NCBI RefSeq assembly: GCF_001465295.1 | Contig: NZ_CP011034.1 | Coordinates: 1,740,001-1,772,000, forward strand | DNA from: Pseudoalteromonas translucida KMM 520 | GTDB lineage: Bacteria > Pseudomonadota > Gammaproteobacteria > Enterobacterales > Alteromonadaceae | Length of the DNA stretch: 32,000 nt | Direction: 5' to 3' | In this document: piece by piece, positions 1-32,000 of the stretch | How positions within the stretch are numbered: position 1 is the first letter of the stretch | Layout: each line of letters opens with the position of its first letter | Translations under genes and position numbers: made by a program | Notes under the pieces: model-generated | Databases searched by the model: none | The model's input: only the letters and a program-made list of their open reading frames with translations | Told to the model about the DNA's origin: nothing

Positions 1-1018
1 TAAAGTACAACTCTGTTTTTATAGAGCTTAGATGACAACATACTTGTAGTCTAGGTATGTCGGTACCTTCACTGATCATGCCTACACTAACAATCCACTG
101 TTCAAAAGATGACTTAAATGAGTTGATCTTTTTTATTGAATTATCGTGTAAGTATGTGACTATCGTTGACGTTTGATTGAATTCTTCAATCAATATTTTG
201 TTAATCATTTCTGCGTGTGCTACTGAAGACGCAACAACTAGACCTCCGGCAGTCGATTTTGAAGTTCTTATCTCCGACAATTTTAATACTGCTAATTTCA
301 ATAGATATTTAAGTGCAGAGTGGTTATTAAGAACTTCTTGGTGCGTTGAGTGAGTTTGTTTAAGAAATTCAGCAATCGATCCGTAGGTTTCGTGACCATT
401 CGAAATACTTTTGCTGTCAACTAAAACTATTTTTGGTTCTCTACACACATTATCCCCAATGGCCTGACTAAAGCTGTATTTATAATCGCAGATTAATTTA
501 CCTTCGGGGTCTGAATAGTTTAGCAAAGCGATAGGAAGAGCATCTGATCGCCAAGGGGTGCCCGATAGCGCAAGCGTGTAGGTTGCAATATCCTGCAAGT
601 TGAAAACCACTCTCTCACCCCACGTATTGATTTTAGATTTATCTTGCGAGAATGAGCAGTGATGTATTTCATCAAAAATAAAAAATGTACGATATTTACT
701 AAGCCCAAACCAAGCACTCTGTGGAATTGAACATAAACTTTGATAAGTCATAGAGACACCTATAGACGTAAATGAGCCATCAAACGAACAGCCAATTATT
801 TTTCCAAATGTTCTTCTAATATTATTAGCCACCTCAACCGATGGTGAAAAACAGACAACCCTATCTATCATTTTTTTATCAAATAACGTTTTTGCCAGTG
901 ATGCTGCCATTATTGTTTTACCACTGCCAGGAGTAGCCTGACATAGAAAGTGCTTATCAGTAGCCGTGTATTTCTTTACTGCTAACTCCAGACATTCTTT
1001 TTGCCAACTTCTCAGCAT
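1..1018 (-). CDS. Superfamily-2 (ResIII/DEAD-DEAH-like) helicase, N-terminal 339 codons; the 3' end runs off the window
   Basis: Absent from the ORF track because it leaves the window. Hand translation of the minus strand from ATG 1018..1016 stays open to position 2: MLRSWQKECLELAVKKYTATDKHFLCQATPGSGKTIMAASLAK (motif I), FFIFDEIHHCS (motif II), LALSGTPWRSD (motif III), MISEGTDIPRL (motif V-like). The start overlaps the upstream stop in ATGCTGA. Confidence 0.8.
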   Translation of the reverse strand, partial: MLRSWQKECLELAVKKYTATDKHFLCQATPGSGKTIMAASLAKTLFDKKMIDRVVCFSPSVEVANNIRRTFGKIIGCSFDGSFTSIGVSMTYQSLCSIPQSAWFGLSKYRTFFIFDEIHHCSFSQDKSKINTWGERVVFNLQDIATYTLALSGTPWRSDALPIALLNYSDPEGKLICDYKYSFSQAIGDNVCREPKIVLVDSKSISNGHETYGSIAEFLKQTHSTHQEVLNNHSALKYLLKLAVLKLSEIRTSKSTAGGLVVASSVAHAEMINKILIEEFNQTSTIVTYLHDNSIKKINSFKSSFEQWIVSVGMISEGTDIPRLQVCCHLSSIKTELYF

Positions 1019-1560
1019 TGCTGGGCACCATTGTTCAAAGAAGACAATACAGTAGTTAAAGCGTTAACTTTTCCTAATAACTTAGCTGAATTATTTTTAG
1101 CATCATCTAATGCAGAATAGAACAAGTTAAGGTGGTCAGGGAATCGCTTTTGTAGAGCCTTATATTCATCAACTTCCCCCAGTAAAATTGCAAGTTCAGC
1201 CTCAAACTGATTCTTTTCATTTAATAAAGTTTCTACAAGCGGTGATGCTTGATTATCAGTATTACAGCTAATAGATATTTCTTGTTCAATTGCAACCTGT
1301 TTAGGCTCAAAGGTAACTTTATTAAACAGCTCAGATTTAAAATACTTTTTATTGCGGCCACTTCCTTTTGAAATTAAGATCTCCTTCCGCTCAAGAGCTG
1401 TCGTTTGTCTATAAATAAATTTACGTGCCTCATCTATATCTTGATATGTATCAGTTACGGTTAGTAATTCATCCCTTAGCTCGACAATTGTGAAACCATT
1501 GCACTCTTTTTCGAGCAAAAGGGAATAAATGTGTTGGTTTAATTTGATAACTTGGGGCAT
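1012..1560 (-). CDS. Hypothetical 182-aa protein, wHTH-like N-terminus and coiled-coil C-terminus, translationally coupled to the helicase
   Basis: Track ORF. The stop overlaps the helicase ATG by 7 nt. The N-terminal part (FTIVELRDELL...ARKFIYRQTTALERKEILISKG) looks winged-helix-like and the C-terminal third is heptad-rich. No family recognised. Confidence 0.6.
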   Translation of the reverse strand: MPQVIKLNQHIYSLLLEKECNGFTIVELRDELLTVTDTYQDIDEARKFIYRQTTALERKEILISKGSGRNKKYFKSELFNKVTFEPKQVAIEQEISISCNTDNQASPLVETLLNEKNQFEAELAILLGEVDEYKALQKRFPDHLNLFYSALDDAKNNSAKLLGKVNALTTVLSSLNNGAQQC

Positions 1561-1585
1561 TTCTTATACTACAATATTTACGAAA

Positions 1586-1729
1586 ACTTAGGGTTGCTAA
1601 GTATATAGAACAATGCAAAACTTAGGAATACTAAGTTATGAATTTAAGAGTGATATTAAGAGCATACACACAAGCATAACTTAGGATTCCTAAGTGTACA
1701 AATCGTTGTAAAACTTAGACAATCTAAGC
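1586..1729. promoter_or_regulatory. Four palindromic operators ACTTAG-N5-CTAAGT in the divergent intergenic region
   Basis: Copies at 1586-1602, 1620-1636, 1679-1695 and 1713-1729 (last half-site CTAAGC). They form two pairs with 34-bp centre-to-centre spacing, between the minus-strand helicase operon and the plus-strand XRE gene. Confidence 0.65.
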
Positions 1730-1756
1730 TACTAGAGACTGAAAAATGATACTTTT

Positions 1757-2065
1757 GTGTTCCAAAATCCAATTCCAATTAAACTCAAACAAGCCCGCAC
1801 TAAATCAGGTATTACTCAAAAACAGCTGGGGGTACTTATCGGCATGGATGAAAACTCTGCGAGTGGTCGGATGAATCACTATGAGAAAGGCCGTCATATT
1901 CCTGACTTAGCTACCCTAAAAAAGATCGCTGATGAACTAAATGTTCCATTGAATTATTTTTTCTGTGAAGATGAGGCAACAGCAGAGCTAGTAATTGAAA
2001 TATCAAAATTAGATGCAGAGAAGAAGCTGAAATTAATCAAAGAACTTAAAGGCTCATCAAAATAG
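1757..2065 (+). CDS. XRE/Cro-C1-type helix-turn-helix transcriptional regulator
   Basis: IKLKQARTKSGITQKQLGVLIGMDENSASGRMNHYEKGRHIPDLATLKKIADELNVPLNYFF is a classic HTH_XRE pattern. GTG start. Confidence 0.8.
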   Translation: MFQNPIPIKLKQARTKSGITQKQLGVLIGMDENSASGRMNHYEKGRHIPDLATLKKIADELNVPLNYFFCEDEATAELVIEISKLDAEKKLKLIKELKGSSK

Positions 2066-2462
2066 ATTAGATTGTAACTAATAACATTCGAGGAATATTA
2101 AAATGCTATTTAATGAAATGGGCTTAATAGAACAAACTTCTGCTTGGATATCTCTCGGGTCAATTGCGAAATTAATAACTGAGTCCGTGCTATTTCTGAT
2201 TATCCTGAAAAAATTTAGTATCTTTAGATATGTACCTCTCAGTAAGTGCCTTTAAAAGTTTATGAGGTAGTGACAGGTAGCCAGTATTTAACAAAACTAC
2301 CTTTCCCTTGTGTACACCAGCAAGCCTATGATTGGGCGGAGTAACATTGCGGGCTATAATATTCTTTATAGCAGAGCTTAATCAACAGTCTTCGTTTCGT
2401 TTAAATACTTTATTATATACTCTAGGTGATAACTTGTTTTCTGAAGCCAGCATCGCAGAAAC

Positions 2463-3062
2463 TTACTGAGTTTGACAAAGCTCGATATAGAACAGTTTTC
2501 CAATGATTTTAGAATAATCAATTTCTAATCCGTTCGCTTCTTCTCTTAGAAAATTAGAAATATCATTCGCTGAATTATTTCGGCGATATACACGTTCTAA
2601 ACTTCTACGTTTTCGAATTATCTCAGCAGATGCTTTCCTCTTATATCTTTTATTCAAGCATAACTTATCAAAATGATGATTAAATATATTACAAAAATAA
2701 GGTTCAGCGGCAACAAAAATTGTTGAGAAATTTATCACCACTTTATTTGTAACTGTTACAGATGCTTCTAATAAATATTCATCAGGAAACTGATCGTAGT
2801 ATGTGTGCAAGAATAATCGATTTCCATTTTTAATCCAAATGCGCCCTTTATAATTACTATTGCATACACCACAGACAGGAATGAGATTTGTTGATAGAAC
2901 AGAAAATTCGGGGAATTCTTCTTTTGGTAAATAATGATCTAATGTTGTAGGCTCTCCTATCCCACAGTACGGGCACTCGTCAAAGTCTTCGAGTTCAGGG
3001 TATAAAAGTTCATCTCTTAAAGCAGACATTTCTTCCGTTTTAGAAGTGTAACATTTAATCAA
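2463..3062 (-). CDS. HNH-family endonuclease-like protein
   Basis: CPYCG...TLDHYLPKEEFPEF...NLIPVCGVCNSNYKG gives the CxxC / H / N / CxxC-N arrangement of HNH nucleases. The only available start is TTG 3062 (or the internal Met at residue 12), and the frame is open upstream to a TAG at 3138-3140, so N-terminal truncation is possible. Confidence 0.6.
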   Translation of the reverse strand: MIKCYTSKTEEMSALRDELLYPELEDFDECPYCGIGEPTTLDHYLPKEEFPEFSVLSTNLIPVCGVCNSNYKGRIWIKNGNRLFLHTYYDQFPDEYLLEASVTVTNKVVINFSTIFVAAEPYFCNIFNHHFDKLCLNKRYKRKASAEIIRKRRSLERVYRRNNSANDISNFLREEANGLEIDYSKIIGKLFYIELCQTQ

Positions 3063-3502
3063 TGCACCAGAGTAAACACCAGTAATAAGGTTGCTAACTT
3101 GTTCGCTCTGATTTAGCTGCCACCGGATCCAAGTTGACTACACAAATAAGGCGTAACATGCCACCTTGACAATGAGTTTTGCCAAGACTTATGAGTAAGT
3201 ATAGGAACAGAAACAATGACTTCATGTATCATAAATATTGACTGACCTTTCTTCGCTCTAGGCGGACTTCACCAAAGGCTATGAAAAGCGGGCTGGGATA
3301 CTAGCCCCATTGGATGCCACAGCGATAAGACGTGTGGCTAACAATGATGAGCTAATTGACCAAATTTTAGTAATGATACTGAGTGTCAACTATTACTGGA
3401 TCATATCAGTGTGACCAGTTCGCAATAAGGCCCAGCAGATGAAGTTATGCAAAGATTCATTTATTGTAGGGCTTATTTAGCTTTTGTCTCATACTACACA
3501 GG

Positions 3503-6500
3503 TTATGCGCCTCGATGTTTTAGTATTTCCAAAAATGGAGGAGTATCGATTCCATCGGGGATCATAGGATCATCATCAATACTGATAGCCATAGACTCCA
3601 TACTATTTAAAGACACTTCCCAAGCATCTAGTAATTTTATGTTGTCTTTAACCACTGAAGTACCTGATCCAACTCTAGGCTGAATACCTTTATCTTTATT
3701 TAAGACCCCATAACCAACTACGTAACGGCCAACATCTTCATATCGCTTTAGAAACCGATCTAAGTTGTGATTATTGAGTGGGGTCATAATCTGGATTCGA
3801 GCCGTAACCTGAACCATTGTTGAACTTGAAAACTCCATGTTTTCAAAGAGACATACTTTATAATGAGCAGGATTCTTTTTATCAATTTTTCTAATAATTG
3901 AAATTTGAAGGCGATTGCATTTATCTTCACATCCCAACGCTAGTACCAAATCACTCCAAATCAACTCAGCAGAAGTATCATTCTCATAGGCTAACATGAG
4001 ATGAGGTGTTTCATCTGGGGCAAATAAAAAACCCATACCGCGCCAACCAGCCCGATCCCATAGCCGAGGTTTGATTAGATGCTGAACTTTTGTGTTTTTA
4101 TGGGAAACCCTTTCTTCGTTTATAATGTCCTTCGGCGGTTGACCTTTACCTACTTTCATCTCACCCAAAGGTTTGCTCTTTTGATCGACTTTTGGAATGT
4201 TATAATCCCAGGCTTCAGCTCGATGAAACTTATAATTTTCCAACTCTGGTTTGACTAACAGACCCTTAATATTTTCAACCGCGTCATTACCGAGAATATT
4301 TTGCAACCCAACAAAGCAAGCACCAAATGGCACCGCTCTCTCTAATGCCTTATCCTCTACAATCATGGATTTGAAAGTGCTCTCCAGATCCTCTACTCGG
4401 ATTATATAGGCGAACACTTCAAGCAAAAATTCAGAAAGCCATTCCTGAATTACACCTTGCGCAGAAGTGTTCAACTTATGACTGGAGAACGAAGAGCAAG
4501 TTACCTCAGCTAGTAAAGTTCCAGCATCACCATTAATTTCATGCTCAATAGAAACTTCATCTTCATCATCAACAGTGATTTCGATGTTCATTGCAGGTTC
4601 AATCACTATGAACCTTTCAACAATACCAGTAGACAGTAGAGCTTCAATAGCCGCAAGGATCGACTCGGCAAGCTCTACAAGCGGGCTTTTGAAAGGAAAT
4701 GAAATCTTGATTGAACAACCCATCACAGAGCTTTCTAAACTAATATACCTGCTTTGGCAATTAATCAACTTTGGAACTGTTGCACCGAATTCAGCGTCTC
4801 GAACCACTTTTACTGTATCAAGATAGTCCTGATCTACTTTCAATTCATATTCTTGCTCAATAAGCTCTGTATGTCCCAATACATAAAGTAATATAGAGCG
4901 AGAAAAATATAAGTTGAGCCTGTCTAAAAGGTCAGGCAATCGAGTGAACTGACTTAGTTCTGATGGGTTACAGTTAGCTAAGCACTGAGCAAGAAAGGCG
5001 TCAAATGCATTACGCTCACTCTCAGAGATAACCTCCTTTTCAATCCCTGATTCTGCGATGAGCGCTGACTCCCAAAATGAAATAGCATAGCTAATTCGTC
5101 CAAGTAATAGCTCAACTTTTGCGAGTCTAGCATAGCTATGAGTATGAGCTGCAACTAGTTCACCACTTTTCCAAAAATCATCAGTAACTAGAGATGCAGC
5201 CAATAGTAAATTTGCTCGCGAAGCCCACTGTAAACCAACTCTTTCATAAGCGACAGCCAATACATTCAAGGCTGCATAAAGATCTTTCCTTGATTCATTC
5301 TTGTGGAGCTTAGCTAAAGACTTTCCAATTAATTTAATCGCTTGGTAAGGTTGGTTAGATTCCATTCTTCTGGCGCCACGTTTTAAACAGAGCTGTGCAG
5401 CTTTGCGTTCTCCATCTCGGCGTGATGTATGTTCAGTAAAGTAGTCCAGTAGCTCTTCATATTGCTCATTTTCACCAAATGCTCCGTCAATTTCTGAGAA
5501 AAGTTCATACAAGTCAGAAAATGGAAAACCAACCAGAAATTCACCTGCTTCCACAATATGAAGTAAATCAGCAAATATATCCGAAGCTTCGTCTAGGTCA
5601 TTTATTGTATAAAGCTTGAGCATTTCCAGATGAACCTTACACATCAAAGAATTGCTTGGCAGTTCATCATGTTCTGAAAGTTCTTGAATAGCTGTTTTGA
5701 TCTTAGTTATTAATGGATTTGTGGTTAGATTTTCTGCTTCCTGATTGTGTCGTTTGTATCCGATGAACACACCCAACAATGAAAGAACATCTCTCCATTG
5801 AACCGATGTCTCAATTTTTTCTGCGAGTTCAATACACTTGATGAGATGGTTCTGGAAAAGATGAAAGTCTTCAAACCACCAATATGCTGCCCATGCATAC
5901 TGGTAATGAGCATTGAATTGTTTATGAGAACCACCAAATCGTTCAGCTGCATTAACTGCTCGTTCAAAAAGACCTTGGCACTCAATTTGAGGTTGTTCTA
6001 ACTCTTTTGAAGTGACTGCTATTTCAAGTAACCAATCCAGCTGATGTGGGCTTATTTTACTTGGGTTAACTTTATCCCTAATTATTAATTCCAGCTCTTT
6101 TAAGCGAGCTTGCTTTTCGTAATCTTGTACGCCAACCTTAACTTCTCTTCGCCAGCTAACGTCAATGGCTAATGAGTCAATTGCAAGCTGTTCATACCCG
6201 TACTTGAAAACCTGATCGAGTATCCAAGAAACATCTAATATTCTTACATCAATGCCAGTCTCTTTAAACAATTCATCTTCTAGCTGGCTTCGTTGATTTG
6301 ATTTCGCATACCTATTGGTTACACAAAATGCTTTTACATAACCTCGATTTGTGGACTTAATTTTTCGTACATCTTTTCGGCATTTAGCTTTCCAGTCCTC
6401 CTGGGTACTAACCGCAAAAGCCCACCTTTCTTCGTTTGAAGCTTCGTTTACACCGACGTACCACAATGCCTTCGCTTGCTCTGATACAGGGAAGGTTTGA

Positions 6501-6763
6501 GTATCAACTTTTCCATCACCTCCAGCTACAGGGCCTGTTTGTTCAAGTAGGTTAGGACAGATAACTTTCTCACATAACTTCTTGGCAAAATCTTCAAACG
6601 CAAGTTCCATATTTCTGCGATTCAGCGTATTGAATTGATACTCCAAAAGTGTTCGGTCAAGTTTGCCAACTTCCTTTACTATTGAGTCAGAAAAGCGCTC
6701 AGGACGACGACTTTTCATAAACTCTCTAGGGGAGAAATTAGAATTCAGTTTTTTATTATTCAA
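3503..6763 (-). CDS. 1086-aa protein: N-terminal Mrr-like (PD-(D/E)xK) restriction-endonuclease domain, then a long alpha-helical/TPR-like repeat region and an unknown C-terminal domain
   Basis: N-terminal FEDFAKKLCEKVICPNLLEQTGPVAGGDGKVDTQTF...WAFAVSTQEDWKAK resembles the Mrr_cat pattern (FE..v..ll...G....tg...DgGiD ... Q.K). The middle contains TPR-like strings (YQYAWAAYWWFEDF, LAVAYERVGLQWASRANLLLAAS). I found no Walker A motif. TTG start preceded by AAGGA. Confidence 0.7.
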   Translation of the reverse strand: MNNKKLNSNFSPREFMKSRRPERFSDSIVKEVGKLDRTLLEYQFNTLNRRNMELAFEDFAKKLCEKVICPNLLEQTGPVAGGDGKVDTQTFPVSEQAKALWYVGVNEASNEERWAFAVSTQEDWKAKCRKDVRKIKSTNRGYVKAFCVTNRYAKSNQRSQLEDELFKETGIDVRILDVSWILDQVFKYGYEQLAIDSLAIDVSWRREVKVGVQDYEKQARLKELELIIRDKVNPSKISPHQLDWLLEIAVTSKELEQPQIECQGLFERAVNAAERFGGSHKQFNAHYQYAWAAYWWFEDFHLFQNHLIKCIELAEKIETSVQWRDVLSLLGVFIGYKRHNQEAENLTTNPLITKIKTAIQELSEHDELPSNSLMCKVHLEMLKLYTINDLDEASDIFADLLHIVEAGEFLVGFPFSDLYELFSEIDGAFGENEQYEELLDYFTEHTSRRDGERKAAQLCLKRGARRMESNQPYQAIKLIGKSLAKLHKNESRKDLYAALNVLAVAYERVGLQWASRANLLLAASLVTDDFWKSGELVAAHTHSYARLAKVELLLGRISYAISFWESALIAESGIEKEVISESERNAFDAFLAQCLANCNPSELSQFTRLPDLLDRLNLYFSRSILLYVLGHTELIEQEYELKVDQDYLDTVKVVRDAEFGATVPKLINCQSRYISLESSVMGCSIKISFPFKSPLVELAESILAAIEALLSTGIVERFIVIEPAMNIEITVDDEDEVSIEHEINGDAGTLLAEVTCSSFSSHKLNTSAQGVIQEWLSEFLLEVFAYIIRVEDLESTFKSMIVEDKALERAVPFGACFVGLQNILGNDAVENIKGLLVKPELENYKFHRAEAWDYNIPKVDQKSKPLGEMKVGKGQPPKDIINEERVSHKNTKVQHLIKPRLWDRAGWRGMGFLFAPDETPHLMLAYENDTSAELIWSDLVLALGCEDKCNRLQISIIRKIDKKNPAHYKVCLFENMEFSSSTMVQVTARIQIMTPLNNHNLDRFLKRYEDVGRYVVGYGVLNKDKGIQPRVGSGTSVVKDNIKLLDAWEVSLNSMESMAISIDDDPMIPDGIDTPPFLEILKHRGA

Positions 6764-7064
6764 ATCGATGTCCTTACGAATTTATTAGAATTAAACCTAT
6801 ACTACATAGCTTGTTCTGAGTTAGCCAAGTGCATTTGCTGTTGAAGTTAGTGATATTTCGGAAATAGGTGGTCACATTTTCATCGTTGTAGATAGTCGCA
6901 CAGATATACCTGAGTTAGTTACTACTCCTGACCAATTTATAGAGACAGAAGTAGTTTTGTTATAAAAATGTCGAAATTTTTAACATACTTTTCCTAATCT
7001 GATAGCAACGTTTTAGAGCAATAGATCTAACTCGCTTTTGTTCAAAAAGAGTTTGTCCGACCGC

Positions 7065-7110
7065 CAGCTTATCGCTCTTTGCCTAAGTACGCCGAGTGCC
7101 ATGAGCAGAC
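7065..7110 (-). repeat. Inverted orphan copy of the box-plus-junction module found in the cassette array
   Basis: The reverse complement reads GTCTGCTCATGGCAC-tcggcgtacttaggcaaa-GAGCGATAAGCTG. Compare 24878-25003 (GTCCGCTCATGGCAC...ggcgtacttcggcaaaGAGCGATAACCGG) and 23617-23663. Confidence 0.65.
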
Positions 7111-7163
7111 AGCCAGGAGCTATAATGTCTGGACTCAAAATTTGACCCCCAATGGCTCACAAC

Positions 7164-8351
7164 TCAACTTTTACAGACATCAACAATGTGATCAATCAAT
7201 AAATTGAGTTTCCTGAAGTCATAACGATCATCAATCGACTTAACTTTCTTAAACTGTTTTGTATAGTGCTCTTTCTCTTCTAAGGCACCGTGATACGTTT
7301 TCATGTCACTCTTATATAAAGACCACCTGACAACAGGTTCCTTGCTCACCTTGTAAGATAAATCTAGAAAACACTCAATAGCGACCGCTTTACCATTTAC
7401 ATCCGCATAATGCCTACCGGTTGGCCCTTCAGTCGCAAAACGGGAAAACTCTTCCAAGTCTGGGAGCTTCATAACCTTTAGATTTTTTGGCGCTTTAATC
7501 TCAGCCGTCTTCTCATACTTCTCAACCCCTTCAGCATCGTTATCAAAGATAAAAAGACATTTGTTTAGCATCCCAATACTCGCCAAGCCTTGAAAAAACT
7601 TATACAAACTACCCGTCCCAGTAAATGGGTAATGCTTTTTCATATCTACATAGGTAAAAAAGTCAGTAACATCAGGCCTAAGGAGCGTCATCGCTCGCTT
7701 AATAATAAATAAATCAGATGACCCTTCCGTTATGATCAAAAATTTATGTTCGTCATCAACGCCAGTATGAAGCTTATCTTTGGTAACCAACCGTCCTTCA
7801 ACTATTTCTTGCGTTCTCCACATAACTTTCACATGTTGATTCTTTGGATTTTCAGCGAGCAGTCGCATATATGCATACGGATGAAGACGGTCTAAAAATA
7901 TAAAAAAATCATCACTGTTTGCGAGTATTGGCTCTTTTGCATTCTCAAAATCATTTTGTTTAAAAACAACCTCAGAGAGATAGTTATAAAACGTTGAACC
8001 TGGGTTTTCCGAAATGCGCTCTAAGTCATCAATATTCATAGCTGATACGACTTTTACAAAATCCTCAGAAGAGACCAACTCCAAAAATGTCTCTTCAAAA
8101 AAATCTAAAATACTCTTCTCATAAATAGTTTGGATATCCTTAAGTTTATAGCCTAACAAATCTAACCTTAACTTTACTTCCCCCAACGTGCGTGAAAAGC
8201 CAGTTTCTTCATGCAATTCATCTTCATACATATGTGTGTTTATCACGCCATAATCAGACTGCATAAACAATTTTGAGTGATTGTTAAAATACTCACCCTT
8301 ACTATAATCGAACTCCAAAGAGCCTACATCTAAAGAAACAGAGGAACCCAC
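7164..8351 (-). CDS. Toprim-domain protein (possible HEPN/Toprim-associated N-terminal domain family)
   Basis: FLIITEGSSDLFIIKRA ... CLFIFDNDAEGVEKYEK supplies the Toprim E(G) and DxD(xxG) signatures. GTG start with GGGAG 8 nt upstream. Confidence 0.7.
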   Translation of the reverse strand: MGSSVSLDVGSLEFDYSKGEYFNNHSKLFMQSDYGVINTHMYEDELHEETGFSRTLGEVKLRLDLLGYKLKDIQTIYEKSILDFFEETFLELVSSEDFVKVVSAMNIDDLERISENPGSTFYNYLSEVVFKQNDFENAKEPILANSDDFFIFLDRLHPYAYMRLLAENPKNQHVKVMWRTQEIVEGRLVTKDKLHTGVDDEHKFLIITEGSSDLFIIKRAMTLLRPDVTDFFTYVDMKKHYPFTGTGSLYKFFQGLASIGMLNKCLFIFDNDAEGVEKYEKTAEIKAPKNLKVMKLPDLEEFSRFATEGPTGRHYADVNGKAVAIECFLDLSYKVSKEPVVRWSLYKSDMKTYHGALEEKEHYTKQFKKVKSIDDRYDFRKLNLLIDHIVDVCKS

Positions 8352-8747
8352 TTACATCTCCCTATAAACAAAATTAAGTATTCTATTAAGCGATACAGCT
8401 AACCTCTACCCATACCACCAAATCAAATCTGGTCGACAAAAACCCAACTATATGGTCATTTCCGGTGGTTAAAAATCAAGCAAAGCCAAGTCATAAACTA
8501 AAATAACGATTTCAATATGTAGAGCTCTTTCTCAAAGTCATCCAAACCACCTAAATGAATTACTTTAAGAATACAGTTAGATAATATGCGTGATGCTTTT
8601 TCTAGGACAATCTGTGAGGGTACCTTCTCCCCAAATCCCTTACCGGAACGACATCTTTAACCTTGGCATTATGGACAGCGGACGAGTGAATGTTGTGGAA
8701 GGCTTTTATTTAAGTAGCCAAAATTAACTTCTGGCTCCTTGTAGTTG

Positions 8748-8959
8748 CTATTTCCAGCTTGAGCCTATTTCTACCATCGTGGAATCTACGTCAAACTCAC
8801 GATCAATATCTGGACTAAATACACCCAAAACATCGCCATACCTAAATTCTTCACACGTACATTCATTTTCACCTTCATCACAGTCAAAGCAAGTTCGGTT
8901 ACAAAATTCAATCATTCGATCAATTGCAGTCTCTCTATTATTCAGGATATTCACAGGGG
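8748..8959 (-). pseudogene. C-terminal part of a small Cys/acidic-rich ORF split by the IS3 element
   Basis: The track ORF 8748..8954 frame continues without a stop up to the IS boundary at 8960. See 10226..10358 for the N-terminal part. Confidence 0.6.
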
Positions 8960-9036
8960 TGTAGTAGTACAGTGATTTTGGCCACCCATTAAGAAAGAAA
9001 TGTTATGCTAATAAGCATACAAATTTGGGTGAAAAA

Positions 9037-10217
<1,181 letters not shown>

Positions 10218-10225
10218 CCACTACA

Positions 10226-10358
10226 TACCATCGAACATTAACAACTGGCCCTCGGTCAATTGAATAGTTTGTTCGAACCCCGTTTCATTAAGTAAGAGAA
10301 ACTCATCAGGCTCGACACTGACACTGACACTGTATACTTTATTAAATTTGTCTGGCAT
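10226..10358 (-). pseudogene. N-terminal part (44 codons plus 1 nt) of the IS-split small ORF; putative immunity gene of the adjacent AHH toxin
   Basis: ATG 10358..10356 gives MPDKFNKVYSVSVSVEPDEFLLLNETGFEQTIQLTEGQLLMFDG. Removing 8960-10225 joins it in frame (..GTPVNILNNRETAID..) to 8748-8959. The start overlaps the upstream stop as TAATG. Confidence 0.6.
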
Positions 10359-10921
10359 TAGGCATTACCTTGAGTCAATAATGTAGTAATTGGAAATGTA
10401 CCATCGGCAAGTTCTTCACCTATCTCTTTTAACGTTTCGATAATACCTTGTCGACCTAGGCCTTCTGCTATCGTTCATTAAGTAAAAACTCAATATTAAA
10501 ATAATATTTGCCTGTATGAATTTTTGAATGTGGATAAGCATCTGGGAGGATGTCCATTGGAACATGCTTTTGAAACCGAGGTAAGTAGACTCCATTTGCT
10601 TCATGGTCAATATCGATACCGAACGTCGCTAACCTCAGCCTTAAACGGGCAGCGCGCATATCATTCTAAGACACTATGTGATGAGCCGCTGTATTTTTAG
10701 GTTTATTTCCGCGCCCAGCCTTCGCTATATTTGCTGCTAGCTTTTGAGCATGCTTTTTTATATGCTCCCAGCGTACATGGCGTGAGTAGATTAAGTCATC
10801 AGCCGAGATAATGTATAGAAAACGCATGGGCTTGGGCTTTAGCTAAACTACGGTCATCGGTTACGAGAAATAAATTGTTTTCAATATCTTGAATAGTTAC
10901 TTCATGTATCTCTTGACGCAT
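10358..10921 (-). pseudogene. Decayed AHH-family (HNH/EndoVII superfamily) nuclease toxin gene
   Basis: ATG 10921 follows a GGAG RBS. The first frame stops at 10799-10801. A shifted frame then gives ...KPKNTAAHHIVS, followed by an in-frame TAG (10666-10668), then NDMRAARLRLRLATFGIDIDHEANGVYLP...HSKIHTGKYY. A second shift near 10468 leads to AEGLGRQGIIETLKEIGEELADGTFPITTLLTQGNA*. Confidence 0.65.
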
Positions 10922-11022
10922 AAAAACTCCTTTTAAATGTTGTTTCTAATATAGATACTTATAAACATATGTACAAGCTTGAAAGCTTTTTTTGAGCATA
11001 CAGCCACTACAAGACAACATAG

Positions 11023-11757
11023 TTATAGACTTATACTCTCACAGCGGCTTTTAACTACATCATTTTGATTCTTTTGTAGCTTGGAAATCTTCTCAGCTCT
11101 AGTGCACTCCCAAGCATCAACAGGATACATTTTATCCCACGCATTCATTAGTTGGCGTTGCGCTTTACTCATATTGTATCGTTTATAAGTGTTCTCCATA
11201 TACAAATAAGTACGCGCAATTTGCCCTCTAGCCACTTCAGGTGGCTCAGCTTTTCTGTCGTCGATTTTCATCGCGCAACGTCCAAAATCGCTTTGAGCCG
11301 CTGGAAGCATGGTAAAGTTATGATTACTTCTCAGCGCATTCACGGCACCAATGGCCGGATAGAGGTTAAACATATCAGCTTGCATAAAACGGTATTCTGT
11401 ATTTACTTTTTCGGCACATCGTCGACCTTTAAATGACTTCCCCTTACTATTCACACATTGCTTGTCCCCATCTCGCCATTCGCTAAAAGTACGACCAAAG
11501 TTTTCTGCTGGAACAACGTGCTCCCATTCAATTTTTTTAGATCGTTTGACGTACTTTGTTGTAGAAAAGCCCTCCGGCGCGGTTACTTTTTTACTAGCGT
11601 CAAATGTCGCACCACAATAAAGTGTAATGCGGTGATTGTTATAAACCTGCTTTTCTAGAAGTCGTTTAGCTTTGCTAAATGAGTCGATTTCTTGATTTCC
11701 TGAAGAGGCAGCAGAGAAAGTAAGTGTTGCTAACAGTGTAATTGTGGATGCTTTCAT
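11023..11757 (-). CDS. endA: Periplasmic/extracellular endonuclease I (EndA/Dns/Vvn family)
   Basis: Signal peptide, then IEWEHVVPAENFG, MQADMFNLYPAIGAVNALRSN, CAMKIDDRKAEPPEVARGQIARTYLYM and MNAWDKMYPVDAWEC, collinear with E. coli EndA. Confidence 0.9.
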   Translation of the reverse strand: MKASTITLLATLTFSAASSGNQEIDSFSKAKRLLEKQVYNNHRITLYCGATFDASKKVTAPEGFSTTKYVKRSKKIEWEHVVPAENFGRTFSEWRDGDKQCVNSKGKSFKGRRCAEKVNTEYRFMQADMFNLYPAIGAVNALRSNHNFTMLPAAQSDFGRCAMKIDDRKAEPPEVARGQIARTYLYMENTYKRYNMSKAQRQLMNAWDKMYPVDAWECTRAEKISKLQKNQNDVVKSRCESISL

Positions 11758-11892
11758 TATGATTCTTGATACCTATTTCGGTTAAATATGCGACATACTA
11801 TAACTGAGTTAATAAGCTAATTCTCATTTGTGGCGACTAACAATTTTAATTGTAGAACTAAGATATTGTGCTTATAAAGTTTAATCGGAAAG

Positions 11893-12402
11893 TTACTTCC
11901 CAGTCCATGTATTGTCATTTTGATACTGCCCAGAGCAAGCGCTGTTATATGCAAATTGGCCCGTAGACTTATCTCGACAGCACCAGACTAAGTTGTAGTT
12001 GCTATCATAAAACTGGTCCCATGCATAACCAGAAGAATAGTTATTTGACACGCCAGCTCCTGCCGCAGCAACAGCTAAAACGACGACACCTACCGCAACA
12101 ACAGCAGCAACAACGCCTTGAGCGATTTCTTTTCTGTCTTGTGCAGCTAATATCTCACATTTGTATTGAGTGAGTGTTCTATATTTAACTTCTCTGTTAA
12201 GCGCGTAGATATAGTTCGCTTCATCAGTATTTTCGGCTGTATAACTTTTAGCGAGGATATCTTTATCATTAAGGTAGTTTCGACACACTTGGGCATCTGT
12301 TAATTCAGAGTCACCGGCAATGATGGCGTGTCTAGAGGCTGAACAGCCAGTAATAACGCTAAGTATTAGAAAAGATGCAATAGTGTTTTTAACTACAGTC
12401 AT
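11893..12402 (-). CDS. Hypothetical lipoprotein with a hydrophobic Ala/Val-rich segment
   Basis: Lipobox LSVITGC near the N-terminus; a later VVAAVVAVGVVVLAVAAAGAG stretch. Confidence 0.55.
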   Translation of the reverse strand: MTVVKNTIASFLILSVITGCSASRHAIIAGDSELTDAQVCRNYLNDKDILAKSYTAENTDEANYIYALNREVKYRTLTQYKCEILAAQDRKEIAQGVVAAVVAVGVVVLAVAAAGAGVSNNYSSGYAWDQFYDSNYNLVWCCRDKSTGQFAYNSACSGQYQNDNTWTGK

Positions 12403-12599
12403 TAGTAAATTATTCCATATTTAAAATAAACTTTGGGTAAGTTCATAATTCCTTCGTCAAATTTTAACAAACGAAGGCAGGTTTTCCTAACTGTTAAAAA
12501 AGGGTTTTTAATGTTTAGGTATGAAGACTGTTTATATCAGCCTTAATAAAAATATCGTCTTCACAAAAAGAATCTTGGCTTAATTGGAATCTTAAATTA

Positions 12600-12619
12600 C
12601 ACTGTACATATAAACAGTG
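12600..12619 (+). promoter_or_regulatory. LexA/SOS box upstream of umuDC
   Basis: tACTGTACATATAAACAGTg has the CTG-N10-CAG spacing of the gammaproteobacterial SOS box. It lies about 13 nt before the umuD ATG. Confidence 0.8.
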
Positions 12620-12631
12620 CTTGAGGTGTGT

Positions 12632-13048
12632 ATGTTCGTTATTCCAATTTTTATAGAAGCAGGTATCACCGGCTTTGAATCTCCTGCTGCAGAATATGTA
12701 GAGCTAGGTATTTCAATCGATGAACTAATCATTAAACACCCGAATGCCACTTTTATTGGTATAGCTTCTGGGCAATCCATGCAAGAAGTAGGAATATTCG
12801 ATGGTGACTTATTAGTCATTGATAGAGCTGAGGATGTAAGTACCGGCGATGTCATTGTTGCAAGCTATAACGGTTCGTTTGTTTGTAAAATCATAGATAA
12901 ATCGCAACGCTTACTTATCTCTGCCTCTAAAGATTATAAGTCTGTTTATATCTCTAATGATGATGACTTTAAGCTCGAAGGTGTCGTTACTGCGAGCATC
13001 CGCCTACACAGAAATAAAGCTGAAGTGAATCGATGTTTGCCCTCGTAG
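12632..13048 (+). CDS. umuD: UmuD, SOS translesion polymerase V accessory subunit (S24 LexA-like peptidase)
   Basis: GFESPAAEYVE...FIGIASGQSMQEVGIFDGDLLVIDRAEDVSTGDVIVASYNGSFVCK is collinear with E. coli UmuD. ATG 12632 with a GAGG RBS is preferred over the track GTG 12617, which lies inside the SOS box. Confidence 0.9.
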   Translation: MFVIPIFIEAGITGFESPAAEYVELGISIDELIIKHPNATFIGIASGQSMQEVGIFDGDLLVIDRAEDVSTGDVIVASYNGSFVCKIIDKSQRLLISASKDYKSVYISNDDDFKLEGVVTASIRLHRNKAEVNRCLPS

Positions 13049-14292
13049 ATGCAGTTGCATTTTATGCCAGTGCGGAGAAGGTGTTTGACCCATCCATTCG
13101 CTTTAAACCCGTTGTTGTTCTAACAAATAACGATGGGTGTATTTGTGCAATATGCCCTATTGCTAGAAAGCTTAATATCCCGAAATTTGAACCTTACTTC
13201 AAAATTAGACCCTATTTAGAGCAGCATAATGTCGTCGTGCGCTCTTCAAATTATGAACTCTATGCTGATTTGAGTGAGAGAATGATGACGGTCATTAATC
13301 GTTTTTGTGATGACCATTATGTTTATAGTATTGATGAGTCATTTTTACGTTTTACTGGTTTTTCTAAAATCATCAATGACTGGGCTGATTACGGACACAC
13401 AATACGGCGAGCGGTATGGCGCGAAACAGGATTGCCTGTTGGTGTAGGCTTTGGCATTACGCCTACGTTAGCTAAAGCTGCCAACCATGCGGCAAAAAAA
13501 CTCTCTGGTTATAACGGAGTTGCTGTTATTAATGATGATATATCACGCCAAGAAATCCTGACGCGTATGGATGTTACCGATGTCTGGGGTATTGGCTCTC
13601 GACTCGGTAGAAAACTTAAGATCATGGGGATTAAAAGTGCATGGGATTTAGCAAACCAGAACCCTAAAGCAATGCGACACATGTTTAGCGTTGTTGTTGA
13701 GAGGACCGTAAGTGAGCTTAACGGCATCGCCTGTTTAAGTTGGGATGAAGTAAAACAGAATAAAAAAGAAATCTACTCAACGAGAAGTTTCGGGGAAAGA
13801 GTAAGTGATTTAAATACATTAAAATCAGCCCTCGTAACACACGCAGCGATTGTTGGCCGCAAGCTAAGAAAACAACAGTCATTAGCAAAACGACTTGTTA
13901 TATTCGCTGCAAGCTCGCCACACGAAGACGCGTATTATAAGAAATCTTTGCTCTATGATTTTCCTATACCTACATCAGATACCAGTGTTATAGCCAATGC
14001 TGTTTCAGATGTTATTGATGATATTTTTAAGGCTAACACGCGCTTTTATCGCTGCGGTATTGGCGCAATAGAGTTAGAAAGTGAGTTATTTCAACAAGCC
14101 GATATGTTCTCTGTAAGTGAGGATAAACCTAAAATGATGGAATGCTTAGATGTAATAAATAAACGCTATGGTGTAGGAACTTTATCTATAGGTAGTGAAA
14201 AGCTAACAAAATCATGGAACATGAAAAGGGCTTTTTTATCGCCCCACTACACAACCCGCTGGTCAGACATTCCTATCATAGATTGTGATTGA
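13033..14292 (+). CDS. umuC: UmuC, Y-family DNA polymerase V catalytic subunit
   Basis: MFALVDAVAFYASAEKVFDPSIRFKPVVVLTNNDGCICA...YSIDESFL is the canonical UmuC N-terminus. It overlaps umuD by 16 nt. Confidence 0.92.
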   Translation: MFALVDAVAFYASAEKVFDPSIRFKPVVVLTNNDGCICAICPIARKLNIPKFEPYFKIRPYLEQHNVVVRSSNYELYADLSERMMTVINRFCDDHYVYSIDESFLRFTGFSKIINDWADYGHTIRRAVWRETGLPVGVGFGITPTLAKAANHAAKKLSGYNGVAVINDDISRQEILTRMDVTDVWGIGSRLGRKLKIMGIKSAWDLANQNPKAMRHMFSVVVERTVSELNGIACLSWDEVKQNKKEIYSTRSFGERVSDLNTLKSALVTHAAIVGRKLRKQQSLAKRLVIFAASSPHEDAYYKKSLLYDFPIPTSDTSVIANAVSDVIDDIFKANTRFYRCGIGAIELESELFQQADMFSVSEDKPKMMECLDVINKRYGVGTLSIGSEKLTKSWNMKRAFLSPHYTTRWSDIPIIDCD

Positions 14293-14741
14293 ATTAGTTA
14301 AGTTAATATTGAATATGTTCCATTCCGACCAATAAAAGCATGAACATTTGTAGTTAAGCTCGGTTGTGGCTTTTTAACAACTTTGAATTTTAAGTCTTTG
14401 TTACCAAACTCATCTAGACTTGGACTAAAAGCAAAATGGACTTCCCAGCTTTCACTAGACACCGGCTTATAATCTTAAAGTACAAAACGGAAGTAAACTT
14501 CCGGCTTGTAAGCTTGTATTGGTATATTCCGAAATTAAACTTCCGTTTCTAGGGCTTTAAAGGTAGTTATCGGTAATATACTTCTTTTTTTGATAGCGTT
14601 AACCTAGATAGCTATATGAACAACTTTTCGGGGTCTCCTTTGAGCGAAAACCGGACACTGAAAAAGTTAAATTTATTCCTACTTCTTTGAGTAGGAGCCT
14701 AATTTTGTCCGATAACATTATTAAACGCCGTTTTGGGGCAA

Positions 14742-14877
14742 AATAACATGCTTAATTCCTAGCTGTTTTAATTACTTGTTTACAAAGGTAATTATTGGTG
14801 AAATTATCAGGGTATGTAATATACGCCGTTTTGGTGTGTTATAAACCACCAAAATGGTGTTCAATAAGCTGTTATGT
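14742..14877 (+). repeat. attC-like site preceding the first cassette ORF
   Basis: The left arm ATAACAtGCTTAaTT pairs with the right arm AATAAGC-TGTTAT. The two unpaired bases are on the left arm, as in canonical attC. It ends in GTTATGT (GTTRRRY-like) 31 nt before the ORF start. Confidence 0.5.
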
Positions 14878-14907
14878 GTTCCTCAGAGTATTGGTGTTAA
14901 TTAAATT

Positions 14908-15801
14908 ATGGAAGATCTAAGAAGAACATGTTTCTTTTGTGCCGAGAGAATTGAAGAAAAGAAAACTCTAGAGCATATTATTCCTAATAGCCTTTTAGGA
15001 AAGCTAAGTATTAAAGAAAAAACAATAACAGGGCAAAAAGAAACTCAATATAGTCGAGTAAAAGTACCTGCCCATTCTACTTGTAATAGTGGATTTGGAA
15101 GTGACTTTGAAAACAGAGCGCTTGAGCTACTTGAGGATCCTGATTTGTTGTATGAAAGTATAACGAATGAAGAGGGTGGCATAGCAATGATGTATGGCCC
15201 TGACGAATCAGATACCGCAATAATTACTACATGGTTATCAAAGATTTATTATGGCTTGTTTTACTATGATCTCATTTCCACACAAGATGATGATTGGAGA
15301 AATATTTGTTCGAGCGTGATAGCTAATGATAATTTTGAATACGTGCGCCGTTCATACAAAAATGGTCATGGATTCCAATTACCTTCAAGCTTATATGTAT
15401 TTAAAACAAATAATTTAGATACCGACCTAACTACTTTCATTGAGCCTAGCAGTATAATGTTAAAGGTAGGGGCAATAACATTAATACTTTGTATCAGTGA
15501 TGGTTACTTAACTAAGAATTATCTGAACGGTGATACGCTAGAGCGGTTAAGGAAAAATATTCAAACTGAAGATGAAACGAATATAAATTTTCCATCGCAT
15601 AAAATGGCTTTTGCGGAAATATTGGCACTTCGTAGTTGTATTCCCAAAACCCCTAAGTTCGTCACTAGTGATAATCAAGTAATTAACATGAGTTTATCTA
15701 CAATGGTTTCCAATCCAGACAAGTACTACCAAATAAATGATGATAGGTATAAGGAAGCTAGAATTGAGATACTTGGTAAGTTTGGTATAAAGTTAGGTTA
15801 A
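14908..15801 (+). CDS. Cassette ORF: HNH-family nuclease-like protein (297 aa)
   Basis: CFFCAERIEEKKTLEHIIPNSLLGK...VPAHSTCNSGFG gives the CxxC...EH...N...H..CN arrangement of the HNH motif. Confidence 0.7.
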   Translation: MEDLRRTCFFCAERIEEKKTLEHIIPNSLLGKLSIKEKTITGQKETQYSRVKVPAHSTCNSGFGSDFENRALELLEDPDLLYESITNEEGGIAMMYGPDESDTAIITTWLSKIYYGLFYYDLISTQDDDWRNICSSVIANDNFEYVRRSYKNGHGFQLPSSLYVFKTNNLDTDLTTFIEPSSIMLKVGAITLILCISDGYLTKNYLNGDTLERLRKNIQTEDETNINFPSHKMAFAEILALRSCIPKTPKFVTSDNQVINMSLSTMVSNPDKYYQINDDRYKEARIEILGKFGIKLG

Positions 15802-15808
15802 ATAAACA

Positions 15809-15907
15809 CATAGCAAGGCGTTTAAACGGAACAAAAACAGTGGGTTACGTTTCTCTTCGCTACACATTATAACCCACAATTTTTGTCCGCTTAACGCGGC
15901 GTTAGTT
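15809..15907 (+). repeat. attC-like site (family A)
   Basis: Inverted arms GGAACAAAAACAGTGGGTTA / TAACCCACAATTTTTGTCC. It ends in GTTAGTT and is near-identical in layout to 22770-22867. Confidence 0.6.
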
Positions 15908-15944
15908 TTCTCATCAACATCATCATTTATCAACAAGGATAGAA

Positions 15945-16184
15945 ATGGATACTTTCATTGAATTTGTAAAATCAGACATTGGGGTCACGCTGGCTTGGCT
16001 ATGTACTGTAGGAAGTACATTGTTTGCGGTGATTGCATCAAAGAAAAATAAACAGTTGAAAATAAAAATTGGCGAAATAACAAAGAATTCAACAGTAGAT
16101 AATAGTAAGGATAGTGTTATGCAAAACGGCCAGAAGAATGTATATACAAAGACCAACTCTGGCGGCATGAAAATTGATATGTAA
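15945..16184 (+). CDS. Small single-pass membrane protein (79 aa), first gene of the four-gene cassette
   Basis: AAGGA RBS 6 nt before the ATG. TM helix IGVTLAWLCTVGSTLFAVIAS followed by an Asn/Lys-rich tail. Confidence 0.55.
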   Translation: MDTFIEFVKSDIGVTLAWLCTVGSTLFAVIASKKNKQLKIKIGEITKNSTVDNSKDSVMQNGQKNVYTKTNSGGMKIDM

Positions 16185-16195
16185 GGACTAAACTC

Positions 16196-16780
16196 TTGAC
16201 CATAGGAAATGAAGGGGGTAAACCCCCAGCAAATAAAACAGTTCACGTTGAACGTAATGCTGGAAATATCATAATCGGGGATTCACCCGAATATGAGATC
16301 AGCTCGGCTATAAATGAATTGCTAAAGTCATTAGCTAACAAGCCGTTTACGTTTAAGAAAAGCAGAAGACGCCCATCCTCTGAAACAGTTGTGAAGATTA
16401 AATACAATAGTCTTAAAGCTAAAAGTCATATCATAAAGCAATACTTAGATCATTCCTCAAAAGTAGAAGAAGCCTATTCCGAGATAGACTCATTGATAAC
16501 TTTTGGAAAAGATACAATCCTGCAAAATTTAAACGATTTATACTATCTTGCTTTAGACGCTGTTGAAATCGACTATCTAACTTGCGATATAGACATAGCT
16601 AAAATCAGAGAAAATTCAGAGTTCATTTTGGATTTTATTATTCAAAGATTAAAAAACACCGTATTTGAATCAAAAAACACTCCAGCTTACAAAGAGCATG
16701 TTGAATTGGGCGTGAATGTCGTCGTCGCTCATGCTTTTATTGAGTGCATAATTATGGAAAACCCAACTTATGATTCCTAG
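16196..16780 (+). CDS. Putative ABC-three-component (ABC-3C) effector-component protein (C-terminal helical module only, 194 aa)
   Basis: TTG start 8 nt after AAGGA. An operon with the small middle gene and the ABC ATPase, with overlapping stop/start codons. The assignment rests on gene order and size, not on a recognised motif. Confidence 0.5.
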   Translation: MTIGNEGGKPPANKTVHVERNAGNIIIGDSPEYEISSAINELLKSLANKPFTFKKSRRRPSSETVVKIKYNSLKAKSHIIKQYLDHSSKVEEAYSEIDSLITFGKDTILQNLNDLYYLALDAVEIDYLTCDIDIAKIRENSEFILDFIIQRLKNTVFESKNTPAYKEHVELGVNVVVAHAFIECIIMENPTYDS

Positions 16781-16994
16781 AAATGGTTGTGACCCAGAAA
16801 TAAATATTGTAAGTATCGGAGCAAAAATTCTAAAGCAAGTGGCAGAGGAAAATCCGTCCTTGGATGCGATACTCACTGACTGTTCTTCAGATCTAAAAGT
16901 ATCGATTGACCACATTATATTGTCATTAGATTGGTTGTTTGCAATTAAGGCTATTGGGATTAATGGAACAGAGGTTTTTATAAATGAAGCTTGA
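16770..16994 (+). CDS. Putative ABC-3C middle component (74 aa)
   Basis: It overlaps the upstream gene by 11 nt and the downstream ATPase gene by 11 nt. Size and position match the middle component of ABC-3C systems. Confidence 0.55.
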   Translation: MIPRNGCDPEINIVSIGAKILKQVAEENPSLDAILTDCSSDLKVSIDHIILSLDWLFAIKAIGINGTEVFINEA

Positions 16995-18675
16995 TAACCT
17001 TGAAATAAAGATAAATAGCGAAGTAAAAAGATTGGTTAAATTCGAGACAGGCCTTAACCTCATCACAAACAAGCCAAATTCTGGGCGTACAGGAAACAGC
17101 GTCGGAAAATCAACATTATCAAGAGTGGTTGATTTTCTAATGCTAGGAAGCATAGACAATATTTACATCGATGAAGAGTTCAAAAAGCCAAACCTTGAGA
17201 TAGAAGCGCTTTTTAAGAACAACTTTGTAACTGCTTCTCTCAGTTTCTTTGACTTCTCAAACAAAATAAATCAAATTTCTCGAAATCTATGTGTTGGTGG
17301 AGAATCTGAATCTAAATTCTGGGTAAATGGTGAAATTGTTGAAGAAAAGGGATATGAGTCATTTATTCAGGATAAAATCTTTAATATATCTACTAGAAGG
17401 CCTTCTGTTCGAGCTGTAGCGCCTAAATTCATTAGAAATGACAGTCATAGAATGTTGAGTACGACCAAGTTTCTTGATAAACGACAAGGCCCAAAAGATT
17501 ACAGCGAACTTTTTTTATACCTTTTCGGCTTCAACAATACGTCTTTACTTACAGAGAAAAGAGATGCAACGAATCTGGTTAATAGACGAAAAAGAAATTC
17601 CACTTCAATCAATGCTCTAGTGAAAGAGCAAAAGCCAACAAGTGAGATCAAGAAATATAAGGCAGATGCTAAAGAGCTAGAGAACAACCTTTTAACATTC
17701 GAATACTCGTCAGAATATTCTAATCCAATAGAAAGGCTTTCAGAACTACAAGTAAAAGAAGACAGATATACCGAAGAGCTTCTATCAATACAGCGAAAAG
17801 TAGACAATATCAATCATACTATCGAACTATTATCCAAAGACAAAGATGGTTATTTAATCAACGAGCTTAAAGCTATATATAGTTTTTCTGGTGTAGCAAT
17901 TGATGGAGCCTTAAGAGAACTTGAAGACGTTATTTTGTTCCATAGAAATCTCGTTGAAAAAAAGAGGCGCTTTCTTACGATTGACTTGCCTAAATTGGAT
18001 GAGGAATCTGAAGGTCTTCAAGCAGAGCTCAGTTCAATACGGAAAGATAAGTTACAAGTTTTTTCTGATATGAGGTCTAAGGAAAGCTTAGACAATGTGA
18101 CTAAAAATCTGAAACGTCTTGGTGAGCTTAAAGTTGAACTTGGAAAGTTAGAAGGTCTAATGGAGCAGCAGTCCAAGGCAAAATTAGATCAAACTGAAGC
18201 TGAAGCTCAATTGCAGAAAATCCTTGAGGCTATTTCCAAAGAGATTGACTATGTTTATGAGTTTGAGAAAAAATTCAATACACATTTAGGATCTCTTACT
18301 AAAAGTCTTCACGATGAAGAATACAGCATAGACTTAGAATTCAATAAGGATAGTGGTACTTGTTCTATAGAGCTCAATAACTCAGCAACTAATCCTGAGG
18401 GTGGGAAGAAGAAAGCCGAAGTCATTGCTTTTGATTTTGCATATATACATGCCATTAATGAGTTAAAGCTGAATCGACCAAATTTTATATTTCATGACAG
18501 TATTGAGGATATTGACCAAAAACAGATTGAAGATATTTTCAAAGAGGCAAAGAAACTCCCGGGTCAACAGATTTTGTCAATGCTATCAGATAAAATATCA
18601 GAAGAAACTTACAAGGAGATATCCAAAAATGTAATCTTATCTCTTGATGAGGATGAAAAGTTCTTTTGTGTTTAA
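16984..18675 (+). CDS. ABC-type ATPase with coiled-coil insert (DUF2326 / ABC-3C ATPase-like, 563 aa)
   Basis: N-terminal strand plus P-loop (LNLITNKPNSGRTGNSVGKSTL). About 250 aa of heptad-rich coiled coil. Signature-like NPEGGKKKAEVIAFDFAY, then Walker B/D-loop RPNFIFHDSIEDID. Confidence 0.78.
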   Translation: MKLDNLEIKINSEVKRLVKFETGLNLITNKPNSGRTGNSVGKSTLSRVVDFLMLGSIDNIYIDEEFKKPNLEIEALFKNNFVTASLSFFDFSNKINQISRNLCVGGESESKFWVNGEIVEEKGYESFIQDKIFNISTRRPSVRAVAPKFIRNDSHRMLSTTKFLDKRQGPKDYSELFLYLFGFNNTSLLTEKRDATNLVNRRKRNSTSINALVKEQKPTSEIKKYKADAKELENNLLTFEYSSEYSNPIERLSELQVKEDRYTEELLSIQRKVDNINHTIELLSKDKDGYLINELKAIYSFSGVAIDGALRELEDVILFHRNLVEKKRRFLTIDLPKLDEESEGLQAELSSIRKDKLQVFSDMRSKESLDNVTKNLKRLGELKVELGKLEGLMEQQSKAKLDQTEAEAQLQKILEAISKEIDYVYEFEKKFNTHLGSLTKSLHDEEYSIDLEFNKDSGTCSIELNNSATNPEGGKKKAEVIAFDFAYIHAINELKLNRPNFIFHDSIEDIDQKQIEDIFKEAKKLPGQQILSMLSDKISEETYKEISKNVILSLDEDEKFFCV

Positions 18676-18683
18676 ACAAAAAA

Positions 18684-18741
18684 CTAACAAGTCAAATCAC
18701 TCGGACGCAGCGAAGCTGCGCCGGTGTTTGAGGCGTTATGT
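18684..18741 (+). repeat. attC-like site (short, 58 bp)
   Basis: CTAACAAGT-CAAAtCACtCGGaCGCAGC-gaa-GCTGCGCCGGTGTTTG-aggcGTTATGT is a clean stem with three unpaired bases confined to the left arm, with TAAC and GTTRRRY ends. Confidence 0.72.
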
Positions 18742-18764
18742 GTTTCAGGAGTATGGTGTTTTCA

Positions 18765-19091
18765 ATGGATAATGATGACGTAAAAATTGTAGAAGCAAAA
18801 ATGGAGTTAGAACGCATTTCTGAGCTTCAAAAGTATAAAGAAGAATTTGATAAGCTTGGTTCAAATGACTGGGGGCTTAAAGACTTTCTTTCTATTATTG
18901 CGCCATTTGGCTTACTTCTACTTGCAAATAGTTTCTTTACAATCGAGAGTGAGTTATTTCAAATAATGTGCGTTATTTTCGTTGCCTCATCTTTTGTTCA
19001 AGGCATGGTTACCGCTGAAAGTAAAAAGACAAACCGCAGAATTGATATACTGCTCAAAATCATCAAACAAGGACAGAGTAAAAACACATAA
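18765..19091 (+). CDS. Cassette ORF: small two-TM membrane protein
   Basis: Track ORF 18738..19091. The ATG at 18738 lies inside the attC core, so a later in-frame ATG (18753 or 18765) is more likely. Hydrophobic helices FLSIIAPFGLLLLANSFFTI and LFQIMCVIFVASSFVQGMV. Confidence 0.5.
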   Translation: MDNDDVKIVEAKMELERISELQKYKEEFDKLGSNDWGLKDFLSIIAPFGLLLLANSFFTIESELFQIMCVIFVASSFVQGMVTAESKKTNRRIDILLKIIKQGQSKNT

Positions 19092-19183
19092 CAACACGCC
19101 CTGAGGTGGACAGCAAGCACTAAAGCTCACTTTCCACCGCAAGTTTAGCCAACAGTCAATTGCCCCTTAGCAAAGCGTTAGGC
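19087..19183 (+). repeat. attC-like site
   Basis: It starts CATAACA (overlapping the stop codon), has the internal stem GGTGGA...TCCACC, and ends in GCGTTAGGC. Confidence 0.5.
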
Positions 19184-19211
19184 ATATCAAGGTAGAGGGA
19201 TTTATCGTTCA

Positions 19212-20903
19212 ATGAGTCAAAAAAAATCAACGCCATCACTTCCAGATCCATTTCCAACGGATAAACTTCGTTTACTTCAGTTCGGAAGTGCTGATGGTCA
19301 TAGAGATAAAGTTGCAGAGCATGCGTTTATAGAAACTTCATCTGTAAAACAATTTTATTTGAATCAACATTCAATAATTGTAGGAGCAATAGGAGCTGGC
19401 AAAAGTACTCTATTTGCCCTATTGAAGAATCATTCAGAAAAATTAGAATCATATAAAGATGATTTGATCGTACCTTTAGAAGAGGCTTTGTCATTTAATG
19501 AACTTGCTGATTTTGTTAAAAATCATTATCCAGATAAAGATGAAAAAACACTTTATCAATTATTATGGAAGTTCAGTATATTATTAAAAATCGCAATTGA
19601 ATTATCAAAGCATGAAGGCTTTCCAAATAACGATTATGAGAAGGCAGTTAACAATTTCTTAGATGATTCAAATAGTTCAGATGCTTATTCAAATATCCTT
19701 AATAAATTTAAAAAACTTATTTCTAATGCAAATGTAAAATTTGAAGCTAAGGTTGGTGACAACCCTATAGCTATAGAAGCAGGGTTGTCTGATAAAGAAC
19801 CAAAGCCCCAAAAGAAAATTAACCTTGAAGAAGTTCAAAGAGCTATATCCGACTCAATAAAAGTTCGTAATTTCAATTGTGCGACTGTGATTATTGATAA
19901 AATAGACAAGTTTATGGCTGGTGCTGAATATAATGTCCAAAGACAGTATATAGGTGCATTACTTGAAGTTGATGATGATCTATCGGCTATTCAAAACATT
20001 AATTTAAAAGTTTTTATAAGAGCAGACCTATTTGAAAGATTAGATTTCGCAGCTCTTGGTTATGACAAAGTCCATGATAACGTAATTAGATTAAAATGGA
20101 GCCACGATGAAACTCTACGTTTTTTAGCAACAAGGATAATGGTTGGATTAATACGAGCGAAGATATGTAGACCAGAAGAGATATTTCAGTCTACAGACTT
20201 AACTGAGTTTGATTTGACTTGGAGAGAAAAGTTATTTCTAAATCCTAGTGTGCCAAATATTGTTAAAAACCTGATTAATAAAAAAGAAAAATCTGAACGC
20301 GTTACAAGTATGTATGGGAAATTTGATAAAGCGATAATCACTAAAGTTTTTCCTCGTTGTGCTATTCACTTCTGCTCAAAAGAAAACAAGCAGTCAGAAT
20401 TAGATATTTTTGATTTTATAAAATCTCATTTTTTAGATGGTAACGGAATATGTACTCCAAGGTATATGTTAATTTTCCTAAAAGAAGTTGTTGAACAAGT
20501 CGCCTCATATTATGACGAAAACCCTGATCAAGTTTCAGAGCTAGTTTTAGTGGAAAAAGATTTTGAGTGGGATTTATTTAAAAAATATTGTGTGTATCAA
20601 GCTTATGTTACAGCGAAAGATATATATATAAAGAACATTGAAACTATAGACTCTACATGGACTAAAAATGTAAATGTCCTTTTGGCAAAAAGAGGTAACA
20701 AAACAAAGTTTGATTATAAATGGATTAGAGCCAACATTCCTGATATTTCAGAAAGTGAAGCAGTAGATTTCTTGTCATTTCTTCAAGTTATTGGTTTTTT
20801 GAAAATTTCAGATGCACATCAAGATATAAAAAAGAGAGGTTATGAGCTACCTATTCTATACAAGCTTTCGAATATGCCTAACAAGCCAATTAAGCGGGAC
20901 TAA
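19212..20903 (+). CDS. Cassette ORF: 563-aa P-loop NTPase of unrecognised family
   Basis: Perfect Walker A GAIGAGKST (IIVGAIGAGKSTLFALL). Walker-B-like ATVIIDKIDKF. A long helical C-terminal half. Confidence 0.75.
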   Translation: MSQKKSTPSLPDPFPTDKLRLLQFGSADGHRDKVAEHAFIETSSVKQFYLNQHSIIVGAIGAGKSTLFALLKNHSEKLESYKDDLIVPLEEALSFNELADFVKNHYPDKDEKTLYQLLWKFSILLKIAIELSKHEGFPNNDYEKAVNNFLDDSNSSDAYSNILNKFKKLISNANVKFEAKVGDNPIAIEAGLSDKEPKPQKKINLEEVQRAISDSIKVRNFNCATVIIDKIDKFMAGAEYNVQRQYIGALLEVDDDLSAIQNINLKVFIRADLFERLDFAALGYDKVHDNVIRLKWSHDETLRFLATRIMVGLIRAKICRPEEIFQSTDLTEFDLTWREKLFLNPSVPNIVKNLINKKEKSERVTSMYGKFDKAIITKVFPRCAIHFCSKENKQSELDIFDFIKSHFLDGNGICTPRYMLIFLKEVVEQVASYYDENPDQVSELVLVEKDFEWDLFKKYCVYQAYVTAKDIYIKNIETIDSTWTKNVNVLLAKRGNKTKFDYKWIRANIPDISESEAVDFLSFLQVIGFLKISDAHQDIKKRGYELPILYKLSNMPNKPIKRD

Positions 20904-20975
20904 AAACAGTTTGCTCGGTTTCGCTTCGCTACACATTTTAGCAAACAATTTTTAGCCCACTATTGGGGCGTTACC
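20877..20975 (+). repeat. attC-like site (family B)
   Basis: CCTAACAAGCC...GGGACTAAAAACAGTTTGCT / AGCAAACAATTTTTAGCCC...GGGGCGTTACC. The left core lies inside the 3' end of the ORF. Confidence 0.6.
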
Positions 20976-20978
20976 ACC

Positions 20979-21947
20979 GTCCGCTCATGGCACGTGTCAG
21001 ACTCTAACTTCGAGTCTGGCTTAGGTTCAAATTTAAGCATCGATCTGTTCTGATACTTCTAACGCATCATCAACTTCTATTCCCAAGTACCTGACTGTGC
21101 TCTCCAGTTTTCTATGGCCAAGTAGAAGCTGACAGGCTCTTAAATTTTTAGTTTTTTTGTAAATTAGTGATGGTTTGGTACGTCTCATAGAATGAGTGCC
21201 ATATTGAGTCTTATCTAACCCAATTGAGGTGACCCAAGAATCAACTATACGTCCATATTGACGGGTTGAAAGGTGTTCAGAGGAATGAATTCGTGACTTA
21301 AACAAGTAATCATAAGAATTGAGAGTAAATTGCTCTATGAGCGCCACAATTGATTTCCTTGTATTTCCAGTAATTTCAAATTGAACAGGCATACCAGTCT
21401 TTTTTTGAACGACTATTGCCCTTGATTGGATTGTTTTACCATGTGCGATGTCATTAACTTTTAGTGAAACTAAATCACACCCTCTTAGTTTGCTATCTAT
21501 GGCTAGGTTAAATAGTGCTAGATCTCTTATTTTATGAAAAAGTTCTAGTCGTATTCGGATAGCCCATATTTGCTGTAATTTTAGAGGTAACTTTTGTCCT
21601 ACAAGCTTATTTTTATTCCAAGGCTCTTTAGGCTGATATATAGTTAACTGGTGCATTAGTTGTACTCCGGTGTTTATGGAGTTTTAAGCTTAGCTCGCTA
21701 CAAAAGAATTCGGGTATGAGCGATAACCAGTCATTGGGGTTCGTTAAATATCGTCGTTAACTGATTGGTCAAACTGTCATTTTCGTTTATATTCATGAAA
21801 ATGAGCGCCGAGCGCATATTGTTCTATTTAACTTTTCTTTAAAGTTTTAGAAAACTTCGTGATAGTAATACCTTAGGTTATTTGTTAAAACTATATAATG
21901 TAGAAAAATGAGCGTAGCGTCGGCAGAAACATGCGCGATGAGCGCAC
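20979..21947 (+). mobile_element. 969-bp element bounded by about 15-bp imperfect inverted repeats and carrying a short tyrosine recombinase; proposed autonomous copy of the R-element family
   Basis: Left end GTCCGCTCATGGCAC (20979-20993). Right end GCGCGATGAGCGCAC (21933-21947), whose reverse complement GTGCGCTCATCGCGC matches 12/15. The interior is the recombinase gene plus the conserved R body (21709-21947). Confidence 0.55.
21033..21656 (-). CDS. Stand-alone catalytic-domain tyrosine recombinase (207 aa, FimB/FimE-sized); not a canonical integron integrase
   Basis: RDLALFNLAIDSKLRGCDLVSL (Arg I), YGTHSMRRTKPSLIY (H-x-x-R), LLGHRKLESTVRYLGIE (His/Tyr nucleophile). It is too short to contain an N-terminal core-binding domain or the IntI-specific insertion. 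Confidence 0.85.
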   Translation of the reverse strand: MHQLTIYQPKEPWNKNKLVGQKLPLKLQQIWAIRIRLELFHKIRDLALFNLAIDSKLRGCDLVSLKVNDIAHGKTIQSRAIVVQKKTGMPVQFEITGNTRKSIVALIEQFTLNSYDYLFKSRIHSSEHLSTRQYGRIVDSWVTSIGLDKTQYGTHSMRRTKPSLIYKKTKNLRACQLLLGHRKLESTVRYLGIEVDDALEVSEQIDA

Positions 21948-22007
21948 TATTAAATTGTTATGCCTTTTTAGTCATCTGCAAGGCTCAATATATAAATAAG
22001 GATATCA

Positions 22008-22775
22008 ATGAATTTTTTACAGTTCGACTTAGGAAACCTCAAACGGGGTGAGATTGTTGAGGTAACACTAACAAGTGGTGCCAATGTAAGATTAATGACT
22101 AGTTCAGAGTTTAATAATTACAAAAACGGAAGAAAGCATAGGTTTATTGGCGGACTAGCTAAAAGATCACCTGTAAACCTTCAAGTAACAAGTTCAGGTC
22201 GATGGTACGTTGCTGTAGATATGCAAGGACTTCGAGGTTCAACAAAAGCATCCGTGAGAACACTTCCAGGAATGTTACCTGAAATACAAGAACGACCATT
22301 ATCAGAAGTGCCTAGCCTAGTTAGGGATAATGTTCCTCCTCCTCTTGAGTCTGGTGGTGAAACTCACGATGTATTCATATCTCATGCATCCGAAGATAAA
22401 GATGATTTAGTTCGCCCTTTGGCAAACGCTTTAATTGCCAAAGGTCTAAATGTTTGGTTTGATGAAATGACACTTAGAATTGGTGATAGTCTAAGACAAA
22501 AAATTGATAAAGGGCTAGCTAATAGCCGTGTAGGTTTAGTGGTTTTATCTCCATCCTTTATTAAAAAAGGTTGGACTAACTACGAACTCGATGGAATTGT
22601 CACAAGAACAGTATCAGGCGAACAGGTTCTTCTGCCTATTTGGCACGATATCACCAAACAACAAGTTGTTGATTTTAGTCCTTCTTTAGCTGACAAAGTC
22701 GCTCGTAGTACAGCAACTCATACAATAGATGAGATCGCTCAGGAGATATATGATCTTCTTGAGTCTAAGGCATAA
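22008..22775 (+). CDS. Cassette ORF: DUF1883-TIR domain protein
   Basis: N-terminal MNFLQFDLGNLKRGEIVEVTLTSGANVRLMTSSEFNNYKNGRKHRFIGGLAK is the DUF1883 pattern. C-terminal DVFISHASEDKDDLVRPLANALIAKGLNVWFDE...VVLSPSFIKKGWTNYELDG is a TIR domain with the conserved Glu. Confidence 0.85.
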   Translation: MNFLQFDLGNLKRGEIVEVTLTSGANVRLMTSSEFNNYKNGRKHRFIGGLAKRSPVNLQVTSSGRWYVAVDMQGLRGSTKASVRTLPGMLPEIQERPLSEVPSLVRDNVPPPLESGGETHDVFISHASEDKDDLVRPLANALIAKGLNVWFDEMTLRIGDSLRQKIDKGLANSRVGLVVLSPSFIKKGWTNYELDGIVTRTVSGEQVLLPIWHDITKQQVVDFSPSLADKVARSTATHTIDEIAQEIYDLLESKA

Positions 22776-22867
22776 CAGGTACTTAAACGCAACTAATACA
22801 GTGGGTTAGGTTTAGCTACACTACACATTATAACCCACAATTTTAGTCCGCTTAGTGCGTCGTTACC
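22770..22867 (+). repeat. attC-like site (family A)
   Basis: GCATAACAGG...ACAGTGGGTTAGG / ATAACCCACAATTTTAGTCC...GTCGTTACC. Confidence 0.6.
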
Positions 22868-22870
22868 ACT

Positions 22871-23134
22871 GTCTGAAATTGGCACTGAGCCGAATTTCGG
22901 CATAGAGCGATAACCAGTCATTGAGATTGGCTAAATATCGTAGTTAATTGATTGGTCAAACTGCTCTTTGCTCATATATTCATAGAAATGAGCAACGTGC
23001 GTATATTATTGCATTTAACTTTACTTAAAAGTTTTAGAAAACTTAATGATAGTAATACCTTAGGTTATTTGCTAAAACTATATAATACGAAAAAATGAGC
23101 GTGGCGTCGGCAGAAATATGCACGATGAGCGCAC
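22871..23134 (+). mobile_element. R element copy 2 (264 bp, no recombinase; left inverted repeat degenerate)
   Basis: Collinear by eye with 21709-21947 and 24983-25221. It abuts the GTTACC of the attC on the left and is followed by tattaaattGTTAGGC on the right. Confidence 0.6.
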
Positions 23135-23163
23135 TATTAAATTGTTAGGCTTCAGGGGTATCA

Positions 23164-23601
23164 ATGTTAGATAGTAAATTGGTTTCATTACATAAGCATT
23201 GGATTACTGCCGATGCCATAAAACAAGTTGTTAGCGCGCCAGTTGATGAGGAAACAGGTTTACCTGAAGAGCTTCAAGAACTTGCAAAATACCATTCAAT
23301 GTTTCAAAGATTAACAGTGTTATATTCTCTTCTCTACATTGTAGTTGAAGGCTATCGAGAATTGAAATATGAAAATAAAATTATAGATGATTTGTTAGCA
23401 AATGAGGATTTCGTAGATGCTTTACGACTATTTAGAAATGCAATATTTCATTACCAGAAACAACCAATTCCTGAGAAAGCGATGAAATTTTTAGAGCTCA
23501 CGGAAAGCGAATTATGGATACGTAAATTGCATAGCTCTTTTGGGGCATTCTTTGAGAAAGAGTTACCAATAGGTGAAACTCTCAATCAGCTTAAAGCCTA
23601 A
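23164..23601 (+). CDS. Cassette ORF: small helical protein with a HEPN-like RNxxxH motif (145 aa)
   Basis: LRLFRNAIFHYQ is an Rx4H motif in a predicted all-helical protein. Confidence 0.55.
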   Translation: MLDSKLVSLHKHWITADAIKQVVSAPVDEETGLPEELQELAKYHSMFQRLTVLYSLLYIVVEGYRELKYENKIIDDLLANEDFVDALRLFRNAIFHYQKQPIPEKAMKFLELTESELWIRKLHSSFGAFFEKELPIGETLNQLKA

Positions 23602-23672
23602 CAAGGCATTACCAATGTTCGCTCATGGCACTTAGCTGATCTTCGTCAAAGAGCGATAAGCTGTCATTCAGG
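23596..23672 (+). repeat. Collapsed attC (18 bp: GCCTAACAAG/GCATTACC), then a solo left box and junction of the R family
   Basis: Box GTTCGCTCATGGCAC (23617-23631), then ttagctgatcttcgtcaaaGAGCGATAAGCTGTCATTCAGG. Similarity to the R body stops after about 25 nt. Confidence 0.55.
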
Positions 23673-23874
23673 TGAGTCGTCATTAACTTAGTAAGAATAA
23701 GAGAGGATTTTCATCTTTTTTACATGTTTATATAAGCTACAGAAAGAATAATATTTATAGCTGGCAATAGCTTACAGTATTTTCTATTAATATAAATTCA
23801 CAAAATAAGGACGTTTTCGCGCTAAAATAGGGAAAGTGTCCTCTGATAAAGTTGTTATATTCAAGGAGTGATCA

Positions 23875-24789
23875 ATGAAGTTCTCAGGTAAGTCGATACG
23901 AACATTAACCAAATTAATCAAGGTAACTGGTGCCGCGACTAAAGTTAGGTTAACTGTCCAACTAAGCAGTATTCCCCAAGAGTTACTCGTTCAACTAGGC
24001 TTTGATAACACTCCTGAACAAGGAGACTTCTTGATACCTTCTTCATTGGGTAAATTCACAAGTTTTAATGTGAATGGTGCTACCAAAATTAGAAAAGATC
24101 TCCCCTTAGAGCCTGAATCAGTGATGTTCTATGGTTCATCAAGAGATTGGCACGGAGGAATTCACTACGGAATTAGGACGAGAACCATTGATAAATACCC
24201 ACGAGAGTATATTTCCGCACCATCTGAAACCTTTGAAATAGTCAAAATTAAGGGAAATTTACATCTTTCTTCTTCGGAGTTAGATTTAAGCGATAAAGAT
24301 GAAACACGAAACATCCATGTTACCAATATGATGCTGGAGTGCTTTTCTGAGTTCGACATTTACGATTTGGAAAAAGAAGAAATAGTTGGACCGAAGCTAA
24401 AGCGATTGCAGTGGGATATATTGCCTCAAGGAGAGTCACCTTGGATTAAAGCAAAGCCAATTATCCTCAATAGAACTGAGCACCTTCCGGAGAAAGATAA
24501 AAAAGTAATTGAACATAGAATGAAGGTAATTTCTCGAAGAGAGCCTGATTTTTTAGCCACAGGAAGAGCCGGTTTTAGCGGGTATTTTGTTTACGGCTTC
24601 AAAGACAAAGACGTATACGTTTTAGAAAGTATGGAACTTGATAATGCAACATACGTTTTCAATAGTGACTGGGAAGCGATATCAAAATTAACCAAAAGCC
24701 AAATTATCAATAGCGAATTACCGCATCAACGAATTATCCACAATAAAAAATGGAATGTATCGCTAGGCCGCGCGATATCTGGAAATTAA
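23875..24789 (+). CDS. Cassette ORF: hypothetical 304-aa protein, no family recognised
   Basis: Track ORF with AAGGAG RBS 7 nt upstream (ttcAAGGAGtgatcaATG). Confidence 0.6.
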   Translation: MKFSGKSIRTLTKLIKVTGAATKVRLTVQLSSIPQELLVQLGFDNTPEQGDFLIPSSLGKFTSFNVNGATKIRKDLPLEPESVMFYGSSRDWHGGIHYGIRTRTIDKYPREYISAPSETFEIVKIKGNLHLSSSELDLSDKDETRNIHVTNMMLECFSEFDIYDLEKEEIVGPKLKRLQWDILPQGESPWIKAKPIILNRTEHLPEKDKKVIEHRMKVISRREPDFLATGRAGFSGYFVYGFKDKDVYVLESMELDNATYVFNSDWEAISKLTKSQIINSELPHQRIIHNKKWNVSLGRAISGN

Positions 24790-24790
24790 A

Positions 24791-24874
24791 TATAACAAGC
24801 AATCAAGAAGGACTAAAAACAGCTTGCTCGGTTCCGCTTTGCTTCACATTTTAGCCTCTTATTGAGGCGTTACC
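24791..24874 (+). repeat. attC-like site (family B) with a deletion of about 15 nt in the right arm
   Basis: It aligns with 20877-20975 but lacks the AAACAATTTTTAGCC segment. It ends in GGCGTTACC. Confidence 0.5.
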
Positions 24875-24877
24875 AAT

Positions 24878-25221
24878 GTCCGCTCATGGCACAATTGCTA
24901 AGTTAGGCTGTGAGCGAATTTGAGACATTGACCAAAGTGCAAAAATTGCACATTGGTCACCACCTCTAACTCAGAGGCGTACTTCGGCAAAGAGCGATAA
25001 CCGGTCATTGAGATTAGCTAAATATAATAGTTAATTGATTGGTCAAACTGCTCTTTACTCATATATTCATGAAAATGAGCTGCTCGCGCATATTGATCTA
25101 TTTAACTTTACTCAAAAATTTTAGAAAACTTAGTGATAGTAATACCTTAGGTTATTTGTTAAAACTATATAAAGCAGAAAAATGAGCGTTAAGTCGGCAG
25201 AAATATGCGCGATAAGCGGAC
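24878..25221 (+). mobile_element. R element copy 3 (344 bp, no recombinase, with an extra nested segment of about 83 bp)
   Basis: Left GTCCGCTCATGGCAC (24878-24892). Right GCGCGATAAGCGGAC (25207-25221), whose reverse complement GTCCGCTTATCGCGC matches 12/15. The extra segment, about 24893-24975, contains the hairpin 24929-24959. Confidence 0.6.
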
Positions 25222-25274
25222 TATAAAATGTTAGTTTTATATTTGAGTTATTCAGAATTAAAGGTGTCAACTAG

Positions 25275-25937
25275 TTGAAAAATGTACTTATATTTATGGT
25301 TGTTGGATTGTATCTGGTAGCTTGTGGCTTTTTCATTGGTGTTACAGATAGAGCGGCTATGTTTGACGGGGTCAAATGGACTGATGTTGGTACTTTAGTT
25401 GTTACATCTCTTGGTTTTATTTTTGGTTTCTATACCTACTTTCAATGGTTAAATAACAAGCGAAAGGAGGATTCATATTTAGTCGCCAAAAGATACATCG
25501 CTGCTATAGATGAAATAGAAGAAAACTTACATGAGTTGCGATTTCATTATGATCATATATGTCCTACACCAGGATTGATGGTTGAGGATAAAGATGTATC
25601 AATCAAACGTATTGAGCATCTTAATATTGTTTGGGGCAACCTATATCAAGCACGGCGAAACCTTTATAAATCTAATAGAGAGCTATCATTCTGGAATGTT
25701 TGTCTAGCTAAAGAGGCTGTAGAAGACTACAACTATTTGAATAAGTCACTGGACAATATTAGTGTGATATCTTCAGTTTTGAACAATCAATTATTCCATT
25801 TTGTAAGCAGTAGACAAAATATGGATGGAGTGATTCGAGAGAAGCAAAGGTTTGACGAGTTACATGATTCAGTTCATAAAATCATTCAACATCGCGTTGA
25901 TTGTGGCTTTAAGTCAATGTTTACCTTCGAAATATAA
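25275..25937 (+). CDS. Cassette ORF: 220-aa protein with two N-terminal TM helices
   Basis: VLIFMVVGLYLVACGFFIGV and TLVVTSLGFIFGFYTYFQWL, then a helical soluble domain. TTG start after AAGGTG. Confidence 0.6.
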   Translation: MKNVLIFMVVGLYLVACGFFIGVTDRAAMFDGVKWTDVGTLVVTSLGFIFGFYTYFQWLNNKRKEDSYLVAKRYIAAIDEIEENLHELRFHYDHICPTPGLMVEDKDVSIKRIEHLNIVWGNLYQARRNLYKSNRELSFWNVCLAKEAVEDYNYLNKSLDNISVISSVLNNQLFHFVSSRQNMDGVIREKQRFDELHDSVHKIIQHRVDCGFKSMFTFEI

Positions 25938-25959
25938 ATGTAACGAAAAAAACGTTCAA

Positions 25960-26038
25960 GAGTAACTCCAAACGTGTGCTAGTTTTGCTGCGCTCACAAT
26001 ATGGCACACGGTTGTCACACTTTAACGTGGAGTTGAGG
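25960..26038 (+). repeat. attC-like site (divergent sequence)
   Basis: GAGTAACTCCAAACGTGTGC ... GCACACGG..ACGTGGAGTTGAGG. The TAAC/GTTG ends pair, with a bulge in the right arm. Confidence 0.4.
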
Positions 26039-26205
26039 CTGCAGAATTACTTTTTTTAAGGAAAACAGCCTGTTTTATGTGTTCCAAATGCATTACCTAA
26101 TGCTCTAAAAAGGCTTAGAGTGAATTGTAGGAGCTATTTTTTAATTGAATTTGACTGTTGGAGTTATTCTACAGTCTAGTTAGGCAATAAACCAATGGAA
26201 GTTTG

Positions 26206-26919
26206 ATGCTCAATAGTAGGTTTTTCGATAAAGATAGAAGTGTTCAAGAGCGGTGGTTTCGAATGAAATTCCACAGAAATTTTGGGCTGCAGATAAAAGC
26301 TGTTTTCTTGTGGCGACTTTACCGTAAATTGGAAAAAGAATTTAAAGCAAAAGATAAAGTTATAAACGGAGCTATAGAAATCACAGTGAAAGAATGTAAG
26401 AAGGTCAATGAGGAGCTGTTTCCTGCGACAAAGCAGTTTCTAAATATTGGCCTGTATTTCTTGCTTGCTGAGAGAGATATCCAAGCTTTAAAAGCTGATG
26501 CTTTCGCTCATCCTAATGAGACAAAAAGGAATATTGCGTTACGTGCACTGCTTTTAACCATTTATGAGTGGGATATGGGAAAAGTTACTGGACGGCGAAT
26601 GCAGTTTATATACGAATCGACAGGATTGTCTGATTCTTCAAGGAGTATGGTTGTTGATGCCCTAAAAAAATTAAAGAAAGCAAGAAAAGCAATTGAAAAT
26701 GAAATTTCTGAGGCAAGGCACAACACTATTGCCCATAGAGAGGCCGACGCTCTACATCAGTACGAAATTATCTCAGAGCTGAAAATCATGGATTTTTCCA
26801 TAGCTTTGACTGGTTTGTACGAAGCATCAGATATGCTGTTGAAGTCTTTGGTAAAAGCGATGCTTGAAATTGGTACGACGGAAAACCTGTTTAATCAGGT
26901 GAATTATCGAAAAAAATAG
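26206..26919 (+). CDS. Cassette ORF: HEPN-motif protein (AbiU2-like pattern), 237 aa
   Basis: ISEARHNTIAHREADAL is an Rx5H motif in a helical context. ATG 26206 is preferred over TTG 26203. Confidence 0.55.
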   Translation: MLNSRFFDKDRSVQERWFRMKFHRNFGLQIKAVFLWRLYRKLEKEFKAKDKVINGAIEITVKECKKVNEELFPATKQFLNIGLYFLLAERDIQALKADAFAHPNETKRNIALRALLLTIYEWDMGKVTGRRMQFIYESTGLSDSSRSMVVDALKKLKKARKAIENEISEARHNTIAHREADALHQYEIISELKIMDFSIALTGLYEASDMLLKSLVKAMLEIGTTENLFNQVNYRKK

Positions 26920-26980
26920 CCTAACAAGCTGCTGCCGACGAGCGGCAGAGTGCAGAGTTACTAATGTCCGCAATTGGCAC
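26919..26980 (+). repeat. Short attC-like site (26919-26961), then a solo left box (26966-26980)
   Basis: GCCTAACAAGCTGCTGCCG-acga-GCGGCAG...AGTTAC, then ctaatGTCCGCAATTGGCAC. Confidence 0.4.
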
Positions 26981-26989
26981 ATATGCGTC

Positions 26990-27325
26990 TTATGTATCTT
27001 CCATAATATCTTTAAGTGCTATGCGTTTTAACTGCGTGCCATCGCGGTACCCTTTTGCTAACAAATCGTCTAATACAGCACCAGTGTAGAATGTGTAACC
27101 ATTCTCTTCACCAACGGGGAGCTCATATGTAGAGCCTGATATTTGAGGCCAAGTCCAGTAATTCCCGCACGATGATAATTTAGGTAGAACCATTGAACCT
27201 GAACTAACTCTCCACTCATCATCATTTCGCCATGAACAAAACAATACATAACATGGTTTATCATCAACTGTTTGAAACGTTAAAACAACCCACCCCTCTG
27301 GCCTATGTTTTATATTCAATTTCAT
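26990..27325 (-). CDS. Hypothetical 111-aa protein, reverse-oriented relative to the cassette array
   Basis: Track ORF; no family recognised. Confidence 0.5.
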   Translation of the reverse strand: MKLNIKHRPEGWVVLTFQTVDDKPCYVLFCSWRNDDEWRVSSGSMVLPKLSSCGNYWTWPQISGSTYELPVGEENGYTFYTGAVLDDLLAKGYRDGTQLKRIALKDIMEDT

Positions 27326-28323
27326 CCCTTTTTACATTAAAATTAAATTTAGCATTCATATTAATCCTAACCCAATAAATCAAAATATTAGTTTTCCTAG
27401 AAAATGAGTGAAAGAGTCATTAAATATTTTTGATACCTTATCGATAGAAACAAAGTCTGTTGATCGATATTTAAAAGGCACAAGTGGCGTTAAGCACCTT
27501 ATTACAATTGGTACTACTGCAGGTCAATTTGACGATATCGAGCAGATGTTTTGTAAAAAAATCCGGCCCAGTGATTCCTAGAACGAAGAGCTGGATTGAC
27601 GATGTAATTAGGTAATACAACAATTGGATTATCACCTTTAACAGTTGGTAAGTACAAAAAGTTATTTTACCATATTTACCTAGCGTAATATCACAACAAA
27701 GGCAATGGATTGTCAAAGCTCATATAAGCTTTATATGAAAAGTTTAAGAAATCTGCAAACTAAGTTATCAACCCATCTCAACACTTAACTAAAGAACAAT
27801 TAGATTTACATGCAAGAGAAAAAAAAGGTCTAGTCGTTCAGCGGTAGAGCATAGGACTAGCATAAACGTGATAGAGCAAATATTGATATATTCCAGTCGT
27901 AAGCTAAATATTGTCCCAGCTATAAATATAGAAGCTGGCGTCCGATTAGTGGTGAATGCAACACTACTGAGCATTTCAGAGCAATTATTGGCTAAATTCA
28001 ATCATTTTTTGATTTCAGCGGCAGCTTAAAAAATTTTTTGAAGTAGAAACATAAAGTACATGTACCATATAGTTAGGAATGAATAAAAACTCCATAAAAT
28101 TCAGCTGGCCATCATGAAAAATTAAGTGTACTTACTCTTTTGCCAATATTAGTTAAATAGGATTTGTATTAGGCTATTCAGTATAACTAACTATAACTAG
28201 ATGTATTTAAAGCCTGCTCTTTGCTGATTATTTAGTGTATTTTGCGTTTTTAAGTAAACTCATTACGGCTACTTTGCGCTAATACAAATACATAACTAAT
28301 GAACGATTACTCTACTTACTAAG

Positions 28324-28415
28324 CAGATTAAACAGATTAAACAGATTAAACAGATTAAACAGATTAAACAGATTAAACAGATTAAACAGATTAAACAGAT
28401 TAAACAGATTAAACA
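28324..28415. repeat. Perfect tandem repeat, 10 copies of the 9-mer CAGATTAAA plus a partial CA
   Basis: Counted directly: units start at 28324, 28333, ... 28405. Confidence 0.95.
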
Positions 28416-29648
28416 AGAATGCCATTACTCACATAATTCTATCAAGCAAGTTTTTCATTAAAGCATGCATTTGTATAAAGTAATCCTGCTAATAATTTAG
28501 CTGTTAAAGCTTTCCTTGCTTGTTTGCTGCGCACCTATTTGTAACTAACCAACACGTAAGTATGTTGTTATGCCTTTACTATATTTTCAATTCAGAAGAA
28601 CTTAAGTTTAGCTCTATTACTTGTATAGCTTATTATTCTCTTTGTATATATACACTTATATATTACGTTATTCTTGCAACTACTATCTAACGTAATAAAT
28701 CAGAGCTCTTACAGCATTTAACTTCTTTTTGGCAATGCTCTAATTACGAGTTTAGCTTAGCTAATATCACCTAACGTAATAAATAAACCAGAATTCAGCT
28801 ATTTACTAAATATTGCTTATCATCTTAATATAGTTAGTAGCCTTACTTAACTATAATTTTAACTAAGTGATTATTAACGCCTATAAATAAGCTTCAGTAT
28901 TAAACCTAGTTAATCGCGTTATTCTATCTATTATTTCAATTCTAACAACTAAGCTAACTAACATTATCTATTTCTATGCCAGCTTCTTTGCCGTTATACA
29001 TGAGCAACTGCGCGTATATAATATTTACATTGATATGCCAGATGCTAATACTCTAGTTATCATCAGTTGTAATAGTTTATTATAAAGAAGCTCTGGTTTA
29101 TCACTGTTAAACACATGGGTTTTACCTGTATTTACATAGCTAGTTTTACAAAATCACCGCTATTAACAGTAATAAACCAGCTAGTTTAGTTCGTTTTATA
29201 AGCAGGTGCTTTAAATAGCCTATTATGTAGGGTTTTAATTTTCAGTTTTAGTCATATTTAGTTTAATTATTAGTCGCTTAAATTATGTTAAATTGAGCTG
29301 TAATTATGTTTATCACAGTAATGCGCTTGGTTTTTAACTAAAACTCCCTGCTGATAGTGGTTTTAACTATGAAATTCTAAGTTGTTGAAGGACAGTTGGT
29401 ATAAAGCAGAGTAATGGAAAGCAGGTTTCCATAATGTTTGATGGCTATTTATAAGTGTGACTTTTTAAGTATAATTTTTAAGTGTATTTTAACTTAGGCT
29501 AGTTTTAAATATTGAAGTGCCCTGCACTGTATATAGTTATTGTTGCGTAATAATGTAATTAAATATGATGGTTAATCCGATACTATTCGCAGTACACTTG
29601 CCATTAACCTAACGCGTTAAATTAACAGCAAGTAGAACCACAGGTGAT

Positions 29649-30068
29649 TTAATTAATTTTGCCAAGCTCATCTTTCAGATTCTTTAGTTTAAGCTTTTCT
29701 GCTGTAATCTTTTTTTGATACTTACTCACTTTATCACTTTCATCTGCTTGTTTAGCATCTAGCAGATCTTCTTCATATTCAGCAATATCATTGTTAGCAT
29801 CGTTTATTTTTTCTAGTAAATCTTCTTTCAAGGTTTTTTCGCTGCAGTTACTTTTTGCTGCATGTAATGCTTTTTTCAATCCTTCAACCTTGTACTTATT
29901 ACCATGTTCCTTCGCTATGGCAAGCTGGCTTTCTATCTCGAAAAACTTTTTTTCACAGCCAGTCAAATCACTACACGCTAATGATGCAGCAAGCGATGTA
30001 GATGACAGCATAAATAAAATACCTGCTGTTGTTGGTATTACTTTATATTTTGAAAATATATTAATCAT
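29649..30068 (-). CDS. DUF1090 (YqjC-like) secreted protein
   Basis: Signal peptide, then CSDLTGCEKKFFEIESQLAIAKEHGNKYKVEGLKKALHAAKSNCSEK. ATG 30068 with GGAGA 5 nt upstream is preferred over the track TTG 30080. Confidence 0.7.
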   Translation of the reverse strand: MINIFSKYKVIPTTAGILFMLSSTSLAASLACSDLTGCEKKFFEIESQLAIAKEHGNKYKVEGLKKALHAAKSNCSEKTLKEDLLEKINDANNDIAEYEEDLLDAKQADESDKVSKYQKKITAEKLKLKNLKDELGKIN

Positions 30069-30114
30069 AAGGCTCTCCAATCATAATTATTAGTAAATTT
30101 GGCGTGATTGTACA

Positions 30115-30150
30115 AATAAAAAAGCGCGAAATATAAATTTAGCGCTTTTA
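30115..30150 (-). terminator. Possible weak intrinsic terminator after miaE
   Basis: The minus strand reads AAAAGCGC-taaatttatatttc-GCGCTTTTTTATTT. The stem is short and the loop long. Confidence 0.35.
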
Positions 30151-30174
30151 AGGGCTTTGTATTAACAGCTCAAA

Positions 30175-30747
30175 CTAATGTAGTGCAGCAGTAAATGGAA
30201 TACTTTCACAAATTTTAGCTTCGGCTATTAGTAGCTCTTCTAGGCGTATATCTACTTCTTCTTTATCAAAATACTCATACGCTAGTTCTACAAATAAGTT
30301 TTTATGTTTTTCTTCTGATTCGGCAATCGCAATGTAAAACTCTTTTTCTTTGCCCTCTGGTAACGCTTGCGCCACTAAAGAAAAGCGTTCATGCCCTCTT
30401 GCCTCAATAACACCACCGACTAATAACCGGTCCATTAAAAAACCGTCGCGTCCGTGTCTAAATAATGCACGTATTTGTTTTATATAAGGGTCTTTTTTGT
30501 CGTCACCTAAATTTACATCACGTGAGATTAAAATTTTCAGCACTTCTTTAAAATGAATCATTTCTTCAAGTGCTAAGTCTGCCATGGCTGTAACCAGTTT
30601 ACGTTTATCTGGGTAATGCGACAGCATAGACATGGCCATACCCGATGCTTTTTTTTCGGCTGCGGCGTGGTCTTGTAAAAAAGTATCGAAATCATCAAGA
30701 ACAACTTCGGTCCATTCAAATGGGGTGTGGTATTTTAATTCAAACAT
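30175..30747 (-). CDS. miaE: tRNA-(ms2io6A37)-hydroxylase MiaE (ferritin-like di-iron)
   Basis: DHAAAEKKASGMAMSMLSHYPD, LALEEMIHFKEVL, IEARGHERFSLVA and ESEEKHKNLF are collinear with characterised MiaE proteins. Confidence 0.85.
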   Translation of the reverse strand: MFELKYHTPFEWTEVVLDDFDTFLQDHAAAEKKASGMAMSMLSHYPDKRKLVTAMADLALEEMIHFKEVLKILISRDVNLGDDKKDPYIKQIRALFRHGRDGFLMDRLLVGGVIEARGHERFSLVAQALPEGKEKEFYIAIAESEEKHKNLFVELAYEYFDKEEVDIRLEELLIAEAKICESIPFTAALH

Positions 30748-30834
30748 GCTCTGTACTACTTATAACAAGGTGTAAAATAATGCGCAGATTTTAGCGTATA
30801 TTAGGCAAAAAATCATGCTCCTAAGCCTGCAAAG

Positions 30835-31467
30835 TTAAACCTTGTAGCGTAACAGTTTATCTATGCGCCCTTTTGCCGTTGATTCAACTTTAAGCGGATG
30901 TTTTATATCGTTCCAGGCTGTAACTTTGCCGCCCATATTCATTTTTTCAAAATCTGTTTTATCACTTTTAATCGCTAAAAAATCACAGAGCACTTTGTAG
31001 CTTTGTGGCTTTGCTATATTTATTGATAAAAAACGTTGCTCTTGGTGTTTAAAATAATTTTTAGCATCATTGATATGCGTGTTATAACAATGGGTTAAGT
31101 AACTATCATCGTTTATATTATCAATCGTTAAATTACTAAATGTATTTAAATAGCAATGCTTTATATGAATATTAAAACCACCATCAGCGCGCGTTAAATT
31201 AGTGTGCATACGTAATAATAATTGCTTTATTGATGGTAGCCATACGTTAAGCTCACGCTCTAAATAAATAAACTTTGCATCAGGATAGTACTTATCGAGG
31301 GCTTTATAATCATTAAAAATTGGCGTGTCGGCAATTGCATGGGCGTTATCAAAACAATTGTTTGTGTAGGCAGTATGCGCTGTTGGTATACCAAACTCTA
31401 AAAAGGCATGGCAAACACTTGTAGTGCCTGTTCGCGGTAAACCAATAATAAATATTTTGTTATTCAT
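30835..31467 (-). CDS. Sulfotransferase-family protein
   Basis: N-terminal PAPS-binding loop IFIIGLPRTGTTSV. Confidence 0.65.
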   Translation of the reverse strand: MNNKIFIIGLPRTGTTSVCHAFLEFGIPTAHTAYTNNCFDNAHAIADTPIFNDYKALDKYYPDAKFIYLERELNVWLPSIKQLLLRMHTNLTRADGGFNIHIKHCYLNTFSNLTIDNINDDSYLTHCYNTHINDAKNYFKHQEQRFLSINIAKPQSYKVLCDFLAIKSDKTDFEKMNMGGKVTAWNDIKHPLKVESTAKGRIDKLLRYKV

Positions 31468-31477
31468 ACTATTAAAT

Positions 31478-31852
31478 TTAACTAAAGCGGGTTAATAAAA
31501 TAACTAAAGCACTAATAAGCATAGTTAAAAATGTTGCTATGACACCAATTTGGCGATACTTTAAGTTTTTTTCTACTATGCCAAAATTATGGAAAACACG
31601 GCCTATAAGTAGCATTGCACCAAGTGCATGGCAATAATGGCTCGCTAACCCCTGATATTCTGCTAAAAAAAGCAAAATAATTGCAAACGGTACATATTCC
31701 ATAAAATTACCATGGGCACGAATTGCCCGTTGCAACTGTGGATTTTCACCTTCACCAAGTGATATTTGCGCTGCTCTGCGCACGTTTATTACGTTAAAGC
31801 TTAAGTAAATATAGTAAAATGCAAGTAATGCAGCGTATGTTGAAATGATCAC
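31478..31852 (-). CDS. MAPEG-family inner-membrane protein (YecN-like)
   Basis: VRRAAQISLGEGENPQLQRAIRAHGNFMEYVPFAIILLFLAE is the typical MAPEG pattern, with 3-4 TM helices. Confidence 0.75.
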   Translation of the reverse strand: MIISTYAALLAFYYIYLSFNVINVRRAAQISLGEGENPQLQRAIRAHGNFMEYVPFAIILLFLAEYQGLASHYCHALGAMLLIGRVFHNFGIVEKNLKYRQIGVIATFLTMLISALVILLTRFS

Positions 31853-31973
31853 AGTATTATCCTAATATTTTTGGCAATAATAACACACAAATTAACGTTC
31901 ATTATCAGAAGTTTAGTTTACAACTATGCTAAAGTATTAATAATACTCTTATACAATAAAGCATAAGGATTTT

Positions 31974-32000
31974 ATGTTTGTACCTCGCAAAGTAGCCGAC
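31974..32000 (+). CDS. Start of an unidentified CDS that runs off the window (9 codons, MFVPRKVAD)
   Basis: ATG preceded by AAGGA at 5-nt spacing. Too short to identify. Confidence 0.3.

Follow-up and report, generated by a model that had tools for sequence, protein, structure and literature searches.

By what means has a row of gene cassettes been assembled, and since rearranged, at a locus where no integron integrase is encoded? The window analysed here comprises 32,000 nucleotides of the Pseudoalteromonas translucida KMM 520 genome (contig NZ_CP011034.1, positions 1,740,001 to 1,772,000), in which a preliminary description, made from the letters and open reading frames (ORFs), had recognized an integron-style array beside umuDC. 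We consider it likely that the 14.6-27.0 kb region is a CALIN-type integron cassette array, carried in a Pseudoalteromonas genomic island and overlain by a second recombination system, which is apparently undescribed.

The cassette array and its attC sites

The palindromes listed in the preliminary description are present at their reported positions (Table 1). Six of the ten (15809, 18684, 19087, 20877, 22770 and 24791) behave like attC sites, and three (14742, 25960 and 26919) are weak or atypical in form; the last, at 27366-27496 and already tentative, finds no support, having a fold z-score of -1.5 to -1.8 and no match to the covariance model R1. The array is real, with three or four of its ten proposed sites weak or not attC and a second site family interspersed. 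R1 is a surrogate attC model built from these Pseudoalteromonas sites only, and its E-values are rough; applied to the complete integron of plasmid pVb1796, it picked out all three attC sites, those following blaVMB-1, dfrA1 and blaCARB-4, and no others at E<5, and in R100 the aadA1 attC was its second-best match.

In an alignment of 13 sequences the TAAC:GTTA pairs are invariant, and compensatory changes occur in all five L-box pairs. Bottom-strand folding, proposed earlier as a check, gave the expected single imperfect hairpins at 15810-15909, 18685-18741 and 20879-20974 (z -5.1 to -6.2), in which TAAC is paired with GTTA, a spacer of 3 nt stays unpaired and most bulges are on the left arm; the bottom strand folds more stably than the top. 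The integron hallmark, an R'' box complementary to the 5' end of its own cassette, is found in seven of nine cassettes (at 11 of 11 bases for the 19087 site, and at 10 of 11 for the truncated remnant at 23598-23612), the agreement being 9.33 of 11 bases as against 6.74 in non-cognate pairs. The motif GGCGTTA occurs seven times where 2.0 are expected, a count equalled in none of 100 shuffles; TAACAAG by itself is not enriched. The element first placed at 14742 is a split and duplicated version of a 64-nt hairpin that is intact in one related locus (L006), and R1 matches it only weakly (14803-14876, E 8).

The consensus given earlier for the sites requires amendment: the site at 15809 begins with TAGC rather than TAAC, and the ending GTTRRRY is overly strict, the conserved part being GTTA only and the 25960 site having GTTG. 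At four or five boundaries the next ORF does start at the proposed 25-60 nt from GTT; four others have a module of 250-1000 bp in between.

Some nine cassettes, all on the plus strand and made up of an ORF or small operon with an attC after it, would have been put together by an IntI-type integrase acting at G/TT. The absence of IntI, asserted from the first inspection, is borne out for the window by Pfam searches of all its ORFs and by tblastn with IntI1 and the pVb1796 IntI as queries, so that the array is rightly labelled a CALIN, or one parted from its platform; this core reading is upheld by hairpin covariation, by the surrogate model and by the match of R'' boxes to cassette 5' ends. The assembling integrase is presumably encoded elsewhere in the genome or has been lost; IntI genes have been reported in other Pseudoalteromonas strains (PMC9229058).

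The genomic island exceeds 28 kb, homology with island-less relatives ending at about 28146 and that with locus L001 at 14306, directly past umuC. The island, in which umuDC and an IS3 element are neighbours of the array, looks mobile, and the comparison between strains suggested earlier reveals different cassette contents at the same umuDC-adjacent locus. The description of the cargo as heavily conflict-related survives in part: the ABC-3C genes, the Sll1717 ATPase and the TIR protein are recognized by profile, whereas the HNH_5 match falls below the Pfam cut-off and the HEPN label reflects Rx4-6H motifs only. PADLOC gives no match for the cassette 1 ORF; in cassette 2, CTD10 and MC6 pass the Pfam cut-offs and PADLOC reports PDC-M68B (E 4e-32); the cassette 4 ATPase has the Walker A motif GAIGAGKS and a weak PDC-M28C match.

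Table 1. Features of the array and related elements in the window (positions are those of the window)
Feature	Position	Strand	Evidence or remark
Further junction (A, spacer, A')	7050-7115	-	Between HEPN/Toprim gene and 1086-aa gene
Left-boundary site, A' type (outer arm + GAGCG core)	14644-14662	-	Motif scans
Atypical attC-like element, leader type 3	14713-14878	+	TAAC...GTTA, 166 nt
Cassette 1 ORF, 297 aa, HNH-like	14908-15801	+	Pfam HNH_5, 22.5 bits (cut-off 27.5)
attC	15809-15906	+	R'' box degenerate (TAGC); bottom-strand fold -19.1 kcal/mol, z -5.1; R1 97 bits (training member); 90% identity to L001 2585-2676
Cassette 2, 79-aa ORF + three-gene ABC-3C system	15945-18675	+	Pfam, PADLOC
ABC-3C genes: CTD10; MC6; 563-aa component	16196-16780; 16770-16994; 16984-18675	+	
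attC, 54-58 nt	18683-18740	+	Fold z -6.2; R1 38 bits
Cassette 3 ORF, 117 aa	18738-19091	+	No family match (Pfam, NCBIfam, PADLOC)
attC	19087-19182	+	Left out of R1 training; R1 20.9 bits, E 0.026
Cassette 4 ORF, 563 aa, Sll1717-family P-loop ATPase	19212-20903	+	NCBIfam NF047389, 118.6 bits (cut-off 75)
attC	20877-20975	+	Fold -18.7 kcal/mol, z -5.1; 85% identity to pPBSW1 270410-270504 (Pseudoalteromonas plasmid cassette array), 75% to blaVMB-1 attC
Recombinase site, A type (outer arm, CGCTCA core, inner arm)	20975-20993	+	Directly after attC GTTA
Tyrosine recombinase, 207 aa, catalytic domain only	21033-21656	-	Pfam Phage_integrase, E 8e-15
Recombinase site, A' type	21718-21736	-	Inverted relative to 20975-20993; the pair flanks the recombinase gene
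Leader type 1, conserved non-coding	21737-21959	+	Ends GTTA at cassette boundary
Cassette ORF, 255 aa, DUF1883 + TIR	22008-22775	+	Pfam; PADLOC PDC-S66, E 6e-69; ThsB-like matches
attC	22771-22867	+	Decayed relative (22773-22866) of 20879 and 15809 sites; fold and R1
Gene-less module	22864-23146	+	57-bp junction (A 22867-22885, 19-bp spacer, A' 22905-22923) + leader type 1
Cassette ORF, 145 aa	23164-23601	+	RNAIFH (HEPN-like) motif only; no profile match
Truncated attC remnant	23598-23612	+	R'' plus R' only, CTAACAAGGCATTAC
Gene-less module	23610-23856	+	57-bp junction (23613-23669) + leader type 2
Cassette ORF, 304 aa	23875-24789	+	No family match
attC, right arm with deletion	24791-24874	+	Decayed relative (24793-24873) of 20879 site; fold and R1
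Gene-less module, several sites + leader type 1	24871-25232	+	24874-24890 plus; 24914-30, 24939-55, 24994-25010 minus
Cassette ORF, 220 aa	25275-25937	+	Hydrophobic N-terminal region, judged from sequence; no family match
Weak attC-like hairpin, end GTTG	25944-26037	+	R1 12.7 bits, E 2; fold z -2 to -2.9
Cassette ORF, 238 aa	26203-26919	+	RHNTIAH motif only; no profile match
Short attC-like hairpin, 46 nt	26921-26966	+	Fold; no R1 match
Right-boundary site, A type	26962-26981	+	Motif scans

A second family of sites

The array is interrupted at 20972-21959, 22864-23146, 23610-23856 and 24871-25232, and bounded at 14644 and 26962, by sites of a different kind, about 19 bp long and made up of an outer arm, a CGCTCA core and an inner arm. 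Ten copies of the motif were found against 0.41 expected, and their orientation alternates along the array. Besides the pair that flanks the recombinase gene, recombinase-less 57-bp junctions occur exactly at four further cassette boundaries (three gene-less modules are listed in Table 1), so that the system cuts the array at five places; each junction is followed by a conserved leader of about 230 bp, and single sites shut the array at either end. The left-boundary A' site is known in five copies from four genomes, which have a common sequence from GAGCG outward and unrelated inner flanks. The further junction on the minus strand at 7050-7115 lies outside the coordinates of the preliminary description and has no attC beside it.

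Leader type 1 carries a promoter-like element (TGGTCA-16-TATATT) that is conserved in all three aligned window copies, promoter-like matches in the region overall being no commoner than chance; copies of this leader also occur in loci L001, L002, L010 and L011, and leader type 2 adjoins the recombinase gene in L003, L007 and L008 and is present in pPBSW1. The leaders, with their predicted promoters, may drive expression of the next cassette in an array without a Pc promoter. The whole would constitute a second site-specific system laid over the array, independent of IntI-type integration. In most Pseudoalteromonas copies, however, an attC GTTA precedes the A-type site, a hint that the two systems may be functionally coupled, and "independent" may understate their relation.

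A candidate recombinase and rearrangements at the site core

The minus-strand tyrosine recombinase gene had been overlooked in the preliminary description. Its 207-aa product retains the catalytic R, K, HxxR, H and Y, is found as an identical protein in 223 blocks of the collection, and belongs to a very large, unnamed family with at least 8000 homologues. The block conserved among recombinase copies, which begins at 20992-20995, is 96-99% identical in 11 loci, and variation begins at the cores. Inverted repeats with a GTCCGCTnnTGGCC core flank recombinase homologues in many genera, including those with as little as 65% protein identity.

Comparison of related genomes shows that recombination has taken place at the CGCTCA core, both as inversion and as partner exchange: an 88-bp segment is exactly inverted (88/88) between L005 and L006/L003, with an identical left flank (200/200) and right-hand partners that differ from GAGCG outward, and copies of leader type 3 break at the same core. 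Adjacency and co-conservation point to the 207-aa protein as the enzyme acting on these sites, and we infer that it may invert, excise and exchange gene modules between them.

Alternative explanations

Were the palindromes generic intergenic repeats or terminators, the array would be a mere run of co-oriented genes. Several sites do lie directly past stop codons, as terminators would, and a hairpin-energy scan gives comparable energies elsewhere in the window; but this explanation is already largely refuted and must be judged highly improbable. Only one of 13 terminator-like matches in 14300-28200 falls inside a site (19112-19097, minus strand, in the weak 19087 site), and outside the array the window has a single R1 match better than E 1 (2276-2417, minus strand, with E 0.002 against about 1 for those that come next), which lacks a TAAC...GTTA hairpin. 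Stems that covary around invariant AAC/GTT triplets, R'' boxes that match their own cassettes and the recovery of known attC sites from a complete integron by R1 also argue against it. A rather unlikely explanation, though one to be taken more seriously, is that the junction-plus-leader units are ordinary cassettes moved by IntI ("promoter cassettes" and one recombinase cassette), whose inverted sites now play no part in the array. The units fit exactly between G/TT boundaries, leader type 3 finishes in an attC-like hairpin, and gene-less cassettes with promoter activity are found in Vibrionaceae superintegrons (bioRxiv 10.1101/2023.11.21.568050). Yet, as read from the sequence, the units contain no R'' box able to pair with the TTACCA at their 5' end, and leaders 1 and 2 have no R1 match; the sites occur also without any attC, on the minus strand of the window and in other genera; and inversion and partner exchange fall at the CGCTCA core, not at G/TT.

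The 207-aa recombinase might instead be the arrays' own integrase, with the leader as attI, in an integron-like platform that needs no IntI. The layout echoes intI-Pc-attI-cassettes, with attC cassettes lying upstream of the recombinase gene and running divergently from it in the window, L001, L008 and L009; all leader types finish A-rich with GTTA, exactly at the G/TT cassette boundary; 11 Pseudoalteromonas loci have no IntI within 10 kb; and in Alteromonas the gene has conserved chromosome on one side and, on the other, small divergent ORFs whose set varies. Against this, the protein lacks the N-terminal domain and the IntI-specific insert (71 aa from the conserved Lys to HxxR, compared with 105 aa in IntI1), and VchIntIA ranks only 36th among the structural neighbours of its AlphaFold2 model in a PDB fold search. 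In the window the gene is flanked on either side by cassettes that point the same way, the recombinase has its own conserved double-stranded sites, the genus does possess IntI genes, and the family is common in Alteromonas, Paraglaciecola, Colwellia and Glaciecola, where R1 finds no attC. We regard this explanation as improbable, and favour an array of IntI-type assembly overlain by a second system.

Relation to known systems

Like CALIN and other integron arrays, the region consists of co-oriented units of ORF and attC with no intI nearby; its attC sites are related in sequence and make up a single family, like those of chromosomal arrays, and part of the cargo is of the anti-phage type, as has been reported for integrons (PMC12614218). 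It differs from such arrays in that a second site family interrupts and bounds it, a non-IntI tyrosine recombinase lies inside it, several attC are truncated (to 46 nt and 15 nt), and it resides in a mobile-looking island by umuDC and an IS3 element rather than at a fixed intI locus. The promoter cassettes of Vibrionaceae superintegrons (bioRxiv 10.1101/2023.11.21.568050; PMC11014356) likewise contain no ORF, span 250-360 bp from one cassette boundary to the next and have a conserved promoter-like element (here predicted) directed toward the following cassette, whereas in the present units recombinase sites form a palindromic 57-bp junction; these units derive from a recombinase-bearing unit and have no clear attC of their own.

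Short sites in alternating inverted orientation also flank the dif modules of Acinetobacter plasmids (PMC6449649, PMC13141974), which are shuffled, inverted and common to several replicons; the sites described here are not of the 28-bp XerC/D type, one junction encodes a dedicated recombinase of 207 aa, and the system resides in islands on the chromosomes of marine bacteria. Shufflons (R64 Rci, sfx sites) and FimB/FimE-type invertases resemble the system in combining many short inverted sites with one tyrosine recombinase and in inversion (here from genome comparison), and FimB/E resembles it further in recombinase size and catalytic-domain-only make-up; here, however, each segment is an entire gene complete with its leader rather than an alternative C-terminal exon or a switchable promoter, the protein scores 20 bits against a cut-off of 222 with a tyrosine-type invertase model, and partner exchange between genomes shows that mobility goes further than inversion. 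Finally, as in attC-targeting elements (IS1111-attC, group IIC-attC introns), the junction stands at a fixed spot after the GTTA of many independent, unrelated attC, but the enzyme is a tyrosine recombinase rather than a DEDD transposase or reverse transcriptase, and the element is found also away from attC.

attC sites and the cassette array

The preliminary description placed ten attC-like palindromes between 14742 and 27496 and saw in them an integron-style cassette array without IntI; the palindrome coordinates proved correct, the observation as a whole is confirmed in part, and the interpretation was largely right, though incomplete in that a small-recombinase system was overlooked. Folded as bottom strands with DNA parameters, three sites form textbook attC hairpins and two others are decayed members of the family (see the table). 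In the three textbook hairpins TAAC pairs with GTTA and a 3-nt spacer, AAG opposite GGC, is unpaired; their fold energies lie 5-6 standard deviations below those of shuffles, and the bottom strand folds more stably than the top. Bulges in the long stem lie mainly on the R''-L'' arm.

An alignment of 13 sites (five from the window and eight from the loci L001, L006 and L009 in other genomes) has a consensus of four R-box pairs, an unpaired spacer and five L-box pairs. The TAAC:GTTA pairs are retained in 11-12 of the 13 sites, such that R'' and R' pair with AAC...GTT triplets as in attC, and compensatory changes occur in all five L-box pairs, in 5-6 sequences for each of four pairs and in a single sequence for the fifth, the structure being kept while the sequence varies. 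Known attC sites have an unpaired central spacer, extrahelical bases, a variable terminal structure and a length of 57-141 bp (PMC5371416); six sites of 54-99 nt agree with this in spacer, bulges and length, and two others are too short. In L001, a fragment of a group II intron reverse transcriptase (RVT_1, GIIM; 1223-2039, minus) adjoins an attC (2582-2677, plus) in the opposite orientation, which is the arrangement of group IIC-attC introns.

A hairpin-energy scan anchored on AAC...GTT did not distinguish the sites from background, and a banded arm-alignment score found 6 sites against a shuffle mean of 1.8 and a maximum of 4, its top score equalling that of the best shuffle and most of the described sites being missed. 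Because both performed poorly, a covariance model (R1) derived from the 13-site alignment was adopted as a surrogate for the IntegronFinder model. The five window sites belong to its training set and their R1 scores are not independent; R1 also finds one window site outside that set, is weak on two more, and lends nothing to the tentative last site of the preliminary description (see the table).

In the part of the window outside the array a single R1 match is better than E 1, and it is unlike a TAAC...GTTA hairpin; the next matches (E about 1) lie in AT-rich intergenic sequence at 28.9-29.1 kb. GGCGTTA occurs 7 times in the window against 2.0 expected, TAACAAG by itself shows no enrichment (11 matches, with 7.7 expected), and neither Rfam, at gathering thresholds, nor ARAGORN has a match in the window. 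We regard it as extremely improbable that the palindromes are generic repeats or terminators.

R1 was cross-validated on known integrons. The IncC plasmid pVb1796 (L104) has blaVMB-1, dfrA1 and blaCARB-4 cassettes downstream of an annotated integron integrase; there R1 gave exactly three matches, each at the end of one cassette (E 5e-12, 2e-3 and 9e-4 in that order), and no other under E 5, hence no false one. In a 50-kb stretch of plasmid R100, scanned on both strands, the lone aadA1 attC ranked second-best. The site at 20877 shares 85% identity with one in a four-attC array of the Pseudoalteromonas megaplasmid pPBSW1, and as 20877-20975 it shares 75% with the blaVMB-1 attC (L104 5000-5093; 61.7 bits with R1), a member of the same sequence family. 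This links the attC family of a clinically relevant carbapenemase cassette to Pseudoalteromonas-type arrays, and suggests that an array of Pseudoalteromonas or Alteromonadales type was the source of the blaVMB-1 cassette.

In integron gene cassettes the R'' box of the attC complements the 5' end of the same cassette, since both derive from the G|TT crossover. The two agree here in 9-11 of 11 bases in 8 of the 9 cassettes (mean identity of 9.33 bases for cognate and 6.74 for non-cognate pairs), and cassette boundaries were therefore placed at G|TT. From these sequence features we conclude that the array was probably made by an IntI-type enzyme.

The window does lack IntI, as had been stated. 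Its sole Phage_integrase-family ORF by Pfam encodes a protein of 207 aa, neither IntI1 nor the pVb1796 integrase has a tblastn match in the window or in any of 11 Pseudoalteromonas loci, and the intI gene that a complete integron has beside its array is missing. Nine Pseudoalteromonas strains, and pPBSW1, are reported to carry IntI genes (PMC9229058). With six supported attC sites between 15809 and 24874, and IntI absent from the 32-kb window yet reported in the genus, the array is therefore correctly labelled a CALIN (an attC array without IntI). Taken by itself it is an ordinary example of the CALIN or chromosomal-cassette kind.

The cargo had been called heavily conflict-related, and profiles bear this out for the ABC-3C system (MC6 and CTD10 exceed Pfam cut-offs, and the 563-aa component matches PADLOC PDC-M68B), the Sll1717-family P-loop ATPase (NCBIfam, 118 bits) and the DUF1883-TIR protein (PDC-S66, ThsB-like), whereas the HNH_5 match is under its cut-off and the two "HEPN" proteins, of 145 aa (RNAIFH) and 238 aa (RHNTIAH), have motifs only. 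Four cassette ORFs have no profile match. The array confirms that marine-bacterial integron cassettes store anti-phage-type genes. Homologues of the DUF1883-TIR gene, at ~71% nucleotide identity, are found on many Escherichia, Klebsiella, Citrobacter and Enterobacter plasmids.

Features of the window and their coordinates
Feature	Position	Strand	Remarks
attC, textbook hairpin	15810-15909		
attC, textbook hairpin	18685-18741		
attC, textbook hairpin	20879-20974		
attC, decayed	22773-22866		
attC, decayed	24793-24873		
Site outside R1 training set	19087-19182		R1 E 0.026
Weak R1 match	25944-26037		E 2
Weak R1 match	14803-14876		E 8
Short site	26921-26966		46 nt; no R1 match
Short site	23598-23612		15 nt
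Tentative last site	27366-27496		no R1 match
R1 match outside array	2276-2417	minus	E 0.002
Tyrosine recombinase gene	21033-21656	minus	207 aa
Inverted site flanking recombinase gene	20975-20993		
Inverted site flanking recombinase gene	21718-21736		
57-bp junction	22867-22923		
57-bp junction	23613-23669		
57-bp junction	24874-24930		
Lone site closing array	14644	minus	
Lone site closing array	26962	plus	
Extra junction	7050-7115	minus	without any attC
DUF1883-TIR gene	22008-22775		
C-protein-like HTH regulator	1757-2065	plus	
HNH protein	2463-3062	minus	PDC-M01B
HEPN/Toprim gene	7164-8351	minus	
1086-aa protein	left defence block	minus	no match
IS3-family transposase	9025-10217		two ORFs, rve domain; 91% identical to L008 copy; between left defence block and endonuclease I-umuDC
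Endonuclease I-umuDC block	11023-14306		93% identity to Pseudoalteromonas assembly GCA_030408045 (L001)

A small tyrosine recombinase and its proposed sites

The overlooked 207-aa tyrosine recombinase (Pfam E 8e-15) consists of the catalytic domain only, with its R, K, HxxR, H and Y residues complete. IntI integrases are about 320 aa long, with an N-terminal core-binding domain and an IntI-specific insertion between the conserved Lys and HxxR; the 207-aa protein has neither, its Arg I being residue 57 (146 in IntI1) and its Lys-to-His span 71 aa (105 aa in IntI1), and identity is only 21% over 100 aa. An AlphaFold2 model (pLDDT 83) resembles XerA, Cre, XerH and the Tn1549 integrase, VchIntIA being just 36th among the fold matches.

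P. arctica and further Pseudoalteromonas species have genes for a protein 100% identical to the recombinase, and the identical protein occurs in 223 genomic blocks of many contexts. Its homologues of about 207 aa number at least 8000 and are labelled just 'tyrosine-type recombinase/integrase', with relatives of 65-72% identity in Pseudomonas, Stutzerimonas, Halomonas, Methylomonas, Thauera, Massilia and Burkholderiales. The gene often lies at the edge of variable regions of divergently oriented small ORFs, and recurs in heavy-metal and defence islands across Alteromonadales. These settings are of the same kind as the Alteromonas 'additive flexible genomic island', whose cassette exchange has been ascribed to unexplained illegitimate recombination (PMC4898812). 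The PLSDB plasmids hold no near-identical copy of the recombinase module. A literature search returned no description or named equivalent of this recombinase family or its sites, weak evidence that both are new.

Full-length IntI1-like matches in two loci, L045 and L080, were judged not to be IntI: they are recombinases of 291-304 aa, each paired with an ORF of ~400 aa. In both loci (L080 7442-9530, Thauera; L045 11046-13169, an uncultured gammaproteobacterium) the small recombinase lies ~1.7 kb from this larger pair, a grouping that may represent another multi-recombinase element.

The recombinase is accompanied by sites of ~19 bp with a CGCTCA core, in plus-strand (A) and minus-strand (A') orientation. 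The motif CAATGTCCGNNNNTSGC, with up to 2 mismatches, occurs 10 times in the window against 0.41 expected, each time within 14644-26978. The order is strict: the GTTA of an attC is followed directly by a plus-strand site, a 19-bp spacer and a minus-strand site. The 57-bp junctions composed in this way (A, spacer, A') are internal-deletion versions of the recombinase-bearing unit.

After each minus-strand site there is a conserved leader of 200-270 bp that ends in GTTA exactly at the next cassette boundary. Leader type 1, with a conserved promoter-like TGGTCA-16-TATATT, has three copies in the window and type 2 has one; type 3 is what had been described as the site at 14742. Neither folds nor R1 revealed a convincing attC at the 3' end of types 1 and 2. 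A complete integron also has an attI site and a Pc promoter beside intI. There is no general sequence model for attI sites; the leaders end in A-rich sequence plus GTTA, only a resemblance. The idea that the inverted repeats around the recombinase in Pseudomonas are attC halves, GTTAGCG and CGCTAAC resembling R'/R'' boxes, was dropped because this part is not conserved in other genera.

Recombination footprints and distribution

Several observations speak for activity of the second system. Across 11 loci the recombinase block is 96-99% identical, and divergence starts exactly at the site cores on both sides. An 88-bp segment (12105-12192 in both L005 and L006) is exactly inverted (88/88) in locus L005 relative to L006 and L003, and is bounded by inverted ...CTCGCTC and GAGCG...; its left flank is identical at 200/200 positions, and the right-hand partners diverge from GAGCG outward. 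This inversion is a natural recombination footprint of the small-recombinase system. Leader type 3 was compared in five copies from four genomes; these share their sequence from GAGCG outward and have unrelated inner flanks.

Inverted repeats with the same GTCCGCTnnTGGCC core flank recombinase homologues in distant genera. R1 has no match in the Alteromonas, Paraglaciecola, Colwellia and Glaciecola loci, though the recombinase gene and repeated junctions are present there; the second system does not need attC.

Interpretation and comparison with known systems

This is probably a CALIN-type integron array, made by an IntI acting in trans, which has been overlaid by an independent small-recombinase module system. 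The small recombinase could invert, excise or exchange stretches between its sites, and the leaders would promote expression of the cassette that follows. A broader reading, which we offer tentatively and consider doubtful, is that the 207-aa recombinase and its CGCTCA-core sites form an undescribed and very widespread system that inverts, excises and swaps gene modules, is coupled to attC in Pseudoalteromonas, and supplies the mechanism that has been lacking for the Alteromonadales 'additive flexible genomic island cassettes'; in its extreme version, it would be an IntI-independent platform for cassette acquisition and expression. If the enzyme moves modules, this would show how expression and reshuffling of cassettes that lie far from a Pc promoter could proceed in the absence of IntI, and there would be a testable mechanism for the travel of 'additive' island cassettes between species, which was left open in Alteromonas pangenome work (PMC4898812). 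The embedded second recombination system, rather than the array, deserves follow-up: a tiny, highly conserved recombinase with sites of its own punctuates the array and has left recombination footprints between near-identical strains.

Could the small recombinase instead be the array's own integrase, with the leader as attI? The divergent layout in the window and in loci L001, L008 and L009 is suggestive of this; however, the missing IntI features, the recombinase's own double-stranded sites and the attC-free relatives make it quite unlikely. Another unlikely reading takes the units for ordinary integron cassettes without genes, and the recombinase for mere cargo, as the breakpoints fall at the CGCTCA core and not at G|TT.

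The interspersed units have a likeness to the gene-less promoter cassettes of Vibrio superintegrons, to the dif modules of Acinetobacter plasmids and to shufflons, but lack what defines each of these. Modules of the dif system are flanked by 28-bp XerC/XerD binding sites, whereas the window sites (CGCTCA core, with arms such as CAATGTC and TGGCAC) are, by eye, unlike the dif consensus. In a shufflon, multiple short inverted sites separate segments that encode different 3' ends for a single gene; in the window inverted sites do alternate, but the segments hold complete, unrelated genes. The tyrosine-type invertases FimB and FimE are similar to the 207-aa protein in size and domain content, but the NCBIfam profile PRK09871 scores 20.4 bits against a cut-off of 222.

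Genomic setting

The window belongs to a Pseudoalteromonas strain and has a G+C content of 35-38%. Its right end (28146-32000) is core genome, with DUF1090, MiaE, sulfotransferase and MAPEG genes. In strains whose MiaE is identical, the stretch past DUF1090 is taken up by housekeeping genes, by a 403-aa integrase or by other cargo, and their homology to the window ends at ~28146; all sequence to the left is thus part of a genomic island, at a known hotspot of insertion. This island comprises the array, umuDC, an IS3-family transposase and further minus-strand defence-type genes. These last form a second block at 1-8400, where the extra junction parts two large genes (HEPN/Toprim and the 1086-aa protein) and an A'-like site lies near 3268-3290. 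In another strain a classical 403-aa tyrosine integrase occupies the same DUF1090-adjacent hotspot (L098 12658-13869), so that a conventional integrase may likewise lie at the distant end of the window island, beyond the window.

Just within the conserved flank, beside the island boundary, lie ~10 tandem copies of CAGATTAAA (28325-28405). Where the TIR cassette begins (21955-21967), its 5' boundary has the 13-mer TTGTTATGCCTTT, which occurs again at 28565-28577, in a core intergenic region beside the island, and its GTTATGCCTTT part, an 11-mer with a chance expectation of ~0.015 matches, is kept in six identical-MiaE relatives, including island-less ones. The repeated 13-mer may mark a secondary site of GTT insertion, or its recurrence may be coincidental.

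Follow-up and report, generated by a model that had tools for sequence, protein, structure and literature searches.

A four-gene integron cassette encoding an ABC-3C module, with an Asn/Gly-rich motif shared by its adaptor and a small membrane protein proposed as the effector

The window, by which we mean the whole stretch of 32,000 nucleotides of Pseudoalteromonas translucida KMM 520 DNA analysed here, contains four co-oriented open reading frames (ORFs), all of them intact and all at the coordinates given by an earlier, sequence-only reading of this DNA (Table 1). Gene 3 overlaps each of its neighbours by 11 nt, and both overlaps, ATGATTCCTAG between genes 2 and 3 and ATGAAGCTTGA between genes 3 and 4, are as that reading had described them. 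The stop codon of gene 1 lies 11 nt ahead of the TTG start of gene 2, in a different frame, and a ribosome-binding site, AAGGA, precedes gene 1 by 6 nt and gene 2 by 8 nt. No promoter signal above chance was found inside the cassette, and its expression is thus expected to depend on context.

Table 1. Features of the four-gene cassette and its edges (coordinates are those of the window)
Feature	Position	Strand	Remarks
attC of the preceding cassette	15818..15905	+	repeat family and bottom-strand folding
Integron gene cassette, four genes	15902..18735	+	2,834 bp
Gene 1, small membrane protein, 79 aa	15945-16184	+	ATG start
Predicted transmembrane (TM) helix, aa 11-31, DIGVTLAWLCTVGSTLFAVIA	15975..16037	+	hydropathy, family alignment
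TM-protein C-terminal Asn/Gly-rich motif, KNVYTKTNSGGMKIDM, aa 64-79	16134..16181	+	
Gene 2, LmuA-like adaptor, 194 aa	16196-16780	+	TTG start
CTD10-protein N-terminal Asn/Gly-rich motif, KTVHVERNAGNIIIGD, aa 14-29	16235..16282	+	
Gene 3, middle component, 74 aa	16770-16994	+	ATG start; LmuC/DdmB equivalent
Gene 4, SMC-like ABC ATPase, 563 aa	16984-18675	+	ATG start; DUF2326/YydD type, LmuB-like
Walker A GNSVGKST, aa 37-44	17092-17115	+	
Signature-like EGGKKKA, aa 472-478	18397-18417	+	
Walker B FIFHDS, aa 501-506	18484-18501	+	
Cassette's own attC	about 18682..18741	+	R'' CTAAC 18684-18688; R' G|TTAT 18735-18739

That the four genes travel as one cassette, as had been proposed, is borne out by nucleotide comparison with homologues in Oceanisphaera, Advenella, Marinomonas, Photobacterium and Thalassotalea. 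Homology across genera breaks exactly at the G|TT cores, on the left at G|TTAG (15901; 15900/15901) and on the right at GGCG|TTA (18738), with unrelated DNA outside both breakpoints in five or more genera. The block is 83-99.6% identical in seven other genomes, where its flanks are unrelated, and it is patchily distributed between genera at >90% identity. Both attC-like sites reported to flank the genes are real, as judged by their hairpins and by the homology breakpoints, but only the downstream one belongs to this cassette. The upstream site has repeat-family copies at 20887, 22779 and 24800 of the window, its bottom strand forms an imperfect hairpin (z = -3.9; 0/200 shuffles as good), and the G|TT crossover core within it (15901-15903) is the left edge of the four-gene unit; the bottom strand of the downstream site is likewise an imperfect hairpin (z = -4.25; 0/200 shuffles as good). 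With its own attC, G|TT cores and differing genomic contexts, the unit is an integron cassette. Neighbouring units are set apart by similar repeats, and the window as a whole is a cassette array with many defence-like genes (TIR/ThsB-like, Sll1717-type ATPase, HNH-like and HEPN/Toprim); no intI gene lies within it.

Profile searches for ABC-three-component (ABC-3C) families, defined as in Krishnan et al. 2020, placed both inner genes above the Pfam gathering cut-offs: the gene 2 protein belongs to PF20275 (CTD10) over amino acids 38-188 (30.7 bits, cut-off 28.1), and the gene 3 protein to PF20293 (MC6; 41.3 bits, cut-off 27.2). Homologues of the former (n = 135) are every one 168-217 amino acids long, have precomputed PF20275 matches and are called 'ABC-three component system protein' by NCBI, and the MC6 gene is kept at all loci in its conserved position between CTD protein and ATPase. 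About 37 residues precede CTD10 in the gene 2 protein; Pfam finds no effector domain fused there, and the protein does not match PADLOC PDC-M68A. Fusions of CTD10 to HNH or REase domains were found in other branches only, where the REase-CTD10 relative matches PADLOC LmuA and the HNH-CTD10 relative matches PDC-M68A.

In gene 4, the Walker A, signature-like and Walker B segments picked out from the letters are present and are invariant among 12 ATPase homologues with identity down to 54%; a CxxC zinc hook is absent, and the Walker B segment agrees with the short-Lamassu consensus hhhhD[Q/S/T/E]. The AF2 model (pLDDT 82.8) builds the head from N- and C-terminal halves and predicts coiled-coil-like helices between about amino acids 186 and 443. 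When this model was compared with the PDB by Foldseek, the 50 best matches listed were headed by YydD (E 2.6e-21, TM-score 0.61), followed by an SMC head and then by Lamassu LmuB (9hqu_A E 4e-13; 9hqu_A/9hqx_B about 1e-13); Rad50 and RecN heads also match, RecN at rank 46 (E 1e-7), and none of these 50 is of the OLD, Gabija or PARIS type. Nor did gene 4 match any OLD/Gabija/PARIS or RecF/RecN family in PADLOC, Pfam or NCBIfam, and its assignment to the OLD/Gabija/PARIS (AAA_15/21) or RecF/RecN ATPases was rejected on these profile and fold searches. It does match PADLOC PDC-M68B over its full length (4.3e-32), and its homologues carry the names DUF2326/YydD in their source databases; gene 4 itself gives no Pfam DUF2326 or PADLOC LmuB match at E <= 1, and profile searches against PDB sequences did not find LmuB or LmuA. 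At sister loci with a separate TM gene, the ATPases match PADLOC LmuB (PDLC03859) at about 3e-14 over nearly their full length. Since a direct LmuB match is missing, the link to Lamassu rests on the fold, on these sister sequences and on the Pfam ABC-3C families. On its predicted model, the gene 4 product is an SMC/Rad50-like coiled-coil ATPase of the LmuB fold class.

The CTD10 and MC6 matches together with the ATPase fold confirm the complete ABC-3C module, in the order effector side, middle component, ATPase, that the sequence-only reading had recognized; neither a different ABC clade for the ATPase nor a lack of ABC-3C homologues for the small genes, both of which had been named beforehand as telling against the module, was found on checking. 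Its further statement that no function had been demonstrated for ABC-3C systems is outdated, given that ABC-3C corresponds to type II Lamassu/DdmABC, which has been validated as a defence against phages and plasmids and solved by cryo-EM, abortive-infection defence having been demonstrated for DdmABC and other Lamassu systems. We found no defence data on the CTD10/MC6/DUF2326 subtype in the literature. A defence role of the cassette is suggested by its homology and its context.

None of Pfam, PADLOC and NCBIfam gives a match for the gene 1 protein. It contains a single strongly hydrophobic segment (amino acids 11-31; hydropathy 1.95 over 17 aa), whose conserved core in the family alignment is GVxIAWxCTV, and in distant family members the helix has small-residue-rich faces. 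Because its N-terminus is acidic (MDTFIEF) and a basic stretch, SKKNKQLK, follows the helix, an N-out/C-in topology is predicted; 16 of the 26 non-redundant family members have D or E within residues 2-4 as called. Homologues are 47-122 amino acids long. We also considered the protein as a Bell/HeLo protein and rejected this, as there is no Pfam match and only an N-terminal hydrophobic helix in common.

The TM ORF had been regarded as part of a split gene or the product of an ancient frameshift; comparison does not support the frameshift. A separate TM ORF is present at 44/44 standalone-CTD10 loci, including distant ones in which the ATPase is 31% identical, and it is absent from the HNH-fused locus. 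Genes 1 and 2 adjoin and are collinear at every locus, all three relative frames occur, and the TM ORF is always ended by its own stop codon. Over the whole span of ATPase identity, 100% to 31%, the split layout persists with start codons and ribosome-binding sites in place, and the amino-acid sequences of both proteins are conserved despite many synonymous changes. Fusion of the TM segment to the CTD10 protein, which had been suggested as something to look for in homologues, was found in none of 135 close homologues and 149 distant representatives; HNH and REase fusions were found instead. The two ORFs overlap at four loci and at three others are in frame with one stop codon between them, and their genes are probably translationally coupled.

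What connects the two proteins is an Asn/Gly-rich motif at the C-terminus of the one and the N-terminus of the other, a co-varying pair newly described in the present analysis. In standalone CTD10 proteins, N, G and Q make up 30.4% of the first 30 amino acids, as opposed to 12.9% from residue 60 to the end and to 15% of the first 30 amino acids of fused relatives; the TM tail motif is nearly invariant in the alignment of its own subfamily. In a permutation test over 26 non-redundant loci, TM tails and CTD10 N-termini scored a mean of 35.8 in cognate and 21.4 in non-cognate combinations (p = 5e-5), with the cognate partner on top in 10/26 rows, and three negative controls gave p = 0.73-0.85. 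This strong signal stems from distant relatives, at four of which the paired motifs are near-identical, and not from the window's own pair, whose similarity is weak (5/14 identical, p = 0.02 alone); across the window's subfamily, the two motifs align in a single register (p = 0.003). Since only 89/189 identical motif residues have a common codon, the likeness is kept by protein-level selection and not by recent DNA duplication. The matched segments are 14-23 amino acids long and are enriched in N (2.8x), G (4.1x), Q (1.8x) and V (1.3x), with K at 1.2x, I at 0.73x, P at 0.53x and L at 0.18x, and the two motifs resemble tandem copies of one hairpin unit. An AF2 model of the joined proteins has a pLDDT of 33.7, which makes it unusable for judging their contact. 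Amyloid motif pairs are characterized by matching short motifs, one C-terminal in the effector and one N-terminal in its sensor-side partner, whose genes adjoin and are collinear. Judged by sequence, the TM protein, as the proposed effector, and the CTD10 protein have this arrangement, as do pairs with bacterial amyloid signalling motifs (Bab/Agp).

In solved Lamassu complexes, LmuC and two LmuB protomers sequester the C-terminal domain through which LmuA oligomerises; once liberated, LmuA tetramerises, and the trigger consists of DNA ends or of intermediates of phage replication. By analogy, a dimer of the gene 4 ATPase together with the gene 3 protein would hold the CTD10 protein sequestered and monomeric until the ATPase heads sense an invader signal, whereupon CTD10 would be freed and would oligomerise. 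In canonical relatives, oligomerisation switches on a nuclease domain fused N-terminal to the CTD; here a 16-20-residue Asn/Gly-rich motif, putatively strand-forming, replaces that domain, and the same motif ends the gene 1 protein, which we propose as an effector acting in trans. The clustered CTD10 N-termini would engage the cytoplasmic tails of the TM protein through a homotypic beta-type contact, the TM helices would then assemble, and breaching of the membrane would kill the infected cell in abortive infection. On balance we favour, with some confidence though far from certainty, this explanation of the cassette as a four-component Lamassu/ABC-3C member of the CTD10-MC6-DUF2326 subtype with a membrane effector, and the paired motif offers indirect support for the TM protein as supplier of the missing effector. 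The contact may be an amyloid-like templating of the kind known from Bab/Agp and HET-S/NWD2. Prion-like templating of the motif, of ~16-20 residues, from an SMC-like Lamassu sensor to a separate mini membrane executioner is a more tentative proposal, possible but in our view doubtful; in it, the released and oligomerising CTD10 adaptor would seed a cross-beta fold by which the TM protein is recruited and activated.

Being a single-pass protein of 79 amino acids, the gene 1 product could be an anchor instead of a toxin. It may be, though we think it fairly unlikely, that the TM protein is a mere membrane tether whose motif docks the complex on the inner membrane, perhaps at the site of phage DNA entry, and that toxicity or interference has another source, such as the CTD10 oligomer, DNA binding by the ATPase or a host factor. 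This would sit well with the protein's very small size, its single helix and its lack of a recognisable toxic domain, and with a paired motif that indicates association and not killing; Haudiquet et al., moreover, report an apparently effector-less clade and name no effector for it. However, an HNH or REase effector precedes the CTD in every fused relative, and since these relatives carry a bona fide effector there, motif and TM protein would occupy the effector slot. A conserved GVxIAWxCTV core or small-residue-rich helix faces also exceed the needs of a generic anchor, and in the parallel Bab/Agp system Bab is the proposed executioner, with membrane alterations on infection. Unlikely, too, is a stable stoichiometric split protein, in which the halves of a once-continuous TM-CTD10 are joined by strand complementation without templating or switch-like polymerisation and act as one LmuA with a TM effector domain. 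The short gap or overlap between the genes, the loci at which a stop codon alone separates them and the resemblance of the motifs to tandem hairpin units are all compatible with it, yet the complete absence of TM-CTD10 fusions from the 135 homologues and 149 representatives argues otherwise, and a simple split predicts neither the same motif on both sides nor co-variation. A constitutive SMC-like sensor at the membrane is possible but would be unprecedented in solved Lamassu complexes.

We give very little credence to the idea that the system has decayed and lost its function, its effector gene being frameshifted and selection on the cassette having lapsed. ORFs 11 nt apart in different frames might suggest it, and individual copies do decay, the ATPase genes at three loci being frameshifted, but the comparative data on layout, frames and synonymous change contradict it and the four ORFs of the window are intact. 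It is equally improbable that the cassette encodes a housekeeping or repair machine of the SMC/RecN/SbcC type and not an immune system: although SMC, Rad50 and RecN heads are among the structural matches of gene 4 and Lamassu itself has been proposed to derive from SbcCD, the genes lie on a mobile integron cassette that is patchily distributed across genera, the ATPase is accompanied by CTD and MC components of Pfam ABC-3C families and lacks a nuclease partner of the Mre11/SbcD type, and the adjoining cassettes are of defence type.

Some 15% of prokaryotic genomes carry Lamassu, whose logic, by which an oligomerising effector is sequestered and then released, has recently been solved, with one clade reported as effector-less. 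If the TM protein is the effector, the puzzle of effector-less short Lamassu would be solved and Lamassu would gain a membrane-targeting output that acts in trans. If templating is true, amyloid signalling would reach beyond NLR- and TGP-type sensors to Lamassu and to unicellular Proteobacteria, and the whole switch would move as a single 2.8-kb integron cassette; after Bab/Agp, this would be only the second case in bacterial defence with evidence of amyloid-type signalling, and the first on an SMC-like sensor. The co-varying motif pair makes the sensor-effector link addressable by mutation. Annotation pipelines and defence finders overlook a gene of 47-122 amino acids, PADLOC seeing the ATPase only, as candidate PDC-M68B, and cloned three-gene versions would therefore probably look inactive. 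The cassette further illustrates that integrons carry complete four-gene systems, here a probable immune system, between genera of Gamma- and Betaproteobacteria.

With type II Lamassu/DdmABC the cassette shares a CTD protein, a small middle component and an SMC-like coiled-coil ABC ATPase in the same order, with CTD and MC from Pfam ABC-3C families (CTD10 and MC6 here, CTD7 and MC3 in DdmAB), and with 'short' Lamassu an ATPase of 563 amino acids, a Walker B of the form hhhhD-S and the absence of a zinc hook. It differs in a CTD protein without a fused effector domain, in its fourth gene for a small TM protein and in an ATPase of the DUF2326/YydD clade, which PADLOC LmuB models miss although they detect its sisters. 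YydB-YydC-YydD of B. subtilis resembles it through YydD, the best Foldseek match listed and the founder of DUF2326. There, YydB is an enzymatic effector of phosphoesterase type fused to the CTD, and we know of no separate TM gene in that system. The ATPase, CTD10 and MC6 families are likewise common to PADLOC PDC-M68 (HNH-CTD10 with a DUF2326 ATPase), as seen at the HNH-fused locus, but PDC-M68 has three genes with an HNH nuclease fused to CTD10 where the window has a short motif and a separate TM gene; PDC-M68 probably corresponds to what Haudiquet et al. call 'HNH' short Lamassu. The short-Lamassu 'Clade O' of Haudiquet et al. 2025, in which the LmuA effector domain is seemingly lost, is alike by description: its LmuA is without an effector, its LmuC and LmuB are intact, and it is found in many species; that paper describes no upstream TM gene or paired motif, and the words 'transmembrane' and 'membrane' are absent from its text.

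Bab/Agp is an anti-phage pair for which amyloid signalling has been demonstrated experimentally: abortive infection requires the common motif, and on infection Bab, the proposed executioner, relocates to the periphery of the cell and the membrane is altered. Such BASS pairs (Bab/Agp, Bell/NLR) and fungal HET-S/NWD2 share with the window's family a pairwise co-variation of motifs and, on our reading, an abortive-infection context. In BASS motifs, which are about 20-25 amino acids long and have beta propensity, N, Q, G, V and I are over-represented and K, P and L under-represented; the peptides form cross-beta fibrils, with the motif on the sensor side as template for that of the effector. The motifs of the window's family are likewise N/G/Q-rich and L/P-poor, but lysine is not depleted. 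In contrast to BASS pairs, the sensor side here is neither an NLR nor a TPR-GreA/B-PIN protein but an ABC-3C/Lamassu adaptor, the proposed effector is shorter, with no detectable Bell/HeLo domain, amyloid formation is putative, and the hosts are mostly unicellular Proteobacteria. The TM/CTD10 system may thus work like a BASS pair, even though its membrane component is not classifiable as a Bell protein.

The four genes and the motifs of their ATPase, as the sequence-only reading had described them, were reproduced exactly by the ORF map and by an alignment of 12 homologues, including the 11-nt overlaps at both junctions among genes 2, 3 and 4 (ATGATTCCTAG and ATGAAGCTTGA); an AAGGA ribosome-binding site precedes the start codons of genes 1 and 2 by 6 nt and 8 nt, respectively. 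The same reading had placed the genes between two attC-like sites and had taken them for one cassette. Both sites do fold, their bottom strands forming imperfect hairpins (z = -3.9 and -4.25), but the upstream one is the attC of the preceding cassette. That the genes form a single cassette is borne out by junction alignments, in which homology begins on the left at G/TTAG (15901) and ends on the right at GGCG/TTA (18738; slashes mark the junctions), the DNA outside being unrelated in other genera. With breakpoints at both junctions, the unit is thus a 2,834-bp integron cassette (15902-18735). The block recurs at 83-99.6% identity in Thalassotalea, Oceanisphaera, Advenella (a betaproteobacterium), Spongiibacter, Marinomonas, Photobacterium and an Oceanospirillaceae MAG, and copies of the ATPase more than 90% identical are reported from Vibrio cholerae, V. 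anguillarum, Salinivibrio, Shewanella, Aeromonas, Halomonas and Endozoicomonas, a distribution consistent with cassette mobility. Plasmid and phage collections yielded no copy of the cassette or of its ATPase, and a promoter scan found no excess of promoter-like sites within the cassette over shuffled sequence. Three near-identical copies, among the homologous loci compared, carry frameshifted ATPase genes (L002 6001-6156, Oceanisphaera; L006 2364-3965, an Oceanospirillaceae MAG; L008 5933-6001, Photobacterium), frameshifts that would fit a costly active copy or may be assembly errors.

The assignment to the ABC-3C systems held up as well. In the profile check called for by that reading, gene 2 matched CTD10 (PF20275, "C-terminal domain 10 of the ABC-3C systems"; 30.7 bits against a Pfam cut-off of 28.1, aa 38-188) and gene 3 matched MC6 (PF20293, "ABC-3C Middle Component 6"; 41.3 bits against 27.2). 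The ATPase, which is 100% identical to PTRA_a1929 of Pseudoalteromonas translucida KMM 520, itself has no significant match in Pfam or NCBIfam; its homologues bear the source names DUF2326/YydD, many of them with precomputed PF10088 matches, and the PADLOC candidate PDC-M68B matches it along its entire length (4.3e-32). In its AlphaFold2 model (pLDDT 82.8) the two halves of the head are split around predicted helices at about aa 186-443. When this model was compared with the PDB by Foldseek, B. subtilis YydD came first (9a6c_A, E 2.6e-21, TM-score 0.61), followed by an SMC head, then by LmuB, the SMC-like ATPase of Lamassu (9hqu_A and 9hqx_B at about 1e-13; 9ux7_A at 3e-10), and then by Rad50, cohesin and condensin heads; RecN first appeared at rank 46, and no OLD/Gabija/PARIS-type entries were among the PDB matches listed. 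Pfam, PADLOC and Foldseek thus neither move the ATPase into another clade nor leave the small genes without ABC-3C homologues. Sister ATPases from two loci of identical four-gene layout (L051 and L053) match the PADLOC LmuB model PDLC03859 over nearly their full length (about 3e-14), and a Walker B of the form hhhhD-S, a length of 563 aa and the lack of CxxC fit "short" Lamassu as Haudiquet et al. define it. Since phmmer and profile searches with the ATPase against PDB sequences returned only coiled-coil noise for solved Lamassu chains, as did the CTD10 profile, which showed no connection to solved LmuA chains (the effector protein of Lamassu), the link to Lamassu rests on fold comparison and on the PADLOC matches of sister sequences.

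What fills the place of the effector domain is the more telling question. Twelve longer CTD10 relatives carry an HNH or restriction-endonuclease-like domain ahead of CTD10; HNH-CTD10 matches PADLOC PDC-M68A and in one locus (L018) lies in a plain three-gene operon, and one REase-CTD10 matches PADLOC LmuA. Elsewhere, therefore, CTD10 obeys the standard rule of effector domain plus CTD, and in the large standalone-CTD10 branch something else fills the effector slot. A survey of 17 genome and 28 metagenome loci (tblastn, ORF maps), with 8 look-ups of distant CTD10 representatives, found a small TM ORF beside standalone CTD10 in 44 of 44 loci, L037 included. The proposal that this ORF stems from an ancient frameshift did not survive the survey: it is separate in every locus, overlapping the CTD10 gene in some, its relative frame is 0, +1 or +2, and a stop codon always intervenes. 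Frameshifting or recoding between genes 1 and 2 was rejected on the same grounds, the varying frames and constant stop leaving no conserved slippery or readthrough arrangement. Nor was the suggested fusion of the TM segment to CTD10 encountered in homologues, either among 135 close ones, all of 168-217 aa, or among the best 149 of 299 matches (representatives at 50% identity) when 1.84 billion representatives were searched with a profile; the windows near residues 155-175 that look "TM-like" correspond to CTD10's own hydrophobic C-terminal helix. Judged by these comparisons, the 79-aa ORF is a genuine fourth gene and no remnant of a frameshift. A perfect GGGGG-TAAA-CCCCC hairpin (GGGGGTAAACCCCC, 16214-16227; codons GGKPP) lies where gene 2 encodes its variable N-terminal linker and is not conserved in other subfamilies or beyond the closest relatives; its two homopolymer runs right behind the start of gene 2 could permit slippage or phase variation. 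In distant branches an Xre-type HTH regulator gene stands directly upstream of the small TM gene (L049 975-1199; L051 873-1094), a hint that the system has transcriptional control of its own when it lies outside an integron cassette.

The TM protein and CTD10 share a short Asn/Gly-rich motif. Directly before its stop codon the TM tail has a near-invariant QxGxKN(V/I)YTKxNSGGMxIxM, the CTD10 N-terminus carries KTVxVxxNAGN(V/I)xIGD, and a single register aligns them (KNVYTKTNSGGMKIDM over KTVHVERNAGNIIIGD). The subfamily profile score of the pair is 11.2, permuted columns giving -10.4 +/- 6.9 (p = 0.003), with one other positive shift only (+5, score 1.0); for the window's own pair taken singly, p is 0.02. 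The motif of distant loci differs considerably from that of the window, yet its TM and CTD10 halves closely match each other: GKNSQQAMGDITN / GPNSQQAFGDIVN in L045, IRGNNNQQAGRDINN / ISGNNNQQAMRDIIN in L049, GNNYQSSNDMTVNQ / GSNYSSGGDMTVNQ in L054, QNISGNNNNQAGRDI / QSISGNNNNLAGRDV in L055 and GTNSGVIAGNVSGGVNN / GENLGTIAGCINGDVYN in L058. Across 26 non-redundant pairs, the C-terminal 24 aa of the TM protein and the N-terminal 40 aa of CTD10 co-vary (cognate mean 35.8 versus 21.4 for non-cognate pairs; p = 5e-5, the lowest value that 20,000 permutations can give), with the cognate partner ranked first in 10 of the 26 rows. No such signal was obtained for the TM N-terminus against the CTD10 N-terminus (p = 0.73) or for the TM tail against CTD10 residues 60-100 (p = 0.85) or the CTD10 C-terminus (p = 0.84). 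A recent DNA repeat or gene conversion is ruled out as the source of the likeness by codon usage, the same codon serving in 89 of 189 identical residues (47%) at nucleotide identities of 0.33-0.76. In the motif segments N (2.8x), G (4.1x) and Q (1.8x) are over-represented and L (0.18x) and P (0.53x) under-represented; among standalone CTD10 proteins, N, G and Q account for 30.4% of the N-terminal 30 residues versus 12.9% of residues 60 to the end, and for 15% of the first 30 residues in fused relatives. In one distant locus (L057, 628-900) the TM partner has 90 aa and a second hydrophobic helix at its C-terminus, with the Asn/Gly-rich motif between the helices, so that a C-terminal position of the motif is not universal in that branch.

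The best-supported model starts from this anatomy and this motif pairing. The ATPase dimer and MC6 would hold CTD10 sequestered; sensing of an invader, the presumed trigger, would set CTD10 free; the motifs clustered on CTD10 oligomers would then either catch the TM protein by its cytoplasmic tails or template those tails, by a putative physical contact of possibly amyloid nature; and the TM helices would assemble such that the membrane fails, which would be the killing step. The charge distribution of the TM protein predicts an N-out/C-in topology. That gene 1 is a decayed gene is very unlikely; amino-acid conservation of its product extends to loci in which the ATPase is 31-46% identical. 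Less probably than in the model, the TM protein might be a mere membrane tether or form a constitutive split-protein complex with CTD10. AF2 on both proteins joined as one sequence gave a pLDDT of 33.7 and is uninterpretable.

The cassette lies in an array rich in defence-type genes, attC-type repeats being detected over 15818-24886, and its neighbours encode an HNH-like protein, which has no PADLOC match, a Sll1717-family P-loop ATPase and a DUF1883-TIR protein. The Sll1717-family unit partially matches the PADLOC candidate PDC-M28C and is probably another single-gene defence cassette. The small cassette between it and the four genes is bounded by the attC of the latter and an attC-like region around 19090-19180. 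No intI, and no full integron integrase, occurs within the window; a 207-aa tyrosine recombinase on the opposite strand inside the array, whose XerA/XerC-like NCBIfam matches are weak and far under cut-off, is too short for a normal IntI. Three 256-nt repeats lie between cassettes, each just 3' of an attC-like site and much longer than an attC, and might represent a conserved leader at the 5' end of cassettes, some small non-coding element, or a module with promoter function. Beyond the attC-bounded stretch, about 7.6 kb upstream of the cassette, a protein with a HEPN/Toprim N-terminal domain (PF18871, 8.6e-26) adjoins a 1,086-aa protein without family match, and the two may form a two-gene defence module.

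Coordinates of the cassette, its ATPase motifs and neighbouring elements (window positions unless marked aa)
Feature	Position	Strand	Basis or remark
Gene 1, 79 aa	15945-16184	+	ORF map
Gene 2, 194 aa, TTG start	16196-16780	+	ORF map
Gene 3, 74 aa	16770-16994	+	ORF map
Gene 4, 563 aa	16984-18675	+	ORF map
ATPase Walker A, GNSVGKST	aa 37-44		invariant, 12 homologues down to 54% identity
ATPase signature-like, EGGKKKA	aa 472-478		invariant, 12 homologues down to 54% identity
ATPase Walker B, FIFHDS	aa 501-506		invariant, 12 homologues down to 54% identity
attC of preceding cassette	15818-15905
attC of the cassette itself	about 18682-18741
1,086-aa protein, HEPN/Toprim protein, then IS3-type transposase pair (rve)	3503-8351; 9025-10217	-; +
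Endonuclease I and umuDC-like genes, after the transposase pair	11023-14292
Upstream cassette, 297-aa protein, N-terminal HNH-like CxxC...H	14908-15801	+	HNH_5 22.5 bits, below Pfam cut-off
Next downstream small cassette, 117-aa ORF with hydrophobic segments	18738-19091	+	no family match
Cassette after next, 563-aa P-loop Sll1717-family ATPase	19212-20903	+	NCBIfam 118.6 bits, cut-off 75
Tyrosine recombinase, 207 aa, catalytic domain only	21033-21656	-	Pfam Phage_integrase 8e-15
DUF1883-TIR protein, single-gene cassette	22008-22775	+	PADLOC PDC-S66 5.9e-69; ThsB-like 2e-39
256-nt direct repeat, three copies	21700-21955, 22887-23142, 24974-25229		82-86% identical
Tandem array, about 11 copies of 9-nt unit TAAACAGAT	28302-28436		AT-rich stretch, 28.5% GC

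An ABC-3C system in an integron cassette would by itself be an ordinary new member; what sets this one apart is the conserved fourth gene with its co-varying motif pair, which offers a specific, testable mechanism. The earlier statement that no function has been demonstrated for ABC-3C is out of date, as the literature equates these systems with type II Lamassu, and V. cholerae DdmABC, which protects against both plasmids and phages, combines a CTD7 effector protein with an MC3 middle component and an SMC-like ATPase. Cryo-EM work of 2025 identified the C-terminal domain of LmuA as an oligomerisation domain sequestered by two LmuB protomers and the small middle component LmuC; Lamassu senses DNA ends or replication intermediates, upon which freed LmuA tetramerises and activates its N-terminal nuclease. 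Three of the four structural features of ABC-3C/Lamassu are present here (CTD, MC and SMC-like ATPase) and the fused effector domain is absent, which makes the cassette system a variant of the superfamily, with PADLOC candidate PDC-M68 as its fused sister. The literature searched, to which the founding ABC-3C paper (Krishnan et al., NAR 2020) did not belong, contained no experimental or otherwise relevant work on the CTD10/MC6/DUF2326 subtype, DUF2326 or YydD, and none combining amyloid signalling with Lamassu or ABC ATPases; neither "transmembrane" nor "membrane" occurs in the text of Haudiquet et al. [quoted passage not shown] According to Dyrka et al., BASS motifs span about 25 aa, with Q, N, G, V and I enriched and K, P and L depleted; K, unlike in BASS, is not depleted in the motif segments here. 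In the amyloid-signalling model a templating fold is nucleated by sensor oligomerisation, and release of the LmuA C-terminal domain gathers N-termini, so that an amyloid-style reading of the motif pair would fit Lamassu.

Follow-up and report, generated by a model that had tools for sequence, protein, structure and literature searches.

The recombinase gene and its surroundings

The window, that is, the whole stretch of 32,000 nucleotides of Pseudoalteromonas translucida KMM 520 DNA that was analyzed, contains an attC array within which a gene for a short tyrosine recombinase lies on the minus strand (21033-21656). The 207-aa product consists of a catalytic domain only, as the original prediction had stated, and its catalytic residues are intact: PF00589 (residues 41-191) was the sole Pfam domain, and R58, H155, R158, H181, and Y190 aligned with R148, H244, R247, H270, and Y279 of XerD. 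The leader/promoter region (21657-21708, minus strand) moves along with the gene; it was 98% identical in three other Pseudoalteromonas genomes (L002-L004) as far as TATGAGCGAT, and it persists without the gene in L121. Just 3' of the stop codon is a hairpin, CAGACTC-N7-GAGTCTG (20998-21018, minus strand), which is a likely terminator. This hairpin is kept in L002-L004, and analogous hairpins were present in L084, L087, and Escherichia coli.

The recombinase is a catalytic domain-only (CAT-only) member of a very large, uncharacterized proteobacterial family, with more than 8000 clusters of homologues. It lacks a SAM-like N-terminal domain and is 207 aa long vs. 320 aa for IntI; the IntI proteins of L001, L149, and L150 contain PF13495 plus PF00589 and have 320-327 aa. 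BLASTP against the Pseudoalteromonas IntI P0215 aligned only 64 aa, around box II, at 22% identity. Scores against the Xer models TIGR02224 (47.7 bits, cut-off 335) and TIGR02225 (31.1 bits, cut-off 330) and against the FimB-type model NF007371 (20.4 bits, cut-off 222) placed the protein outside all three groups. IntI was found near a family member only in L001 and matches elsewhere were weaker and Xer-like. Our literature search found no published description of the recombinase family, its sites or the element type, which had been thought undescribed from the start, and the sections of a 2021 tyrosine recombinase classification that we consulted do not single out CAT-only enzymes of such kind.

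The gene lies between two inverted boxes. The left box, GTCCGCTCATGGCAC (20979-20993, plus strand), starts 3 nt past the GTTACC (20970-20975) that ends the attC of the preceding cassette. This attC (20879-20973, plus strand; R'' TAAC ... R' GTTA), with its integron crossover G|TT at 20970|20971, was 80% identical to an attC of a canonical Pseudoalteromonas integron (L149). The right box, GCGCGATGAGCGCAC (21933-21947), has the reverse complement GTGCGCTCATCGCGC and is followed by TATTAAATTG|TTATGC (21948-21963). Its reverse complement agrees with the left box at 12 of 15 positions, the central TCAT being identical. The boxes and the 3-nt distance to GTTACC are as originally described.

The short repeats that had been noticed in the element are not random. 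ATGAGCG occurs 14 times in the window vs. 2.5 +/- 1.6 expected and none of 100 shuffles reached 14; the copies inside the element are at 21337, 21716, 21801, 21908, and 21938 on the plus strand and at 20982 on the minus strand. The copy at 21337, inside the coding region, is probably there by chance. Seven matches to GTCCGCNNNNGGCAC with at most two mismatches were found in the window vs. 1.8 expected. Hexamer counts around distant homologues showed that TGAGCG is not family-wide; the GTCCGC arm is.

Site anatomy and limits of the recombinase module

Pairwise comparison of 80 genome loci showed that homology extends only 60-90 nt beyond the gene on the upstream side and 40-60 nt on the downstream side, even where identity is 88-100%. 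No conserved partner gene of the recombinase was found in these loci. The genes of L002-L004 are 98-100% identical to that in the window and yet homology is confined to 20992-21735; the R bodies (see below) beside these modules are different or absent. The mobile unit had been taken to reach from the left box through the conserved R body to the right box, a delimitation that these comparisons do not support. The recombinase module is instead a self-contained segment of about 0.7-0.75 kb with two inverted sites of about 30 bp at its ends, a U site at the 5' end of the gene and an inverted D site at the 3' end.

Each site is built, in order, from an arm CAATGTCCGC, four spacer nucleotides, a pentamer (GGCAC in D sites, CGCTC in U sites), three further nucleotides and a second arm. 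The whole site spans about 28-32 bp, with a strong arm, (C)AATGTCCGC, and a weaker second arm, GCGGAC or GCCGAA. The D site at 20975-21002 (plus strand; CACC-GTCCGC-TCAT-GGCAC-GTG-TCAGAC) forms the 3' boundary of the module and corresponds to the left box plus its second arm, which the hairpin overlaps. Homology with L002-L004 and L094 begins at its GGCAC/spacer. The U site S1 (21709-21736, minus strand; TTCGGG-TAT-GAGCG-ATAA-CCAGTC-ATTG on the plus strand) is the 5' module boundary and at the same time opens R body 1 as the first of its sites. The sequences of L002, L003, L004, and the window part within the 4-nt spacer of S1, and it is in the 4-nt spacers that the breakpoints lie. The matrix used to scan for sites was trained partly on sites that it reports.

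The linkage of gene and sites is family-wide. In E. coli, Pseudomonas, and Paraglaciecola, too, the gene has a D-type site on its 3' side; the Pseudomonas recombinase is flanked by the same inverted sites (TGTCCGCTTCTGGCCGGTTAGCGAC ... GTCGCTAACCGGCCAGAAGCGGCC), as is that of E. coli (TAATGTCTGC-AATT-CGCTC ... GTGCC-AACA-GCGGACATTA), and both sites are present in a Paraglaciecola-type metagenomic locus (L001). A recognizable 3' box was found in L084 and partial boxes only in L087. This co-occurrence suggests that the D and U sites are the cognate sites of the recombinase. In Pseudomonas, E. coli, and Paraglaciecola the layout is mostly found outside integrons. The attC had been proposed as the target of the element, a proposal at odds with the positions of the Paraglaciecola (87% identical), E. 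coli, and Pseudomonas homologues outside arrays and with L094, where the block of D site, recombinase and R body follows an RND-pump gene. No direct duplication flanks the modules, though inverted ends exist, and the tyrosine recombinase is the only gene of the module, with no DDE or HUH transposase. The spacers of D and U sites vary among copies, a variation that for a classical tyrosine recombinase would limit the recombining pairs.

R bodies as attI-like heads of arrays

Three copies of the R body family, 256 nt long and 82-86% identical, occur in the window (21700-21955, 22887-23142, and 24974-25229), in agreement with the conserved body of about 240 bp first described. R body 1 (21709-21957, plus strand) is an attI-like platform with four sites, S1, S2 (21801-21817), S3 (21908-21924), and S4 (21931-21951), all in the same orientation; S4 is the former right box. 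Among 55 distinct R copies the arms are kept and the 4-nt spacers of S1-S3 are variable; the copies were gathered by a sequence pattern, which inflates the conservation around that pattern. R body 1 ends in an attI-like core, TATTAAATTG|TTA (21948-21960, plus strand), with the cassette junction between 21957 and 21958. The integron cassette that follows (21958-22862, plus strand) contains an ORF for a DUF1883 plus TIR protein (ThsB-like; 22008-22775) and an attC (22775-22865), and its start, TTATGCC, complements its own R'', GGCATAA.

The right edge of the R bodies is sharp: 55 of 61 distinct right flanks begin with TT and 49 with TTA. Exact complementarity between the 7 nt past R and the R'' box in the attC of the next cassette was seen in 29 of 51 cases vs. 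1.7% of mismatched pairs. This R''-complementarity test was used after two attC detectors, arm alignment and constrained folding energy, proved non-discriminating and were dropped. The attI of canonical Pseudoalteromonas integrons ends in GACAAAATTG|TTA and the R bodies share its terminal AAATTG|TTA. Downstream of R bodies, attC sites were found after the ORFs, a cassette indel was seen in R-headed arrays, and D sites lie directly behind the last attC of such arrays. Constant sequence thus runs to G|TT at the array head, with variable cassettes beyond. Based on these features and on the alignment of the R5 body described below, the R bodies are, as far as sequence can tell, attI-like heads of cassette arrays. 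Since they end like canonical attI and genuine attC cassettes follow, the GTTA brackets that had been read as the recombinase's own target are integron crossover points.

No intI adjoining an R body was found in the metagenome loci. Two 277-aa matches, in L108 and L132, were considered as intI and rejected because they are part of an IS91-like insertion. The recombinase gene itself adjoins only three R bodies out of about 60; in these (this copy, L003, and L094) it is divergent beside the attI-like body. R could therefore work independently of the recombinase. Most family members lie outside arrays. The canonical integrons L149-L151 contain neither D nor U sites. A left box was lacking in 36 of 53 distinct left contexts of R, by a classifier that undercounts boxes, and boxes, like many D sites, also occur without R.

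Two other identities were considered for this DNA and rejected. R is not a giant attC, as single-strand folds of both strands were unremarkable and left the ends unpaired. The segment from box to R is not an integron cassette, as these folds, of 22860-23155, left its ends unpaired (z = -1.7 and -1.8); no TGGTAAC-type R'' was found to fit the TTACCA start of this segment. An empty platform, in which R is joined straight to TTACCAAT-D, was not found.

Gene-less sites and bodies in the array

Inverted sites recur in the window without the gene, which upholds the distinction first drawn between gene-carrying and gene-less versions. Gene-less unit 2 (22863-23144, plus strand) contains TTACCACT, a D site (22867-22894) and a U site (22896-22923), head to head with GCCGAA/TTCGGC in common, and R body 2 ending in AAATTG. 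An R4-type unit with a divergent body (23610-23854, plus strand) follows, with TTACCAAT, a D site (23613-23631), a U site (23651-23669), and a body ending in AAAGTTG|TTA; this type of body also occurs after the recombinase module in L002 and is present in L104, L108, and L136. Unit 3 (24870-25230, plus strand) consists of TTACCAAT, a D site (24874-24892), a U site (24986-25010), and R body 3 ending in AAAATG|TTA, with an additional U-type site at 24912-24930.

Both ends of the array are marked by sites. At its head (14627-14871, plus strand), a U-type site, GAGCG-AAAA-CCGGAC (14642-14656), and an R5 body ending in AAGCTG|TTA precede the first cassette; canonical Pseudoalteromonas integrons have a homologue of this R5 body in their attI region. 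L117 and L126 share the left flank to 14661 and then have an R1-type body instead. At the other end, a terminal D site (26962-26980, plus strand; solo box 26966-26980) lies directly behind the last attC and is followed by the chromosomal flank with an ORF at 26990-27325. The corresponding array of L117 and L126 has an inverted flank copy at its far end, and there, too, this chromosomal flank lies beyond that copy. Outside the array, an inverted D-U pair (7040-7114, minus strand) lies upstream, on the minus strand, of an ORF encoding 1086 aa (3503-6763); 25 nt of it are 96% complementary to 24976-25000. The fourth body (23651-23854), the R5 body (14627-14871), the box at 26966-26980, and the pair at 7040-7114 were absent from the original prediction. 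The order of sites in the window alternates in orientation (14660(-), 20975(+), 21736(-), 22867(+), 22923(-), and so on), and at least five attI-like bodies occur in tandem within the one array, none of them beside intI.

Polymorphisms at the sites

The block shared among E. coli loci (query 136-837) occurs in 994 of 5426 complete genomes, including that of Nissle 1917, and homologues with at least 60% identity are on about 200 plasmids. The D site on the 3' side of the gene is the exact end of this block, past which the cargo differs. Strain TUM2330 has two D sites in direct orientation with a module of 1,338 bp between them. The module is missing in Nissle 1917, where one hybrid site is present that consists of the left side of the first site (S1), the shared core CGCTCTGTGCCAGGAGC, and the right side of the second (S2). 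Both states were seen in several genomes. This clean presence/absence with an exact hybrid site makes it probable that D sites serve in insertion and excision; recombination through the short homology of the 17-bp repeat could in principle produce the same outcome. No empty site of the recombinase module itself was seen in E. coli, as the listed places with both flanks were all occupied, at a span of 2500 nt. One place was longer owing to an IS1.

Sites also alternate in Nissle 1917: 4412(-) D, about 5890(+) U, 6598(-) D, 7601(+) U, and 8680(-) D, the U site near 5890 being degenerate, read by eye and absent from the site scan. Inversions occurred between inverted U sites. Positions 2785-2915 of L107 are colinear with the reverse complement of 3186-3312 of L132, an inversion that leaves the R body in place, and a two-cassette mini-array is inverted in L117. 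No clean case of presence/absence at the level of a unit was found in the Alteromonadales loci (Pseudoalteromonas), where the only indels found comprised ISs, a single attC cassette and a messy case at a U site. The commonest polymorphism at the sites was exchange, insertion or deletion of unrelated DNA and not the flipping of a fixed segment. The cargo around family members is largely of the defence type.

A proposed module-shuffling system and its alternatives

We propose, as the reading we favor and hold to be rather probable, that the D and U sites belong to a module-shuffling system in which the gene's own recombinase acts at the sites and that the modules here are intI-less integron platforms. 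The recombinase would pair like sites and catalyze their recombination, such that a module between direct repeats would be excised or integrated and DNA between inverted repeats would be inverted. The D and U pentamer classes may not cross-react, which would stabilize a module with one site of each class. Gene-less copies of the sites would delimit neighboring modules, usually with D and U alternating in opposite orientation. Each platform would consist, in order, of a U site, an attI-like R body of about 240 bp with three further sites that may have a role of their own, attC cassettes, TTACCAAT, and a D site, with cassettes inserted at the terminal G|TT of the R body by an integron integrase encoded elsewhere. 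Because each platform opens with U plus an R body and closes with D, the element first noted at this locus would be a junction, where the D site that ends one platform is followed by the recombinase module and then by the U site and attI-like body at the start of another. The comparative data come near to the other possibility raised at first, an unconventional cassette-mobilizing recombinase, with the activity itself putative.

A more general formulation, to which we commit only tentatively and which we would sooner doubt than assert, is that of an integron-independent cassette system. A CAT-only recombinase with two non-cross-reacting classes of sites of about 30 bp would insert, excise, invert, and swap modules and would have captured intI-less attI platforms in Pseudoalteromonas; IntI would move cassettes and the small recombinase whole platforms. 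Such a system would be natural recombinase-mediated cassette exchange and a second, so far undescribed layer of cassette shuffling.

Four alternatives were weighed. The original prediction was of an autonomous element that extends from left box to right box, has MITE-like gene-less derivatives and is inserted by its own recombinase at the attC GTT core. It agrees with the box match and identical TCAT spacer, with the whole block from D center to R end that L094 and L003 share with the window (95 and 91%), with the abutment of both ends of every in-array copy on G|TT, and with the position of most Alteromonadales D sites directly behind an attC. We nonetheless regard it as unlikely: most R bodies have no left box, many D sites have no R, the identical gene module of L002 and L004 comes with different R bodies or none, the L094 block is not at an attC, and homologues elsewhere are outside integrons. 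Furthermore, cassettes after the right junction begin with the complement of their own attC R'', which is a signature of IntI, and R ends as canonical attI does. A fimS-like phase switch, in which a FimB/E-like CAT-only invertase flips an R segment of about 250 bp with a promoter between the inverted boxes and so turns the downstream cassette on or off, appears less likely still. The recombinase has the size and domain content of FimB/E, the AT-rich segment between the inverted boxes immediately precedes ORFs, all three copies contain a weak sigma-70-like match toward the cassette (TGGTCA-16-TATATT), and inversions occurred at U sites in related loci; however, none of 61 distinct R copies was inverted relative to the downstream cassette, the box spacers match in just one of the three window copies, promoter-like matches were not in excess (13 vs. 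14.8 in shuffles), and the FimB-type score was 20 bits against a cut-off of 222.

We consider it equally improbable that the four tandem sites make R a res/IRS-type site, at which a TnpI-like resolvase removes duplications or cointegrates. The inverted motifs, 4-bp spacer, and tandem accessory motifs beside a recombinase gene do recall the IRS of Tn4430 (PMC2847244), but a Tn3-type transposase is absent, many copies exist and they are on the chromosome, in other loci the family module comes with its two flanking sites only and no R, and the E. coli indel is a gain or loss of unique cargo and not a resolved duplication. That R is a structured RNA, either a leader or an sRNA, or the gene of a small protein, with the repeats incidental, seems scarcely credible. 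Conservation of R is strong, and an ORF of the same orientation always begins 10-80 nt downstream of it, but R had no Rfam match, its folds were unremarkable (the z-scores given above), compensatory changes were found in none of 21 predicted pairs over 31 copies, and no ORF conserved between R copies was seen by eye.

If the module-shuffling reading is correct, it would add a third natural module-exchange system to integrons and Xer/pdif modules, one with a very small enzyme (about 200 aa, no core-binding domain) and short, double-stranded sites, which would be attractive for studies of mechanism and as a compact tool for genome engineering. The family is common and found among defence-type cargo and could thus account for some of the fast turnover that defence islands show. 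CALINs are clusters of attC sites without an integrase; tandem intI-less attI-like platforms, possibly each with its own promoter, would change how CALINs and silent arrays are read and would give a route for blocks of cassettes to move together.

Comparison with known systems

The sites of pdif modules are of alternating, inverted orientation. The alternation of D(-), U(+), D(-), U(+), and D(-) in Nissle 1917 and of U, D, U, and D in the window is a likeness to pdif modules in working and not in membership. The pdif modules of Acinetobacter plasmids are discrete gene modules bounded by short two-armed sites in varied contexts (PMC7399989). Sites of the pdif type have the 11-6-11 dif-like layout and serve the host XerC/XerD, whereas the sites here are unrelated to dif in sequence and have a 12-nt center with one of two pentamers, and the dedicated 200-aa recombinase is far below the Xer cut-offs (47.7 vs. 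335 bits).

As in integrons, the cassette array has canonical attC sites and R occupies the position of attI, has the AAATTG|TTA end, and receives cassettes at G|TT; in this copy, the divergent tyrosine recombinase beside the attI-like body mimics an intI-attI pair. In contrast to integrons, however, the adjoining recombinase is not IntI and is devoid of a SAM-like N-terminal domain, the one array here has at least five attI-like bodies in tandem, and the canonical integrons of the genus are without D or U sites.

TnpI proteins have 284-306 aa, and the TnpI motif of Tn5401, ATGTCCRCTAAY, presumably resembles ATGTCCGCTCAT of the sites here. As in TnpI/IRS, the tyrosine recombinase gene adjoins the same kind of site; in Tn4430 the recombinase gene lies beside inverted motifs with a 4-bp spacer and extra tandem copies of the motif (PMC2847244). 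TnpI differs in having a core-binding domain and in serving as the cointegrate resolvase of a Tn3-family transposon, whereas the recombinase here has no linked transposase and its sites are dispersed as module boundaries. FimB and FimE are also CAT-only proteins of about 200 aa, and inversions between inverted sites were seen here as well. The recombinase differs from FimB/FimE and Rci in that it is outside the FimB-type group by sequence and in that mostly unrelated DNA is exchanged at its sites, instead of one fixed segment being flipped.

The recombinase module and its family

The tyrosine recombinase of the window (ORF 21033-21656, minus strand), a 207-aa protein with the catalytic domain only, had counterparts of 99.5-100% identity in the genus Pseudoalteromonas (P. 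arctica, sp. A601, and sp. AOP31-A2-14, three genomes), to which the window itself most probably belongs. When the window was compared with three Pseudoalteromonas loci whose gene was 98-100% identical (L002-L004), homology was confined to 20992-21735, a span that takes in the gene itself, the hairpin on its 3' side and some 75 nt of leader on its 5' side. Past TATGAGCGAT the four sequences diverged; the window and L003 continued into an R body (the conserved region of about 250 nt that heads cassettes) of type R1, L002 into a body of type R4, and L004 into unrelated DNA. The outer arm and 4-nt spacer of the module's 3' box also varied among the four.

The recombinase family is very large, with at least 8000 candidates scored, all at E ≤ 0.001, and members 65-70% identical were present in Pseudomonas, Massilia, Methylomonas and Enterobacterales. 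Module limits across the family were defined by an all-against-all comparison of 80 genome loci, in which homology reached 60-90 nt upstream of the gene and 40-60 nt past its 3' end but no further, even in pairs that were 88-100% identical. No conserved neighbour gene was detected among the 80 loci, and an IntI was found within 10 kb of a family member in only one, a Paraglaciecola-type metagenomic locus (L001). In E. coli, the shared block was about 700 bp and occurred in 994 of 5426 complete genomes. By these comparisons, the recombinase is a self-contained module throughout the family. One locus, L117, contained a paralogue (59-649) with 50% identity to the recombinase, 5 kb from an inverted mini-array; a single genome may therefore hold more than one family member.

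D and U sites at the module ends

The module ends are conserved inverted sites. The best-kept copies of the Pseudomonas group (L048 and L049) had near-perfect inverted repeats of 22-25 nt (TGTCCGCTTCTGGCCGGTTAGCGAC ... GTCGCTAACCGGCCAGAAGCGGCC). The E. coli module reads TAATGTCTGC-AATT-CGCTC upstream and GTGCC-AACA-GCGGACATTA downstream; the same sites were present in L001, and two other loci (L084 and L087) retained partial boxes only. The window module conforms to this layout, with GTCCGC-TCAT-GGCAC at its 3' end and GAGCG-ATAA-CCAGTC (plus-strand reading) at its 5' end. Sites were named by their pentamer, D for GGCAC and U for CGCTC. The full site, consisting of an arm, a 4-nt spacer, the pentamer, 3 nt and a second arm, was seen in compact E. 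coli copies (e.g., CAATGTCTGC-TCCT-GGCAC-AGA-GCGGACTGTC). The Pseudoalteromonas box, short linker and R start can be read as two complete sites placed head to head, and this pair shares the weak arms GCCGAA/TTCGGC. Canonical Pseudoalteromonas integrons contained neither D nor U sites.

Two short hairpin elements, CGTTAACTCGTTTTGGGGCAGAAACGAGTTA and GGGGTCAAATCTTGACTYCAGACATTA, recurred right beside D sites without attC (L129 4225-4275; L132 3222-3255; L107 2845-2890; window 7115-7150; L003 about 10700-10740). In one Pseudoalteromonas genome, two D sites (L004 6520 (+) and 12385 (-)) each had an IS1182-family IS with a 480-aa DDE transposase inserted exactly past the GGCAC pentamer. P. aeruginosa plasmid pPUV-7 carried an element of this family next to its recombinase gene, as did 6 of the 80 genome loci (IS coordinates in L083, 3407-4777), and these elements may target D sites.

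Evidence for exchange at the sites

In E. coli TUM2330, two direct D sites enclosed a module of 1,338 bp. Nissle 1917 lacked this module and had a single site, in which the left side matched that of the first D site and the right side that of the second, joined by the shared 17-bp core CGCTCTGTGCCAGGAGC. The D site downstream of the recombinase gene marked the exact end of the 2.2-kb block common to the two strains, and the cargo past that site was an ETEC_3214-family gene in one strain and a dynamin-family gene in the other. Both arrangements were found in several genomes. In marine contigs, a segment of about 120 nt between inverted U sites lay either way round with respect to the neighbouring R body (L107 vs. 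L132, L129, and L138), and a two-cassette mini-array in L117 was inverted between inverted U sites. At the array head, L117 and L126 matched the umuC-side flank of the window up to 14661 and then continued into an R1-type body, and the window R5 body recurred from 14632 onwards in L137, L112, L101, and L002; the switch therefore lies within the U site.

The indel, breakpoints and inversions are signatures of site-specific exchange, and the 207-aa protein is the putative catalyst because it is constantly linked to the sites. The evidence for the mechanism overall is comparative.

The probiotic Nissle 1917 (L154) has a family member, WP_001305361, in a CP4-like island, with four full sites (4412, 6598, 7601, and 8680), D and U alternating around four small modules that adjoin a TonB-dependent receptor gene. 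In L111 (reverse complement, about 470-860), two tandem units of about 150 nt, each with a U-like site (ATGAGCG-AGAA-ATAGTT) and a GTCTGAAGTCAAG hairpin, preceded the R body, and L124 had no such units. This difference may reflect a U x U event, if not a clean one.

The R body

A metagenome pattern scan for R yielded 58 contigs, and a subsequent profile search of all collected loci gave 69 copies. The right boundary of R was sharp (...GCGCGATGAGCGCACTATTAAATTG/TTA). Past it the sequences were unrelated; each had its own ORF, different from the others, with a ribosome-binding site, and canonical attC sites came after these ORFs. In 29 of 51 cases, the first 7 nt past the junction and the R'' box by that ORF's stop codon were exact reverse complements, compared to 1.7% of mismatched pairs. 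Complementarity of this kind is the hallmark of cassettes that an integron integrase has circularised and inserted. Pseudoalteromonas has canonical integrons (intI P0215 and P0219) whose attI ends GACAAAATTG/TTA, the R5 body of the window aligned with the canonical attI region in several blocks, and an ordinary cassette indel was seen among R-headed arrays. Because of the sharp boundary, attC cassettes, R'' complementarity, attI resemblance and cassette indel, R is probably an attI-like region without intI.

R also holds four same-orientation sites of the small-recombinase type (S1-S4), whose arms are conserved and, for S1-S3, whose 4-nt spacers vary among 55 distinct copies. There was no sign that R is an attC or a structured RNA. 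Five contigs (L108 2518-4826, compared with L098 and L146; also L132, L134, L137, and L142) had a 2.3-kb IS91-like element, comprising a 277-aa tyrosine recombinase and a zinc-finger transposase, precisely where R meets the cassette (AAATTGTT/GAAC).

Organization of the array in the window

The integron-type cassette array spans about 14.6-27.0 kb of the window, with umuDC (12617-14292) upstream and no intI within the window. Every cassette closes with a canonical attC (e.g., 15811-15904, 18685-18738, 19088-19172, 20879-20973, 22775-22865, and 24790-24872). In Alteromonadales loci, a D site typically comes right after the last attC, as ...GCG/TTACCAAT-GTCCGC-N4-GGCAC, and leads either to non-array DNA or to a U site with the body that comes next. 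In integron terms, what lies to the right of the last attC corresponds to the right side that the attI site had originally, and on this basis the simplest unit runs U, attI-like body, G/TT, (cassettes), ACCAAT, D. Five units of this kind stand in tandem in the window, with 4, 1, 1, 1 and 2 cassettes, and the recombinase module sits after the first D site and before the second U site.

The original prediction described one autonomous element, running from the box to the R end and targeting attC. All of the features that it described are present, and its interpretation stood in part. Points for it are that L094 and L003 have in common with the window everything between the D centre and the end of R, and that D sites mostly come after attC sites. 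However, R and the box occur independently of one another and the gene module parts from R at the U site, which argues against box, recombinase and R as one unit; its coordinates span a junction of the unit 1 end, the recombinase module and the unit 2 head. Nor does attC appear to be the target, as the L094 block comes after an RND-pump gene and the family is found mostly outside integrons. IntI accounts for the GTTA brackets. Invertible-promoter, resolvase and RNA explanations each failed a direct test. Further features had been missed: two more bodies, of which the fourth (23651-23854) is divergent and the one heading the array (14627-14871) is of a fifth type, an extra U-type site (24912-24930) in the 95-nt linker of copy 3, a solo box (26966-26980) past the last attC, and an inverted box pair (7040-7114).

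The array cargo looks defence-like and includes a DUF1883+TIR/ThsB-like protein, an ABC-3C component and two PADLOC candidate families. A multi-gene cassette (16196-18675) encodes an ABC-3C CTD10 domain protein together with a PDC-M68B-like protein of 563 aa, and 19212-20903 encodes a second 563-aa protein matching PDC-M28C; these are putative defence systems borne on integron cassettes. The inverted pair at 7040-7114 is a D-U pair, followed on the minus strand by a leader of about 290 nt and a 1086-aa ORF without a family match (region 3503-8351), which a HEPN/Toprim-N protein (7164-8351) adjoins; the site system therefore extends beyond the cassette array. An IS3-family transposase (two ORFs, 9025-10217) lies between this pair and the endonuclease I and umuDC genes, and the 9-mer TAAACAGAT is repeated about 11 times in tandem in intergenic DNA beyond the array (28302-28436).

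Comparison with known systems

The D/U-site system is real, non-trivial and apparently undescribed; our incomplete search found no published description in the literature or in the portion consulted of the 2021 tyrosine-recombinase classification, and an earlier one is possible. The setting is that of an integron, yet the recombinase fails the IntI tests of domain content and sequence, and it falls below the Xer and FimB thresholds. Acinetobacter pdif modules have alternately oriented sites. They are the closest system in working, with modules between two-armed sites (PMC7399989), but the system here has its own putative enzyme and unrelated sites. In site grammar, a 4-bp spacer with tandem accessory motifs, it resembles TnpI/IRS of Tn4430 (PMC2847244). 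We rate it as belonging among site-specific module or cassette systems, a known kind.
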